From a virus (taxonomy: Duplodnaviria > Caudoviricetes): 64,000 bases of DNA. Each line of letters opens with the position of its first letter. Position 1 is the stretch's first letter. Shown piece by piece: positions 1 to 64,000 of the stretch. A program made the position numbers and the translations under genes. The notes beneath the pieces were generated by a model. The model saw only the letters and a list, made by a program, of their open reading frames with translations. It was not told the DNA's origin and ran no database searches. The stretch covers positions 32,001 through 96,000 of IMG/VR virus record IMGVR_UViG_3300010346_000241. The stretch is one strand, 5' to 3'.

Positions 1-69
1 CTTCAAATGACATCACTGAACGTGAACGTAAGAGGGCATTAAACCAAGGAAGGAGATCGACTGATAAGA

Positions 70-492
70 ATGAAAGTGAAAAAGAAAACTCCTAATCCAT
101 TTCAGTTTGTATACAATGCTTCTAAGAGCATTATACAGAAGGGTAACGATAAGACTCCTATCAATCTTAAGGTGGGTGATCTTGTCACTTACTATGACCG
201 TAACACAATAAACCCTGATTCTGGTGAAGTATGTAAAGCACTCTGTCAGGTAATTCATGTGGCACAGGACTTCATGGGATATGGAATCCTCTTCTATACA
301 TTGAAGTGCTATGATGAAAGCTTCAACAAGATGGAGGATCCTCAGACACTGCCTGGACAGAAGTTCATGGCAATAGTGTCATACATCGAAACAAATAAAT
401 TTGTTCCCTGGCAGCCTGCTGAGGACGATTATGATCGTCTGATCGGTTATGAAGAGTTCTGCACAGCCATGCAGAATCATGAAGAACAGTAG
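70..492 (+). CDS. hypothetical phage protein (140 aa)
   Basis: ORF with upstream AGGAG. It contains an LKVGDLV KOW/SH3-like strand and is followed by a terminator. Confidence 0.6.
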   Translation: MKVKKKTPNPFQFVYNASKSIIQKGNDKTPINLKVGDLVTYYDRNTINPDSGEVCKALCQVIHVAQDFMGYGILFYTLKCYDESFNKMEDPQTLPGQKFMAIVSYIETNKFVPWQPAEDDYDRLIGYEEFCTAMQNHEEQ

Positions 493-509
493 CTGAAGTA
501 AGAAAAATG

Positions 510-560
510 ACTGGTGGTAGAGCTCGAACATCTGAGTAAACTACCACCAGTTTATTTTTA
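510..560 (+). terminator. intrinsic terminator with a late-promoter motif in its loop
   Basis: Stem ACTGGTGGTAG...CTACCACCAGT followed by TTATTTTT. The loop contains AACATCTGAGTA (527-538). Confidence 0.65.
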
Positions 561-579
561 CTAGAAAGGAGAATTGTAT

Positions 580-1875
580 ATGTCGCATAGATACACTCCT
601 GTACAGTTCCATAGGTATAAACAGGAACATATCCTGAATCACTACTGTACTGTAGCTCCACTATCTCACAATCATGCTATCTGTATAGAGTATGTGAAGA
701 AGTGGTTCCTCGAGAAGTTCCCTAAGGACTTCTTCTCTTACTTTTTTGTCGACGGAAGTAATGTCTTTGGTGAGACTATAAGACTTCCTAAGGACAAAGT
801 TATCGTTAAAGGAAGCGATGACACATGTACATGTACTATGTCTTGTCAGCTTGACGATACTTATGATCGTGCTATGATCGATACTAACCTCTTTGGTCTG
901 GAGATGTTTGTAAACACTACTCCTATAGACCGTTCATTCATCCAAGATCCAGTCAATCATCGTTACGTAATGATGAAGATGGAGATGGAACTCATGAACT
1001 TTACCTTCAGAATCAAGTGTCCTACCAGAGCAAAGCAGCTTGATCTGTTCAAGTTCATGAAACTCGCTTTCAGAATAGGTCTTTCGGAGACCAGAGATGC
1101 TACTAACGACTATCTTATCCCTTATAGTCTGATGCTGAGTGTGGCATCAGATGCTGGTTTTAAGATAGATTGCGAGAATGCCAGAATCAAGAACCCTATA
1201 GAGTTCCTTACATGGCTCAATCGCCATTCTTTTTTGCCGATTCTCTTCAGATTCAACAATATGACTGGTAGAGAAGACTACTATGTGCGTATGGATGACC
1301 TTCCTATCAGAGTAGGATTTGAGTCTATATCTAAGGATGACGGCAATAGAACAGGACATCTTCTTACAGACTTCGGCATAGAGATGAATATCAACGTTCG
1401 TTTCCCTGGTATGCAGCTTTATGTATACCATACTAAGACAGAACAGATCTATTCTACTCAGACTAAGTCTGCTTATGCTATAGACGGAGCTCTCATGATA
1501 GCATTCAAACAGGGCACACCTCCTCCAGATATGAATGAGAGGGGATGGCTCAAGTATATAGAATCTGATTATCAGGCTGATGCTCCAGGGCCATTCGAGA
1601 TTAACATGGGAGAGCTGTTTGAGGGTGAACTTCTCAAGTTTATCAACGAACACAAGGATCGTTTCATTTCTCCAGAGGTATTCATGGATATCAGAGTCTA
1701 TTGTGATGATGCATTTCTTGAGACTGAGATGAATTGGAAGACTATGATGCTCTCGGTAAAGGGTTATCCTCCTAAACTTATTACGAGTATAGTCATCTAC
1801 ATCGATACTCTCTACTTGAACGACCAACGTATCATCGATAAAGGCATTGACAAGTCAAGGACTTCCATTCAGTAA
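580..1875 (+). CDS. putative virion structural protein (possibly T4 gp15-like tail terminator/neck)
   Basis: ORF of about 431 aa; ATG at 580 is well spaced from AGGAG and preceded by a late-type promoter. The segment MNFTFRIKCPTRAKQLDLFKFMK loosely resembles the gp15-type strand-helix pattern. Confidence 0.4.
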   Translation: MSHRYTPVQFHRYKQEHILNHYCTVAPLSHNHAICIEYVKKWFLEKFPKDFFSYFFVDGSNVFGETIRLPKDKVIVKGSDDTCTCTMSCQLDDTYDRAMIDTNLFGLEMFVNTTPIDRSFIQDPVNHRYVMMKMEMELMNFTFRIKCPTRAKQLDLFKFMKLAFRIGLSETRDATNDYLIPYSLMLSVASDAGFKIDCENARIKNPIEFLTWLNRHSFLPILFRFNNMTGREDYYVRMDDLPIRVGFESISKDDGNRTGHLLTDFGIEMNINVRFPGMQLYVYHTKTEQIYSTQTKSAYAIDGALMIAFKQGTPPPDMNERGWLKYIESDYQADAPGPFEINMGELFEGELLKFINEHKDRFISPEVFMDIRVYCDDAFLETEMNWKTMMLSVKGYPPKLITSIVIYIDTLYLNDQRIIDKGIDKSRTSIQ

Positions 1876-1929
1876 GCAATAACAGGGCCCACAACCCTCT
1901 TATAATATAATTAAAGGAGGAATTCTAGC

Positions 1930-4900
1930 ATGACAAAGAATCTTGAGAGTGTCACTGTTGAAAAACGTGACGGTAAGGTAGTTCCCTTCAATAGGGTAAA
2001 TATCTCTGTCGCTGTTACCAAAGCAGTGAAAGCATCTCATCAATCATTCGACCCAACCAAAGACCCCATGTATAATGCTAAGAACAACGAAGTTGTTGAC
2101 GCTGTAATAGATGAGGTAGACACTTTCCTTAACCATGAACCTGGAAGGATACACGTAGAACGTATACAGGATCTTGTTGAACGGGTTCTTATCAAGAAAG
2201 GATATGCTGATACAGCAAAAGAGTATATCCTCTATCGTAAGAAGCGTGACGAGATCCGTAACACTCGTAACAAGACTGCTGAGTGTATGGAAGAGATCCT
2301 CGGTAAGAGCTCTGAAGATAGCAATCTTAAGCGTGATAATGCCAATGTAAACGGTGATACAGCTATGGGTACTATGCTTCAGATTGGAGCTAATGTATCT
2401 AAGGAGTATTATCTTGACAATCGTATCAATCGCACAGCAGCTACAGCTCATAGAGATGGTCATATACATATACATGACCTCGACTTCTATGACCTTACTG
2501 TTACTTGCTGCCAGATCGATGCTAAGAAGATCCTCGAGGGCGGTTTTAATACTGGTCATGGATATCTCAGAGAACCTGCTTCTATACTGTCAGCATCTGC
2601 ATTGGCTGCTATAGCTATACAGAGCGATCAGAACGACTGTCACGGCGGACAGAGCATTCCGAACCTCGACTACGGTCTCGCTAAGTATGTAGATAAGAGT
2701 TTTGCAAAGCATTTCAAGGATAACTTCAGCAAGCTCTTTGACTTCGCATTCTCGTACTACATAACTCCTGGAGGAGAAACACGAAAGAAGTTAGACGAGT
2801 TAATGCCCGATATGGAGAACTTCATTCTTGAAAGCCTCAGAGAACAGCTTAGCACAAAGATGACCCCTTTTACTCATAAAGCTATCTACGAGATAGCTAA
2901 GAAGCTTGAGGAGAATAACATTGTGTCTAGCGATGACGTCAATGTAGTATCCTATCTCGAGAAGATTATTCAGACTGCATTAGACAATTCGTTACGTGAA
3001 ACAGACAAAGAAACACATCAGGCTATGGAAGCATTCGTACACAATCTCAATACGATGCACAGCAGATGTGGCGCACAGGTAAAGAAAGTTGCCTAGTATA
3101 AGGGAAACCTTATACAGAGCTCGGGTAATATCGGTGAAGACTCGAGTATGATTCCATATATAATATCATGTATAGAGGAGGTGAAGATATGGACGATTCA
3201 ATCTTACGTATGATATATTTAGGAAACAAGATCAGTAGCAAAGAACTACAACAGATCACTGGATGTTCTAAAGCTCAACTTAGTCGAGTTATGAAGACTA
3301 TAACAAACAAGAGAAATATAATAGACGTCCACAACAGAAATACAGTAGAGAACTACTTCGAATGTATACAAACTGAGGAACAAGCATACTACTTAGGTTT
3401 CTTTATAGCAGACGGATGTATAAAGTACAATAATGGAAGAAAACCTGTAGCAACATTCACGTTACAAGACTCTGATAGATATATGCTTGAAAGGTTTTCA
3501 GAAGCTATCAACAATCCTTATAAACTTTCATGTGCTACAAAAGTACGTGATACTGGTTATACTAGTACATGGTACACAATGAGAATCTCTAGCCAAAAGA
3601 TAGTATCGAATTTGGAAGATATAGGTGCTGGGTATGGCAAGAGCTACAGAGAGATTCCTATACTTCCACCAAACTTAACCAGACATTTGGTTAGAGGATT
3701 GTTTGATGGTGACGGATCATTCTATTACAGAAGATCACATCCAGAAGACCCAAATAGTATTGCTATCAGAGGTTGTGTAGAGCTATTAGGATTTCCTGTT
3801 GTCATAGAAGACTTACAGATGATATTAAATGACATTGGTGTGTCGAAGTATTCATTACGGAAATCTGATACTGCTACTCAGTTATATGCCATAAGAATGG
3901 AGAGGAAAGATGACATAAAGTTATTCTACAACTACATGTATACTGACTCTCATATCTATTTGGAAAGAAAGAAGAAGAAGTTCGAAGACTTCTTCAATGG
4001 AATCATACCGAGTTAATACCGAGATAACTGATACCTCAACAAGTATCAGTATCGTAACGCGTAGTGGGTGAAACCTCAACACCGAGAGGAATATAATCCC
4101 ACCAAGAGTATCCGATACAATGTCTATAGGGCATTGCTACGGGAGTTGCGCCCCGTGGTCCTAACGTAATGACGAGGGTAGAAATGTACGCTGAGCTGGT
4201 CTGAATTGACAGACGTATCGATTCTTAGTAAATCGTATGAGGGTGACCTCCAGAAGTATAGGATAAAAAGCCTATACGATAACACAACTGACCTTTCTCT
4301 AGTGTAAACCTCGGTACCGATACTTCTCCTGCAGGAAGAATGGTTACCAAGAATCTTCTCAAGGCCATGAATGAAGGCCTTGGACACGGAGAAACAGCTA
4401 TCTTCCCGATCGTTATCTTCAAGGTAAAAGAGGGAATCAACTACAATAAGGAAGATCCTAACTACGACCTCTTCAAGCAGGCTTGTGAGGTTACATCACG
4501 TAGACTCTTCCCTAACTTCTCATTCATTGACGCTCCATTCAACAAACAGTACTATGTTGAGGGTCGTCCTGAAACAGAGATAGCTTACATGGGATCTGTT
4601 ACAGGAGACCATGAAGTATACTATCGTTACAACGGCAAAGAATACAAGCATACGTTCAAAAAGATGTATGAGAAGCTCTCTGCTCATTTCAAGATCGAGA
4701 CATTCGGAATCTCTAAATATATCGATGTCGACGGCGACGTTGATATCTATGATACATCCAGTGGAGGATTCGTTCCTTGTAGAAAGGTAATGGTTACTCC
4801 TAAGATGACTAACTGGGTTCGGATCAAACTTGCTAACGGAAGAATCATTACTGCTACAGATGACCATCCGCTTCCTGTACTGTCTAAAACAGAGGAAAAG

Positions 4901-6909
4901 ACATTCGTAAGAACACCAGTAGCAGATATCGAAATCGGCGATAAGATTGCTGTAGTGGGTCCTGCTAACGTTGTATTCGATTCTGAGTATTGGGATGGAT
5001 CAGACTTCATGACTACACTCAACTCTTCAGAAGTCGTAGAGTATTCAGTTCTTGATACGAAGGAAGATGGATATGATGTAGAGACTGCATCTGATAGATT
5101 CGATGTCTCTGGTATTGTATCACATAACTGCCGTACAAGAGTTATTGGTAATCACTATGATCCTAACAATGAGATTACTCATGGTAGAGGTAACCTCTCA
5201 TTCACCTCTATCAATCTCCCTAGACTCGCTATAGAGTCTGGCGGTTCGGAAGAGAAGTTCTTCAACGATCTTAGATACTATATGGAAGTTGCTAAGTCTC
5301 AGCTTCTTGAAAGATTTGAGATTCAGGCTAAGAGACATGTCTATAACTTCCCATTCCTTATGGGACAGGGAGTATGGATCGGCTCTGATAAACTCAAGTG
5401 GACAGATGAGGTGAGAGAAGTTATCAAGAACGGTACACTCTCTATCGGATTCATCGGTATTGCTGAAACTATGAAGTGTCTCTACGGCCACCATCATGGC
5501 GAAGGTGAGGAGTATGAACAGAAGGCTATCAATATCGTCAAGTTCATGCGTAATATAACTGACCAGATGGCTGAAGAAACTGGACTCAACTTCTCACTTC
5601 TTGCTACTCCTGCAGAAGGACTTTGTGGTAGATTCCTCAGAATCGACAGAAAGAAGTTCGGCGTTATCGAAGGAGTAACAGATAAGGAGTTCTATACTAA
5701 TTCATTCCACATTCCTGTAAACTTCAAGATCTCTGCATTCGATAAGATCAGGCTTGAAGCTCCTTTCCATGAGCTTACTAATGCTGGTCATATTACGTAT
5801 ATCGAGTTCGACGGAGACACATCAGAGAATATAGCTTCTATCGAAAAGGTAGTACGTTGTATGCATGATCAGGGAATCGGCTACGGTGCTATCAATCACC
5901 CTGTAGACAGAGACCCAGTATGCGGATATACTGGTATCATCGGCGATACTTGTCCATGCTGTGGACGTAAGGAATCAGAAGACCATATCAGATTCGAGAG
6001 AATCAGACGAATAACGGGTTAACCTACACGATAAGCCCTAAAACTAACACAAACCTATCATAGATAGGCTTTCCATGATTGGACTCAGAGTATGGGTCAG
6101 AAATCAAATAATGATTATGGAGGGATCAAGAGATGGATGTAGTTACAACCTACAATTCAAACCTTGAGTTTAGAAAGATACCATCATTACAGTTCCTATA
6201 TGAGGTCAACTCTAATGGAACTATCTTTAGGAATGTCAAGTCTAAGAAGCAACTTCGCATCAAGCTTGACTACCATCATTCAAAAGCTGGTTACTATTGT
6301 ACTTTTGTCAATATCAAGGGTCAATGTATAAGAGTCATGATACATTCTGTTGTAGCAGAGTGTTGGCTTGGACCAAGACCTGAAGGATATGAAGTAGATC
6401 ATCGAGATAGAAACAGTCATAACAATGACTATAGGAATCTCCGCTATGTAACTCATAGCGAACAGATGAAGAATAGAGTACTTGGAGATCATGTCATTGC
6501 AGCTGCTACAGCTAATTGTGCAGCTTACGTGAAAGATATCTCCATAAGATGTGTAGTGATAGATTCAAGAACTAATGACACATATCACTTTAGATCAGCT
6601 ACTCAAGCAGCTTACTTCATCGCATATGAGACTGGTAAGAGTCCAGAGCAAGTTAGAGGTAAGCTGAAACAAAGAAGAAGTCACATATACTTCTATGATA
6701 TAGTATATGTGAACAACAAGAACTTCTGGCCAGACAGTATCTTTCGAAATGCAGAGACTAGACGTGTTGGCTCTACGGAGCAAGGAATAGTCCACTTATA
6801 CGAACAAGATGACGAGTAAGTGTATCTTGTAGGTGATGTAGTCACATGGAATGACGCTAAGAGTGCTGAAGAAAGTATGAGACTTCCTCATAATGCTTCA
6901 GATAACTAA
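1930..6909 (+). CDS. nrdD: anaerobic (class III) ribonucleoside-triphosphate reductase; exons 1930-3080, 4291-6019, 6823-6909, plus an intein
   Basis: N-terminal ATP cone (VEKRDGKVVPFN), HIHDLDFY, TCCQID, QNDCHGGQS. Splicing restores HSRCGAQV-PFSS, YMG-CRTR and RRITG-YLVG. Also GNLSFTSINLPR, ATPAEGL, YTNSFH and a Zn-site region. Spliced length is 2967 nt (988 aa; 810 aa after intein removal). Confidence 0.96.
3081..4290 (+). mobile_element. group I intron 1 of nrdD
   Basis: The 5' exon ends in U (3080) and the intron ends in G (4290); removal joins GT|A (Val) in frame. P1: exon AGGT pairs with intron GCCT (U.G). P10: AGAAAG pairs with exon CTTTCT. Core-like segments ATATCGGTGAA / TAATACCGAG and GTAACGCGTAG / GTACGCTGA are present. 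Confidence 0.9.
3189..4016 (+). CDS. intron-encoded double-motif LAGLIDADG homing endonuclease with N-terminal HTH
   Basis: Motifs YYLGFFIADGCI and HLVRGLFDGDGSF; HTH-like ISSKELQQITGCSKAQLSRVM. RBS GGAGGTG precedes ATG 3189. Confidence 0.9.
   Translation: MDDSILRMIYLGNKISSKELQQITGCSKAQLSRVMKTITNKRNIIDVHNRNTVENYFECIQTEEQAYYLGFFIADGCIKYNNGRKPVATFTLQDSDRYMLERFSEAINNPYKLSCATKVRDTGYTSTWYTMRISSQKIVSNLEDIGAGYGKSYREIPILPPNLTRHLVRGLFDGDGSFYYRRSHPEDPNSIAIRGCVELLGFPVVIEDLQMILNDIGVSKYSLRKSDTATQLYAIRMERKDDIKLFYNYMYTDSHIYLERKKKKFEDFFNGIIPS
4595..5128 (+). mobile_element. mini-intein (178 aa, no endonuclease) in NrdD
   Basis: Starts SVTGD after YMG, has block B ITATDDHPL and block F GYDVET, and ends SHN followed by Cys. 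Removal restores YMG-CRTR. Confidence 0.92.
6020..6822 (+). mobile_element. group I intron 2 of nrdD
   Basis: The exon ends in GGU (6019) and the intron ends in G (6822). P1 GGGT/GCCC. P7-type GCAGAGACTAG (6751) with GAATAGTCC (about 6786). Removal gives RRITG-YLVGD...WNDAK. Confidence 0.9.
6133..6819 (+). CDS. intron-encoded HNH homing endonuclease (NUMOD4-HNH-NUMOD1-like)
   Basis: Motifs FRKIPSLQFLYEVNSNG, IHSVVAECW, VDHRDRNSHNNDYRNL and HFRSATQAA. Confidence 0.9.
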   Translation: MDVVTTYNSNLEFRKIPSLQFLYEVNSNGTIFRNVKSKKQLRIKLDYHHSKAGYYCTFVNIKGQCIRVMIHSVVAECWLGPRPEGYEVDHRDRNSHNNDYRNLRYVTHSEQMKNRVLGDHVIAAATANCAAYVKDISIRCVVIDSRTNDTYHFRSATQAAYFIAYETGKSPEQVRGKLKQRRSHIYFYDIVYVNNKNFWPDSIFRNAETRRVGSTEQGIVHLYEQDDE

Positions 6910-6936
6910 AAAGAAATAACAATGTGACTCTGAGAT

Positions 6937-6975
6937 ATGAGGGAACCCTTAATGGGTTCCCTCATTTCTTCTTGC
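6937..6975 (+). terminator. intrinsic terminator after nrdD
   Basis: Perfect stem ATGAGGGAACCC-TTAAT-GGGTTCCCTCAT followed by TTCTTCTT. Confidence 0.75.
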
Positions 6976-7047
6976 CTTTACAATCGCTCCCAACTCAATC
7001 CGTTCAGAGTCAACTTTATAATAAATTCAATACTAGAAGGAGGAATC

Positions 7048-9684
7048 ATGATGCCTAAACTTACTGCCAGGGATATAAAAGAGCGTAGCAACAATCTCCG
7101 TATCATCTCGGAGACTCCAGCTAGCGTGAACATCAAGACCCTGTTCAGACACGTTAAGAGTCAATACTCTTACAACAATGCTAAGATAGTCCTTGAGAAC
7201 TGGAGAGGACTGTCTAGAGATGAGTCTGTTGCTTTTCAGGAAGTTCTTGAACTATTCCAGCTGATATGTGATAATGACTCACCTTCCCACATCAAGAATG
7301 CTTCAGAACTTATAGAAGGCAAGATACTTCACAAAGTTCGTGACGGTAAAGCTCTTCGCCATCTTAACAACTACAAGATGGGTAAACATAAGATAGCAAA
7401 CACTAAGATCGAAAAGCAGACTCATGCTAATGCTACTGTAACTACTCGTGACCTTGAGAACAAGGGTCACCACGTTAACACCCTTCACCCCAACCGTAAG
7501 TATAAGTATGATATGTTCAACCAGCGTAAGGATGAAGCTGTCAAGAAGAATACTCCCGAAGGAGAAGAAGGACAGGAAGAGAAGACTCCTAAGGAGAAAA
7601 TGGTTGAAGAGTGCTATGATAGAATGATCGAGTGTGTTCAAAAGAATCAGCAATGTGATCGTGTCATAGATAACCATGATAAACTCTCAAAGAGATTCAA
7701 CCTTGATAAGATTGTCAGAGAATGTCGTAGAGAAGATGGTTCTTATAGAGACTGCATCTTCGAGTTGTGTTCGCTTATAGATTCATATGATATTGCTGTC
7801 GGTGCTAAGTATGGTATAGCACTGGAGAATATCATGTATCTGATGAACAAGAACTGTATACCTCTTGAGAACAGCTTCATTGCTGAGGCTGTTACTGATT
7901 ACTTCTTGCTCAACAATCAAGACTCGGAAGACTTCTCTATGGATGATCTCATTCATGATATGAAGTACGTTGTAGAGAACTCTAAGTTCTATGATGACAA
8001 TGACTTCGCTCCGATCTCTTATATCTTCGATGAAGACTATGAGCCAATCACCACTACAGAAGAGGCTATCGATACTATTCTTGAGTTTCATTCAGATAAG
8101 CACAAAGAGCTTATAAGAAAGGATGAGAATGGTAAGAAGATTAAGCCTACTGTAACTAAGGTGAAGTTGAATGGTGATAAGAAGAATACCATTAAGGGAG
8201 ACCTTAATGCTTTCAAGATGTCTCACAACAAATCTATCCAGACTCTGAAGAAGTGTCTCCATAGAGTCTTCTGTAACTCACCAGAGAATATCGTCAAGGA
8301 ACTTCCTGATATATTCGCTGTAGTAAGAGGAGCAGCAATCATCGGCATGTTTGCCTTCTCACCATTCCTCGGAATCTTTGGTCTGATTACTGGTGCTTTC
8401 CTTAAGATGGATATCTCTCGTAAGCAGATGAAAGAAGTTGTCGACGCTTACGACAAAGAAATTTCTCGCTATCAAGAGAAACTTAACAAGACTAAAGATG
8501 AAAAGTCTAAACAGCGCTATAAGGAGTACATTAAGAAACTCGAAGCTGACAGAGATAAGCTTGAAGCTAGAGAGGATACTCTCTATACAGAAGAAGAACT
8601 CGAGAAGAAGAGAGATGAGCGTTACGAGAAGAGAAATAAGAACTCTTCAGACGACGATGACTTTGACTTCGGATCATGGGATGAGATGTACAAGTATCTC
8701 GATGATACCTCTATCCTGGTAGAATCTATGAACTGGGATAAGAATGAACTCATGAACACTATAAGACGTTCCATCAACTATGTCACTGCAGACTGCATTC
8801 CTGTACTTACAGAAGCAGTCATCCTCAATAGAGACATCTTTGATGTGAATGAGTATGCTTCTATACTTGAATATGAGAGACATCGTCTCCGTTCTGAGAA
8901 TGGCTATGGTAAGTATGCTAAGATAGATCCTATCAATCTGGCACTTGCTGATATAGCTGCTCTGAAGGAACAAGAGGAAGACAACTCTATTCCTGATCTT
9001 GATATCGTCTCTACTAATGAGTATACGCACTATGTTCAGGAGACTGTACAGGATGTACTTGAACTTCTTGATATCAGTAGAACAGAAGCTCTTAATGAGG
9101 GTAGTCTGTCTAACAAGATTAAACTTGCTGCAGATAAACTTGGTAAGACTGCTGTCAAACTCAAAGACAAAGATCGTAAGATCTCTAAGGACATTGACGT
9201 TACTATGGGTCACTTTGCTCAAGCTGCAGAGAGGGCTCTTACTAACGACAGAAGAGAAGCTATCATCAAGGGTTCTCTCTTACCTTCTGCTTCAAAGACA
9301 ATCAAGGCTGCACTTGTTACTGGTGCTGCTTGGTTAGTGTCTCCTGCTATTGCAGTTATCGGTGTACTTGGTGCTATAGGAACTTCTAAGAAGCTCCAAA
9401 AGAAAGAGCGTCAGATCATTCTCGACGATATCGAGATAGAGCTCAAGATGTGTGATAAGTATATGCGTCTTGCTGAAGATAGGAATGACCTCAAGGCAGT
9501 ACGTTCAATCATGCAGACTCAAAGGGCTCTTGAAAGACAGAGAAGTAGACTTCGCTATAACATGAAGGTTAACTGGAACGAGAAGGCTCCTAAGACCGCT
9601 GGTGATAAGAGTTATGACGAAGCCGTGAACTTCGAAGAAAAGTATATCGGACTCCCTGGAGTTATCGATATCAAAGAAACGTAA
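7048..9684 (+). CDS. putative internal head/virion protein with two hydrophobic hairpin plus coiled-coil modules
   Basis: GGAGG RBS before ATG 7048 (the 6937 ATG lies inside the terminator). Late motif at 7012-7023. Lies upstream of the scaffold and capsid genes and has several hydrophobic-x-E sites. Confidence 0.55.
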   Translation: MMPKLTARDIKERSNNLRIISETPASVNIKTLFRHVKSQYSYNNAKIVLENWRGLSRDESVAFQEVLELFQLICDNDSPSHIKNASELIEGKILHKVRDGKALRHLNNYKMGKHKIANTKIEKQTHANATVTTRDLENKGHHVNTLHPNRKYKYDMFNQRKDEAVKKNTPEGEEGQEEKTPKEKMVEECYDRMIECVQKNQQCDRVIDNHDKLSKRFNLDKIVRECRREDGSYRDCIFELCSLIDSYDIAVGAKYGIALENIMYLMNKNCIPLENSFIAEAVTDYFLLNNQDSEDFSMDDLIHDMKYVVENSKFYDDNDFAPISYIFDEDYEPITTTEEAIDTILEFHSDKHKELIRKDENGKKIKPTVTKVKLNGDKKNTIKGDLNAFKMSHNKSIQTLKKCLHRVFCNSPENIVKELPDIFAVVRGAAIIGMFAFSPFLGIFGLITGAFLKMDISRKQMKEVVDAYDKEISRYQEKLNKTKDEKSKQRYKEYIKKLEADRDKLEAREDTLYTEEELEKKRDERYEKRNKNSSDDDDFDFGSWDEMYKYLDDTSILVESMNWDKNELMNTIRRSINYVTADCIPVLTEAVILNRDIFDVNEYASILEYERHRLRSENGYGKYAKIDPINLALADIAALKEQEEDNSIPDLDIVSTNEYTHYVQETVQDVLELLDISRTEALNEGSLSNKIKLAADKLGKTAVKLKDKDRKISKDIDVTMGHFAQAAERALTNDRREAIIKGSLLPSASKTIKAALVTGAAWLVSPAIAVIGVLGAIGTSKKLQKKERQIILDDIEIELKMCDKYMRLAEDRNDLKAVRSIMQTQRALERQRSRLRYNMKVNWNEKAPKTAGDKSYDEAVNFEEKYIGLPGVIDIKET

Positions 9685-9697
9685 GGGAGGTTACAGT

Positions 9698-10675
9698 ATG
9701 GGCATATTTAGTTCATATAGACATCCGTTAAATGAAGCGGAAGTAGATGACGGTACTAATAAGCCACAAGCTAATCAGGACGATGAAGACTATACAGCTG
9801 GTGCAGATACTGCGGCAGATGATGAGTATAATGATCCTGCACCCGACGATGCTGGTGAAGACAACGATGTTGACTACACCGACGGAGCTGAAGAAGCAGG
9901 AGATGATGAATCCAATGATGACGACCAAGCAACTGAAGAAGGCCAGGATAACCAGGACGATTCAGAAGGTGATGACGTTGATTACACTGATGGGGCTGAC
10001 AATGCTGCTGATGACGAATCTAATGATACTGGTGACGATACTGGTACTGATGATGATGAAGGATCAGAAGGAGATGTCGACTATACTGATGGGGCTGATG
10101 GCGGCGACGATTCTGAATCAGATGATGCTGGTGAAGAAGGAGAAGAGTCTGAAGGTGATGAAGAGGAAACTGAGGACAACACTTATGAAGACCTTCGAAA
10201 GATAGAAGCAGAACTCTTCTCAAACCTTTCACCCGAACAAATTGATATCAAGAACAAGGAACTTAAGCAGCGCTTCATAGATATCTATGGAACGATCTCT
10301 TCAGTCATCCTTCGTATCAATGATATTCCTAAGACTGATACCAATGTAGACATACTCCACTTTGTTACTGACAAGCTGATGGAACTCAAGGATCTTGTAG
10401 ACTTCACTGTTCAGAAGTCATTCGATACTAAGACCTACATTGAGAACTCTATCAACTATCAGATCTGTCTCTCTACTCTTGATAGTATCTCAGACATCAT
10501 AGCATCTGCTCAACTGGCTGAGGATAATCCTACTCAAGAGGAAGAAGAGGACCAGGATGGTGTAATCGTAGGCGGTGCCGATGATTCCGACATAAATCCT
10601 GGTGATGAAGTAGTTGCTTATGGAGATAAGATGATAGAATCTGCCGATACAGGAAGGTTCAACTCTTTCTTCTAA
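9698..10675 (+). CDS. acidic prohead scaffold/core-like protein with DYT repeats
   Basis: Very D/E-rich N-terminal half with four DYT(D/A)GA(D/E) repeats and a helical C-terminus. Immediately upstream of the capsid gene. N-terminus MGIFS. Confidence 0.55.
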   Translation: MGIFSSYRHPLNEAEVDDGTNKPQANQDDEDYTAGADTAADDEYNDPAPDDAGEDNDVDYTDGAEEAGDDESNDDDQATEEGQDNQDDSEGDDVDYTDGADNAADDESNDTGDDTGTDDDEGSEGDVDYTDGADGGDDSESDDAGEEGEESEGDEEETEDNTYEDLRKIEAELFSNLSPEQIDIKNKELKQRFIDIYGTISSVILRINDIPKTDTNVDILHFVTDKLMELKDLVDFTVQKSFDTKTYIENSINYQICLSTLDSISDIIASAQLAEDNPTQEEEEDQDGVIVGGADDSDINPGDEVVAYGDKMIESADTGRFNSFF

Positions 10676-10707
10676 GACAAAGTTGCCCGAATCGTACGAT
10701 CGGACAC

Positions 10708-10719
10708 AACAATATATTA
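10708..10719 (+). promoter_or_regulatory. late promoter motif AACA-N6-TA (capsid gene)
   Basis: AACAATATATTA in the intergenic leader; matches the AR9 late consensus. Confidence 0.75.
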
Positions 10720-10813
10720 AATATAGCCCCTATCCGTATGGCGGTTCAGTGTGGCTATTAGTTTTCCAAGGTAAACTCTTACTATCATAAATCTAAAAAG
10801 GAGGAAATGAATT

Positions 10814-12808
10814 ATGCCTATCTCAGGTACAAGAGAAGTTAGGACTGCTGGTTCTAACTATTCTAAGGACGCTTTAGCACCTCTTGCAAAAGCATACCTT
10901 GATATAACCAACTCAATACTTCATGAGAACGGTCTCTCAGTATATGAAGACACAACAAAGGTTCACATGAATACAATCACAGACAGCACAATTAAGGACT
11001 TCTTTGTCGAGAACTGCTTCGACAGAAATGATCCTATGTTCCGCGACGATCCCGAAGCTCAGGAAGACCAGACTCTGATGATGGAGGAGATGTACATCAA
11101 TGACAAGGAAGCTATCCTCGAGCACTCAGCAGGCGGTCAGCACAACCCCGTAATCGGTATGACATTCCCTATCCATAAGAATATCATGCTGAACAATATC
11201 TTCGACAAGGGAGCAATCCCGAAGTTCGTTGCTACTTCACCTAAGTTCACAGTTTCTATGGAGACCAGATGGCTCATCGACCCTGTAACAGGTGAGAAGA
11301 TCGATATGTGGAAGGATCAGTGGAAGATGACTGATGCTATCCTCAAGGCTGCTCCTCTCAAGAGCATGTACATGGCTCTTCCTGAGGATGGTACAACAGA
11401 CGTACTTGCTACACTGTTCGGCGCTACAGATCCTGAGGATCACCTTTCAATCGAGTCATTCGTAAGCGGTATCGTTGGCAGCAGAGCTGTATTCCCTGGT
11501 CAGAGCATCCAGCTCGTAACCAGCACAACAATCGGCAGTGTTACTACATATCAGATCGAAGACTACACAAACGATACAGCTAACGCTGAGGTTATCGCTC
11601 AGGGTGTTAAACTTGCTGGTTCTACACTCGTTGGTACAGATGTTGTCGGTGCTATCTTCCCATTCGAGGGTAAGTTCGCTCCTGCATACGGCGAGTATGA
11701 CAGACAGATCGTAGAGAGCTTCTCAGTTCCTATGGTTACAGCTGTTGCTGCAGGTACACTTGCTGACACATGGAAGCTCACAGCTAACGGTGTTCAGTAT
11801 GATAACTGCACAAGCGAAGACAGCATTCCTGCTGCGGCAAGAACAAAGGGCTTCCTCTCAGGCTTCTCTAAGGATGATCGCTTCGGCCTTTCATCTTCAA
11901 ACGCTGCTGCAGGCGGTATCATTCTTACTTCAAGAATCGATACATCTTCTGCTAAGCTCAGAACTGCTTCAGTATCTTGGGATGTTCGTACAGACATCAT
12001 TGAGATTCCTAACGCTATCCCGATCAACGTTACAATCTCTCCTGAAGAGGTTAAGGATATCTCTGCTCTGTATCAGATCAACCAGCTGACAAAAGTTCTC
12101 TCACTTATCAAGACATCCCTCAACAACTACAAGGATGATCTTATCCGTAGAGCACTTGACGAAGACTTCGTTAAACTGCCGAACTCACAGAAGATCGGTC
12201 GTTACTTCGACTTTGCTCCTACAACTAACTACGCTCTCGATCCTCTCGAGTGGCGCTACAAGATGTTCATGGATGCTATGGATACTCATGTAACACAGCT
12301 TCTCCATGTTCTCAATGATCCTAACATGACAATCAACGTAATCGGCCGTGATGATCTCATCAGAAAGATTACTCCTACTGAGTACACATATCAGACACCT
12401 ACAAACATCGGCCCTGTTGAGCTCGACTTTGTAAAGACTGTTGTTACATCAGACAGAAGAACATACCAGTTCATCAGCTCTGATAAGCTCCGTGATACAA
12501 ACAACCTGATCGTACTTCTCTGCCCAAGAAACACAGATCGTTTCATCTACAGAATCTACGATTACCAGATGTATCTCAGCAACGAGATCAGAAACTACAA
12601 TAATCCTTCACTCCCTGCAGTACATGCATTCGAGCGTTGGAAGTTCGAGAAGTATCAGCCTGTACAGGGACGTATCGGCATACTCAATCCTACTGGCCTC
12701 CGCAACTATGGTCAGAACTACGCATTCAACAATGATCCTGTTGGACGTGGTGATGGTAAGGGCGTTGCTAGCGTTGGTAAGAATGACTTCGATATCGACG
12801 CTCGCTAA
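10814..12808 (+). CDS. major capsid protein (phiKZ/AR9-like)
   Basis: 664 aa with high-expression codon usage, its own promoter and terminator, and an acidic propeptide ending near ILE-HS. Sequence pattern recognised as jumbo-phage capsid type; head-module context. Confidence 0.75.
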   Translation: MPISGTREVRTAGSNYSKDALAPLAKAYLDITNSILHENGLSVYEDTTKVHMNTITDSTIKDFFVENCFDRNDPMFRDDPEAQEDQTLMMEEMYINDKEAILEHSAGGQHNPVIGMTFPIHKNIMLNNIFDKGAIPKFVATSPKFTVSMETRWLIDPVTGEKIDMWKDQWKMTDAILKAAPLKSMYMALPEDGTTDVLATLFGATDPEDHLSIESFVSGIVGSRAVFPGQSIQLVTSTTIGSVTTYQIEDYTNDTANAEVIAQGVKLAGSTLVGTDVVGAIFPFEGKFAPAYGEYDRQIVESFSVPMVTAVAAGTLADTWKLTANGVQYDNCTSEDSIPAAARTKGFLSGFSKDDRFGLSSSNAAAGGIILTSRIDTSSAKLRTASVSWDVRTDIIEIPNAIPINVTISPEEVKDISALYQINQLTKVLSLIKTSLNNYKDDLIRRALDEDFVKLPNSQKIGRYFDFAPTTNYALDPLEWRYKMFMDAMDTHVTQLLHVLNDPNMTINVIGRDDLIRKITPTEYTYQTPTNIGPVELDFVKTVVTSDRRTYQFISSDKLRDTNNLIVLLCPRNTDRFIYRIYDYQMYLSNEIRNYNNPSLPAVHAFERWKFEKYQPVQGRIGILNPTGLRNYGQNYAFNNDPVGRGDGKGVASVGKNDFDIDAR

Positions 12809-12837
12809 TAGTACGGCCAAGATCGAAAGAATAAAGA

Positions 12838-12870
12838 GCCTGGTACCTAAGGGTGCCAGGCCCTTCTTTT
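12838..12870 (+). terminator. terminator after capsid gene
   Basis: GCCTGGTACC-TAAG-GGTGCCAGGC followed by CCTTCTTTT. Confidence 0.7.
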
Positions 12871-12897
12871 ACAATCTTTAGAAAGGAGTAAGAGACA

Positions 12898-14106
12898 ATG
12901 ATCAAGTATGACTTTGGTGATCTCTTTGATGCTTGTGCTCTTGTGATCGCTAACCCTGAAAGAGCTTCTGCTTATCAGAGTCTCAGAAAAGAGCTCAACA
13001 AGTTCTTCAGAGACTCTAAGTGCACAGATATCATCTACACAAGAAACGACGGTCTGTTCTTCGGTATGTGTGTATATCCTGTAATCAACAAGCTTGATGT
13101 AAAGATGATTGTTCAAGATGATAGCAAATACCGTTTCAAGAACTATGTCATAGAGATTGACTCTAAGATATTCAATCCTATCATCGACATCACTCCTAGT
13201 GAGCTGCTTGCTATGCTGCTTCATGAAGTAGGTCATATCATCAACGATCCTAACCCTGTTGAACAGGTAAGAGATGCAATCAATGTTTCTCTTGCTAAAG
13301 AGAACACTACTCTCTCTATCATTGATACTGTACAGTATTATCAGATACTTGCATATGGTATCAAGAACACTGTAAGAAAGATGAACAGCATGTTCTTCAT
13401 CTATAGAGATGGAGAGGTTCTTGCAGATGAGTTCGTTATGATGTGCGGCTTCCAGGATGAGCTCAATAGCATCTTCAGAAAGCTGTGCAAGAACGGCATG
13501 AAGGTCAACGACGACGTTAATAAGCTCGCTGCTTTGACGTGGACACTGAATCTGTATAAAAACGTGGAATTGAGAAGGATACCTGCTCTCAAGTTACTCA
13601 GACGGGCGTCTTCAATATCCTCATCTGCACTCGACAAAAAAGAATACGAGATTGTCGCTAATGCTCTGAAGAGTATAGACACTTCTGCTATCAAGGAAGC
13701 TGCTAAGCCCTTCAAGGATTGTGACTTCTACTATATACTTGTACAAGAGGGAGCATCTCTTAAGAAGAAGGACACTAAGTTCGCTATTCTGAGGAAGATG
13801 GTTACCAGTAACAAGCTCAGAGAGTTCGAGAGTGATATCTATGAGTATACACTCAGATCTCGTCATGTTGCTACAGAAGAGGATGCACTCTATCTTATGC
13901 GTCAGATCAATCTCAGAATTACTGCTATCGAGGATGCACTTAATAAGGAGCGCTTCGATGAGTATGAGAGAGATCGTTGGTTCGCACTGCATGATAAGTA
14001 CTGCTCACTCAGAGCAGAGATGGCTGCGAATACTAAGTACAGATACGACTACAGCGGTAGTGTAATCACTGTTCAGTATCCCGAGATAGTTGAGAATCGT
14101 TACTAA
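12898..14106 (+). CDS. zincin-like metallopeptidase, putative head-associated
   Basis: LLHEVGHII (HExxH) with downstream EVLADEF; directly after the capsid gene. Confidence 0.6.
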   Translation: MIKYDFGDLFDACALVIANPERASAYQSLRKELNKFFRDSKCTDIIYTRNDGLFFGMCVYPVINKLDVKMIVQDDSKYRFKNYVIEIDSKIFNPIIDITPSELLAMLLHEVGHIINDPNPVEQVRDAINVSLAKENTTLSIIDTVQYYQILAYGIKNTVRKMNSMFFIYRDGEVLADEFVMMCGFQDELNSIFRKLCKNGMKVNDDVNKLAALTWTLNLYKNVELRRIPALKLLRRASSISSSALDKKEYEIVANALKSIDTSAIKEAAKPFKDCDFYYILVQEGASLKKKDTKFAILRKMVTSNKLREFESDIYEYTLRSRHVATEEDALYLMRQINLRITAIEDALNKERFDEYERDRWFALHDKYCSLRAEMAANTKYRYDYSGSVITVQYPEIVENRY

Positions 14107-14117
14107 AAATAAACAAG

Positions 14118-14140
14118 GAGGGTAGGCAATGCCTACCCTC
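14118..14140. terminator. hairpin between convergent genes, identical to 22298-22320
   Basis: GAGGGTAGGC-AAT-GCCTACCCTC. Confidence 0.7.
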
Positions 14141-14618
14141 TTCTTCTATTCATGTCGTTATCTGTAGCATAGTAGATAGCATCAATGATATCATCTATAA
14201 CAGCCTGCTCGTCGATGTTTCTGAAATGAAGAACGAACATTCTTCTACCATCCTTTCTTTTCCTTACCTTGATACAGCTATCAATGTCATTCTTTAGATA
14301 GTGGCGAATGTCCTCTATAGCCTTTCTGATAGGGGTAATGAACTTAAGTTCGTAGAGTACAGTAAGATCAGCATTGATCTCTCTACCGAGTAGCGGTGAC
14401 ATAGACTTGTTCACCTTGAGATCAAGTAACTGATTATCTACCATATCCTTATTGATAGCAGACATAGTAATCTTCATCGGTATCCTAAGAAGTTCATAGT
14501 ATCTATTGAGAAGGTTTATCGACTCTTGCTCTACTGAGATAATCTCACTTCTCTTATCGAGATAGTCATAGTATGCTTCCTTCTGTTTGAATGTATACAT
14601 ACGAATGTTGTCTGACAT
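14133..14618 (-). CDS. hypothetical protein
   Basis: 161-aa ORF with AGGAG RBS. Confidence 0.6.
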   Translation of the reverse strand: MSDNIRMYTFKQKEAYYDYLDKRSEIISVEQESINLLNRYYELLRIPMKITMSAINKDMVDNQLLDLKVNKSMSPLLGREINADLTVLYELKFITPIRKAIEDIRHYLKNDIDSCIKVRKRKDGRRMFVLHFRNIDEQAVIDDIIDAIYYATDNDMNRRRG

Positions 14619-14629
14619 AATATCATCTC

Positions 14630-15340
14630 CTATATAATATCCTTTGTCTTTCCTGCGAAAGTTCTACCCTTCCTTACCACATTCTTCTGTTGTTTGAGTT
14701 CCTGTATTCTATCCATTGGTGCAGATGTAGCTCCCTCCAATGGTCCTATAGCAGCAAGCATAGAGTTTGCATACATAGCGCCATTGAATGAGTTCATCAT
14801 ATTGGCTAAGTATATAAACTCTAAGTCTGTTATATCACTCATACATTCTGTATTGCCTACTATCAAAGTTGCTCCAGCCTGTTGATATCCTGTATGGTTT
14901 ATGATAGTAGGAAGTATCTTAAAGATCTTGTTCTTTGGATATCTGTCCGAAACAACAGGAAGAGTGCTGTTCATTCTCATGCAATCGTTCTCTACAACGA
15001 ATACATTTTGTCCTTGCGCAAACAGACAATTAGATGCTATCTTCAGTGAGTTAACGAACTGATAGTGTCTGTCATTAGGAATGAATATGGAGTCATCCAT
15101 ATTCGCTCTATAGTTCTTAAGCTCTAATGTCATAAAGTAATCTATCTTACGCTTAACAAGTACGTTAGCGTTACTAGGTCTTGTTTTGGTTCTATATTCT
15201 CCCCAATAGTGAATTGTACGTTCTTCATACATCTCAGTCTCTGGGAGAACCCAACTTAAGTTGAGATTGAAGTTAAGTTTGATAGGACCAGACTCAAAGA
15301 TAGTATCGACCATACGATACATCTGGTTGTTATTGGTCAT
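14630..15340 (-). CDS. hypothetical protein
   Basis: 236-aa ORF with GGGGGTG RBS; TACA-N6-TA motif upstream (15355-15366). Confidence 0.6.
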   Translation of the reverse strand: MTNNNQMYRMVDTIFESGPIKLNFNLNLSWVLPETEMYEERTIHYWGEYRTKTRPSNANVLVKRKIDYFMTLELKNYRANMDDSIFIPNDRHYQFVNSLKIASNCLFAQGQNVFVVENDCMRMNSTLPVVSDRYPKNKIFKILPTIINHTGYQQAGATLIVGNTECMSDITDLEFIYLANMMNSFNGAMYANSMLAAIGPLEGATSAPMDRIQELKQQKNVVRKGRTFAGKTKDII

Positions 15341-15381
15341 TCTAACACCCCCTGTATTATGATGTATGACCTAGAGTAAAA

Positions 15382-15410
15382 AGAAAGGGAGTCGCCAGGA
15401 CTCCCTTTCT
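15382..15410 (-). terminator. intrinsic terminator
   Basis: AGAAAGGGAGTC-GCCAG-GACTCCCTTTCT with an A-run on its left. Confidence 0.7.
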
Positions 15411-15425
15411 ATTGGTTCGATAAGC

Positions 15426-16298
15426 TTAGTCGGTTATAGTCGTAATCACGAATTCAGTGTATTCTGGTTCCGAAGCACGATTGCATATTACTCTATCTTT
15501 CGGAGCTCCAGGAGTATGCAGGGCATTATTAGTAACCACATTTGCTATATCACACATATAGTCTCTTATTATATCGAGGTTATGTGATGACTGTATTCTG
15601 AATGTTTCTTTTCCACCACATACGTGTGACACAGCTATTTCCATCAGTAATACTGATGATAGTACTGACATAATGTGAATACGCTTATCTAAAAGAAGAT
15701 CGAACTTGTATGGGTCGAACTTCAAAGTATAAAAGTTGTTGTTTACGCTATCGATTATATCCGCAGTTTCCTTGGTTTGGAAAGCGTAAGAGAGCTTAAA
15801 CACGTACACTAATCTTTGTTCGTATACGGTATCCATATGGCCATATCCGAACAAGGTCATATATTCGTCAAGAGTTCTTTTGAACTCTTCGTTAAAGTTC
15901 TCTGCTTTGCTGAAGTCTATCATGAAGACATCTGGTACACTGCAAGCACTGCAAGGATCATCAGGTCTCAGTATATTACAAAGGTTTCCTTTATCATCGT
16001 ACTCCATTATCGTGTGCCAACCAAATGGATGAATATTGTAGATTGATACTCTTGCGAGTACAGTAATCAAAGTCACCACGTCGATGATGCTATCGTTTGC
16101 ATCGAGACAGAAGCCAGATACTATAAAACCATCGAGATATTCTTCAGCCATCTGGTCAAATACCTGTTCAATCTCTCCGTTTTCGTATTCTTTGTTGAGT
16201 CTGTCATCATCTGCCGCAAAGATGCTAAGCAGATCGTCTCTTAAGAACTTCCAGTCCTTAGTAGCTCCGAGGTCGACTTTGTTTAAGATTGAGTTCAT
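15426..16298 (-). CDS. hypothetical protein
   Basis: ATG 16298 follows TAAGGAGG; about 290 aa. Confidence 0.65.
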   Translation of the reverse strand: MNSILNKVDLGATKDWKFLRDDLLSIFAADDDRLNKEYENGEIEQVFDQMAEEYLDGFIVSGFCLDANDSIIDVVTLITVLARVSIYNIHPFGWHTIMEYDDKGNLCNILRPDDPCSACSVPDVFMIDFSKAENFNEEFKRTLDEYMTLFGYGHMDTVYEQRLVYVFKLSYAFQTKETADIIDSVNNNFYTLKFDPYKFDLLLDKRIHIMSVLSSVLLMEIAVSHVCGGKETFRIQSSHNLDIIRDYMCDIANVVTNNALHTPGAPKDRVICNRASEPEYTEFVITTITD

Positions 16299-16311
16299 AA
16301 AAATTTCCTCC

Positions 16312-16624
16312 TTAAATTGATGCCATTCCATATGTTACATTGTGGAACAGCTTTTCTTCTGCTCTCTTCTCTGCTAACCACTGCAGAGTTTCATATGAGA
16401 GCTTTCTTTCGAACAACACTTCTTCAGTGCCGTCCTTTACAACGACTGCTTTTATAACATGGTCGATCGACCTTGTTAACATAATGGGTCCAAAGAGTAC
16501 TTCCGTCTATAATTATATCGAAGATAGCTGGATAGAGAAGATAGTTACCTCTAGCAGCTTTCTTTCCATTTATGTAGATGTCGACATAGTCGCACTCTTT
16601 AACTATCGGCGTAACAATCTGCAT
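16312..16624 (-). pseudogene. small gene apparently broken by a frameshift near 16500
   Basis: Frame 1 reads MQIVTP...IIIDG; a shifted frame continues VLFGPIMLTRS...YGMASI to a TAA overlapping the next gene's RBS. Span is 313 nt (3n+1). Confidence 0.55.
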
Positions 16625-16629
16625 TTTAA

Positions 16630-17040
16630 TCACTCCCATAAAGGTACAAAAAGAGGTTTAACGTTAAGTTCTTCAAACATCTCTTCTAACGCCTCGTTCA
16701 TCTCGCAGGTATCAGAATAGTCGTTTTCGTCATTATCCTGATCGCCGCAGTCGTAGTAAGCGCCTGGGTACCAGATTTCGACATCGACTCTCTTCTTTCC
16801 AGTCTCAGTCTCCTCTACAGAGACTTTAACTACAGTATTCTCTTCACCAAGGTCTTCTGGGTTGTAGTCAGCACTCCAGACAAGTTTTGTATCATTAGTA
16901 TTTATCAATGTCATAACGTTGTCTAGGAGAAACTGCTTAATATTTTCACACACACCTTTTGGACCTTTTAAGAGATCTCTGTATCTCTTGCCTTCACTAA
17001 ATCCTTTAGTTGTAATATCGAGTAGTATCTTGCTCATCAT
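16630..17040 (-). CDS. hypothetical acidic protein
   Basis: 136-aa ORF with AAAGGAG RBS, translationally coupled (ATGA overlap). Confidence 0.6.
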   Translation of the reverse strand: MMSKILLDITTKGFSEGKRYRDLLKGPKGVCENIKQFLLDNVMTLINTNDTKLVWSADYNPEDLGEENTVVKVSVEETETGKKRVDVEIWYPGAYYDCGDQDNDENDYSDTCEMNEALEEMFEELNVKPLFVPLWE

Positions 17041-17483
17041 GTTTCTCCTTTCACATCAATTGCTATACCTACAAACGGATCATAGGGTATAGTAGCTTTT
17101 CCTCCACCAACAACAAAGTCGAGATCTTCTCCTTCTGGAGTGACTCTGATATAATAGTCATGACCATTTCCAGCGTTTCTTGCTTCTGAGTTGATATAGA
17201 AGAGGATGAGATCCGCATAACCTGTGTAGATGATATCGTTGTCTTTACACAAGGTTAAGTTCTTTCTGGTTTTGAGAGCTTGTGGAGTCGGAGTTACTCT
17301 TACGAGATGATCGCCGTTGGTTTTCTGAAGGATCTCGTCGTAAGCTTCAATGAAGTCCTTTCTGCTTATGTCTCTGATAAAAACGTCTCTGAAGAATAAG
17401 AATCCGAGCTCGTCTTCAGCGTACTTGTGACATTCGTTTATAATGTAGTTTACGAAGTCTTTCTTGTTATCTACTATAGTCAT
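17037..17483 (-). CDS. hypothetical protein
   Basis: 148-aa ORF with GAAAGGA RBS. Confidence 0.6.
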   Translation of the reverse strand: MTIVDNKKDFVNYIINECHKYAEDELGFLFFRDVFIRDISRKDFIEAYDEILQKTNGDHLVRVTPTPQALKTRKNLTLCKDNDIIYTGYADLILFYINSEARNAGNGHDYYIRVTPEGEDLDFVVGGGKATIPYDPFVGIAIDVKGET

Positions 17484-17510
17484 AGTATCATTCCTTTCTC
17501 TTCACTGATC

Positions 17511-18377
17511 TTAAACTGCCTGCTGCTGAGGCTGTACTGTCTGGATACTGCTCTGCATGATTGCAGGAATGCCATTGAGCTCATTGACGAAGTTGTCTTC
17601 AAAGAACTCAAGATTACATATGAATGGTGTTTTAACTATTTCGCTTGTGCCGAGCTTCGTCACCATATCATCATGAGACGAGAAGCTATATACTTCATAA
17701 AGATCTGTCATTACAGAGAATATAGATGGACTCATACAGTCATTCACTTCTCCAGTTATATACTTTTTCATCAGCGAATAGTCATGAGTAGATGTACATA
17801 ACCAGAAAGCTGTGTTCTTCTTTATGTTCTGCTCTAAATGATTCCACCAATCAGCGATTGTGCATGGGAATGGTATCGGCGATGGTATCGACTTTACTGC
17901 TTCATAAAATGCTTTGAACTCTTCCCACATCTGTTCAGGTGAAGGGAAGTTCTTAGGAACCACATACTTATCATAGACAAGCTTTTCAAAACTCTTCAGA
18001 ACCTGATGAGTCTTGATCTGATCGTACAGCATCATTGCGATACTTGTGTTTGTCTTTGCGATCTGAGCGTCCACCGCATCCTGTCTCTGCTGAGGCGTTA
18101 AGCTCGGATCCTTGATCAAATCAAGAGTTGTCTTGTATGTTGTACTGAACTCCTTTTCTCTCTTGAAAACGGATCCAGTATAGAACAGTATCTCCACAGG
18201 ATAACCGATGTGGGTTATCTGAAATGAGATCCTCATGTTTGGAACATCGAATCCAGTACATACTACACTGTATCCCTGGATTCCTGTTGTTGCCATTGCG
18301 TTGGTTACGTTGAACGTAATGTTCTGTATAACCTTAGTGTCATCAACTTTGTTTGTGTTTGCATCATAATAGATCAT
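17511..18377 (-). CDS. hypothetical protein, first gene of a putative early operon
   Basis: 288 aa, AAAGGAGG RBS, early-type motif at 18440-18454. Confidence 0.65.
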   Translation of the reverse strand: MIYYDANTNKVDDTKVIQNITFNVTNAMATTGIQGYSVVCTGFDVPNMRISFQITHIGYPVEILFYTGSVFKREKEFSTTYKTTLDLIKDPSLTPQQRQDAVDAQIAKTNTSIAMMLYDQIKTHQVLKSFEKLVYDKYVVPKNFPSPEQMWEEFKAFYEAVKSIPSPIPFPCTIADWWNHLEQNIKKNTAFWLCTSTHDYSLMKKYITGEVNDCMSPSIFSVMTDLYEVYSFSSHDDMVTKLGTSEIVKTPFICNLEFFEDNFVNELNGIPAIMQSSIQTVQPQQQAV

Positions 18378-18439
18378 AATGTGATCCTCCTTTAAAAATT
18401 TTTATTACGAGAGCTGATCAGCTTGCTCTCTTACACCTA

Positions 18440-18454
18440 TATAATATACATTCA
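18440..18454 (-). promoter_or_regulatory. early-type promoter motif TGAATGTATATTATA
   Basis: Related motifs occur at 22268-22282(-), 25125-25140(-), 48069-48083(+) and 62695-62711(-), always intergenic and upstream of non-structural genes. Confidence 0.6.
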
Positions 18455-18489
18455 TCTGCTTGTTTAGGCAATGGAAAACAGCCTTGGGA

Positions 18490-20016
18490 TTACCCAAGGC
18501 TTTTGTATCCCATGATGAATGGATTGATGCCTTTAGCTCTCTCTTCCAAGATAGCCTTAGACACTTTATCAAGTTGTCTGTCATTGAACTTCATTGTCTT
18601 GATATCCATAGCATACTCTTCATACATTATCAGATTAGTCTCATAGTAGTTCCTGATCGTATGTACCGAGTCATCTATGACATCTATAAAGTAGCTTCCC
18701 CTTATACGAGTTCTTCCAAGTCTTTGTCTACACTTTGGTCTACTCTTCATAGGTTCAGCCAACTGAACTGAACAAAAGACATCTGACACATCTAATGCCT
18801 CTCCTGCGGATATAGATGTAGTCAGTATGATCTTGTGATTCAGTGCACTTCTCTTATTCTTGTTCAGAGATGTGTATATACCTACACTATACGTATACTC
18901 TGGATAGTTTTCGAGTATCCAGTCATACACTGACTGTATAGCTTCGTTACTTGCCATGAAGATAAGTATCCTTCCACTCATCTTGCTAATAAGATCCATC
19001 ACAACATGGCATATCTTTTGAAAGTTAGGATACTTAGTTATCATGGATGCATAGTTCATTCTATTGAAACCATAGAAGTTTCCACAATTACTGATGTCTT
19101 GTGGAGACATCCTACTATTGTAACGAATAGATATGTAATGTGTTCTCGGATCCTTATCTGGATCGAAGAGATTGATAGTGGGAACGTTCTTGAAATATAG
19201 CTGAAAGATCTTGTTATCTCCTTCGTCCCCTCGTTCTGGAGTTGCTGTCATATAGATTGTCTTGTATGTATTGCTGAAGTAGTCTATATGACTCATAGCA
19301 CCAAAGTATAAATGAGCCTCATCGAAGATTTTGACTCCTATACCCAGGTACTTAAACAGTTCTCCGACTGCTTCCCATCCTTGTCTACTAGCTAAAGAAG
19401 ACAAGGTAGAATGTGTTACTAGATAGACTTTTATCTTGTCTAAAGCATCTTGTTTTTTCTTATACAGACTAGCTATGGATGGAGAACCAGAGATATAGTA
19501 GATCTCCTTTGAATCAATATTACAATGCTCTAAGATTCTATTCTTCCACTGCTTCAACCAGTCTATAGAAGAAGCTATAACTATTCCCTTGATGTTCATG
19601 AATGCCATATACGCTATACCAAGATATGTTTTACCTGCACCAGTGTTAAGTGCAAGCAACATCTGCGAGGCATTCTTGGTGTACGAATATTCATCCATAC
19701 CTAAGAGAAACCTGATACTCTCTTTTTGTACGTCATCTTTGGGTCCATACTTTAAAAGTGTTTGAGTAAGGTTCACACGATACCCATCACACGTAGTCTG
19801 GTAATGGGCCTTAACCTCAAACGTGTTCTCTAAAGTCCTTATGCTTATACCTCTCGGGAGATAGAGTTTCCGTGCATGCTCGTCATATATGATGTGTTCA
19901 AACGTTACTGTTCTCGTAGCTTTGTTCCATACACGGAATTTATTCTCTATCTTAGGTGCATCTCCCCATGTATAGTCGTTGATTACTATACAGGTAGGTC
20001 GTACTTCAATCTTCAT
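18490..20016 (-). CDS. superfamily 2 DNA/RNA helicase
   Basis: Walker A LNTGAGKT, DEAH, motif III MTATP and motif VI QRLGRT. Follows the RNAP beta-prime gene as in phiKZ gp74-gp75. Confidence 0.88.
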   Translation of the reverse strand: MKIEVRPTCIVINDYTWGDAPKIENKFRVWNKATRTVTFEHIIYDEHARKLYLPRGISIRTLENTFEVKAHYQTTCDGYRVNLTQTLLKYGPKDDVQKESIRFLLGMDEYSYTKNASQMLLALNTGAGKTYLGIAYMAFMNIKGIVIASSIDWLKQWKNRILEHCNIDSKEIYYISGSPSIASLYKKKQDALDKIKVYLVTHSTLSSLASRQGWEAVGELFKYLGIGVKIFDEAHLYFGAMSHIDYFSNTYKTIYMTATPERGDEGDNKIFQLYFKNVPTINLFDPDKDPRTHYISIRYNSRMSPQDISNCGNFYGFNRMNYASMITKYPNFQKICHVVMDLISKMSGRILIFMASNEAIQSVYDWILENYPEYTYSVGIYTSLNKNKRSALNHKIILTTSISAGEALDVSDVFCSVQLAEPMKSRPKCRQRLGRTRIRGSYFIDVIDDSVHTIRNYYETNLIMYEEYAMDIKTMKFNDRQLDKVSKAILEERAKGINPFIMGYKSLG

Positions 20017-20036
20017 TGGTCGTCCTCCCTAAAAAG

Positions 20037-20062
20037 AATGGGGAGGAAAAGTCCTCCCCATT
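20037..20062 (-). terminator. hairpin/terminator after RNAP gene
   Basis: AATGGGGAGGA-AAAG-TCCTCCCCATT with an adjacent A-run. Confidence 0.6.
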
Positions 20063-20064
20063 TG

Positions 20065-22209
20065 TTAGTTGTTTAAGTCCTCTGGCTTCTCAATGATTTC
20101 GAAGAGAGGTTTAGTCTGTACTTCACTCTCTACCTTCTCTGCCATGTAAACCTGCGGCTGAACATGAGCAAACATGTCGAGCTTACTAGGTGCTGTCTTT
20201 CTGAAGGAGATTGGTTTGTACAGTGTACGAGCAAGGTTCTCATACTGCATTGTAACCTGAATGCTCGGATTGGCCTCAAGAGCCTGACGAAGAGTGAGTA
20301 TTCTATACTCCTGATCTGGATAGTCCCAGTCTGGCTTGAGAAGAATATCGTCTATAGCTCTGATCTGGTTCATGATTATGATCTCTGCATGGACGGAACG
20401 GATACCACCCATACCACAATCAATAAGCTTGTTGATGAAGTCTCTAAGAATCTCATGTCTTGTATAGTTACAAGTCTTTGTCTTGAGATTGATGATTGAC
20501 ATGACTTCTTTCAGATTCTTACCAAGGTCATCATTATAGATACCTACACCAAAGACAGGTATTCTAGACTGCTGAAGATCTGTGATAGGAATGAAGATGT
20601 CTGTCTCATCCTCATACTGCTTAGAATTGATTAGCTTACAGAACTCATCCTGGAGATACAGACACTCATTGTTAGTACCATGAATCTCTATAACTTCTCC
20701 CTCTGGAGTTATGATCTCGAACTGAGTGATGTAATCTCTGAGTATATCGAAGTCGTCGCCATCACTATCGCTATCGCTCATAGATACAACTGTTTCTGTA
20801 TCTACGCTGTCTCTATCGATATGGATCAGCCACTTCTTACCACCCAGGAATTCGCTGTTTACATAGATATCCTCATCGTCGAATGTAAAGAACTGATCGA
20901 ACTGCTCCTGAGGAATACTCCACTCAATCTTACTAATCTTAGCCTCAAGAAGATGCTTAGCAGACAGCATAAGCTGAGTGAGAGTCTGTGAGATTAACTC
21001 TGCGGCAATCTTACCAATGTTTACGATGCGATTGCCCATAAAGAGATTTCCATAACACTTCCTACAAATGCCCTGTCCTCTGGCTGCGCTTGCGCAAGTG
21101 ATGGGAGATCTCAGATAGATTGTCTTACCCACAAGATCATGTCTAAGAGTATTGAGACAACCAGTGTTATACTCCATTCCATCAGGATGAAGTCTGAAGT
21201 ATCTATCCTGATACATCTCAATATTCTCTTCAGTAAGAGTTACTTCAACGAAGTTCTTGGTATGACAATCATAGTCAGGATCAACGTTGCCGAACTCATC
21301 TGTATAGAGATTCGTATCTATCTGGTTAAGACCAAGTACTCTGGCGAAAGCACCTGAATATGCTGTGTTCTGCTTGGACAGAATCTGAGCCTGACGTCCA
21401 ATTCCTGCTTCAGCGACCATCCATTCAAAACGGTTAAGACCACCTCTCATATAAGAAGCGTCTATAGAGTGTGGGAAGATTCCTCCCTCACCGTTAGGCT
21501 TGATACCAATGTTAGAGATCATCTCTCTAAACTGCTTTGGCTTTACGCCTACCTTAGCCCTGAAAGCATCTGCAAGACAGTGGTCTCTTCCAATCCACTT
21601 CTTACTCTCAAGGATAAGCTCAATGATTCTATTACAATCCTTCATTGCTTCGGCGTTCATCTGATCGGCAGGAAGGTTTGAATAGTCCTTATGCATCAGC
21701 TCATCAAACTCAGGACAAGCATTAGCCATGAGAATGAAGTCCTCATGATTGATTGAGTTGTTGTAGAACAGAGCAAACTTTTCAGCGAACTTAAGAGTCT
21801 TATGATTATTATAGATCATCTCATTAAGTCTCTTAGGATCCATCGTTTCTCTGTTAGGTATGATAGCGTACTTGTTGATGTAGTTTGCTATAGCCTTCTT
21901 ATCTATTCCCTTCTTACAGAAGAACAGATGCCAAGGCTTAAGTGTATGTCCTGCTTCAAGAACGAAGCCCCACATACAAAGATTGACCATAAGATCTGGT
22001 AATGTGAGTCTTACACTCTTCTTATAGTCTCTGAATGTGACTGTTACTTTAGTCTGCATTAGCGGTTGTTCGACGTTATCTGTAATCAGATTCTGCAGAC
22101 CTATACGATAGTCATTAAGTTTTGTGTTGTCGAGATTTTCGGCTACAATCTCAACAGGTTGATTCTGAAGTAAGCATGTCCATACTCCATATAAATCGGT
22201 TCGTGTCAT
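20065..22209 (-). CDS. phage multisubunit RNA polymerase, beta-prime C-terminal subunit (probably non-virion RNAP)
   Basis: Bridge helix SKQNTAYSGAFARVL, Zn site RSPITC...ICRKCYG, NIGKIAA, trigger loop LTQLMLSAKH, and SVHAEIII. No DxDGD motif, so the subunit is split. Confidence 0.88.
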   Translation of the reverse strand: MTRTDLYGVWTCLLQNQPVEIVAENLDNTKLNDYRIGLQNLITDNVEQPLMQTKVTVTFRDYKKSVRLTLPDLMVNLCMWGFVLEAGHTLKPWHLFFCKKGIDKKAIANYINKYAIIPNRETMDPKRLNEMIYNNHKTLKFAEKFALFYNNSINHEDFILMANACPEFDELMHKDYSNLPADQMNAEAMKDCNRIIELILESKKWIGRDHCLADAFRAKVGVKPKQFREMISNIGIKPNGEGGIFPHSIDASYMRGGLNRFEWMVAEAGIGRQAQILSKQNTAYSGAFARVLGLNQIDTNLYTDEFGNVDPDYDCHTKNFVEVTLTEENIEMYQDRYFRLHPDGMEYNTGCLNTLRHDLVGKTIYLRSPITCASAARGQGICRKCYGNLFMGNRIVNIGKIAAELISQTLTQLMLSAKHLLEAKISKIEWSIPQEQFDQFFTFDDEDIYVNSEFLGGKKWLIHIDRDSVDTETVVSMSDSDSDGDDFDILRDYITQFEIITPEGEVIEIHGTNNECLYLQDEFCKLINSKQYEDETDIFIPITDLQQSRIPVFGVGIYNDDLGKNLKEVMSIINLKTKTCNYTRHEILRDFINKLIDCGMGGIRSVHAEIIIMNQIRAIDDILLKPDWDYPDQEYRILTLRQALEANPSIQVTMQYENLARTLYKPISFRKTAPSKLDMFAHVQPQVYMAEKVESEVQTKPLFEIIEKPEDLNN

Positions 22210-22267
22210 TGTCCTCTACCTCCTTAGTATTGGATAGTTTCAGTATAGGTAAACCTCTACTGTCGCT

Positions 22268-22282
22268 CCTATAATATACAAC
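22268..22282 (-). promoter_or_regulatory. early-type promoter motif upstream of RNAP subunit
   Basis: Minus strand GTTGTATATTATAGG. Confidence 0.6.
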
Positions 22283-22297
22283 GAAAGGCGTGATTGA

Positions 22298-22320
22298 GAG
22301 GGTAGGCAATGCCTACCCTC
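22298..22320. terminator. hairpin identical to 14118-14140
   Basis: GAGGGTAGGCAATGCCTACCCTC. Confidence 0.65.
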
Positions 22321-22327
22321 CATTCGA

Positions 22328-22774
22328 TTAGTCTCTGTGAGAGATGTCTGCAGCCTTAAGCATCTTAGGCTTATTGACATTCTTGAGATACTCCTTCTGG
22401 CCGATTCTTGCAACCTTCTGAGCTCTTGAGTTGTACTTCTTCTCAATAGCTGCGAGAAGCTTACGCTCCCTGATACGGTTGACCTTAAGAGCCTTCCAGA
22501 GAGGATCGTTGTTATCCTTAGCAAGCTGAAGAGCAGCCATAGTTGTACGTCTGCTGATGTCGTCGTTCTTGTTAAGTCTAACAAGTGTCTTGCGGTTAGT
22601 GATGTTCTTCTTCTCGAGAAGAGCGATCTCTGCTGATTCGAAGAGTGCTTTCTTTTCCTCATCGCTGCAGTTAGCGAAATCATCGTAGAAGAAAGCTTCC
22701 ATGAGTGCGTCCATGTCTACGTCGATAGCCTCAACTTCAGGACTTACTCCAGTTGACTGTGAATATATTCCCAT
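22328..22774 (-). CDS. small putative head protein (acidic propeptide, basic mature part)
   Basis: MGIYS N-terminus, LME/LFE/LLE sites and a K/R-rich C-terminus. AAGGAGG RBS; late motif AACT-N6-TA at 22829-22840. Confidence 0.6.
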   Translation of the reverse strand: MGIYSQSTGVSPEVEAIDVDMDALMEAFFYDDFANCSDEEKKALFESAEIALLEKKNITNRKTLVRLNKNDDISRRTTMAALQLAKDNNDPLWKALKVNRIRERKLLAAIEKKYNSRAQKVARIGQKEYLKNVNKPKMLKAADISHRD

Positions 22775-22866
22775 GTTTGGATTCCTCCTTGTTTAGTATA
22801 TCTGAGTGGTGTAATTGCCACTACTGATTATATAATAGTTCTGTCAGAACGACTAAAAAGAAGGAA

Positions 22867-22893
22867 ATGGGTAGGGAAGAACTCCCTACCCAT
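22867..22893 (-). terminator. terminator after DNA polymerase gene
   Basis: ATGGGTAGGGA-AGAAC-TCCCTACCCAT. Confidence 0.65.
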
Positions 22894-22897
22894 AGCC

Positions 22898-25054
22898 TTA
22901 CAGAGATACAATGTTTGTGAAGTTCACATTCTTCTTCTCTCGTCTATCTATACCAAGAGCTTCTACTGGGAATGTAGCAATGTTATCATTGATAACCTGA
23001 GTGTAGTTGATGAATGGCTTAACCCACTCTGGTACATCTTCTTCAGAAAGTATAGCGATGTTACCACACTCTCCCTTGAAGTCCTTTGATGCGAGCATCT
23101 TTACTGCTCTCTCATACACATCTGGGAAAGTATCTTTGATTTGATCAATATTCTTCTCAGTCATGTCTGTCTTGATGATCAGAACAGTGTTACGTGTAGT
23201 AAGGTCGATGATTGGCTCATTGTCTCTCCTGAGTAGATTATACGCTACAGCCGCCTTGATGGTATACTGACCCATAGGATCTGCATAACCAGACGATGCC
23301 TTTATACGCTGAGGTTTGAAGTAGCTCTTATCACCCGCCATGAGAGAGTCGTAGATCATCTTCTCAAGAGCAGCAAGCTGTTTGATGATATCTATCTGAG
23401 AGATCTGCTCTGCATTGAGCACGAAGTACCATAGGATTTCTTCAATTCTTCTCGCTGTCTTCTCAGGTATTCCAACCTTACGGATAGGCATACCCTTAAC
23501 ATCAAGAGCTTCCTCAAGAGGAATGAATGCATTCTCCTGACGTTCCTGATAGCAACAATAATTTTTCTTTACCATTGTAACCAGTGCCTGCTTGAGCTGG
23601 AACTCATTCTTGAGTATGAAGAATGACTTACGTATCTTACCATCTGCTGTCTTGATAGCGTTAGAGTTTGTAGAGTACCTTGTCATATAGTCAATCGACA
23701 GACGACCCATTATATGAGCAAGTACATTGATAAGTGAACAACGATATCCTGCTGTAGGTCCTACAGAATTATCATCACTCAGAGTCTGCTGAAGATCGAT
23801 AACTTCATCCTTGAAGAAGTCATAGTCATACGAATGAACATCTGCTCTCCATACCTTACCCTCATTGTTCTGCTCTATCTCCTTAATCCTCATCGGAATG
23901 GAGTAAGTCTTATCAAGAAGATAACGATACCATCCATCGAAGCTAATGAAGCAAGAGTCAGTATCTGTAAGGATAGATACAGAACGAACCATGTTCTCTG
24001 CTCTGTCGAGACGATCCATATACTGATGACCATAGTATACATACTCCTTAACGAGTTCATATACTTCATCAAGCGCTGCTTTGATCTGATCTGCAAGATG
24101 ACTAGCTTCTTCTTCAGTCATCGGGTTATCAGTATCCTTAAGAGCATCATAGATGTCCTTAGCATTAGGAGTCTTGTTCGGATCCATGAAGTGTATCGGA
24201 AGCAAACTGAGGAAGTATACAACCTTATCCATAACGTACTTATTGTCGAAGAAGTAGAAGAGGTTGTTCTTAAAGAAGATACGATTAAGGTCTTCCTGGT
24301 CAAGCTGATTGATGATATCCCATACAATCATCAGATCCTTCTCTGAAGGTCTGTAGTAGAAACCGCATGTACATATAAGCTGACAGAATACATCGTATGC
24401 TGATACTGGCATATCGATGACATCATAGTCATTATACTTACGAGTAGGTCTCTCACGACGAACGTTGTTAATGAATTGTACAATCTCATTGAGTGAACCA
24501 AACTTAACGTTGTTGTTAAGAGTAGCCTCAAACAAGAGAAGTGCTGTAGCAATACAGTTCTGACCCTGCATTGTGATAGACGATGCAACGTTAACGTTAT
24601 AGAAGATAGATGTATGATTACCACTAGCTCCATAGATAGCATTTGCAGATACCTTCTCTGAAAGCTGAAGGAGGTTGTACTTCTCATACATCTCTGATCC
24701 CTTAGGATATTTAAGCATCATTCCCTTATACTCAGCTCTCTTAGTCAGGAACTCCTGAATGAGATCTACATATGGGTTAGGGCAAGTGCCATGCTTCTTG
24801 AAGAGAACACCAGATACAGTTACTATCGGTTCTCGTTCTATGATATAATTCAGGACGTTGTAAAGTGTAGTGTCCTGCTGATTGTGTGTATAATTATTGT
24901 CCAGTTTCACTGGTGTGTCAGAAAATCTTTTAGCTATAGAGTAATCTATAGCTGCATCAATATCTGCATCGAACAGTCTTGGGAATGACAGTCTCAATGC
25001 TTCTTTCATTTCAGTCTTATAGATGGTAAGACCTTTGTTTGATATAGGTATCAT
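22898..25054 (-). CDS. family B DNA polymerase, motif B/C-containing part of a split enzyme
   Basis: Motif B QLSEKVSANAIYG, SITMQGQ, motif C LTDTDS, KKNY and DVKGM. No exonuclease domain or motif A in the ORF. Confidence 0.85.
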   Translation of the reverse strand: MIPISNKGLTIYKTEMKEALRLSFPRLFDADIDAAIDYSIAKRFSDTPVKLDNNYTHNQQDTTLYNVLNYIIEREPIVTVSGVLFKKHGTCPNPYVDLIQEFLTKRAEYKGMMLKYPKGSEMYEKYNLLQLSEKVSANAIYGASGNHTSIFYNVNVASSITMQGQNCIATALLLFEATLNNNVKFGSLNEIVQFINNVRRERPTRKYNDYDVIDMPVSAYDVFCQLICTCGFYYRPSEKDLMIVWDIINQLDQEDLNRIFFKNNLFYFFDNKYVMDKVVYFLSLLPIHFMDPNKTPNAKDIYDALKDTDNPMTEEEASHLADQIKAALDEVYELVKEYVYYGHQYMDRLDRAENMVRSVSILTDTDSCFISFDGWYRYLLDKTYSIPMRIKEIEQNNEGKVWRADVHSYDYDFFKDEVIDLQQTLSDDNSVGPTAGYRCSLINVLAHIMGRLSIDYMTRYSTNSNAIKTADGKIRKSFFILKNEFQLKQALVTMVKKNYCCYQERQENAFIPLEEALDVKGMPIRKVGIPEKTARRIEEILWYFVLNAEQISQIDIIKQLAALEKMIYDSLMAGDKSYFKPQRIKASSGYADPMGQYTIKAAVAYNLLRRDNEPIIDLTTRNTVLIIKTDMTEKNIDQIKDTFPDVYERAVKMLASKDFKGECGNIAILSEEDVPEWVKPFINYTQVINDNIATFPVEALGIDRREKKNVNFTNIVSL

Positions 25055-25159
25055 AGTTTTCCTCCTTGTTCATAATCGTCCCAAACACGTACGATTATTT
25101 GATTATTTAATGGTTGAGTGTTCTCTAATAGTATACAATCGTACCAATTTGGAGGGAGG

Positions 25160-25171
25160 AACATCTTAGTA
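25160..25171 (+). promoter_or_regulatory. late promoter motif AACA-N6-TA (tape-measure gene)
   Basis: AACATCTTAGTA. Confidence 0.75.
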
Positions 25172-25195
25172 ATCTGACAGAAAGGAGGGAACCTT

Positions 25196-28100
25196 ATGCT
25201 CAATAAGGTAGCTCAATATGCTAAGAACGTTGGTAAGTCAGTCATCTATTCTGCTGCTGATGTAGCAGGAGAGATGTTTACCAACCCTAAATCATTCATT
25301 GAAGAGAACAATGAATCCTTAAAGGGCGTGTATAACTCGGTGCGAGACTATCGTACCACTTTTAAACGTGTCAAGGATAGGATTCAGAAGAGCGACGTTT
25401 ATGTAGCTGCTTCTGTAGGTGTAAACTCACTCATAGAAGATATCAAAACAGGCGACTGGTATGCTAAGGATCGTGAAACTAGACTCACTGAGAAGTTTGG
25501 CGGACTTGGTATCGGCGACGACTGGGATATGGATGGAGCTGAGTTCGACTGGGATAAAGAAGGTATGGATGTAAGCGATGGTGACAAGATCATTGCTACA
25601 GCTATCAAGAAGAATACTAAGCTCAATACGATGATGACTACTGATGCTATTGTCACTGTAGGCAAGGCTCAGATAGATGCATCTAGAGAGAATACTACTC
25701 TTCTCTTTATGCAGAACGAAAAGCTCATGGGATCAGTTAACAATGGATTCGAAAGAATCACTAGACTACTTTCTGATTCGGCTAATACCAATATCAAGAA
25801 CCAGCAGAAGACTTGGGAGAAGACTGCCAAGTTCTATGAGAAGATCGAGAAGAACACTAATACTATAGTCGCTCAGCTCGATGAACTGCTTAAGATGCAG
25901 AGAAATCTGTATGAAGACCAGCGTCAGAGTCAGAAGAAGGGGAACAAAACCACTGCCACTAGCGTAGTCAATGCTAATGGTATGCTTAACCTCAGAGATT
26001 ATAAGAATGCCATCAGAAAGAACCTCAGTGACACTATCACTGAAGCTACTGGTCTTTCTATGGATTCGTTTAAACTCGGCGATGGTAATACTCTCGCTCT
26101 CATGTTCGCTAACCCGATGAGAGACCTTACTCAAGGTTTTCTTAAGAAGAACATCAACAAGACCTTCAAAGCTTCAGCAAATAATCTGAATGAGGTTCTG
26201 GGTGGTCTTGCCTATACTCTCTTTGGTCAGTTGAACAACATGAAACTCAATGGTACTGGAATGAATAAACTTATGGGATCCATCTTCGGTATGAAGATGG
26301 ATAGAGAAGGCAACTTCGATACTTCTAAGTACACTAAGGGGCCAGTTCCATTCGACGGTATCACTAAGAAAGCTATCACTGAAGTTATGCCACATCATCT
26401 CGCTAAGATTGCTTCTGCATTGACAGGAGAAGACGAGGAGATCTTCGACTATAACAGTGGTAAGTGGACTACTAAGAGAGCTAAGTATAACGAGATTCTC
26501 AAGAATGAGAAGAATAAAGCTATGTCTGCTATGGGAGACTTCTTCTCTTATATGAAACAGGGTGTTGGAGGAGACTTCAACAAGATCATGAAAAGTAAGC
26601 AAGACGCAGATAAGTTCATCAAGGGACTCACTGCATTTGCTAATGCTTTCTATGAAAACCCAGACTTCAATATGCTTCGTAATCCTAGAGAGTACGGCAT
26701 TGATGAGGATGTAGCTAAGTTCATTCAGAAGAGTTTCCAGGAGACTAAGTATAACTATCGTTACACTAAGAAGAGAGACTGGAGATATGGTAATGGTACA
26801 GCCGTAAAGGACAGAGAACAGCAGAGAATTGCTGGTCTTGATTGGTCTAAGGGCAATCCTATACTGACTAGTAGAGACGATGTAACAGTTGTTCTCGCTA
26901 ATACTATCAAGAGTGTCTTCGAGTCTCGTAAGAGAAATGCAGACAAGAGAAAGGACATAGGAAACAATCCTCTGTCACTTGAACTTCTGTTTGCTTCAGA
27001 GGGTATCGACATCAATAAGAACAGCGGAGAATGGCTCGAACGCTTTAAGAACAAGCACGGTGATTATGATCAGAAGTCTATAATGAACTCACCTACTGCT
27101 AAGGCTATAGCTATGACTGCTGATCAGTACGGTTATACTATCTTCGATTACCTCAAGAATATCAAGCTTGACCTTGCTGGAATCAGAAGCAATGGCCTCT
27201 TCTCTATCGCACTTGGTGGTGGAGATCTTAATGATGCTAATACTTCTAACTCGTCAGAAATGTCATTTGAAGTGAAGGAGAAGTATGATTGGAAACGACT
27301 CCAACACGAAGGCGATAAACGTAAGCGTCATGATGAAGAAGCATTCAAAAGACGTTATGAGGAAGAGCAAGCTAAATGGGAGCAGAACGAAAGATATCGT
27401 AAGTCTGGAGATAAGCGTTATAATAAGAGACTCAGACGTCCTAACAGAGTTGATCTTGATGCTGATAATGTAAGAGGTCAGTTTGGTTCTATCCTCAATG
27501 ACATCACTGAAGAGTTCAAGAGAGATGAAGTTGAGCGTCAGAAGCAAGAGAAAGCTAATCAGAAGGACATGTTCGATGTACTTGAAGAGTGGGGCCTTAT
27601 TTCATCTGATGAAAAGAAAAATGCTCAGGCTGTCAAGTATGATAAGGAGAAAGACCTTAAGGAACAGATGAAGGCTGCTCAGGGTGGTAAGGCTAAGCTC
27701 TTACTTGCTAGAGCATACATGAAGAGTATTGCAGATAAACCTTGGCAGTATGCTACAGATGCTATGGTAAGTACTGAGGCTCTGATTCATGATATCTTCT
27801 TCAAGCATGCTTTCAAGATGAAGAATAACGACGGTGAGACTGTAGAAGAAAAGGGCCTGTTCGGAATGCTCCAGGAGAGCTTCAAGGGCGGATTCGATTC
27901 TCTTACAAATATGATCGGCACTAAGCTCGAGAACTTCTTTACCAAGGAAGATGGATGGTGGCAAAAGAATGTCGTTAAGAAGATCTTTGCTCCAGACAGT
28001 TTCTTTGGTCAGCTTAAGGAAGCTATTATCGGCAAACCTGATGGTGAAGGTTTCAGAACTGGTGGTGTTACTGGTTCTTTATTCGAAGCTCTTAAAAGAA

Positions 28101-31100
28101 ACGCACAAGGTTTAGCAGAAACAGCTAAACGTGATGCTAGATCTCTTACTGGTAAGAAAGATGAAGAAGAGTCTTCTGATACTTCATCAAACTCTTCTGA
28201 AAGTAATTCTAATAACCCAGCAGATTGGCAGGGAGTTAGAACTTTCCTGATTAGTGCATTCAGCTATAACATGTCACTCGACATGAAATATAATTATGCT
28301 GATGAGTACATTGCATGGGCTCAGAAGAAGAGATATAATCCTACTGCTGCTAAGAATCCTAATAATGTAATCAGGTACTTCACCAAGATAAGAAAGCCTG
28401 CATTCGACCAGACTATGTTTAACAGCAATAATAACTCACTCTTCAATGCTGCAAAGCTTGGAGAAGAGAGAAGAGTTGCTGATATTCTGTCTAGTAGAGC
28501 TGAATTCAATCAGACTCATGGAAAGTCTAGAGCTGATAAGAAGAATTATAAGTTCTATACAGAGTGTGAGAATGCTATAAGTGGACTCGGACACCCCGAA
28601 ATGAAGGATGAGTTCATCAAATTCCTCAAGCAGAACAATATCACCAGAGAGTCTATAGCTAAGGAAATCGGTGCTGTTGACTTCAAGAATACTACTCAGA
28701 TCACTGAGTATGCTAAACTTTTTGTCGCTAAGCTTACTGAAACTCATAAAGAGAAGTATGCTATGGAACAGAAGAGACTCTATCGTATAAACAATGTCAT
28801 TTCTGGTAATAGAAGATCAACTAGAGAACTTAAGGCTGAATATACTTCTAATCAAATCAAGGCTAACGAAGAGGCAGCTAAGGCAGCTAAAAGAGAAGCT
28901 GCAGAGAATAGAGTTCATGAGTCTATAGAAAAGGTTATCGGACCTTCACTTCAGAAGATAGTAGAACCTATCAAGAAGATCGCCGATTCACTTACAAGAC
29001 CTATAGGTTCCAATACTCCAGACGAAAATTCTCTGAACCCAATAAGACTCAATTCTAACGGAAGATATAACGCTGGTTATAACGAAAGATTTGGGTCTGG
29101 ACTTCCTGGTTCTGCTTACGGTGGTGTGGCTAAGAGCAACATGACATCTATCCTCTCTCCTGGCGAAATCGTTATGGGACGTGGAGGTTCTGGTGTTGTA
29201 CCTAAGATGGGAGTTTATGGACTCTCTAAGGGTGATGTAGTAATCAACCCTGCATCTCCTTCTAAAGCATCTAGACAGTATGCTGCAGAGCGTAAGTATC
29301 GTAACAAGCTTATGGCTAACGCTACTGTATCTGAAGGGACTGCCACAGATGAAAAGTCTATTAGACAATCTATCCTCGACTTCTTCAACAACGGAGAAAA
29401 GGTAGACGTTGCTACGGATTATCTTGCTAAGGCTGGTATCGGTGGAATTGCTGGTGCACTTCTCGGTATGCCGCTTCTCGGTGCTGGTCTTGGAATAGCT
29501 ACAGGACTTTCAAAGAGATCTAACGGATTTGCTAATGCTATATTCGGCGATCTTGGAGAGAATGGCGAGAGAGCTGATAATGGACTCATCTCCACAGAGC
29601 TTCAAAAGGCATTCCCAAGTATGCGTAAAGGGGCACTCCTGGGAGGAGCACTTAGTCTTGTTACACCGCTTGGACCTCTTGCAGGTATACTCCTCGGAGG
29701 AGCTGCAGGAATCGCTGAGCACGAAGGAATGTTTGATGGTCTTATCTTCGGTGAAGATAGTCTTCTTGGAGATAAGGAGAAGTTCAAGCAGAAACTTCCT
29801 AAGATAGGATTAGGAGCACTTGCTGGTGCTGTCTTCAGTCCTATAGGATTACTGCCTGGTGCATTACTTGGTAGTGCTGCAGGTATGGTAGCATCAACTG
29901 ACAAGTTCAAGGAGTTCATCTTTGGTAAGGAAGTTGATGGAAAGAAACAGGGCGGCGTAGTAGGTACTATTAAGAAAGCCATCAATCCTCTTAAGAACTT
30001 CGGTCAGGATCTTATCGAAAGCACTATGAGTGCAGTATTCGGTGAAAAGGTTCAGGACGAGAATGGTAAAGAGAAACGTGAAGGCGGACTTATGGGAGAA
30101 GTTAAGGATTGGGTAATCAAACCTTTCAAGGAAGGCGCAGAATCCATAGCTCAGTCCTTTAAGAACGTTGCTCAGGATATCAAGGATACATTCGCTGAGA
30201 AGATAGGTCAGCATTTCGAGAATGTATTCGGAGAGAATCTTGCTGCTCGTATAACAGACTTTCTTAGGAATCCTCTTAAGAAGATGATAGGCGGAGCAGT
30301 TAAGGTTGGCGGTACTATAGCACTGTCTCCATTCATGGCTGGAGCTCACATGATTAAGAGTGTGGGTAATAGACTTGAAAGAGGTCGTATACGTAGAGGT
30401 ACTGCTTTCAATAAGTCTGCTGAAGAGAGACTTCAGTATAGAGATCAGCATAAGTTCGGATTTGGCTTTGATGCTGTTATGAGAGGTAGAGGATTCAAGA
30501 ACGCAGAAAGTCTTGAGTTCGATACTAATATAGCAGACGTTGCTAGAGACAGAACTTCTACTCAGATAGGTGATATAGAAGCTCAGCTTGCCGCACTGAC
30601 TACTGGTGATCCATATAGAGATCGCTATAATCAGGCTAAGAATGACTTCTCCAACTCACTTCTTGAGTATATGAATACTGCTGATGCTGGTAGAGTAACT
30701 AAGATGCTCAGATATCCAGCTCCAGATTTCAAGGCTGCTCAGAGGTTTATCAAGAGCAAGGCTAAGGGTAGAGACGGAAGAACTCTTCTCGACAAGGCAG
30801 ATCAAGAGATCATACTTAAGGCTCTCGATCAGTTTAAGAAGGATACTCAGCGTATCATGCAACAGCAGCAAGTGTTCAAGAACACTAGCAAGGAGCAGAT
30901 GCTTGAGAATCTTAAGAAGGCTGGTATAAGCGAGAAGTTCCTTAAGAACAAGAAAGGTCTCGAGAAGCTTAAGAAGAACTTCCATACAGAATACAAATCT
31001 AAATATCATCAGGAAGCAGAAGATGGTATAGCTACACCACAGGGTAAGATCGAGAACAATGTAGCAGTTATCTCTGATCAGATTGCAGATCTCCCTGAGA

Positions 31101-34100
31101 AGATTGGTAAGGCTATATGGGATGCTTACTATCAGTATAAAAATACTGATGAACAGTTCAACGCAGAGAAATCTAAGCGCGATGCTAGCTTCAGAAAAGC
31201 TAAGGCAGACTATGCTAAGGCTAGAGGCTATGCTAACGAAAACATGCTTACCGATTATGAGATTGAAACTATCAAGTCTCAGGTAGGTTATACAGACGAT
31301 GAAGCTCTTCTGAGTAGAATTCGTCACGATAGATCTAAGGTTACTAGCGGATTGGCATCAGCTAGTGGTCTCAGAGGAGACGTTAGTGAAAGATTATCTG
31401 CTATAAGAGAACAAAATCCAGGCATGAGTAATGATGAAATCAGACTTCAAGCTCTGGAGAGTCTCGAAAGAGATCATGATCTCAGAAATGCTTCTGCAGG
31501 TGGAAATGCTAACGCTAGAAACTTCGGCGGATTTAAGCATCAAAACAACTTCCTTGCTCGTAGAGGTATAGGAGTTGCTAAACTTGGTGCTAGAGCTGTC
31601 GGTGTCGTAGGCGCTGTCGGTTCTCATGTACCTCTTGTAGGAGGTCTGTTCAATAAAATCGGTACTGGTGCTAACGCATTGGCTGGATGGCTTGGTGAAA
31701 ACCAGAAGTATTCAGCTAGTCGTAAGGCTAAACAGGGTAATATCGATAAGAGAGGTAACATACTCACTGTTACTGATGATGCATATGTAACTAAGCGTCG
31801 TGGGACTCTTGGAAAGATTGTAACAGAGATGTACGAGAAGTTCAAGAATAGCTACAAGCCTGGACATAAGGGAGTAAAGTATAAGGGTACTGTTTATCCA
31901 TTCACTGTAGATGGCTTTAAGGAGTACGTGAAAGCTGCATTCCCCGAGTTTGAGAAGGAAGGAAGTTTCTCTAAGGAACTTTCTCTCATGCAGAAGAAGA
32001 GAAAGAAGGATTATGCTGACCTGATCGACAGAATCCTTAATCTCAAGATCAATCAGAAGCTTCTTGGTGAGGCTGAGAAGTACTTCGATACTAATAAACC
32101 TGTAGAGGGAGACGGTGAGGTTCACACCAATGCGTTCCTCTCAGATGGATTCCATCCTATTAGAGCTGTCAAGAACTTCTTCTCAGGCAACAGGAACTCA
32201 GAGAAGGGTTCAAAGGATGCTCAGGACAATGAAAAGAACAGCGTATTCTCTAAGATGCTTACAGAACTTAAGGGTATCAAGGATAACACCAAGGAGAGCC
32301 TTAAGGATAAGATAGGCAATATCAAGGAGAAAGGTGGTTCTCTGATTCAGAAGATCATCAAGGGTGCCGTTAAGGTTGCTATCTTCGCTCCTCTGTTCGC
32401 TGGAATCTATAAGCAGTTCGTAAAGCCTTGGGTTAAGGAACACCTTATGCCTTTCTTTAAGGATAAGCTTGGTCCTCTCTTCCTGGGCAAGAAGAACACA
32501 TATCAAGATGAAGATGGAAACACCGTAGAGAAGTGGGAAGGTGGTATGTTCAGCGGTCTAGCTAACATGATATCTCCAGCACTTGCTAAGGTGAAGAACT
32601 TCTTCAAGGGAGCTAAAGACTGGATCTTTAATAAGGGTGAATACTCCTCTCCAGATAAAGGAAGTTCAGGACTCCTTCATTCACTCGTAGATCTCTGGAA
32701 AATTGGTGCGGATTCTATCATGACCAAACTTCCTAAGGTACTGGAAGGAGTTAAGAATGGTGTTGGTAGCGTAGTAACTAAGGGATTTGAAATCGTAACC
32801 ACTAATGCTATCCCTGCTCTCTTCAAGGGTGTAGGATATGCTGTTAAGGGTGTAATCAATGCCATCAAGAAGCCTAATAGTACGGAAGTTGGACAGGGTG
32901 ATCCTTCTAGCTTAGTCGACGTGGCTAACAATATTGATGCATATAACCAGCTCAATGCTGCTGATCAGGCTATAGTATCTGGTGCTAAGTCGGTTCATAC
33001 TGTGACTAACCCATTCACTGGTGCTAAGAATATCTTCGCGGTATCCAATGAAGGCGAAATCAATCAAGTAGGTTCTGGTTCAGGTTATCAGATTGGTTCT
33101 GATATGGCTAAACTTAATAGTTCTCTCGGTGTTCTTAACGGTGGAAACAAAGTTACTGCTGTAGGAACTTCTGAAACAATTAATGCTACTAGCACAAGAA
33201 CAGATATAGCTGGCGATGCTGTATATTATGCTGATGACGATACCGAGCACAAGAATCCTCTCAGAATGGATGCTAATGGCAACTACTACAAGGCTAAAGA
33301 CCTTATAGAAGCTCAGAATTCAGACTATAGAACCAATAATGTATGGAACAGCATGCATGCTGAAGAGAATCTCATCAATGCTGAAGAAGCAGATGCGTCA
33401 AACGTAGCTCAAGCTAGTCTTGGTAATAGACTTGTTACAGGATATGGCAAGAGAGCACTTATAGGTAATAAGAGCTATAAGGGTCTCTATACACTTAGCT
33501 CTAGACTGTTCGGTAAAGGAACTCAGAAAGCTGCTATCGGAGTTAAGAAAACTCTTGGTAGGATACCTGGAGTTGGCGGTAAAGTCTTCAAGGGTGTTGG
33601 CACTGTAGCTGAAAAGGAAGGTAAGGCAATCGAGAAACTCACCGATAAGGCATCAAACAGAGGTGCTAAGATGGGTTGGAAGAACAAGCTCATCAATAAG
33701 CTTGCCGACAAGATCGAAGATAAGGGTCTCGATAAAATTCTTAGTACAAACGTTAAGGACCTCTTCAAGAAGAATGCTAAGGAAGCAGCAGAAGAAGGTA
33801 TTGAACAGGGTGCTAAGGGTGCAATTACCAAGATGGAGAAAGAAGTAGCTGAGAAGGCTGCTAAGGAAGTAGCTGGTGAGGCTGTAGAGAAAGTTGCTAA
33901 GGAAGGCGGAGAGAAGGCACTTAAAGAGATGGCTGAAGAAGCTGCCGAGAAGGGAGCTAAGAAAGCTATTACGGAGGGTGCTGAGAAGGCTGCTAAGAGC
34001 GGTATACTTTCTAAGCTTACTGGTTTCATCAAGAATGCATTCAAGAAACTCTTCGGAGACGGTTCAGTACTGAAAGAGTTCATCGAAGGTATAGCATCTA

Positions 34101-37100
34101 AGTTCGGTAAGAAAATCACATCTAAGGGTGTCGAGGAAGGTATCGAAGAAGGTGCTGAGAAGGCTGCTAAGGAAGTAGTAGAGCAGTGTGCTAAGAAGAG
34201 TGTTACTATAGCTGGAAAGATTATAGGAGCTGTCATAGAAGTAGCTGTTATGCTTATAGATTACTCTAAGGGTAAGACTCAAGCTGCAGACATTCTCCAA
34301 GTTACTCCAGATGAAATAGACAGTGTAGATAGACAGCTTGCTGGTCTTGCTAAGGTGCTTAGTGGACTTGTAATCGTTCTCACACCTACTCAGTGTGTAG
34401 GAGCAGTTATTCACTTATTCGAAGCTATAGCTAAGTGCGGTCTTGAAGATGAATACATTCAGAGACAGCAAGATGCTAAGGAATTCATAGCTGCTTACAA
34501 CAAGGAGCATGGTACAAACATGTCTCTTGAAGAGTATAACTACTCTAGAGAGAAGAACAAGCTCGACCGTGTATTATGGAACTATGCTGACAAGGCTGGT
34601 AACGGACTCGTTGGTGCTGTTACTAATATACCTGGAAGGATCAAGACTCAGATCAAGAACCTTAAAGAAGGTGGCATCAAGAAGGCATGGGCACAAACAG
34701 TTGATTGGGCTGGAAAAGATACTAAAGCTATCGGTAACTGGTTCAAGGATGCTGGTAAGGATATCTGGAATACCGATGCAGTTAAAGGCGTTCGTAAGGG
34801 AGCTAGAGCTGCAGGAGACTGGATTGTAGAGAAAGGCGCTGGTGCTGGTAAGGCTGTAAAGGGTGCTGTTAGCAAGGGTTGGAATACCGTAAAGGGTTGG
34901 TTCAATGCTCGTGCTGATCAGAACATGTATCCAATTCCATCTGCTTTACTTAACGGACTTGGCCTGGATCCATCTGGTGTTACTGGCACTATTCAGGACT
35001 CTATCAAGAACGGTTTATCTAATGCATTCGGAAAGGTATCTGATATCGGCAAGACATTCAAGAGCCTTATCTCTAAGAACTCTTCTGTTGATAAGAAGAT
35101 AAATGATGGTACACTGACACCTTTCGATTCTAAGTTCTGGGAAGTAAGAGGAGACTCTAAGGGCGGTATAGCTGACTCTATGTTCTCTCTGAAGGAGCTC
35201 ATGGAAAGAGTAGTTAAGGCACCATTCGCAATCGTATCAAACACAATGAAGAATGTTACTGGAGCTATGAGTAGCGACAAGGGTGATATTAAGACAACTA
35301 AGGTGTCTAATGGTACAAACTCCAAGTCAGACACTTCATTCACATCAAAGCTCACTTCGTCTATCAAGACTGGTATAAGTAAGATAAAGAGCATCTTCGG
35401 TATGGGTAGTGATGACAGTTATGGTAATGGTACATATGATCCAGATCATATTTATCAGAGAGACTATAACGGTTCTTACTCTACTAAGGGAGACTCTACA
35501 AGACAAACACTTGCTGATTCTGGTTGTGGTCCTGCAGCTGCTGCTACAGTAGCTAGAAAGTTTGGTATCAGAGATGCCAATATAACAGAGGCTGGAAAGT
35601 ATGCTATGGCCAACAACTACAAGGAAGTCAACGGTGGTACATACCCTGCATTCTTTACAGACTATCTGGCTAAGAAGGGTATACCTGCTAACGTTACATC
35701 TAGCAACAAGAATGTTCTGAAGTCACTGCTTAATGGTAATCCTGTCGTACTGATGGGTAACGATTATAGCAATAGCGGAAACACTCCTTACGGTAGCCAG
35801 GCTCACTATGTAGTAGCTACAGGTATTGATAAAAACGGTAAAGTTATTGTTGAAGACTCTGAGTCAAGAACAAGTGGCGACCGTTACGACCTTGCTTCTA
35901 CACTGGCTAACAGTTCTGTCAAGATTACTACGGGTATGGGTAAAGAGACTCTTCTCTCGATGTTCATCTCCAATACAGCTAATGCTATACTTGTACCTTA
36001 CGGTAAGATTCTCAAGAACGTACTCAATACTTCTAGCACTAAGAAGGGCAGCACATCTGGTTCTGTTGGAGGAAATCCTGGTGATGCTTCTAAGATGAAG
36101 GGTAAGACACTTACTCTGTCAGATGATGCTGGCAATACACATACAATCTCCATTACCGATGACGAGGTTGAGCTCTACGCTATGCTCACTGGTGAATGCG
36201 GACTTAGTCCTGCTGCAGCTTGTGGTGCTATAGGTAACTGGGAGCAAGAGTGTGGTATCAACTCTATCAGAAGCGTTGCTACTAAGGGCGTAATATACTA
36301 TGGTGGCGGTATCATGCAATGGACTCCTGGTTCTAAACACGAGAACTGGGCTAGAGATAATGGCTTCGCTGGCGACGTATGGAGTTGGGAAGCAAACCTT
36401 GAACATGCTAAACACGAGATCATGAACGGCGGTAACTGGGCTAATCCTGCTAACGCTAGTCCTTCATTTGCATCTCAGGGACTTACACCAGTGGGTTCCT
36501 TCGAGGAATTCAAGAAGCTCTCAGATCCTGAATCTGCAGCTGCTAACTTCGAAAGAGTATTCGAAGTTTCAGGTGACTGGAATGGTAGAAACTCTGAGGG
36601 AGTTCACTATTCTGAGAATATGATCTACGATCGTCTCAGAAGACTGAATGCTAAGATACTGTATGAGCTTATCGTCAATGGTAAGAGCGATACAGACAGC
36701 ACAGGTAAGGGTAGAGCTAACAGAATACTCAGCAGATTCGGTAAGGGAACAGATGGTTATGACTACATGGCTTATTATGATGACGCTAAGGCAGCTTATG
36801 ATAAGCGCATGAAGGAAATGAACGATCTTAAGAACCATAGGGGTACATTTAAGAACTTAAGTGGACCTGGTTACGATGCTGCTTGGGAGAGAGTCAACGA
36901 CGATCTCCAAAGATCAAAGATACAGTTCGATATGGCTGAAACATTCAGAAACCTCAAGAAGGTTGGTAAGAGTGATGCTGAAGCTTTTGAGACTGTATAC
37001 AAGAGCCGTACAAATATGGGTAACAGATTCCCAGATAAATACGGTACAGTTATCCAGGATTCTAGATCACATAAGGAAATCAGTGAGAATGCTAAGGCTG

Positions 37101-38443
37101 ATGAAGCTGCTAAGTCTGGTGCTACTACATCGACAGCATCTGCATCGTCTGGCAAGCAGTCACTCTTTAGTATTATTTCTAATGATATCATTACTGCATC
37201 AAAGAAACTCTTCGGACCTCTGTATGATGCTCTCTTCGGAGACACAGCAGAAGAAGAAGGAGCAAGTTCTAGCAGTGGTGTACCAGGCGACGTTAATACT
37301 AACTTCAATGGACAGATCGTTGCTCCATTCAGAGGTAAGTTTAAGTGCTCATGTAGATATGGTTGGTATAACGATGGCGTTCATCCTAATGGACATAATG
37401 GTACTGACCTGCTTTCATGCGGTTCTTCAGACGAAGACTGGACAGTATACTCTCTTTGTGATGGTGTCGTTACACACGTTACAACTGGATATACTCCTAA
37501 CACTGGTTGTCTTGGTTCTAGCGATGGCGGAGGATTTGGTAACTATGTAGAAGTTACTGGTACTGACGGATATATCTATCAATTCGGTCATCTTAATGCA
37601 GTTCATCAAGACATCAAGGAGAATACTCAAGTTTATATCGGTTCACCAATCGGTATAGGTGGTCATACTGGTTCATCTACAGGTAGACATCTCCACTTCG
37701 GTATCAAGAAGTCTGATGGTACATTCATCAACCCTGAAGTTTATATCATGGGCTTCCCGAATGATGATATCGTAGAATATCAGGAATACGAATCACACCT
37801 CTTCACTGGTCAGGGTAGAAAGGCTCCTAAGATTAGCATGTCTGAATTCAAGTTCGGTACAGCTAGAAGTCCTAGAACGGTTAGCCAATCTAGACAGGCT
37901 GAGCTTGCTATGAGAATGAAGTCTGCTAATAAGAAGATCTATAATACTCTTGGTGCAGAGAATCAGAGCTATAGACGTAAACTTCTGAAGACAAGAGCTG
38001 AGGATAACAGAAATCCACAGCTGATTCAGACAGGTATCTATGCAGATGCAGTACACAATGCCGCTAGACGTAGTGTTATTCCTCAGACTAACATCAAGAT
38101 CAACGGTAGTGATGCTGTAGCTATACCAGCTAACTCTGGTATGGGAATGGGTAGAGGTTCTGAATCTACAATCAATTTGGAACTTACATCAGTAGTAGAA
38201 ATCCTCAAGACTATAGCAGATAACAGTGCTAGAAATGAACAGATAGTTCAGCTCCTTGCTGCTATCGTAGCTAACACTGCTGCTAAGAATGGAGACACAA
38301 CAACTGCTGATCTTCTTAAGCTTATCACTACAGCAGGTGGAAGACCAAGTACATCAGCTCCTATCACAGCACTCAACTCTATACTCAACAACTCCACAAG
38401 TAAAGACATATCATCTGCAGTGTATCAGATAGCTAAGAATTAA
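25196..38443 (+). CDS. giant tape-measure-like tail protein with C39-like peptidase, phage tail lysozyme and M23 peptidase domains
   Basis: 4415 aa, largely helical, with glycine-zipper/TM stretches. C39-like YQ...DSGCGPAAAA...HYVV...VED (about 35440-35930). Phage_lysozyme2-like AAACGAIGNWEQE...GIMQWT (about 36170-36680). M23 HNGTD...GHL...STGRHLHF (about 37310-37750). Confidence 0.85.
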   Translation: MLNKVAQYAKNVGKSVIYSAADVAGEMFTNPKSFIEENNESLKGVYNSVRDYRTTFKRVKDRIQKSDVYVAASVGVNSLIEDIKTGDWYAKDRETRLTEKFGGLGIGDDWDMDGAEFDWDKEGMDVSDGDKIIATAIKKNTKLNTMMTTDAIVTVGKAQIDASRENTTLLFMQNEKLMGSVNNGFERITRLLSDSANTNIKNQQKTWEKTAKFYEKIEKNTNTIVAQLDELLKMQRNLYEDQRQSQKKGNKTTATSVVNANGMLNLRDYKNAIRKNLSDTITEATGLSMDSFKLGDGNTLALMFANPMRDLTQGFLKKNINKTFKASANNLNEVLGGLAYTLFGQLNNMKLNGTGMNKLMGSIFGMKMDREGNFDTSKYTKGPVPFDGITKKAITEVMPHHLAKIASALTGEDEEIFDYNSGKWTTKRAKYNEILKNEKNKAMSAMGDFFSYMKQGVGGDFNKIMKSKQDADKFIKGLTAFANAFYENPDFNMLRNPREYGIDEDVAKFIQKSFQETKYNYRYTKKRDWRYGNGTAVKDREQQRIAGLDWSKGNPILTSRDDVTVVLANTIKSVFESRKRNADKRKDIGNNPLSLELLFASEGIDINKNSGEWLERFKNKHGDYDQKSIMNSPTAKAIAMTADQYGYTIFDYLKNIKLDLAGIRSNGLFSIALGGGDLNDANTSNSSEMSFEVKEKYDWKRLQHEGDKRKRHDEEAFKRRYEEEQAKWEQNERYRKSGDKRYNKRLRRPNRVDLDADNVRGQFGSILNDITEEFKRDEVERQKQEKANQKDMFDVLEEWGLISSDEKKNAQAVKYDKEKDLKEQMKAAQGGKAKLLLARAYMKSIADKPWQYATDAMVSTEALIHDIFFKHAFKMKNNDGETVEEKGLFGMLQESFKGGFDSLTNMIGTKLENFFTKEDGWWQKNVVKKIFAPDSFFGQLKEAIIGKPDGEGFRTGGVTGSLFEALKRNAQGLAETAKRDARSLTGKKDEEESSDTSSNSSESNSNNPADWQGVRTFLISAFSYNMSLDMKYNYADEYIAWAQKKRYNPTAAKNPNNVIRYFTKIRKPAFDQTMFNSNNNSLFNAAKLGEERRVADILSSRAEFNQTHGKSRADKKNYKFYTECENAISGLGHPEMKDEFIKFLKQNNITRESIAKEIGAVDFKNTTQITEYAKLFVAKLTETHKEKYAMEQKRLYRINNVISGNRRSTRELKAEYTSNQIKANEEAAKAAKREAAENRVHESIEKVIGPSLQKIVEPIKKIADSLTRPIGSNTPDENSLNPIRLNSNGRYNAGYNERFGSGLPGSAYGGVAKSNMTSILSPGEIVMGRGGSGVVPKMGVYGLSKGDVVINPASPSKASRQYAAERKYRNKLMANATVSEGTATDEKSIRQSILDFFNNGEKVDVATDYLAKAGIGGIAGALLGMPLLGAGLGIATGLSKRSNGFANAIFGDLGENGERADNGLISTELQKAFPSMRKGALLGGALSLVTPLGPLAGILLGGAAGIAEHEGMFDGLIFGEDSLLGDKEKFKQKLPKIGLGALAGAVFSPIGLLPGALLGSAAGMVASTDKFKEFIFGKEVDGKKQGGVVGTIKKAINPLKNFGQDLIESTMSAVFGEKVQDENGKEKREGGLMGEVKDWVIKPFKEGAESIAQSFKNVAQDIKDTFAEKIGQHFENVFGENLAARITDFLRNPLKKMIGGAVKVGGTIALSPFMAGAHMIKSVGNRLERGRIRRGTAFNKSAEERLQYRDQHKFGFGFDAVMRGRGFKNAESLEFDTNIADVARDRTSTQIGDIEAQLAALTTGDPYRDRYNQAKNDFSNSLLEYMNTADAGRVTKMLRYPAPDFKAAQRFIKSKAKGRDGRTLLDKADQEIILKALDQFKKDTQRIMQQQQVFKNTSKEQMLENLKKAGISEKFLKNKKGLEKLKKNFHTEYKSKYHQEAEDGIATPQGKIENNVAVISDQIADLPEKIGKAIWDAYYQYKNTDEQFNAEKSKRDASFRKAKADYAKARGYANENMLTDYEIETIKSQVGYTDDEALLSRIRHDRSKVTSGLASASGLRGDVSERLSAIREQNPGMSNDEIRLQALESLERDHDLRNASAGGNANARNFGGFKHQNNFLARRGIGVAKLGARAVGVVGAVGSHVPLVGGLFNKIGTGANALAGWLGENQKYSASRKAKQGNIDKRGNILTVTDDAYVTKRRGTLGKIVTEMYEKFKNSYKPGHKGVKYKGTVYPFTVDGFKEYVKAAFPEFEKEGSFSKELSLMQKKRKKDYADLIDRILNLKINQKLLGEAEKYFDTNKPVEGDGEVHTNAFLSDGFHPIRAVKNFFSGNRNSEKGSKDAQDNEKNSVFSKMLTELKGIKDNTKESLKDKIGNIKEKGGSLIQKIIKGAVKVAIFAPLFAGIYKQFVKPWVKEHLMPFFKDKLGPLFLGKKNTYQDEDGNTVEKWEGGMFSGLANMISPALAKVKNFFKGAKDWIFNKGEYSSPDKGSSGLLHSLVDLWKIGADSIMTKLPKVLEGVKNGVGSVVTKGFEIVTTNAIPALFKGVGYAVKGVINAIKKPNSTEVGQGDPSSLVDVANNIDAYNQLNAADQAIVSGAKSVHTVTNPFTGAKNIFAVSNEGEINQVGSGSGYQIGSDMAKLNSSLGVLNGGNKVTAVGTSETINATSTRTDIAGDAVYYADDDTEHKNPLRMDANGNYYKAKDLIEAQNSDYRTNNVWNSMHAEENLINAEEADASNVAQASLGNRLVTGYGKRALIGNKSYKGLYTLSSRLFGKGTQKAAIGVKKTLGRIPGVGGKVFKGVGTVAEKEGKAIEKLTDKASNRGAKMGWKNKLINKLADKIEDKGLDKILSTNVKDLFKKNAKEAAEEGIEQGAKGAITKMEKEVAEKAAKEVAGEAVEKVAKEGGEKALKEMAEEAAEKGAKKAITEGAEKAAKSGILSKLTGFIKNAFKKLFGDGSVLKEFIEGIASKFGKKITSKGVEEGIEEGAEKAAKEVVEQCAKKSVTIAGKIIGAVIEVAVMLIDYSKGKTQAADILQVTPDEIDSVDRQLAGLAKVLSGLVIVLTPTQCVGAVIHLFEAIAKCGLEDEYIQRQQDAKEFIAAYNKEHGTNMSLEEYNYSREKNKLDRVLWNYADKAGNGLVGAVTNIPGRIKTQIKNLKEGGIKKAWAQTVDWAGKDTKAIGNWFKDAGKDIWNTDAVKGVRKGARAAGDWIVEKGAGAGKAVKGAVSKGWNTVKGWFNARADQNMYPIPSALLNGLGLDPSGVTGTIQDSIKNGLSNAFGKVSDIGKTFKSLISKNSSVDKKINDGTLTPFDSKFWEVRGDSKGGIADSMFSLKELMERVVKAPFAIVSNTMKNVTGAMSSDKGDIKTTKVSNGTNSKSDTSFTSKLTSSIKTGISKIKSIFGMGSDDSYGNGTYDPDHIYQRDYNGSYSTKGDSTRQTLADSGCGPAAAATVARKFGIRDANITEAGKYAMANNYKEVNGGTYPAFFTDYLAKKGIPANVTSSNKNVLKSLLNGNPVVLMGNDYSNSGNTPYGSQAHYVVATGIDKNGKVIVEDSESRTSGDRYDLASTLANSSVKITTGMGKETLLSMFISNTANAILVPYGKILKNVLNTSSTKKGSTSGSVGGNPGDASKMKGKTLTLSDDAGNTHTISITDDEVELYAMLTGECGLSPAAACGAIGNWEQECGINSIRSVATKGVIYYGGGIMQWTPGSKHENWARDNGFAGDVWSWEANLEHAKHEIMNGGNWANPANASPSFASQGLTPVGSFEEFKKLSDPESAAANFERVFEVSGDWNGRNSEGVHYSENMIYDRLRRLNAKILYELIVNGKSDTDSTGKGRANRILSRFGKGTDGYDYMAYYDDAKAAYDKRMKEMNDLKNHRGTFKNLSGPGYDAAWERVNDDLQRSKIQFDMAETFRNLKKVGKSDAEAFETVYKSRTNMGNRFPDKYGTVIQDSRSHKEISENAKADEAAKSGATTSTASASSGKQSLFSIISNDIITASKKLFGPLYDALFGDTAEEEGASSSSGVPGDVNTNFNGQIVAPFRGKFKCSCRYGWYNDGVHPNGHNGTDLLSCGSSDEDWTVYSLCDGVVTHVTTGYTPNTGCLGSSDGGGFGNYVEVTGTDGYIYQFGHLNAVHQDIKENTQVYIGSPIGIGGHTGSSTGRHLHFGIKKSDGTFINPEVYIMGFPNDDIVEYQEYESHLFTGQGRKAPKISMSEFKFGTARSPRTVSQSRQAELAMRMKSANKKIYNTLGAENQSYRRKLLKTRAEDNRNPQLIQTGIYADAVHNAARRSVIPQTNIKINGSDAVAIPANSGMGMGRGSESTINLELTSVVEILKTIADNSARNEQIVQLLAAIVANTAAKNGDTTTADLLKLITTAGGRPSTSAPITALNSILNNSTSKDISSAVYQIAKN

Positions 38444-38453
38444 CGTGAGAAGA

Positions 38454-38486
38454 CCAGTAGAGGGAAACCTCTACTGGCTCTCTTTT
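38454..38486 (+). terminator. terminator after tape-measure gene
   Basis: CCAGTAGAGG-GAAA-CCTCTACTGG followed by CTCTCTTTT. Confidence 0.75.
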
Positions 38487-38494
38487 GCCTCTGG

Positions 38495-38506
38495 AACATT
38501 TCTATA
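38495..38506 (+). promoter_or_regulatory. late promoter motif AACA-N6-TA
   Basis: AACATTTCTATA. Confidence 0.7.
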
Positions 38507-38532
38507 ACAACGACTAAGAAGGAGGTAACGTT

Positions 38533-40620
38533 ATGGCTAATACATTCTATGTAGATCATAAAGACATGATATCCATGTTAACCAATGTCCACTTTGGCGC
38601 CTGGCTGGTTATAGATAGTCCTACTATAGCAGCATATGGAGATTTCTCTCATATACCAGATTCATTCATTGGTAATATCAGTGGTCCTATCAAGGTTATA
38701 ACGAATGATTATAAAGCTATAGATGGAAAGCACTACGTATTAGTATTGGTACCATCAGATACAGTAGGAAACAACTGGAAGAAAGCTCAGTATGTATGGA
38801 TCAATATAGGAACTGATGATAGTGGTATAGCTAAACTCTATACAGGAGGAAATAACAATAGCTACATCAAGAAGACTAGGATAACTTCATACACAAAGCA
38901 TGATGCTGGAAGAGATCTTGCTTCTACGCCTAAGTTCGTAGAGTGTGGTAGAGCTGATCTCAATAGAATCCAAAACATATCTGAATGGTCAGCTAATATA
39001 AGTGTTATGCAAGGAGACGCTAGTGCTGCTGGAGGAGAAGACGCTGTAGCTAGAATAGAGGCATATGCTGTAGATGAGTTTTGGATTACAGATCCTACTG
39101 CTACTGCCGCAGACTACAGTAAAGCTATAGATAGTATGAATGACCTTAAGAAACTTAGATTTGTCTTCGGTCTTCCTTATCAATTCCTTCCAACCGCAGA
39201 TATGAGAGTTCAGAATAGCAATCCTAACTCTGCTGGAGAAGATGAGATCTTTGGTGTAACCTTTGCAGAGAAGATAGCATCTAGAATGCCTCTCTTATAT
39301 CTAACTCCAGGTAACTCAAGATTCCTTGCTGACAATACATCATCAGAACGTCAGGGTGCTATCTCTAATATCATCGACCACATGTTTGGAGGTAATGATG
39401 GTAATCTGAATGACCTTCTTGACGGTTACTCTGGTAAGCTGTATTCTATACAGCCTGCTTACAATGAATACTTCCAGTATGTTAATCCTATGTGTAGAAT
39501 AGGTGCAGTTCTATTAGGACTCGATCACCTTGCTACAGGCCAAGATAAGAGAGCTATAGCAGATGATTTCGATACAGAAGCAGAGTATAACGAGTATAGA
39601 ATGCTTGATGGACGTGCTTGTTCCGACTATAACTGGGCTTGGGCTGATAATAGCGGAGAGGACGATTCATTCAAGGGAGACAATGAGACTAATTCTGCGT
39701 TCGAAAAGGTTGTAGAGTGGGCTGAAGATACTTTGTCTTGGATATACTATCGTCAAGTTATCCCATTTTATATCACATCTGAGGCTCAGTTCTCAGATAA
39801 CTTCTCGAATGAGACTACAGAATCTAGTCTTGCATCTAAGATCAATGGTTTCTCTGATGCAGCAAGAGAGATGCAGTTCCTTATGGGAAGTACATCATCT
39901 ATGATAGCAGAAGACTTTGATGCTTTGGGAGATGTATTCGCTAACTCTCGTAAGGCTATAGACGACTTCACCTCTAAGCTCGCTGGTAATGGTAATATCT
40001 TCTCTAGCTTACTTGGTTCACTGAAGACTGTAGCTACTGGCGGTAGACTTCAGTTCCCTAATATCTGGTCTAACTCTTCATACAACAAGAGCTATCAAGT
40101 AAGTATCAAGCTTACTACACCATACTATGACGTCAAGTCGTGGTGGTTAAATATCTATGTTCCGTTGTGTCATCTTATAGGTCTTGTTATGCCTAGAGGT
40201 GAGTACCACAATGGCTATTCAGCACCGTTCCTTGTAAAGGCTTTCTATAAGGGATCGTTCAATATAGATATGGGTATCATCACTGAAATGACAGTCAATA
40301 AGGGTAAAGAAGGTGGATGGACAAAGGATGGTCTTCCTACAGTAGTAGATGTATCGTTCACTATCCAAGATCTCTATTCTTCAATCTCTATGACTCCTAT
40401 TACACTTGCTAAGAGCAACACTTTGGAGAATATTCAGGAGCTTGACTATCTCTGCAGTCTCTGTGGTATCAATATCAATGAACCTGAGCTTACGAGAATC
40501 GTTAAGCTGTATGCTACACTCAATATCACCAGCAAGTGGGTAGACATTCCGTTCAATCTTACTGCCAATATAGGTCAGAAACTGTCTACGAAGATCTCTA
40601 ATATCTTCTCTGCGTTCTAA
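38533..40620 (+). CDS. putative baseplate/tail-tube initiator protein
   Basis: Follows the tape-measure gene. The C-terminal PNIWSNS...SIKL...APFLVK...MGIITEMTV...GLPTVVDVSFTIQDL pattern resembles T4 gp48/gp54 tube-initiator proteins. Confidence 0.55.
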   Translation: MANTFYVDHKDMISMLTNVHFGAWLVIDSPTIAAYGDFSHIPDSFIGNISGPIKVITNDYKAIDGKHYVLVLVPSDTVGNNWKKAQYVWINIGTDDSGIAKLYTGGNNNSYIKKTRITSYTKHDAGRDLASTPKFVECGRADLNRIQNISEWSANISVMQGDASAAGGEDAVARIEAYAVDEFWITDPTATAADYSKAIDSMNDLKKLRFVFGLPYQFLPTADMRVQNSNPNSAGEDEIFGVTFAEKIASRMPLLYLTPGNSRFLADNTSSERQGAISNIIDHMFGGNDGNLNDLLDGYSGKLYSIQPAYNEYFQYVNPMCRIGAVLLGLDHLATGQDKRAIADDFDTEAEYNEYRMLDGRACSDYNWAWADNSGEDDSFKGDNETNSAFEKVVEWAEDTLSWIYYRQVIPFYITSEAQFSDNFSNETTESSLASKINGFSDAAREMQFLMGSTSSMIAEDFDALGDVFANSRKAIDDFTSKLAGNGNIFSSLLGSLKTVATGGRLQFPNIWSNSSYNKSYQVSIKLTTPYYDVKSWWLNIYVPLCHLIGLVMPRGEYHNGYSAPFLVKAFYKGSFNIDMGIITEMTVNKGKEGGWTKDGLPTVVDVSFTIQDLYSSISMTPITLAKSNTLENIQELDYLCSLCGININEPELTRIVKLYATLNITSKWVDIPFNLTANIGQKLSTKISNIFSAF

Positions 40621-40640
40621 TTAGATCTAACTAGACCCAA

Positions 40641-40652
40641 AACAATAGAGTA
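40641..40652 (+). promoter_or_regulatory. late promoter motif AACA-N6-TA
   Basis: AACAATAGAGTA. Confidence 0.7.
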
Positions 40653-40693
40653 AGGTGGAACACACCTTACTCTATTATAAAGGCGGTGAACGT

Positions 40694-41395
40694 GTGGCTT
40701 CTTTCAAACAAATGCAGAAGCAATACCAAGCCAAATATGGTGACATTCCACTCGACTATAAAGAGAGATTAGAGTGGATGTATGATCAATATAAGATAGA
40801 TGATCAACTTGCTAAGCAGATTCTCTCTGAGAAAGCTAGACGAATGGAGAATCTGTACTATAATCGGATATCATTTGTACTGTATATGGTACCAGAAGGT
40901 GCTAAACGTCCTAGATATAGGCTAATCAACAGATCTAACATCACAGAGTTCGCTAAGAGCTCTGACTTTATTCATGTGTACTCCCCTGGAGCTTCACAGA
41001 ATAATGCGTACATGAGAAGAGTAGTAGATTCTGGAGAGCTAGATGAGCTCAATCAGATCATCTGTACACCATGCGATGTAACGTATAGAGCTTATTTCCC
41101 AACTCCTAGCTACTATAACAGAGTAGAAAAGTTCATTGCAGAAATAGGGTTAGATCGTCATATCTATAAACCAGACTTCGACAACATTGCTAAGCTATAT
41201 GCAGACATGTACAATGCGAATGTATGGATCGACGATATGCTCACTATAAGAGGATTAGTTGAAAAGTACTACTCTATTCTCCCTAGAGTAGAAATAGACC
41301 TCCTCTATATGAATGCAGTATATAACAAGCATCAATACAAGAGCATCACTGCTCGTAAAGACTTTATGGAAGGAATGAATTTGACTTATGTATGA
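40694..41395 (+). CDS. RusA-like Holliday junction resolvase
   Basis: Motifs PEGAKRPR, KPDFDNIAK-x3-D, VWIDD, KYYS and PRVEI. Probable GTG start at 40694 after AAAGGCGGTG. Confidence 0.8.
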   Translation: MASFKQMQKQYQAKYGDIPLDYKERLEWMYDQYKIDDQLAKQILSEKARRMENLYYNRISFVLYMVPEGAKRPRYRLINRSNITEFAKSSDFIHVYSPGASQNNAYMRRVVDSGELDELNQIICTPCDVTYRAYFPTPSYYNRVEKFIAEIGLDRHIYKPDFDNIAKLYADMYNANVWIDDMLTIRGLVEKYYSILPRVEIDLLYMNAVYNKHQYKSITARKDFMEGMNLTYV

Positions 41396-41747
41396 TAAGA
41401 AACTGAGTGAAGATATAGATAAGATGACTTACGGAAGAGTACATCTCTGGGATAAGCTGTATTGTGATGAGAAGTGTGGTAAGGATTTCGCAGAGATACT
41501 TAATAAACGCTTCGAAGCAGATATACGACAGGACACTGCTACTAGTACTTATACCTTCGAACTTGATACAAGACTTGATATAAATCTGGTATTGGAGACT
41601 GTTAAGGAATGTGTAGTAGAAGCTATTGAGAGTATGCATAACAATAACGATATCACTGACGAAGAGTATAATGACTTCAAGTCATTAGAAGACAATCTTT
41701 TCATAATCACTACACGAATCGAAAAGAGATACTTCATAAAGGTATAA
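41388..41747 (+). CDS. hypothetical protein
   Basis: 119-aa ORF overlapping the resolvase stop. Confidence 0.55.
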   Translation: MYDKKLSEDIDKMTYGRVHLWDKLYCDEKCGKDFAEILNKRFEADIRQDTATSTYTFELDTRLDINLVLETVKECVVEAIESMHNNNDITDEEYNDFKSLEDNLFIITTRIEKRYFIKV

Positions 41748-41751
41748 GAAA

Positions 41752-41775
41752 GTGGGTAGGGAAATCCCTACCCAC
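41752..41775. terminator. hairpin between convergent genes
   Basis: GTGGGTAGGGA-AA-TCCCTACCCAC. Confidence 0.7.
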
Positions 41776-41780
41776 CCTTA

Positions 41781-42710
41781 TTAACCTTCTTTAAGATCAG
41801 CAATGAGCTTCTCGATGTAAGACTCATCAATCTTAATAAGTTTCAGTGTGTTGAGTGTCTCGAGGAATGTATACATAACCTCGCAGTGCTCAACTACTGC
41901 ATCCATATTCAGACTGGAATTCTCGATGAAGATCTTCTTAGCATCTTCGTTCTTGAATGCAGACTCAGATACAGAGTATACCATAGCTTCGAAGACTCCC
42001 TTAGTCTTGCCAGCTCTGATGTCTGTAATCTTTCTCTTAGCGTTCATCGCATAAGCTTCCTTAAGGTTCTCATCCTTGTCATTCTTCTCGATCTTCTTCT
42101 TAGTAGAGTCGAGAATAGACTTGATCTGTTCCTTAGCAGCATTGTTGGAATCGATGAACTCTGCCGTAGCACTCTTAACCTTAGTTCTGATAGCTGTGAT
42201 AGCGGAGTCAGCGTTAACTTTATCGATATCCTTGAAGAACTTCTTCTTCTGGTCATCCTTTATCTTCAGAGTAGCCTGATTCTTGGGATCAGCCTTCTCA
42301 CAGATAGAGTCGATATTGTTCTGAATGATGTAAGCAAACTCGCTCATGATATAAGAAGTGCCTCTCCACTTTCTAAGAAGATTCTGAGAACCGTTCTCAT
42401 TCACGAAATTTGTAGAGAGTACTCTGAGAAGGTCTTTGTTATAACCATTCTCAAGTATCATAGAGTCAGTACAGCTTGCTGCAAGGCAGTATACAGTTTC
42501 TGCTACGAGAGTATCTGTAACTTCCTGCTTGAATCTACCGTATGCTGCTGCAGCTTCGTCATTTGCGTAGCGGCGAGCATAGTAGTTCTCTCTGTCAGAC
42601 TGTTCAAGGATTGCTTTAGCCTTAAGTCTTTCACTAGGTATAGCTGCTTCCTTAACAGCTCTTTCCTTATATGCTAAAGCTTCCTGTATTTCGGTCTCTC
42701 TATAGTTCAT
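41781..42710 (-). CDS. putative head/virion structural protein
   Basis: 309 aa, helical. Late motif AACT-N6-TA at 42739-42750; IQE/ILE sites. Confidence 0.55.
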   Translation of the reverse strand: MNYRETEIQEALAYKERAVKEAAIPSERLKAKAILEQSDRENYYARRYANDEAAAAYGRFKQEVTDTLVAETVYCLAASCTDSMILENGYNKDLLRVLSTNFVNENGSQNLLRKWRGTSYIMSEFAYIIQNNIDSICEKADPKNQATLKIKDDQKKKFFKDIDKVNADSAITAIRTKVKSATAEFIDSNNAAKEQIKSILDSTKKKIEKNDKDENLKEAYAMNAKRKITDIRAGKTKGVFEAMVYSVSESAFKNEDAKKIFIENSSLNMDAVVEHCEVMYTFLETLNTLKLIKIDESYIEKLIADLKEG

Positions 42711-42752
42711 TAGTTTTACCTCCTTCTAGGTATAGTTTTATTATAAAGTTCA

Positions 42753-45700
42753 TTACGAAACTATCTCGATACTGATGAATGAAGTACCAGTACTGTCGTC
42801 AGTATTGACATTGAGGAACTCTGGGACTATATTGAGCAGCTCCATATTCTCATCCGTAATGATATGCTGCATTGTAGCATTGTACTTGTTGAAACCAACG
42901 TACTCAAAGAATACGATATACTGAGAGAACTTAGACTCGATCTCTGTAGTGAGGTTCGGGAAGTGGATGTCATTAAGCTCTTCGATATTCTCGATGTATG
43001 TCTTGATAGTATCTTTGATCTGAGGAATGATAGTAGCAGCGTCGTTGTCTTCATTATAGAACTTAGTTCTAAATGTGAGTGAGAGAGCAACATTGTCGAT
43101 AGCTTCTTCAGATTTTATACCGCCCTCGGTAGTGTAGTACATATTACTTGGACCATAAGTATTGAAGAACTTGTAGTCAAGACCGAATGTAGTCTCTAAG
43201 GGCTCTATGGCATCAAGCACATAAAGTATCTTTCTCTTCATCTCTCTGATGAAGTCTCTGATCTTGTACTCTTCGTTGAGATAGAAGTATCTGATGCAGG
43301 GAATTCTATTGATGATATAGCCATAGTTATGTCTCTTATTATCCGATTCATCGTATATGTCTTCTCCAAGGTCTGCCATATGTACATATGAGTTCATGAG
43401 ATTGGAGTAGTTATACATGAGATTGATTCCATCGCTGCTGTCGTACACATTAGTCAGAACCATATCCTGCATGAGATATGTCTCTACAGGATCGTCTTCT
43501 CCCTGATTCTCATAGAACTGGAAGTCAGGAGGTATGATATCCTTAAGAGGAGTTCCTACTATAGAAACTATGCTCTCATCAAGTCCAGTACCATAGAAGT
43601 AGCTCTGAGTGAGCTCATCCATCAGCTTACCAGGATTGCCGTCATGAGGAGTATAATTTGCATACTTGTAGAGTGTATAGATTCTCATATGAGTATTGAG
43701 ATCCATACGAATACCAAGATCGTCTATGACATCATCCGTATGAGGTCTATATCCGAAGTTAGTACATCTATAGAGTTCGAGAGTTGCTTGAGCGAGTTCT
43801 CTAGCAAGCTCTTCCTTTCTAGGAGTTCCAGCAGGTTCTGCATCGTATTCAGCCTGTTTTGCGTTTCTCTTAGCAGTAAGAGTATCTAAGTAAGGATTCT
43901 GTCTTCCTATATAGAGACGATCGTTCTGATCGATTATTATATGATCAGTCTCACTAGTTCTTTCCTTAAAGGGTTTAGTGTAGAGATAGAATCTGTATGT
44001 ATCTACAGATCCACTTGAAGATATACGTTCACCTACTGACCAACAGATAGGATTCTTCATATCATCATCTCTGTAGTATACTGCTACTACCTGAGTACGC
44101 TTCTGGATCTCTTCAGTTAGCTCACCGCCGATATTTGGAGTGATATCAACGTCGATAGTATATCTATAGCGATTATAAGAAATCCATGATGGTCTTATGA
44201 CTTTGGTATATGATGCGATATACTGGAAAGGTGAACGAGTATTGATATGAGTGTAGTCAAGATAACGAGTCTCATTGATCATATCAAGATAGAATGAAGC
44301 ATCTACTCTATGTGATCCAGCAACTGCGCTGTCTCTAAGAAGAATATTCAATGGTGATGTATATACGAAGTCTGTAAGAGGCTGAATGGCTATGATGTCA
44401 TTTGTATCCAGAGGTCTACCATGAGACTGTCCTGCAGAAGGAGGCGGGAAGTTGAATGTGTGCTGCATGAAACTGAGATTGGTTTCGTCTATATCATCCA
44501 TAGGCTTAAGATAAAGCATAGTGATACTGTTTATAGAACCAAATCCATTAGTATACGATCTCGATACTCCAACTACTTCTCCTATGTACCAGTAGTTATC
44601 GTCAGCAAGGGAATCATATACATCGTTTCCATTATAGACACAGAATCTGATATGGCTACCCTGTACAAGATCCTGAGTATACATTGGACTATAGCGAGCA
44701 TTATATTTGTATGTCTCATAAGCATATATGATAAAGCTAGCTGTTCTTACGACTGGAAAACTCCAAGTGTTTACATAAGGAATAATAAACATAACTTCCT
44801 CTAACTCACCGTTATCGTTCTTAGCACATACTACAAGCTTAAGTTGTGCGAACTGTGTAGAGTCCGTCCAGTCTGAAGGTTTGTAATTGTCCCTGGTATC
44901 GTCGCTACTGTCACCATAGTAGCCAAAGGATACTACAGTTCCTTCATAGCTATCCTGTAAGCGGAAATTGTTCTCTTGCGTGTATATGTCAGATGGAGTG
45001 AATCTGATCACTTGACCAGGTTCGAAAGGATATACATCAGGATAGTATATGCTAAGCTGATCTTTAACGAACTTGGTGAAGTTATTATCGAAGAGAGCTG
45101 CTCCTTGTCTGAACTCATTGATAGCCGTTGCTCTGATACCATCGCTATAGCCATCACCAGTTCTAGCCCATTCACTTGGAGTATTCTGCTCTCTAAGTCT
45201 TCCTACAACTTGAACATTGGTTATATCGATTGCGTCGTTAGAACCAGTATAGCCAATAAAGTTCTTTCTCATGTAGGAAATGCCCATATTCTTATTCTTG
45301 TAGAAGTATATAGGCTGACCTGCTTCCACATACATATCTCCAACTGTCTCGTCAGTATGCATCGGAGGAAGTGGCTCATATATAGGTATAGTGTTAGTAG
45401 GAATAACGTTATTCAGTTCGTCCTTCATCAGCTGATAGGTGTAGTATATACGTCTAAGAGTATTGTCTTCCTTTCTGAAGATGTGAAGAACTGAGTCTTC
45501 ACTGTTGATAGAATTAAAGTAGTTCTTAAGATCAGTAACAGTCGTTACACTACCTCTACTGAGAGCTTCCTTAGGAATGATCTTCTGAAGTTCTGGTACA
45601 CTCTTACGGTCTATACCACCATAAGAACCCTCATCTCCACGCTGCTTAACTGTCATGTAGAGATTAGTATAATTATCTGAAGAGAGACGAACAGTAATGT

Positions 45701-46742
45701 CGTCTTCGTAGTTGAAGTTTCCTCCAGCACCCTGAGAGGTCCATACAGTGATAACTACATTAGCATTCGTTCTAGGCTGATAAGACTCGGGGTCGAATCT
45801 TATACGGATAGTGTTAGAGTTGATGTACTGATAGTAACAGTACTTCTCTTCCTGAACTGCCGTAGTTCCAGTAATTCCTGTATGACTCTGTACAATGAGA
45901 TCATTCAGAAGAGCTCTGGATTCATCATAGTTTCTTGTAGTGTATGGATTATGATAGAGACCGTCATAGTATGGAACAAGATTGATAGGAGTATCGTTAT
46001 TGTTCTCAAATACTGTGACTGTGAAGTGACTAAGCTGATTCTCGAATGTGAAGTTAAGTGTCTTGTTCGCAAGGTTATCATTACCGACTATCTTGTTCTC
46101 TATAGTATGATACTCAACCTGATGGATAGTGGTTGTTACCACTATCATATTGTCTGTCTCATCTGCGTAGACTCCTATCGGAGGGAGATATGCATTGTTT
46201 ATAGGAGACTCAGTGTTCATGATGCTCATATCATAGACAGCAGTATAGACATAGTCCATAGTTCTGCTACCCATAGTAGATGAGTCAAGCTTAGTCTTGT
46301 TGATTACAATATCATAGTCTGTATGGAACTCGATATCGTCAAAGTATATCGGAGTAGAAGCCTTCAGAATAAACTTGTCGTTGACCATGTTATTGAGAAG
46401 AGCTTTCTCTGGGAAGATGAGCAATACTTTCATAGAAGCCGCTGTAGCTTGTACCTTCTTGATACCAAGAGATAAAGCGTGAGTGATAACGTTTCTATCA
46501 AACTTAGCTCTTGTAGGGATAGCTTCGTTTGCTAACTCAGATGCTACGACTATAGCGTTCTGAAGCAGAGACGCAAACTCGTATCCAAGATATCCATACA
46601 TACCAACCTGTAGTGTTTCGGTTGGGTTATCGACACCGTCAATGGTAGTTTTCTTAATGTCATCCACGAATGCTGTAAGGTCATAGATGTCCGAATTAAG
46701 AATCTTGTCAGCAGTATTCTGTACTGGTATTTTAACTGACAT
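42753..46742 (-). CDS. baseplate wedge protein (T4 gp6/baseplate J-like) with large insertions
   Basis: Motifs NEAIPTRAKFDRNV...HA...G, TSQGAGGNF and GGIDRKSVPELQK...ALSRGSVTTVTDLKNYF, typical of gp6/J-like proteins. Confidence 0.75.
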   Translation of the reverse strand: MSVKIPVQNTADKILNSDIYDLTAFVDDIKKTTIDGVDNPTETLQVGMYGYLGYEFASLLQNAIVVASELANEAIPTRAKFDRNVITHALSLGIKKVQATAASMKVLLIFPEKALLNNMVNDKFILKASTPIYFDDIEFHTDYDIVINKTKLDSSTMGSRTMDYVYTAVYDMSIMNTESPINNAYLPPIGVYADETDNMIVVTTTIHQVEYHTIENKIVGNDNLANKTLNFTFENQLSHFTVTVFENNNDTPINLVPYYDGLYHNPYTTRNYDESRALLNDLIVQSHTGITGTTAVQEEKYCYYQYINSNTIRIRFDPESYQPRTNANVVITVWTSQGAGGNFNYEDDITVRLSSDNYTNLYMTVKQRGDEGSYGGIDRKSVPELQKIIPKEALSRGSVTTVTDLKNYFNSINSEDSVLHIFRKEDNTLRRIYYTYQLMKDELNNVIPTNTIPIYEPLPPMHTDETVGDMYVEAGQPIYFYKNKNMGISYMRKNFIGYTGSNDAIDITNVQVVGRLREQNTPSEWARTGDGYSDGIRATAINEFRQGAALFDNNFTKFVKDQLSIYYPDVYPFEPGQVIRFTPSDIYTQENNFRLQDSYEGTVVSFGYYGDSSDDTRDNYKPSDWTDSTQFAQLKLVVCAKNDNGELEEVMFIIPYVNTWSFPVVRTASFIIYAYETYKYNARYSPMYTQDLVQGSHIRFCVYNGNDVYDSLADDNYWYIGEVVGVSRSYTNGFGSINSITMLYLKPMDDIDETNLSFMQHTFNFPPPSAGQSHGRPLDTNDIIAIQPLTDFVYTSPLNILLRDSAVAGSHRVDASFYLDMINETRYLDYTHINTRSPFQYIASYTKVIRPSWISYNRYRYTIDVDITPNIGGELTEEIQKRTQVVAVYYRDDDMKNPICWSVGERISSSGSVDTYRFYLYTKPFKERTSETDHIIIDQNDRLYIGRQNPYLDTLTAKRNAKQAEYDAEPAGTPRKEELARELAQATLELYRCTNFGYRPHTDDVIDDLGIRMDLNTHMRIYTLYKYANYTPHDGNPGKLMDELTQSYFYGTGLDESIVSIVGTPLKDIIPPDFQFYENQGEDDPVETYLMQDMVLTNVYDSSDGINLMYNYSNLMNSYVHMADLGEDIYDESDNKRHNYGYIINRIPCIRYFYLNEEYKIRDFIREMKRKILYVLDAIEPLETTFGLDYKFFNTYGPSNMYYTTEGGIKSEEAIDNVALSLTFRTKFYNEDNDAATIIPQIKDTIKTYIENIEELNDIHFPNLTTEIESKFSQYIVFFEYVGFNKYNATMQHIITDENMELLNIVPEFLNVNTDDSTGTSFISIEIVS

Positions 46743-46762
46743 AAGTGTCCTCCTTTCCAGTA

Positions 46763-48007
46763 TTAACTGTTATAGTTATAGATCCATGTAAGTCTATAGA
46801 ACTGTTCCTCATCAGGTGCTCCCTTTCTAGCAGCACCTTTATCCTTAACAATGTATGGGAATCCTCCCCATCTTGTGTCTGCAGATCCAGTATAGCGATT
46901 ATACAATGGCATGATTCCATCAGTGATACCTGTGCCACCGCTATTACCATCATAATACGACATCCGTGTTATACGATTCAGTTCATCAAGTATGATAGGA
47001 TCCATATCACAAACGAACTGTGCTTTCATAGGAACAGTAATCTTTATAGTACCATCAAAGTTACTCATAGCTTCTCTTGGTACGCCCATAGGATATACTC
47101 CAGTAGCTTTACCATAGAAGATGATAGTGTTAGTTTCATCTACGATAAGCTTATAGATAGAAAACTGTTTACAGTTTACTCTATCAGTAATATATGAAAG
47201 TTTAGGCGGTGTAATGTTTCTATAAAACTCTTGTCTACAGTATTCATCATATGCCTTAAACAACATGTACACATCAAGATATCTGGTATCCCAGAATTCA
47301 AGAGAGAAATCGAAACCAAAGTCTGACTGCTCTGAGCTATCTCTATAGGTTGTCTTCACTTGGAAGAGTGAAGTATTGTTCTCTGTCTCTGTAGCTGCTA
47401 TTGCAGGGAGATCGAGAGAACTAGTTACATGGTTAGAAAGAAGAGGTATAAACTTAGATGCTGGGTCGAAATGGTGAGGGTAGAGACCACTACCTCTCTT
47501 CAAAGTCTGCTGTAATGCTAATAGACTCATAGGATACTGTTCTATAGCATTCTTAAAGAATGTGACGTCCTTAAGCTGCTTGTTGATCTCAAAGCCATTA
47601 GTACTAAAGATATGAAGATCTGGCTTTGTGAAGAACAGATACTCTCTAGAACCAGAATGGTTATGAGCTATATCCAGAACTCCATACCTAGCAAAGCTAT
47701 TGAATCTCAGATTGTTCAACTGCTCTGGAGACTTGATGTTTGCACTATTGATGATTGCTTGCATAGTAGCTTCATCAATATCAAATGCCTTGGCATCAAA
47801 TGGGACAGATCTTTCTTTAAGAGTTTCTCTCCACATTCTATCCTTATGAGACATAAGACTATTTGCAGCAGTTGCTATAGTATCTACTGTACTAGCAGCT
47901 ACCTTATCTGAATTGTTTCCAGTGTTGTTCATTCTCTGGGAGTTAGTATAGTCTGGATCAGAGTTAGGACCAGGCACATTACTATTATCGAACATACTAT
48001 CTGCCAT
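46763..48007 (-). CDS. putative tail-tube-like virion protein
   Basis: Motifs YLFFTKPDL, LLSNHVTSSLDLP, FSLEFWDT and GVYPMGVP resemble the tube-protein fold. Late motif at 48035-48046. Confidence 0.5.
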   Translation of the reverse strand: MADSMFDNSNVPGPNSDPDYTNSQRMNNTGNNSDKVAASTVDTIATAANSLMSHKDRMWRETLKERSVPFDAKAFDIDEATMQAIINSANIKSPEQLNNLRFNSFARYGVLDIAHNHSGSREYLFFTKPDLHIFSTNGFEINKQLKDVTFFKNAIEQYPMSLLALQQTLKRGSGLYPHHFDPASKFIPLLSNHVTSSLDLPAIAATETENNTSLFQVKTTYRDSSEQSDFGFDFSLEFWDTRYLDVYMLFKAYDEYCRQEFYRNITPPKLSYITDRVNCKQFSIYKLIVDETNTIIFYGKATGVYPMGVPREAMSNFDGTIKITVPMKAQFVCDMDPIILDELNRITRMSYYDGNSGGTGITDGIMPLYNRYTGSADTRWGGFPYIVKDKGAARKGAPDEEQFYRLTWIYNYNS

Positions 48008-48034
48008 GCGTAATCCTCCTTTCTTGGGATCAAT

Positions 48035-48046
48035 TATAGAGATGTT
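48035..48046 (-). promoter_or_regulatory. late promoter motif AACA-N6-TA
   Basis: Minus strand AACATCTCTATA. Confidence 0.7.
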
Positions 48047-48167
48047 CCACCCTCCAATTTTGTTCTCAGTTGTATAGTATAGGTGTGTCTATGTACAAAT
48101 AATATGATGAATCTCCACGTTCAAACATAGGTCAATCGCATTCAACTAACGAACGGAGGTTTTCATC

Positions 48168-48500
48168 ATGAACGGAAAAGACGAACAGTTATTAGCCGAC
48201 TACTATCAAGAAGTTGAGCAAAGACAAAACGATGCTATGTTTGCTTCTATGGCACATCATCTTGGAGAGGCTTTAAGAGGAGCAGGCAATGGCAACTATA
48301 ACCCAATAGTAGAGAGAGCTCTACTGGACTTACAATGTGATATTAGAGTAATAAAAGAAGAGCTGTGTAAACTTACTGGTCGAGTTGACAGGATAGAGCA
48401 GAAGCAACTCTTCAATGTCATCGAGAGAAAGCCTACTAACGAAACCAACTATAGCACAATAAGAACAGAGTCTAGTGGTGGAGTATTGGTAGAACTTTGA
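48168..48500 (+). CDS. hypothetical coiled-coil protein, stand-alone transcription unit
   Basis: GGAGG RBS, early-type motif at 48069-48083, terminator at 48514-48550. Confidence 0.6.
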   Translation: MNGKDEQLLADYYQEVEQRQNDAMFASMAHHLGEALRGAGNGNYNPIVERALLDLQCDIRVIKEELCKLTGRVDRIEQKQLFNVIERKPTNETNYSTIRTESSGGVLVEL

Positions 48501-48513
48501 TTCTTTCGATGAT

Positions 48514-48550
48514 AAGAAACAGATGAAGGCGTCTCATCTGTTTCTTTTTT
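48514..48550 (+). terminator. intrinsic terminator
   Basis: AAGAAACAGATGA-AGGCGTC-TCATCTGTTTCTT followed by TTTT. Confidence 0.75.
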
Positions 48551-48573
48551 GGTCTGATACGCTAAACCAATGA

Positions 48574-48585
48574 AACATCACTATA
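48574..48585 (+). promoter_or_regulatory. late promoter motif AACA-N6-TA
   Basis: AACATCACTATA. Confidence 0.7.
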
Positions 48586-48612
48586 AAAATACTAGGCAAG
48601 GAGGTAATATAC

Positions 48613-49902
48613 TTGAACGGTAGAGAATACTTTCACGAATCTGTAGTGAGAGATATCGTAGACATCGTGACAAGCATGAAGGACTATGATGAAGTTCAGT
48701 TCTATCTGAGCAATATCAATCGTCGTTCATTCAAGTCCGTTGCATCTGCTACAAAAGATCTCATATTAACATTCCCTATGCTGGCTTCAGCTGACCTCGA
48801 CCCTGATTCAGTAGCTATGGCTGCTAAAGCTCATGAGAAGAAGTGTGCTGCTATGCTGCACGTTCTTTTCACTGCTATCTGTGTTGGAGAGAATGAAGAT
48901 GTGTATGACTATGTAAGAAAGTTCCACAGCAATCTCGGAACTCTTGATGCTACACTCGATGACTATTCGGATGCTCTCGACAGACTCGTGCTCAAGTTCG
49001 ACGAGAACGCAAACACACTTAAGATAGACAAGAATCTTATCAACGCTGTGCTTGAGGATCTCAAAGAATCAAACTATACACTTCCCGACGATATCAATGA
49101 GTCGGCAATCTCAGACTACAAGATCGTTCCTGGCTATAGAACTGGAATGAAAGAAATGGTAGTTATGGAGGGTCCTAACCAGGATGCAGAGGCTAGAGCT
49201 AAGAGAGTTCTTGACTATACTGATATAGAGAATAAGCGTATGCTTAACTCTGAGTATAAGAAGGCTAATGAGCTCATGCCGACCATGATGGTAGTTAATT
49301 TCATCGGTAAGACTGAGGATGGTAAAACCTATACTCAGACTTGCACCATAGGAGTAAAGGTTAAGGTATATCCTGTTTCTACAGGTGATATCATCAACCG
49401 TGTTACTTCAAAGGTACAGGACCGAAATGTACTCAACAGCTTCATCAGAGCTACAACTAACGAGATAGCTTTCTTCCGTGACTTCATGTTCGCAGTCGAT
49501 AAGGCTAAGCTCGATGCTCTTTCTTACGGCAAGGACGCTACATCCAGCAAACTCTGGAAGGTTCTTGAGAGAAGAGCTGCAAAGTCTAAGTTCAGACGCA
49601 ATCTTAAGCAGTACAATGACGCTACTGCTATCACTGCTCTCTGTATCTCAGACAACGTTGCTAAGACAATGAAAGAAACATCTGGTATCGATATTCTGAA
49701 TGTATCGACTGCTAGAAAGATTCTTGATGCTTACAACTTCATTGCTATTATCGTACTCAATGAAGCAGTAGAAACTGCTTCGTTCCTCTACGACAGTGGC
49801 GACGACAACTATGAGAGACTTACATTCTCCAATATGGAGAGAGAAGCCTCTGACAATACGTATAAGAAGATGGTAAATCTTCTTACCAAAGTTTCTCGAT
49901 AA
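48613..49902 (+). CDS. putative virion (head) structural protein
   Basis: TTG start after AAGGAGG, late motif upstream, FHE/INE/VME sites. Confidence 0.55.
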   Translation: MNGREYFHESVVRDIVDIVTSMKDYDEVQFYLSNINRRSFKSVASATKDLILTFPMLASADLDPDSVAMAAKAHEKKCAAMLHVLFTAICVGENEDVYDYVRKFHSNLGTLDATLDDYSDALDRLVLKFDENANTLKIDKNLINAVLEDLKESNYTLPDDINESAISDYKIVPGYRTGMKEMVVMEGPNQDAEARAKRVLDYTDIENKRMLNSEYKKANELMPTMMVVNFIGKTEDGKTYTQTCTIGVKVKVYPVSTGDIINRVTSKVQDRNVLNSFIRATTNEIAFFRDFMFAVDKAKLDALSYGKDATSSKLWKVLERRAAKSKFRRNLKQYNDATAITALCISDNVAKTMKETSGIDILNVSTARKILDAYNFIAIIVLNEAVETASFLYDSGDDNYERLTFSNMEREASDNTYKKMVNLLTKVSR

Positions 49903-49917
49903 GGAGGTGTAATCCAT

Positions 49918-51981
49918 ATGGCTATTTTTTCTAATGAGCAGCTTGCCAAGATACTCAATGAGTCTAAGGAAAAGTCAGTTGCTCAGACAGTATCAGATAA
50001 CATCGACGAGCTCGGTGCTAAGATCGGTGAGGGTAAGGAGAAACTCAAGAACAACGTTAAGGAGAACCTTAAGAAGTCCAGGAGAACTCTCCATATAACC
50101 AAAGAGGGTTACACCATCACTAACGAAGAGACAGGTAAGTCTACTCAGGGATCTCTTCTTGAGGCTGAGATGATTACTAAAGACGGTTATACATTCCAGA
50201 GACTCTCTAAGAAGAAGACATCTGATAAGGACTTCATGAAAGCAAACTCTGATGTAATCATCGATGTCGACGGAGATAAGTATATCCTTATCAGTGGTCC
50301 CAACACTGGAGGTAAAGCTCTTGCTGGAGCTATCGGTGGTGGCGTTATAGGCGGTGCTTTAGGTACTGCTATTGGCGGAACTATCGGTGGTGTAACTGGA
50401 GAGAAGATCGGCGGTGTTACTGGTGCAGTTCTTCTTGGCGGCAAATGGGCTGACAAGGGTGCTAAGAAAGGCCAGAAGAAGGACAGAAAAGAATATACTT
50501 CAGAAGAGTTCCATGCTCTTGATACAGAGGGCTACATAATTCTCACTGAAGCTGACAAGCCTGTTCTTCTGAAGAACGGTATGCTCAAAGTCGGCAAAGC
50601 AATTCTTCGTCCTATAAAGAAGGGTGAAGAGAAGACTATGGAGTTCGGCCAGGGTGTCGTATTCCACGGTAAGAGATATGTATACCAGTCTGCTGAAGAT
50701 GCAAGAGACGCTATCCGTCATCCTGCAGGAGCAGTAATGGGTGCACTTGGTACTGCTGGAGGATCAGTTGGTGGAGCCATGATTGGCGGATCAGTTGGTG
50801 CTTCTGTAGGTGGTGCTATCGGTGGTGCTGCTGGTAAGATTGTCGGCGATGCTATAGATACTACTCGTACTGGTTCTAAGATAAAGAAGGGCTACAACAA
50901 AGCTCTTGATACTGAGTATCAGAAGATCAGCAAGAAAGTTAAGAAGGAAGACTTCGACTTTCGCTCAGTGTACAGAACACCTGAGTACAACAAAGCGATC
51001 ACAGTGTACTTCGATCTCGATGACCGCGAAACACGTAAGATTCTTCTCGCAGTTAATGAAGATGACCAAACTAAGGTACTTGTCTCTTTAACTTCAAAAC
51101 TATACGATAATGTAGTTGAAAGAGTTGATGATGTAGATTTTGGAGAGATACCATCTACTAAGGGTGATATCACTAAGCTCTCTAACTATCTCCGTCTTAT
51201 GGACTCTCTTGACACTATGAAGAATCTTCTTCTCGAGTATAAGCAGGACACTAAGCCTGTTGATACTATAAGAACGGCTATCTCTAACATCATCGATTCC
51301 ACATCGATCTGGAAGAGAGCATATGCCCTCAGTGTAGAACTTCCAATCGTGTTCTACAACTCAATCGTCCTGAGCATTATAGAGAGTACATCATATCTCA
51401 TCTCCATGTGTGTACAGTATATAAAGCTCCCAGGAACAGATACATTCCAAGCTACTATCGATAAGTCTGCTCTTGTCAAGACTAAGGATCATATGATCTT
51501 TGAGACTCTTGAGAAGTTCAACCAGGCTTACGATAAAGGACAGGTTACAAACGCTATGGAGTATGTAATCAAGTCCAACTCTAAGAACTTCATGGGTGAG
51601 CTTACAGTAGCAGGATCGGCTGTCGGCGTGATCGCTATCCTCTTTGCTATTGTACCTATACTCAGAGAAGTGATATTCCTGTTCTACTACAATAGAGTAA
51701 GGATATCAGAATACTTCGATATGCAAGCTGACATGCTTCAGATAAATGCATATAACGTAGAGCACTCTCGTTCTGATCTTAACAATGAGCAGAAGAAGAG
51801 CATCTCTACAAAGCAGATGAAGATTGCTGAACGCTTCCGTAGGATTTCATCTCACATCTCTATAGAAGTTAAGCAGTCTGAAGTCAAAGCAACCAAAGAA
51901 CTTACCAAGGAAAACAAGAAGTACCAAACCAAAGAAGTTCTTGATGAACTTCCTGACTCCGCCTCATCTGCCCTGTTCTAA
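49918..51981 (+). CDS. putative internal head protein with two glycine-zipper modules
   Basis: MAIFS N-terminus, two GxxxG-repeat stretches and a C-terminal helical domain with a hydrophobic segment. Confidence 0.55.
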   Translation: MAIFSNEQLAKILNESKEKSVAQTVSDNIDELGAKIGEGKEKLKNNVKENLKKSRRTLHITKEGYTITNEETGKSTQGSLLEAEMITKDGYTFQRLSKKKTSDKDFMKANSDVIIDVDGDKYILISGPNTGGKALAGAIGGGVIGGALGTAIGGTIGGVTGEKIGGVTGAVLLGGKWADKGAKKGQKKDRKEYTSEEFHALDTEGYIILTEADKPVLLKNGMLKVGKAILRPIKKGEEKTMEFGQGVVFHGKRYVYQSAEDARDAIRHPAGAVMGALGTAGGSVGGAMIGGSVGASVGGAIGGAAGKIVGDAIDTTRTGSKIKKGYNKALDTEYQKISKKVKKEDFDFRSVYRTPEYNKAITVYFDLDDRETRKILLAVNEDDQTKVLVSLTSKLYDNVVERVDDVDFGEIPSTKGDITKLSNYLRLMDSLDTMKNLLLEYKQDTKPVDTIRTAISNIIDSTSIWKRAYALSVELPIVFYNSIVLSIIESTSYLISMCVQYIKLPGTDTFQATIDKSALVKTKDHMIFETLEKFNQAYDKGQVTNAMEYVIKSNSKNFMGELTVAGSAVGVIAILFAIVPILREVIFLFYYNRVRISEYFDMQADMLQINAYNVEHSRSDLNNEQKKSISTKQMKIAERFRRISSHISIEVKQSEVKATKELTKENKKYQTKEVLDELPDSASSALF

Positions 51982-51996
51982 GCGACTGGGCAGACC

Positions 51997-52008
51997 AACA
52001 TATTAGTA
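51997..52008 (+). promoter_or_regulatory. late promoter motif AACA-N6-TA
   Basis: AACATATTAGTA. Confidence 0.72.
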
Positions 52009-52093
52009 AATCTTACGGTCTTATCATTAAGACCATAGGGAACTACTAATATACCATTAGGTAAAGAATACTACACAAAGGAGGAAACCATTT

Positions 52094-53347
52094 ATGGGTA
52101 TCTATTCAAATACTAGATACGATAATTTAGGCGACTACAACGTAGATGTAGCTGCTAACGAGTCATACAACTGTGTAACTGGTTGTGCAATGGCTCTTAT
52201 CGAAGGTTATCAGAATGACTTCGCACTCTTTGAGTCAGCTATCCACAGCGACATGGCTGAGATCGCTGCTGTAAACGAGGGTGTTGAGGTTATCAACGAA
52301 GGTGCCAAGGAAGTATGGAACAAGCTCAAGGAGATCTTCACCAAGCTTCTCGCTAAGATCAAGGGTATCTTCAAAGCATTCATCGCAAGAATCGGCGGCG
52401 TGTTCGCTGATAGCGCTAATCTCTACAAGAAGTACAGTCCTGTTATCTCAAAGAACAGCAACTGGAAGAGCTTCAAAGCAAAGGTAAGACCTTTCAAGGG
52501 CGATGGTTCGAACATCGTCGAGAAGATCAGCTCACTTGGTGAATATAAGTTCAAGTCAAACTATGCTATGAGCGGAATAGCTAATGTTCCTGGAATCGGC
52601 GGTTATGATAAACTCACTGATAAGGACAACGACATTGATCAGGATGATCTTTGCTCGGCAGTTTGCAATGCTTCACTCAACTCTGAGCTTGCTAACAATA
52701 TCTCAAAGCTTGATGACATAAACAAGGAGTTCACAGATCTTCTCTTCGATGATGAAGAGACTAAGGATGAGTGGACTACTGGCGATATTCTTCATTCTTA
52801 CATCGGCGGTCTTCTCAAAGACGCAACCAAGAATGAGACTACTATCAAGAAGTACAACGCAAATATGGAGACAACTATCGAGAGAATCATTAAGCAGATC
52901 AACAAGGAAGCTGAGAATGTTACTAAGGCTCTCTCAAACGTTAATCTCCAGAACGGCAAGACACCTAACAGCTATGCTCAGGGTTCTGTAGGAGTGTCAG
53001 ATGCCGATTCTACTGGTAAGACAAGAGGATCCGCTGCTAAGAAAAATGACACTATTGGTAAAAACGGTAATACCGTTGACTGGAATAAGAAAGAAAGCCT
53101 CGAGAAACTCGAGCGTCTTGCTGGTTTCTGGCAGCGTTATGCTAACATGGAGCAGGCTGTAATCAACAAGCTTACTGCAGCTCGTCTCGGTGCTTACAAG
53201 TTCGCTATCACACAGGCTCGTCGTGTGTTCTCTTCTGCAGCTGCTTATGCTTCTGTAGATCACAAGAACGAGTCTTATGACTACTACACAGCAATCGGAG
53301 AGGCTGTAGAGTACGATACTCTGTCAGATCTCCAGGCTGTATGCTAA
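52094..53347 (+). CDS. internal head protein paralog 1
   Basis: MGIYS start; VINE-GAKEVWNKLKEIFTKLLAKIKGIF amphipathic motif shared with the next three genes; high-expression codons. Confidence 0.65.
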   Translation: MGIYSNTRYDNLGDYNVDVAANESYNCVTGCAMALIEGYQNDFALFESAIHSDMAEIAAVNEGVEVINEGAKEVWNKLKEIFTKLLAKIKGIFKAFIARIGGVFADSANLYKKYSPVISKNSNWKSFKAKVRPFKGDGSNIVEKISSLGEYKFKSNYAMSGIANVPGIGGYDKLTDKDNDIDQDDLCSAVCNASLNSELANNISKLDDINKEFTDLLFDDEETKDEWTTGDILHSYIGGLLKDATKNETTIKKYNANMETTIERIIKQINKEAENVTKALSNVNLQNGKTPNSYAQGSVGVSDADSTGKTRGSAAKKNDTIGKNGNTVDWNKKESLEKLERLAGFWQRYANMEQAVINKLTAARLGAYKFAITQARRVFSSAAAYASVDHKNESYDYYTAIGEAVEYDTLSDLQAVC

Positions 53348-53366
53348 GGAAAGGAGGACACACATT

Positions 53367-54599
53367 ATGGGAATCTATTCTAACTTCAACACTTCATCTA
53401 TAGATGATGGTAGCTTCACACCTAGAGATCTCTTCGCAGAGTGCGGTGAGACTGCTACATATGAAGAGCTTGCACTTGCTATGGTAGCTGAGAGCGAGCA
53501 GAATTACATCTCTATCATGAAGGCTATTGCTATCAATGAAGTAAACTACTTCGCTCAGAACGGCGAGGAGATCGTTTACGAGGCAGGCGGTGTGTCTGGC
53601 ATCTTCAACAAGATCAAGGAGTTCTTCAAGAAGCTCATTGAAAAGGTTCGTCAGATTCTTCACTCATTCATCGCTAAGCTTTCTTCTTTCGCAAGCAGCG
53701 ACTCTTCTTTCGTACAGAAGTACCAGAAGGAGTTCTCTGAAAAGTGGAACAAGATAAAGAGCGACTATGAGTTCAGCGGATATAAGTTCACTGTAAAGAC
53801 AGACGCTGCTCTTGATAGAGCAAACATCAAGAGCGGTGCTGTTGAGGCAGTTGCTGCATGCTGCGATAACTCTGCTGAGGCTGCTGTAAAGGCTGCTGTT
53901 GGCGTAACAAGCCTTAACGATATTCTCAATGTCAGCGGCGATCTTAAGAAGATCCTTGACTCTATAAGAGATAACAAGGACGATATCCAGGAAGCTATGA
54001 GAGGTAAAGTAGCTAATGTAGTTACTACTAGCTTCTCATCTGGTACAGCTACAGCTTCTGGTTCTAAGTTATCTGCTTCAGAGTTCTCAAAGGAGCTCTT
54101 TGAGAAATTCCGTGGCGGTGAAGAGAACAAGCAGAGCCTCGAGCTTAAGAAGGAGTTCTCAGTTGCCGACATCGTTGGTGACGTAAAGAACACTGATAAG
54201 TTCAAGAAGGCTGCTCAGAAGTTCACTGATGCTGTTGTTAAGGGCCTCAACGACGAAATCAAGGTTCTTGATAAGCTCGAGAAGGATATCGTTAAGATTC
54301 AGACTGGCGATGATATTAAGGCTAAGAGCGGCAACGACAAGACAGCTGCTTCTAATAGCGCTTCAAATGTTCTCGGTCTCGTATCAGAGGCAAATGGCCT
54401 TATCAAGGATTACTCTTCTTACTATGTACAGGCTAACGGTATCTACCTCCAGGCTATAGCTGACAGAAATCGTCAGGCTAAGGCTATCATGGTTAAGGTT
54501 ATCGGCAGTACAAAGAAGATGACAGAATCTTACGACGAGGATGAACACGAGGGAGTTGCTGAGTCAGTTAACTACTTCGACAAGATCGTTCTCAAGTAA
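53367..54599 (+). CDS. internal head protein paralog 2
   Basis: MGIYS start; IVYE-AGGVSGIFNKIKEFFKKLIEKV; YEFSGYKF. Confidence 0.65.
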   Translation: MGIYSNFNTSSIDDGSFTPRDLFAECGETATYEELALAMVAESEQNYISIMKAIAINEVNYFAQNGEEIVYEAGGVSGIFNKIKEFFKKLIEKVRQILHSFIAKLSSFASSDSSFVQKYQKEFSEKWNKIKSDYEFSGYKFTVKTDAALDRANIKSGAVEAVAACCDNSAEAAVKAAVGVTSLNDILNVSGDLKKILDSIRDNKDDIQEAMRGKVANVVTTSFSSGTATASGSKLSASEFSKELFEKFRGGEENKQSLELKKEFSVADIVGDVKNTDKFKKAAQKFTDAVVKGLNDEIKVLDKLEKDIVKIQTGDDIKAKSGNDKTAASNSASNVLGLVSEANGLIKDYSSYYVQANGIYLQAIADRNRQAKAIMVKVIGSTKKMTESYDEDEHEGVAESVNYFDKIVLK

Positions 54600-54642
54600 T
54601 CGGCTCTGATCTACATCACAATTATACACAAGCAATATAGAG

Positions 54643-54676
54643 TCGGGAGGGCCAATAGACCCTCCCGATTTTCTTT
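54643..54676 (+). terminator. intrinsic terminator
   Basis: TCGGGAGGG...CCCTCCCGA followed by TTTTCTTT, then a late motif at 54682-54693. Confidence 0.7.
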
Positions 54677-54717
54677 GTCTTAACTTTATAGTAATACATA
54701 CGAAAGGAGAGAAGTCT

Positions 54718-55950
54718 ATGTCACTTTTCAAAGTTGACTTTGCTGCTCTGTCCAGTGTTCCCAATAGATCCCGTTCAGAGGCTTCTGGAGACACTACTAT
54801 TCACGAGCATGCATTCTCAAGTGCTTTAGCTATAGACAACCTGGCTACTGCAGAAGCAGAAGCTTCTTACGACTATATGTCTGAGTGTTATGCATTCCTC
54901 TCAGGCTATAACCGTTCATACTTCGATGCTTCTAAGCAGCTTTACAAAACTATCATGGAAAGCTGTGACTCACCTGAAGTGATTCATGAAGGCTTTGGTG
55001 ATTTCTTTGGTAAGGTCAAAGAGATCATCAAGAAGTTCCTTGCTTGGATCAAGAAGATCTTCAACAAGTTCATTGCTAAGATGAACAGTATGTTCAAGGC
55101 TGAAGGATATCTTAAGAAGAACAAGAATGAGTTCTCCAAGTTCAAAACTGAAGATGAGTTCGAGTTCGAAGGATATAAGTTCACCAACCTCTACGATGGT
55201 GGTAATGTCCCAGTAATCACTACTTTGGGTCTTGATATGGATAACACCAACAATACTCTTAAAGATGCTTTCGGTAGTGGTACACTCAACTATGATGTAC
55301 TCAAAAGCAAGTATGATGCTTTTGATGATACTAAGGAAGATTTCTTTGATGCTTTCAGAGGTAAGGTTCTCGGCGACAATACAGACATTCCCGCAAGTCA
55401 GTTCGAAGAGGAGTGCTTCCTCAAGTTCAGAGATGACTCTAAGGATAAGAGTAAGTTCACTATCACTTCATCTGAAGTAAGTGCGGCTTATACGAGATTC
55501 GATGGTTATGAGAAGCTCAAGAAGTCTGTCGAGAAGACAAGGAATGATATCGACAAGGAGTATGGTGCTCTCGAGAGATACTTCGAGAAGTCATATAAAC
55601 TGTCTAAGGATTCATTCAAGATCACAGATTACAGTGGTTCTCATGCTTCATATGTCGATGCCCAGAAGACACATCTTGGTATGGATGGATATGACGATGA
55701 GAAAAGGTATGCAGATACTCTTGCAAATGGAAATCCTGGTACTAAGACTAAGGCTACTGCTGCTGAACAGAAGGCACTTATCGAATCGTTCCTTAGAGCT
55801 CGTGCTGCTCAGGTAAACCAGATGAGTAATATCCACGGTATTGCATTCTCTGCTAAGCTGACTGCTGCTAAGGATTGCTTCAATCAGGATAAGGCTATTC
55901 TGTACAAGGCCCTCTCAAAGATTAAGGGCCATAAAGCAGATACTATATAA
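54718..55950 (+). CDS. internal head protein paralog 3
   Basis: IHE-GFGDFFGKVKEIIKKFLAWIKKIF; FEFEGYKF. Confidence 0.65.
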   Translation: MSLFKVDFAALSSVPNRSRSEASGDTTIHEHAFSSALAIDNLATAEAEASYDYMSECYAFLSGYNRSYFDASKQLYKTIMESCDSPEVIHEGFGDFFGKVKEIIKKFLAWIKKIFNKFIAKMNSMFKAEGYLKKNKNEFSKFKTEDEFEFEGYKFTNLYDGGNVPVITTLGLDMDNTNNTLKDAFGSGTLNYDVLKSKYDAFDDTKEDFFDAFRGKVLGDNTDIPASQFEEECFLKFRDDSKDKSKFTITSSEVSAAYTRFDGYEKLKKSVEKTRNDIDKEYGALERYFEKSYKLSKDSFKITDYSGSHASYVDAQKTHLGMDGYDDEKRYADTLANGNPGTKTKATAAEQKALIESFLRARAAQVNQMSNIHGIAFSAKLTAAKDCFNQDKAILYKALSKIKGHKADTI

Positions 55951-55967
55951 GAAGGGAGGATAAGACT

Positions 55968-57431
55968 ATGTACGAAAGTAGATATACTGATATAATAGCT
56001 CATGAGTACTATCTCTTAGATCTTGAGCTTCAGCAGGCTGACATGACAAGATACGTTAACGAGTGTGTAATCCTCTCTGGTACTGATAAGAGAAAGGCTA
56101 TCGAGGAGATGGCTATCTTCAACGAAGGAGCACTCGGCGACAAGTTCAAGAAGGTATGGGCAAGAATCAAGTCCTTCTTCGCTAAGATCTATCAGAAGTT
56201 CCTTGAGAGTCTTCAGGCTTGGGCGAGTGATAATATTACTTATCTTAAGCAGTATGGTAATATCATTCTCGAGAAGAAGTGTAAGATCGCTAATGCTAAG
56301 ATGCAGAATCACTTCAACGGAATGAAGCTTTATGAGCAAAAGCTTCTGCCCAATGTAAAAACTATCTTCACAACAATACCAGACTTCACTGAGTTAGAGA
56401 AGATATCTAACACTCTTGCTAATATCACTAAAGAGACCGACAAAGTTGCTAAGGGACAGGAAGCTGTAGATGCATATACATTACAACAGCAGAATGTCGT
56501 AGCAAAAGCTCTTACAGGAAACGATAACGATTCGGATCTTATAGATTCTAACGATACAGCTGGCTTCGGCGGTCGTATTCGTAACTGGCTGAATGGAGGA
56601 GAAACTGTAGAAGACTTCTCTGGTTCAGATCTTGAAGAGCATATGGAGACTATGTACAACTTCCTCTACAGATACGACGCTACAGTAGAAGGTCTTAAGA
56701 AGATTAAAGACGCATTTGACCAGGGTATGACTAACATCGAAACTTCATATAAGAAAGGTTTCGATGAGATGAAGAAGAAGGTTAAGGACGATCTCAACAA
56801 TGGCGATAATGCTAAAATAGCTAAGTCCAAAGCTGCAGTGGATGCCGACAATGTCAAAAAGAGTGATACTCTTGGTCAAGAGCTCAAAAATGTTCAAGAT
56901 GACGCTAAGAAGGCCTCTGCAGAACTCAAGAGACAGCCTCAGAACTCAGCGTACTCATATGTGTACGGTAGAGTCATATCGGAAGCTGAGACTACGATGA
57001 GTACTGGATCTAACAGTACAACTAGCACAGTATCTGGAGGAGGTGCTGGTAAAGATACTAAGAATCTTGACACTGCTAATAAGTCTGATAGACAGAGCAG
57101 TTCAGAGACTTCTAAGACAGTGAAAGCTGATGCTACTACTGGAAAGACTGTAGGAACTGGTGCAGGAGCAAGTGCTGCAGTTAATATTGCTGGACAGACT
57201 GGCGTAAAGAATGAGGATCTTGAAAATTACGAAACTAACGCTTTATCTATGGTGAGAGCTTGGGGTAATGCAAGATCTATCTGTATGGGTGCAGCACTCA
57301 ACATGCTTTCTGATACCCGTAAAGATTACATGGACATCATTAGAGCTCATGTAAGATCATGGGTAGGACAGACTGCTGGTCCTGATCAGAATGTCGAAGC
57401 CAAACCTAGTGGTAATGTTAATAGAGCATAA
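55968..57431 (+). CDS. internal head protein paralog 4
   Basis: IFNE-GALGDKFKKVWARIKSFFAKI. Confidence 0.6.
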   Translation: MYESRYTDIIAHEYYLLDLELQQADMTRYVNECVILSGTDKRKAIEEMAIFNEGALGDKFKKVWARIKSFFAKIYQKFLESLQAWASDNITYLKQYGNIILEKKCKIANAKMQNHFNGMKLYEQKLLPNVKTIFTTIPDFTELEKISNTLANITKETDKVAKGQEAVDAYTLQQQNVVAKALTGNDNDSDLIDSNDTAGFGGRIRNWLNGGETVEDFSGSDLEEHMETMYNFLYRYDATVEGLKKIKDAFDQGMTNIETSYKKGFDEMKKKVKDDLNNGDNAKIAKSKAAVDADNVKKSDTLGQELKNVQDDAKKASAELKRQPQNSAYSYVYGRVISEAETTMSTGSNSTTSTVSGGGAGKDTKNLDTANKSDRQSSSETSKTVKADATTGKTVGTGAGASAAVNIAGQTGVKNEDLENYETNALSMVRAWGNARSICMGAALNMLSDTRKDYMDIIRAHVRSWVGQTAGPDQNVEAKPSGNVNRA

Positions 57432-57436
57432 ACTTT

Positions 57437-57461
57437 TCGGAGAGGGAAGTTCCCTCTCCGA
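57437..57461. terminator. hairpin between convergent genes
   Basis: TCGGAGAGGGA-AGT-TCCCTCTCCGA. Confidence 0.7.
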
Positions 57462-57465
57462 TTCT

Positions 57466-58656
57466 TTATATCTTCTTGAACAACAGTATCGTTGTCATTA
57501 CGAAGTACTCATTCTGCTTTACGAAGAACTGTTTCACTGCACTCAGAAGGTATCTTCCACTATACTCTTCATGGTCTTCATCCATAGTGATAATGTACTC
57601 CTTGTTCATAGTGAAGATGCTGGCATCAAGGTCGTTCTTAGTGATACTGAGGAAGACATTGTTCAGCTCGTAATCTGCAGTGATATTGTTGATAGCATTC
57701 TGGTCATTATTACTCAGATTCACTATCTTGTTCATCATAGTGGTCACGTTAGTATCGTTACCCTCTATCAACTTCTCCTTCACATTACCGCTGCTATCTA
57801 TGGTTGTGATCTTGTTCACCATCTTGTTAGTCACGTTATTTTTTGTGAAGTTGATGTTTGCTAATGGTACATCCATGATATACTTACCATTCCTTGCATC
57901 TACTACCATACCAGACTCAGAGTCTTCATCAGGTATAATATTAGTCACATTGATCTCAACCGTAAAGATGTTCTGGTTCTTTGTCTGTATAGGCTTTCCC
58001 TTACTAGACACTATGTATGTCATGTCGAAGTCTATGAAGAACCTATATCCAGTATCATAGAAAACTGACAGGTTGTTGTTGAGGAATGCTATGTACTGAG
58101 CTATGCTATTTGTAGGAGGTATGATAATCTGGTCATACTTATTATCATAGTCTACTGGCTCTAGTACAGTGTTTCCCACATAATCGGTTATCTGAAGTAT
58201 CAGTGAGTTTGTAGTGGCATTCTTGAAGATACCATTGATAACCTTGCGGTTGTTGTTCACTGCATCCTGCTGAATCAGCCACATAGTAACCTCTTTATAC
58301 TTCTCTCTTGTATGCTCTTGTCCATTGCCATAATCTATCTCTGCAGTTTGAGAGATGTCATCTCCTAAGAAGTAGATGAAACGATCATGGAAGTACTTCT
58401 TAGTGATATTGTCGTTTTGGTTAGAGGCATCATATCTGAAGATACCCAACTCTACGATGTTCTCATTAGTATTCTGTATCATCATGTCCAGTATATCTCT
58501 TTCGATGTTGCAGTTCACTGCTATGACAGGCATGTTGTTACTATCGAAAGTTCTATCTATACCTACATATTGTATCTGCTGTGGGTCTATAGCTATCTCA
58601 TATCCGAAGTGGATGTAGCTAAGAGTCACTTTGTATCTATACGATTCAAGTGCCAT
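57466..58656 (-). CDS. putative baseplate hub-like virion protein
   Basis: ATG 58656 after GAAAGGAG; TACA-N6-TA motif at 58677-58688. Beta-rich, with a C-terminal YSGRYLLSAVKQFF resembling gp27/hub family ends. Confidence 0.5.
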   Translation of the reverse strand: MALESYRYKVTLSYIHFGYEIAIDPQQIQYVGIDRTFDSNNMPVIAVNCNIERDILDMMIQNTNENIVELGIFRYDASNQNDNITKKYFHDRFIYFLGDDISQTAEIDYGNGQEHTREKYKEVTMWLIQQDAVNNNRKVINGIFKNATTNSLILQITDYVGNTVLEPVDYDNKYDQIIIPPTNSIAQYIAFLNNNLSVFYDTGYRFFIDFDMTYIVSSKGKPIQTKNQNIFTVEINVTNIIPDEDSESGMVVDARNGKYIMDVPLANINFTKNNVTNKMVNKITTIDSSGNVKEKLIEGNDTNVTTMMNKIVNLSNNDQNAINNITADYELNNVFLSITKNDLDASIFTMNKEYIITMDEDHEEYSGRYLLSAVKQFFVKQNEYFVMTTILLFKKI

Positions 58657-58740
58657 GAGATCACTCCTTTCATACTTATTAAGATGTACACGGATAAGAA
58701 AAAACAAAGCGTGAGAGGGCACAAGAGTGCCGAGACAGGA

Positions 58741-58986
58741 TTAACCTGTCCCAGCAATTCTTGTATATACATAATACCCCAACACTATCAGCAGGAATGC
58801 TGCTATGAAGAATGATATAGAGATAATGATAAGTATCCTCCATCCATGAAGTCTTTCCTTCTCACTCATAGCATTCTTCTTACACTGGAATGCTTTCTTC
58901 ATGTTATCCATCCCTATATAGATACATGATCCAGCAATCACAAAGAGTAGAGTCTTAATGACTCTAAGAATAACATCATGAGTCAT
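58741..58986 (-). CDS. small two-TM membrane protein
   Basis: 81 aa with two hydrophobic segments. Confidence 0.55.
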   Translation of the reverse strand: MTHDVILRVIKTLLFVIAGSCIYIGMDNMKKAFQCKKNAMSEKERLHGWRILIIISISFFIAAFLLIVLGYYVYTRIAGTG

Positions 58987-59025
58987 ATAATCTTACCATC
59001 CTCTCTATCATCATCGTTTTCTTCC

Positions 59026-59499
59026 TTATTCCATATGTTTTTCGATTACATCGAGAAGTGGATGCTGATAACCAAAGCCGAACAGACTCTCTAGATCTTT
59101 GTTCTCTTCACTATTACTAAGAGCTTCAACGAATGTGGGCTCACCAATCGAAAACACAGGATGCATGTTTCCTTCTACACTCTCATGAGCGATTCTAATG
59201 AAACGCTTATACATTACTTCTACCATAAGCTTAGCAAGCTGCTCATGTGTAGAATCTACACAGAAGATTACATGAAGAGTACTTCCGTCATACTCATCAT
59301 CACTAGGAGCATTGTTACAGTAAAGCATAAGAGCAGCTATATCATAGTGCTCCATAATGTGGTACTTAACCACATTAAAGTAGTGTCCCTTAAACTGGTC
59401 GATCATAGCTTTCATTCTCTTATCGTCCAGATTGTTCACAGTTTCTATAGCAATAGTACTTGTGAATTTGTCCTTCTTATCTTCGTTGAATAAGTTCAT
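59026..59499 (-). CDS. hypothetical protein
   Basis: ATG 59499 after GGGAGGA. Confidence 0.6.
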   Translation of the reverse strand: MNLFNEDKKDKFTSTIAIETVNNLDDKRMKAMIDQFKGHYFNVVKYHIMEHYDIAALMLYCNNAPSDDEYDGSTLHVIFCVDSTHEQLAKLMVEVMYKRFIRIAHESVEGNMHPVFSIGEPTFVEALSNSEENKDLESLFGFGYQHPLLDVIEKHME

Positions 59500-59515
59500 A
59501 ACTATTCCTCCCATC

Positions 59516-60604
59516 TTATGCGTAGAACAAGTGTATGATATCAATCGGATTCCGAGTGAAGTACTCATTATTGATACTCTCTACACCTGCTACATCTGAT
59601 AACTGAGTCTTAAGCGTGAATGTAGACTCAGGCTTTGTCTGATAGAAATTCGCCTTGTAGAAGAGATCTATTATCTTGTATCTCTCATACAGGTTCATCT
59701 TATCCTTCTTAAGACTAACCTCTTTCAGTATGCCTTCAATAGCATCTGGAGAGTTGTAGCCGTTAAGAATTCTATTGTCTCTTACCATTCCAGTTATCAA
59801 AGATACTGCTCTGGAAGAGCTGAAGTATATCGGCAGATCTAATTCACTGTAACTGGTCATCGCCATATATAACGGAAGTAGTCCAGGAACTAAAAATGCC
59901 TCTAGCGCCGTTTTCATGTGCCTTCTCTGTGTTCTGTACACTGAAACAACGTTGCGTTGATGTACGCAAAATGACGTGTCCCCAGATGACGTTTTGCGTG
60001 GTCTGAAGACAGCCACATTTTCATATTGGCAAGGGATTTGCCACATCATATCATTCTTAGAGATGATTATCGCAGGGGTGTTTATCCCTGCGTCTCTGTG
60101 CTGTTTAATGTCTGTCATTGTTACTATAGAAGAATCCCAAGTTCTTTCCATAAGATATATACCTGGAATATAGGGACAGAGTGTTCGCAGCATCTTAAGA
60201 TTGATGTCAATGATTTTATCGAGGTGTTCATTGTGACAGTAGTGGTTGATAGTAACCCCTTGAGGCTGTTCACTGAACACCAGATAGAACTCTGTTCTTA
60301 CATGATAGCCGCTCCAATAGAATGATCTAAGATGAGCAGCCAGATTCAACAGGGCTGATGTGAGGATATTGGATGAAGACTCAAAGAGTCCATCTGGTCC
60401 TAACAGCGATCTGTTATATATAGACTTGATAATATCATAGCAATCTATATACACAATCAGATTGTCTGAATCCGATCCTGAGAAAGCCTCACTAGTGAGC
60501 TCCCTCAGATTATCATACTTGATGTAGTAAGAGTAGAGTATAGCTTGTACAGGGATATACTCTGAGTTAAAGCCTCTTTTGGCGGGAACGAAGTACATAC
60601 TCAT
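59516..60604 (-). CDS. hypothetical protein, possible degenerate PIN/5'-3' exonuclease fold
   Basis: 362 aa. LIVYID, FYLVFS and AIIISKND...WQ spacing resembles FEN/T4 RNase H, but the acidic catalytic set is incomplete. Confidence 0.4.
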   Translation of the reverse strand: MSMYFVPAKRGFNSEYIPVQAILYSYYIKYDNLRELTSEAFSGSDSDNLIVYIDCYDIIKSIYNRSLLGPDGLFESSSNILTSALLNLAAHLRSFYWSGYHVRTEFYLVFSEQPQGVTINHYCHNEHLDKIIDINLKMLRTLCPYIPGIYLMERTWDSSIVTMTDIKQHRDAGINTPAIIISKNDMMWQIPCQYENVAVFRPRKTSSGDTSFCVHQRNVVSVYRTQRRHMKTALEAFLVPGLLPLYMAMTSYSELDLPIYFSSSRAVSLITGMVRDNRILNGYNSPDAIEGILKEVSLKKDKMNLYERYKIIDLFYKANFYQTKPESTFTLKTQLSDVAGVESINNEYFTRNPIDIIHLFYA

Positions 60605-60900
60605 CCCTCCTTGAGAAGCTTATTGATTATACGACTCATACAGTCGATGCAGATGTCTCCACGAAGGTTTGTGAAGTCCTTATCGTTTCCACATATTGCG
60701 CAGTTATGCATGAAAGTAGCATGCTGTTTCGGCAGAATGTCTGCTTTAAGTACACACGTTTCGTATCTACAGAATCCTCTTGAATCGTGGTTGATACAGG
60801 AAGCATCATCACACTTCTCTATGTAAACACCATCGTCAAGCTTCTTATGTTCGTCATCAGTATTAGATACAATACTGATATCACTTTCATTGTATCCCAT
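60601..60900 (-). CDS. small Cys-rich zinc-finger-like protein
   Basis: CDDASC, CRYETC, CAIC and CIDC. Confidence 0.55.
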   Translation of the reverse strand: MGYNESDISIVSNTDDEHKKLDDGVYIEKCDDASCINHDSRGFCRYETCVLKADILPKQHATFMHNCAICGNDKDFTNLRGDICIDCMSRIINKLLKEG

Positions 60901-61136
60901 TATTTGTAACCTCCTTCAAGATATCCGAGATAAATCTCTTGGGCTACATTGACAGCTTCTACTACGCTATCTTCACAATTGAGGTAGATAGCAAGTTTTC
61001 CGCTGTCGTTCTTGTCAGGTATTATGATTGGTTGTTGATGAGAATCAAGGTTAGATTTGATAAAGTCGAACTTAGTGGGGGTGATTGATATCAACTCCCC
61101 ACGTCCGTTCGTTTCGATGCATACTTTCCACCTCAA
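60900..61136 (-). CDS. hypothetical protein
   Basis: 78-aa ORF coupled to both neighbours. Confidence 0.5.
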   Translation of the reverse strand: MRWKVCIETNGRGELISITPTKFDFIKSNLDSHQQPIIIPDKNDSGKLAIYLNCEDSVVEAVNVAQEIYLGYLEGGYK

Positions 61137-61528
61137 AGTTTCATTAACTCCGATGGATCATAGTATTCATCATCAACCTCTCCTGCTTTTTCGTCATAGA
61201 GCTCATCGCCCTTTCCAAGAACAGTGTTAAGACTTCTTCTGAAATCGTCTCTGTCCTTAAGGCTAGAAATGATATCTTTTGTCTTACCGAAACCAAGGTT
61301 AACAAGTGTTTCAGCAAGAGTGTTGGGTCCTTCAGGTGTCATGAAAGTTACACCCTTAAGAGGGAACTCTCCACCATCAGGCATATTTCTCCAACGACGA
61401 AGCTCAAGGTTTGAAGGTCTGTCTCCCCATTGAACTTCTCTGAGAGCTGTAAACTGGTTCTCTTTCTCTTCGATTATCTCGTCGATACCAGTAATATCGA
61501 AAGTAATCTTAGTACCTGTTTCAGTCAT
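61133..61528 (-). CDS. PC4/YdbC-family ssDNA-binding protein
   Basis: LREVQWGDRPSNLELRRW...KGVTF with an acidic C-terminal tail. Confidence 0.7.
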   Translation of the reverse strand: MTETGTKITFDITGIDEIIEEKENQFTALREVQWGDRPSNLELRRWRNMPDGGEFPLKGVTFMTPEGPNTLAETLVNLGFGKTKDIISSLKDRDDFRRSLNTVLGKGDELYDEKAGEVDDEYYDPSELMKL

Positions 61529-61554
61529 TACATTTCTTCCTTTCATGAAAAAAT

Positions 61555-61579
61555 AGTGGCGGAGTTAAACCCCGCCACT
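61555..61579 (-). terminator. intrinsic terminator
   Basis: AGTGGCGGAG-TTAAA-CCCCGCCACT with an A-run on its left. Confidence 0.6.
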
Positions 61580-61600
61580 TTGTTGTTGCCGCTAGAAAGA

Positions 61601-62623
61601 TCAGATGAACTTTCTCTGCATCGGGATTCCAGTAACGATGACTCCCTGGTTCATGATTGAGTTCACATTTCTCGCTGCAGGATTGTTCTGAAGGATAGCC
61701 TTCATTCTAATAACGTTGATGTTCTGGTAGTCGCCGTTATCGTAAAGGTCAGTACGGAGTTCGCCCTGCCACTCTCTGATGAGCTGTACAGTCCAGCCAT
61801 CATACTTGGTCTTACGAACCCAGATTCCTTCTTTGTTCTTGTGCCAGTCCTCAATTATTGAGTCTTCGCCGTGCTTGAGGATCTCCTCATACAGCTTCAG
61901 ACCATCGAGTGTAACGAGCACTTCATAGATCTTCTGGTTAATGTTATAAGGGTGATTTACCACGTTTACAGTAGTAATCAGATCCCAGTTAACCTGGCCT
62001 TTGTTGTTCTTGATCTGCTTAACGGTGATAGAGCCGTTCTGCGGATTTACAATGCCGACGCAGTCAGGAACATAGTCTTTGATAACTTCCTTGAGGTTAT
62101 CTGTAATGAATACCTCGTTATTCTTAGCAGCCTTGCCGAACTTCATAGCATTGTAGATGCTGAGAGCATCTGATGCTGATGACTCCTTAACGGAACCAAG
62201 CTTAGACTGTACTGCTCTGAACTTAGTGTCATCGTCGTTTTTCTGTGTGTAGATGAAACGAGCAGTTACACTGAAAGTTCCCTGCTGATTGTTCGAATTG
62301 ACGTTGTCATGCCAGTCGCATGCACAACCCTCAAAGTCGAAGAAGATTCCTCTAAGGAACTCCGATGTTTCCTTAAGGACCATGTTGCTGTTCACAGGTA
62401 CAGCATACTGTACGGGAACAGGCTTATAGTCACCCTTCCACTTGATCTTGCCGATCTTCTTTTCTGCGGGTGTATCCTTTGAAGTAGATGATGTATCTAC
62501 TGTTGTAGCTTCGTCCGAACCTGTTGATGCAGCTGTGGGATCTGCTACGGGTGTGTCACTGTCGTCGATATGATCCTTCAGGATCTCATCGAGTACTGTG
62601 CTTTCCATTGACTTAATGCTCAT
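61601..62623 (-). CDS. hypothetical protein, probably highly expressed
   Basis: 340 aa, AAAGGAGG RBS. Both early-type (62695-62711) and late-type (62651-62662) motifs lie upstream; own terminator. Confidence 0.65.
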   Translation of the reverse strand: MSIKSMESTVLDEILKDHIDDSDTPVADPTAASTGSDEATTVDTSSTSKDTPAEKKIGKIKWKGDYKPVPVQYAVPVNSNMVLKETSEFLRGIFFDFEGCACDWHDNVNSNNQQGTFSVTARFIYTQKNDDDTKFRAVQSKLGSVKESSASDALSIYNAMKFGKAAKNNEVFITDNLKEVIKDYVPDCVGIVNPQNGSITVKQIKNNKGQVNWDLITTVNVVNHPYNINQKIYEVLVTLDGLKLYEEILKHGEDSIIEDWHKNKEGIWVRKTKYDGWTVQLIREWQGELRTDLYDNGDYQNINVIRMKAILQNNPAARNVNSIMNQGVIVTGIPMQRKFI

Positions 62624-62694
62624 ATCAAGTCCTCCTTTAGTTATTTTTATTATAATGGAGTTGTCCCTGAAGTAAGAAGCTACCCAAGGACACT

Positions 62695-62711
62695 CCTATT
62701 ATATACATTCA
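62695..62711 (-). promoter_or_regulatory. early-type promoter motif
   Basis: Minus strand TGAATGTATATAATAGG. Confidence 0.6.
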
Positions 62712-62713
62712 AT

Positions 62714-63457
62714 TTATCTTTTAGCAAGCTCATCCATGAAGTCTGCTATTCCTTTCAGATTCTTGTCATCTTCATTGTTGTCTGGATCTAAATCTCTGCT
62801 CTTGCTTGTATAGGTGATCAGATAGAAGTGATCATCTTTATCTACTATCACCTGATATTCCTGAACGATCTTTGAAAGGTTTATAGAGAAGTCATAGTCA
62901 AAGAGCTTATAACCGAGCAGTTCTATATCGAACTGCCTCTCAAACTCTTCGATGAACTGCTCAGCCTCATATTTATCTGTTATGAGATTACAATGCTGAG
63001 TCTCAACGATGCCTGTTTCGATGTGAAACAGCGATAAGATGTTGTATGCTACGACATCATTGCTTATTCCGAGTCTCTTAAGAGTAGTTACATCATCGTT
63101 TACATACAGAGCAAAGACATAGTTATCTTTAGCTTCAATAGCTTTGATCTCTTTCTTGATATGTATAGGCCTCTTTATAGACCATGCATTGTACGCTCTG
63201 ACAACTTTACCATTATCATGTCTAAGCACGAAGTAGTAATCACCCATTACCTTATCTATAGCAAGTGTCATGATAGGCACTAACTCTATACAAGTTTCAG
63301 GTATACCGAGCGAAACTTCGTGTGTCTCAACGTTTTCGTATACTGGTTTGTCTCCATATACATAATCTATATGACGATAGAGCTCATACTCATCATCACT
63401 TATCTTATTGTACCAATAGGTTCCTACCAGTTTCTTGTTATCTGTTTCCTTACTCAT
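62714..63457 (-). CDS. hypothetical protein
   Basis: About 247 aa; AGGAG RBS before ATG 63457. Confidence 0.6.
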   Translation of the reverse strand: MSKETDNKKLVGTYWYNKISDDEYELYRHIDYVYGDKPVYENVETHEVSLGIPETCIELVPIMTLAIDKVMGDYYFVLRHDNGKVVRAYNAWSIKRPIHIKKEIKAIEAKDNYVFALYVNDDVTTLKRLGISNDVVAYNILSLFHIETGIVETQHCNLITDKYEAEQFIEEFERQFDIELLGYKLFDYDFSINLSKIVQEYQVIVDKDDHFYLITYTSKSRDLDPDNNEDDKNLKGIADFMDELAKR

Positions 63458-63470
63458 GGTTACATCTCTC

Positions 63471-64000
63471 CTACTCATCTTTTTTCTGTTGTTCTACATA
63501 GTGATAGCCCTTGATAGTACGGCTATCGATTTCGATCCTACTTTCAGTAGGTGTTACCTGATGCTGATATCTTCCGTTGTAGAGGAAGTCTACATCACCA
63601 TCAGGTTTCTCAAAGTACAGCTGTCCTATGAGGTCATTAGGATAGACTCTCACTGGAACAGTAGCAATCATCTCCAGAGTATAGTGTCCATCAAATCCTA
63701 TATCTCCGAAGCCTGCTGTTGCATGTATCTGCAGACCAAGTCTTCCTATAGAAGATCTTCCGTCGATTGCAGATATATAGAAGTTACTCTTGACTCTTTC
63801 TACTATCGAGCCAATGTACAGCTTACCAGGATAGAGTATGAATCCTTCTTCTGGTATTGTACGTTCATAGTCAGGTTTGTTCTTCTCCCTAGTGTCCAAA
63901 ACTCTATGCTCCTGATATATCTTAATAGTATCAGCGAGATGGACATTGTAACTGTTTGGGTTGATACAAGATATGTCGAACGGCGTTATCTGTATCTCCT
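63471..64000 (-). CDS. dcd: dCTP deaminase (5' end beyond the window)
   Basis: The frame is open to the window edge: ITPFD...INPNSYNVHL, GRSSIGRLGL, AGFGDIGFDGHYTLE, IGQLYF, YNGRYQ. Confidence 0.88.
   Translation of the reverse strand, partial: EIQITPFDISCINPNSYNVHLADTIKIYQEHRVLDTREKNKPDYERTIPEEGFILYPGKLYIGSIVERVKSNFYISAIDGRSSIGRLGLQIHATAGFGDIGFDGHYTLEMIATVPVRVYPNDLIGQLYFEKPDGDVDFLYNGRYQHQVTPTESRIEIDSRTIKGYHYVEQQKKDE

Follow-up and report, generated by a model that had tools for sequence, protein, structure and literature searches.

The word AACA-N6-TA that recurs along this DNA is very probably a late promoter read by the phage's own RNA polymerase, and we propose, with a probability of roughly 0.7, that it is the late promoter of the five-subunit non-virion RNA polymerase (nvRNAP) of an AR9-related jumbo phage, read on thymine DNA. 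The window that we analysed comprises 64,000 nt (positions 32,001-96,000 of IMGVR_UViG_3300010346_000241) of the 229-kb genome of an uncultured phage. In Bacillus phage AR9/PBS1 the late promoter 5'-A(-11)ACA-N6-T-A/G(+1) is read by the nvRNAP-gp226 holoenzyme (PMC5312081, PMC5449584, PMC9209446). Alone among the RNAPs known from the literature, the AR9 enzyme takes its -10 element from the template strand and must find uracil in it. This requirement is presented as the means by which jumbo phages lacking a nucleus spare host DNA from transcription (PMC7598289, PMC13282480).

A plain count of the word in the window does not exceed the chance expectation (36 observed against 43.2 ± 6.4 expected), and the signal therefore lies in placement only. 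Genome-wide, 49 matches fall in the 18.3 kb of sense-upstream intergenic DNA, a density of 2.68/kb, as compared with 0.24/kb in the rest of the 229-kb genome (0.18/kb in other intergenic DNA, 0.32/kb on the sense and 0.16/kb on the antisense strand of coding sequences), while the N5, N7 and scrambled versions of the word stay flat over the whole genome, without sense-upstream enrichment. The preliminary description had predicted an intergenic and strand-specific enrichment over background, and this is what the placement gives. All the AACA, AACT, AACC and TACA sites that it named exist, each of the type and on the strand given (Table 1). Its statement that every one of them lies shortly upstream of a ribosome-binding site (RBS) does not hold throughout, as those at 51997 and 527 are 97 and 53 nt away from their genes, and the AACA words at 10708 and 40641 are present but are weak matches. 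The TACA variants have moderate support, as six of nine strong T-first sites are sense-upstream when position 1 is ignored. The distance from the first A of the motif to the start codon is mostly 30-42 nt, with the proviso that the gene model is home-made and individual distances may be off. The virion-annotated genes preceded by the motif in the window are those at 38533, 46763 and 48613, plus the capsid region.

Table 1. Promoter words and the nvRNAP gene located in the window (window coordinates; scores in bits).
Feature	Position	Strand	Context	Score
Late promoter, AACA	527-538	+	53 nt before gene 580-1875	15.8
Late promoter variant, AACC	1893-1904	+	37 nt before nrdD exon 1 (1930-3096; Pfam NRDD)	11.9
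Late promoter variant, AACT	7012-7023	+	36 nt before RBS-supported start 7048	14.3
Weak AACA match	10708-10719	+	106 nt before major capsid gene 10814-12808 (phrog_20655)	9.1
TACA variant	15355-15366	-	26 nt before gene 14630-15340	
Early-type promoter (TGTATATTAT-N6-G)	18440-18448	-	before gene 17511-18377; AR9 early consensus from PMC5312081	
nvRNAP beta-prime C-terminal subunit, AR9 gp154 orthologue	20065-22209	-	E 1e-32; polB-g154-helicase synteny	
Early-type promoter	22270-22278	-	before nvRNAP beta-prime C gene	
Late promoter variant, AACT	22829-22840	-	66 nt before gene 22328-22774	12.5
Late promoter variant, AACC	25104-25115	-	61 nt before DNA polymerase B gene 22898-25054	13.4
Early-like word	25127-25135		near the AACC variant 25104-25115 of the DNA polymerase B gene	
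Late promoter, AACA, best match in window	25160-25171	+	36 nt before 4415-aa ORF	17.6
Late promoter, AACA	38495-38506	+	38 nt before virion protein gene; after terminator hairpin 38454-38477	15.3
Weak AACA match	40641-40652	+	before RusA-like gene	9.8
Late promoter variant, AACT	42739-42750	-	40 nt before gene 41781-42710	15.4
Late promoter, AACA	48035-48046	-	39 nt before virion protein gene 46763-48007	15.8
Late promoter, AACA	48574-48585	+	39 nt before virion protein gene 48613-49902; after terminator 48514-48546	15.1
Late promoter, AACA	51997-52008	+	97 nt before gene 52094-53347	13.8
Late promoter variant, AACT	54682-54693	+	36 nt before gene 54718-55950; after terminator 54639-54672	14.6
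TACA variant	58677-58688	-	32 nt before RBS-supported start 58656	
Late promoter variant, AACT	62651-62662	-	39 nt before gene 61601-62623	12.5
Early-type word	62697-62705		with the late variant 62651-62662 makes gene 61601-62623 dual-promoter	

The late word extends to the consensus AACAT(C/T)nn(A/T)(G/A)TAA, and AACATCT is the top 7-mer in upstream DNA once RBS and AT-only words are set aside; for the longer form AACAT-N5-TAA, 32 of the 37 genome matches are sense-upstream. Positions 2, 3, 11 and 12 (A2, C3, T11 and A12) are strict at the fixed N6 spacing, while position 4 is not: among the strong upstream sites (score of at least 12 bits with position 4 ignored) it is A in 33, T in 10, C in 6 and G in 2. 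At this threshold the C variant is found six times upstream and never elsewhere, and the T variant 10 times upstream and six times elsewhere, whereas in AR9, run through the same pipeline, AACC, AACT and AACG are not enriched upstream, which agrees with the earlier suggestion of a fourth position more relaxed than in AR9. The motif is also avoided inside genes. On the sense strand it occurs 66 times as compared with 99.2 ± 8.6 in synonymous-codon shuffles (none of 200 shuffles was as low) and on the antisense strand 34 times as compared with 45.1 ± 6.2, while the N5 and N7 versions are not depleted inside the genes of this genome in the same test. Pooled over 35 relatives, the N6 word is strongly depleted as well (265 vs 360 and 123 vs 254), but since the pooled N7 control is also low on the sense strand we rely on the single-genome test. 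The motif is conserved in 80 IMG/VR relatives, with 2.01/kb upstream and 0.30/kb elsewhere, and controls are again flat.

Each of the five AR9 nvRNAP subunits has an orthologue encoded in the genome, and the five genes occupy genome positions 121426-123231, 127546-129774, 184051-185604, 52065-54209 and 209296-210975. Those of gp105, gp089, gp270 and gp154 are matched at E values of 1e-32 to 3e-56, and the gp226-like subunit, for which the preliminary description had proposed a search of the full genome, was found as well: it matches the phrog_25005 profile with an E value of 4.9e-20 and is visible only with this PHROG profile, as a tblastn search of the genome with AR9 gp226 gave no match. The homology is full-length, with an hhalign probability of 99.87% between the AR9-clade and own-clade profiles (E 1.4e-31, 444 columns). 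The AF2 model of the homologue (pLDDT 80.5) has as its top PDB matches in Foldseek 7S01_A (1.2e-15) and 7UM0_A (4.5e-13), followed in third place by 8QUE_B, which is phiKZ gp68. The gp226-g227-GroEL gene order is retained as in AR9, and so are the beta-N residues R363 and K375 of the -10 pocket. Early promoters of AR9-like type are also present, including before the genes for nvRNAP beta-prime C and the gp226-like subunit.

We envisage the following sequence of events. The injected virion RNAP would read early promoters of the form TGTATA(T/C)TAT-N6-G, which stand before the nvRNAP beta-prime C and gp226-like subunit genes, among others. The four split beta/beta-prime subunits and the gp226 homologue would then form the five-subunit nvRNAP, which, like the AR9 enzyme, would recognise the element from -11 to -8 on the template strand in single-stranded form. 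Late transcripts, those of the virion genes among them, would have the last A of the motif as their first base, some 25 nt ahead of the start codon. It is the start position, the template-strand reading and the temporal order of the late programme that we infer in this scheme. The phage is contained in RNA runs from activated sludge and wastewater in three studies (56-93% of sampled words), kept as Logan contigs only, and the contig ends in these metatranscriptomes show no alignment with the predicted starts. One contig piece does end at 52008, the predicted start of the promoter at 51997; it continues into unrelated letters and adapter and was not counted.

Could the host polymerase read the motif instead, with a host or phage sigma factor recognising a -10-like TATAAT/TAnTAA box and an upstream element? 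About a third of the sites do end in TATAA(T), resembling a -10 hexamer, but many others read GAGTAA, TAGTAA or ATGTAA and lack the final T of that hexamer, there is no -35-like conservation (information at -5 to 0, upstream of the AACA word, is ~0.2 bits), and sigma70-type matches (-35/-10 hexamers, 16-18 nt spacing) are not enriched (44 vs 50.7 ± 6.4 in shuffles). The strict positions at fixed N6 reproduce exactly the AR9 pattern, and the phage encodes a complete nvRNAP with a gp226 homologue, so that we regard a host-type promoter as very improbable. The proposal of a sigma70-independent late programme of the phage's own is supported by the same lack of sigma70-type enrichment, together with the placement, the avoidance inside genes and the five nvRNAP orthologues. 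Equally little weight falls on a signal acting at the RNA level, whereby late mRNAs would begin with, for instance, a translation leader or a site of processing. The fixed distance to the RBS and the restriction to the sense strand would fit such a signal, but the motif often stands directly 3' of an intrinsic terminator hairpin, which marks it as the beginning of a new unit, its depletion inside genes extends to the antisense strand, and the identical word in AR9 is an experimentally mapped transcription start and an in vitro promoter (PMC5312081, PMC5449584).

What kind of DNA does the nvRNAP read then? The preliminary description had likened the promoter to the uracil-reading one of AR9, a property that probably does not apply here, with ThyX present and Val206 of gp226 replaced. 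The ThyX gene (genome 100484-101854, minus strand; 136.7 bits) has its RHR...S motif intact and its product aligns to 3GE9, whereas among five phages with known or presumed dU DNA (AR9, BpSp, LPJP1, S6 and phiR1-37) neither ThyX (0/5) nor ThyA (0/5) is found. Of 47 large relatives, 41 have ThyX or ThyA; dUTPase is encoded by relatives that have no thymidylate synthase; and in most of the 80+ metagenomic relatives, across which the Val206 residue varies, ThyX or ThyA occurs together with the same promoter. In AR9, Val206 is the uracil gate and is described as absolutely conserved in dU phages (PMC9209446), while discrimination at -11 comes from packing of the DNA backbone and not from a side chain (PMC5312081, PMC5449584, PMC9209446). 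The 2.1bis helix, which in dU phages reads SD(V/Q)VIWxY, here reads TNKDLWDK, with V206 changed to D, I207 to L and Y210 to K and with W208 kept; the aspartate is residue 274 of the phage protein. Across at least 69 relatives the Val206 position holds I, T, V, D, P, G and others, and W208 is invariant. Since the phage has an intact ThyX and the uracil-selecting Val206 is both replaced here and unconstrained in the clade, the DNA in question is, as judged from these sequences, most probably thymine DNA, unlike in AR9. Val206 itself was rejected as a marker of uracil versus thymine within the clade, as valine occurs in seven ThyX-positive relatives.

The same promoter and polymerase could work on dU DNA as in AR9/PBS1, with template-strand dU needed at -11 and -10. 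The closest cultured nvRNAP/gp226 relatives (AR9/PBS1, BpSp, LPJP1, the S6 group and phiR1-37) are phages in which dU DNA is known or presumed (PMC7598289, PMC9209446), and this holds for all cultured carriers of gp226 homologues among the relatives; the core consensus is identical to that of AR9, residues R363 and K375 of beta-N in the -10 pocket are retained, and no dUTPase, including the trimeric type, was found in the genome. Set against this are the intact ThyX, the substitutions of Val206 and Tyr210, the dUTPase of relatives that have no thymidylate synthase, and the lack of a tblastn match to AR9 Ugi, g221 or the g151 nucleotidase (for Ugi, small and fast-evolving, absence is weak evidence) and of a dCMP deaminase in the genome (no PF00383 match). 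We therefore consider dU DNA unlikely. The aspartate that replaces Val206 retains its C-beta, so the replacement alone does not show that thymine fits the pocket, and the presence of ThyX is no chemical proof of thymine in virion DNA. As neither dUTPase nor dCMP deaminase was found, it is not evident where ThyX would obtain its dUMP. A gene beside ThyX (genome 101854-102921) was considered as a dNMP/thymidylate kinase on account of its P-loop and dropped, as Pfam gives only a sub-threshold AAA_23 match.

The clade of AR9-related phages in IMG/VR comprises 127 loci and 81 protein clusters, with genomes of ~200 to 340 kb, and is apparently without a phage nucleus. On balance we favour the view that phages of this large uncultivated clade recognise promoters on the template strand in the manner of AR9, but in thymine DNA. 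If this is true, template-strand reading and uracil dependence are separable, and the latter is a specialisation of the AR9/PBS1 branch, not intrinsic to the polymerase type. Variants of the gp226 pocket that accept thymine would then exist in nature within this clade, the gating residue having already been widely sampled. It would also be a puzzle how a promoter of ~12 bits remains phage-specific without a uracil mark; candidates for the source of specificity are the additionally conserved T5, R10 and A13, the selection against the motif within genes, and other factors. In practical terms, the motif offers a reliable annotation of late transcription units, including non-coding RNAs, across a metagenomic phage clade.

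The phage is a distant relative of AR9. The core word and N6 spacing are identical to AR9/PBS1, and the sense-upstream intergenic density of 2.7/kb compares with 2.58/kb in AR9 in the same pipeline (0.42/kb elsewhere in AR9). The five enzyme genes, the synteny around gp226, the early promoter type (TATATTAT-N6-G) and the presence of both promoter types before some genes are shared as well. In contrast, only 43 of 200 proteins here have an AR9 match, at 23-37% identity, 12 kb compared by megablast with 50,697 phage records gave no match, and GC content is 41% as compared with 28% in AR9. Position 12 is A only and never G, position 4 accepts C and T, and T5, R10 and A13 are conserved in addition, with 2.4 bits of information outside the core versus 1.0 in AR9. 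ThyX is present, Ugi and dCMP deaminase are undetected, and gp226 carries Asp and Lys in place of Val206 and Tyr210. The phiKZ nvRNAP with gp68 (PMC7598289; PDB 8QUE) is far more distant in sequence and belongs to a nucleus-forming phage with the late promoter word TATG, but phiKZ is a jumbo phage with thymine DNA, and its polymerase combines split beta and beta-prime chains with a sigma-like fifth subunit that shares the fold of the gp226 homologue here. A single change in AR9 gp226, V206G, allows the holoenzyme to use thymine promoters (PMC9209446). The change here affects the same residue, which acts as the gate at C5 of the -10 pyrimidine; it is to Asp and not Gly, and is a natural state in a clade where this position varies freely.

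Every AACA-, AACT-, AACC- and TACA-N6-TA site that the preliminary description had listed as an AR9-like late promoter is present in the window. The raw count of AACA-N6-TA there (36 against 43.2 ± 6.4 expected) shows no excess over chance, so any test must concern placement. Over the whole genome, 49 matches fall within the 18.3 kb of sense-upstream intergenic DNA (2.68/kb), compared with 0.18/kb in other intergenic DNA and 0.32 and 0.16/kb in coding sequence, sense and antisense respectively, which is the intergenic and strand enrichment over background that the description had expected of a promoter. N5, N7 and scrambled control patterns show no such sense-upstream enrichment genome-wide, and 32 of the 37 genome matches to the longer form AACAT-N5-TAA lie in this class. 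The start codon mostly follows 30–42 nt downstream of the first A. When 7-mers were ranked without bias, upstream against remaining DNA, AACATCT came after RBS words and AT-only early-motif words. AR9, run through the identical pipeline as a positive control, gave 2.58/kb versus 0.42/kb.

Inside genes the motif is avoided, with 66 sense matches against 99.2 ± 8.6 in synonymous-codon shuffles (none of 200 as low) and 34 antisense against 45.1 ± 6.2, while N5 and N7 spacings are not depleted relative to such shuffles; AR9 genes show the same avoidance in a milder form. Several sites have a terminator-like hairpin directly 5' of them. Terminator-like sites total 18 (8.3 ± 2.9 expected), and sigma70-like sites are not in excess (44, 50.7 ± 6.4 expected). 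Near-identical promoter-plus-leader cassettes precede different genes at genome 1522/2658 and 100428/135810, each pair matching over ~40 nt that contain the RBS as well as the late motif and its flanks.

In extended form the consensus reads AACAT(C/T)nn(A/T)(G/A)TAA, and positions beyond the core (T5, R10, A13) contribute about 2.4 bits versus about 1.0 in AR9. Scoring the genome by weight matrix with one core position ignored at a time, we find that strong sites (at least 12 bits) carry only A at position 2, C at 3, T at 11 and A at 12. Position 1 is A in 33 upstream sites and 3 elsewhere and T in 6 and 3, which lends some support to the TACA variants. The relaxed fourth position proposed earlier is borne out by the corresponding upstream/elsewhere counts (A 33/3, C 6/0, T 10/6, G 2/2), in contrast to AR9, where AACC, AACT and AACG are not enriched upstream (1.0x, 1.0x and 0.7x). 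This relaxation fits the AR9 structure, in which the -8 base makes two hydrogen bonds only and is partly disordered (PMC9209446).

The source record (229,448 bp in IMG/VR, of which the window is bases 32001-96000; 40.8% GC, rated complete by CheckV; 200 genes over 92% of its length in our own ORF-based model) is recognisable from PHROG and Pfam matches as a jumbo phage with a predicted multisubunit RNA polymerase of its own. These matches include a major head protein, several virion proteins, a split family-B DNA polymerase, an SF2 helicase, RusA, a split NrdD and an RNAP beta-prime-like protein, whose closest cultured relatives by tblastn are PBS1/AR9 (33% identity), followed by BpSp, phiR1-37, the Staphylococcus S6 group and Listeria LPJP1. 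In AR9 a non-virion RNAP of five subunits reads the late promoters (PMC5449584, PMC9209446), and orthologues of all five are encoded here, as are those of the AR9 virion RNAP subunits g145 and g189. The specificity subunit gp226, for which the preliminary description had proposed a full-genome search, has a homologue that is undetectable by BLAST and matches phrog_25005 (E 4.9e-20). It retains the AR9 gp226-g227-GroEL gene order and aligns profile-to-profile with AR9-clade proteins at 99.87% probability; its AlphaFold model (pLDDT 80.5) best matches AR9 gp226 (7S01_A, 7UM0_A), then phiKZ gp68.

Coordinates of polymerase subunits and other features
Feature	Coordinates	Strand	Remarks
beta-N (AR9 gp105)	genome 121426-123231	-	
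beta-C (AR9 gp089)	genome 127546-129774	-	
beta-prime-N (AR9 gp270)	genome 184051-185604	+	
beta-prime-C (AR9 gp154)	genome 52065-54209 = window 20065-22209	-	
gp226 homologue	genome 209296-210975	-	PHROG profile, synteny, profile alignment, predicted fold
ThyX	genome 100484-101854	-	4.5 kb past window end
nrdD, N-terminal part	window 1930-3096		ATP-cone, NRDD profile positions 1-157
LAGLIDADG endonuclease ORF	window 3189-4016		between nrdD parts
nrdD, C-terminal part	window 4340-6022		NRDD profile positions 253-541
4415-aa ORF	window 25196-38443		
AACA site and inverted repeat	window 40641-40690		before RusA-like gene

Promoters of the early type, whose sequence is close to AR9's consensus TATATTAT-N6-G (PMC5312081), precede, among other genes, those for beta-prime-C and the gp226-like protein, and some genes (e.g. 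window 61601-62623) have both promoter types, like AR9's continuously expressed class. The proposal of a phage-own late programme independent of sigma70 is supported, and the motif is best explained as an AR9-type late promoter, with a predicted start site, at which the phage's own polymerase with its gp226 homologue would initiate.

Does this polymerase read uracil or thymine? The AR9 promoter is inactivated by thymine at -11 or -10: the methyl group at C5 would collide with Val206 of gp226, a clash relieved by V206G, and Val206 is reported to be absolutely conserved in deoxyuridine phages (PMC9209446). In the homologue Val206 is replaced by Asp, Ile207 by Leu and Tyr210 by Lys, while Trp208 and, in beta-N, Arg363 and Lys375 are retained; the gate segment reads TNKDLWDK versus SD(V/Q)VIWxY in six deoxyuridine-clade proteins, in identical register in MAFFT and hhalign. 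Since Asp still has a C-beta, thymine acceptance is not readable from the sequence. The thymidylate synthase ThyX is encoded (136.7 bits; RHR...S and other conserved motifs align with solved ThyX), and the genome has no ThyA, trimeric dUTPase or dCMP deaminase that we could find and no detectable uracil-DNA glycosylase inhibitor Ugi. ThyX and ThyA are both missing from AR9, BpSp, LPJP1, S6 and phiR1-37. From this gene content we infer thymine virion DNA, so that the gp226-containing polymerase most probably reads thymine DNA. The 456-aa ThyX carries a long extension or insertion at its N terminus and matches Pfam Thy1 in two pieces, an architecture recurrent in most relatives.

Homologues of the gp226-like protein form 81 clusters in a large protein collection and occur at 127 IMG/VR loci. 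Among 47 relatives of at least 150 kb, 34 encode ThyX and 7 more ThyA; among those also at least 90% complete, 36 of 39 have one or the other, and two of three complete relatives lacking both have dUTPase and dCMP deaminase. One relative, G015 (locus L050; 249.6 kb, rated complete), lacks all four genes and is the sole candidate seen in the clade for a different DNA chemistry. The Val206-equivalent position varies freely (I, T, V, D, P, G, S, K and others) without tracking ThyX presence in the clade, and Trp208 is invariant. In loci of 80 relatives AACA-N6-TA occurs at 2.01/kb sense-upstream versus 0.30/kb elsewhere, with flat controls. This placement and the thymidylate synthase genes together indicate that the AR9-type promoter and enzyme are common to a large clade with thymine-indicating nucleotide metabolism; the literature searched contained no description of AR9-type promoters on thymine DNA.

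Elsewhere in the window, the anaerobic ribonucleotide reductase gene nrdD (1930-6022) is split, probably by an intron or intein insertion; the second part contains a weak intein-splicing signal. The 4415-aa ORF lies behind the window's strongest late promoter, and its sole AR9 match is a 240-residue stretch. An 11-bp perfect inverted repeat directly follows the weak AACA site at 40641, so any transcript begun there would open with a hairpin. Three studies of activated sludge and wastewater yielded metatranscriptome assemblies with sequence near-identical to window 48000-57900 (56-93% of sampled words), which suggests a wastewater or sludge habitat. Only 43 of the 200 phage proteins have an AR9 match, at 23-37% identity, but despite these few matches gene order across the window runs parallel to AR9 g205-g220.
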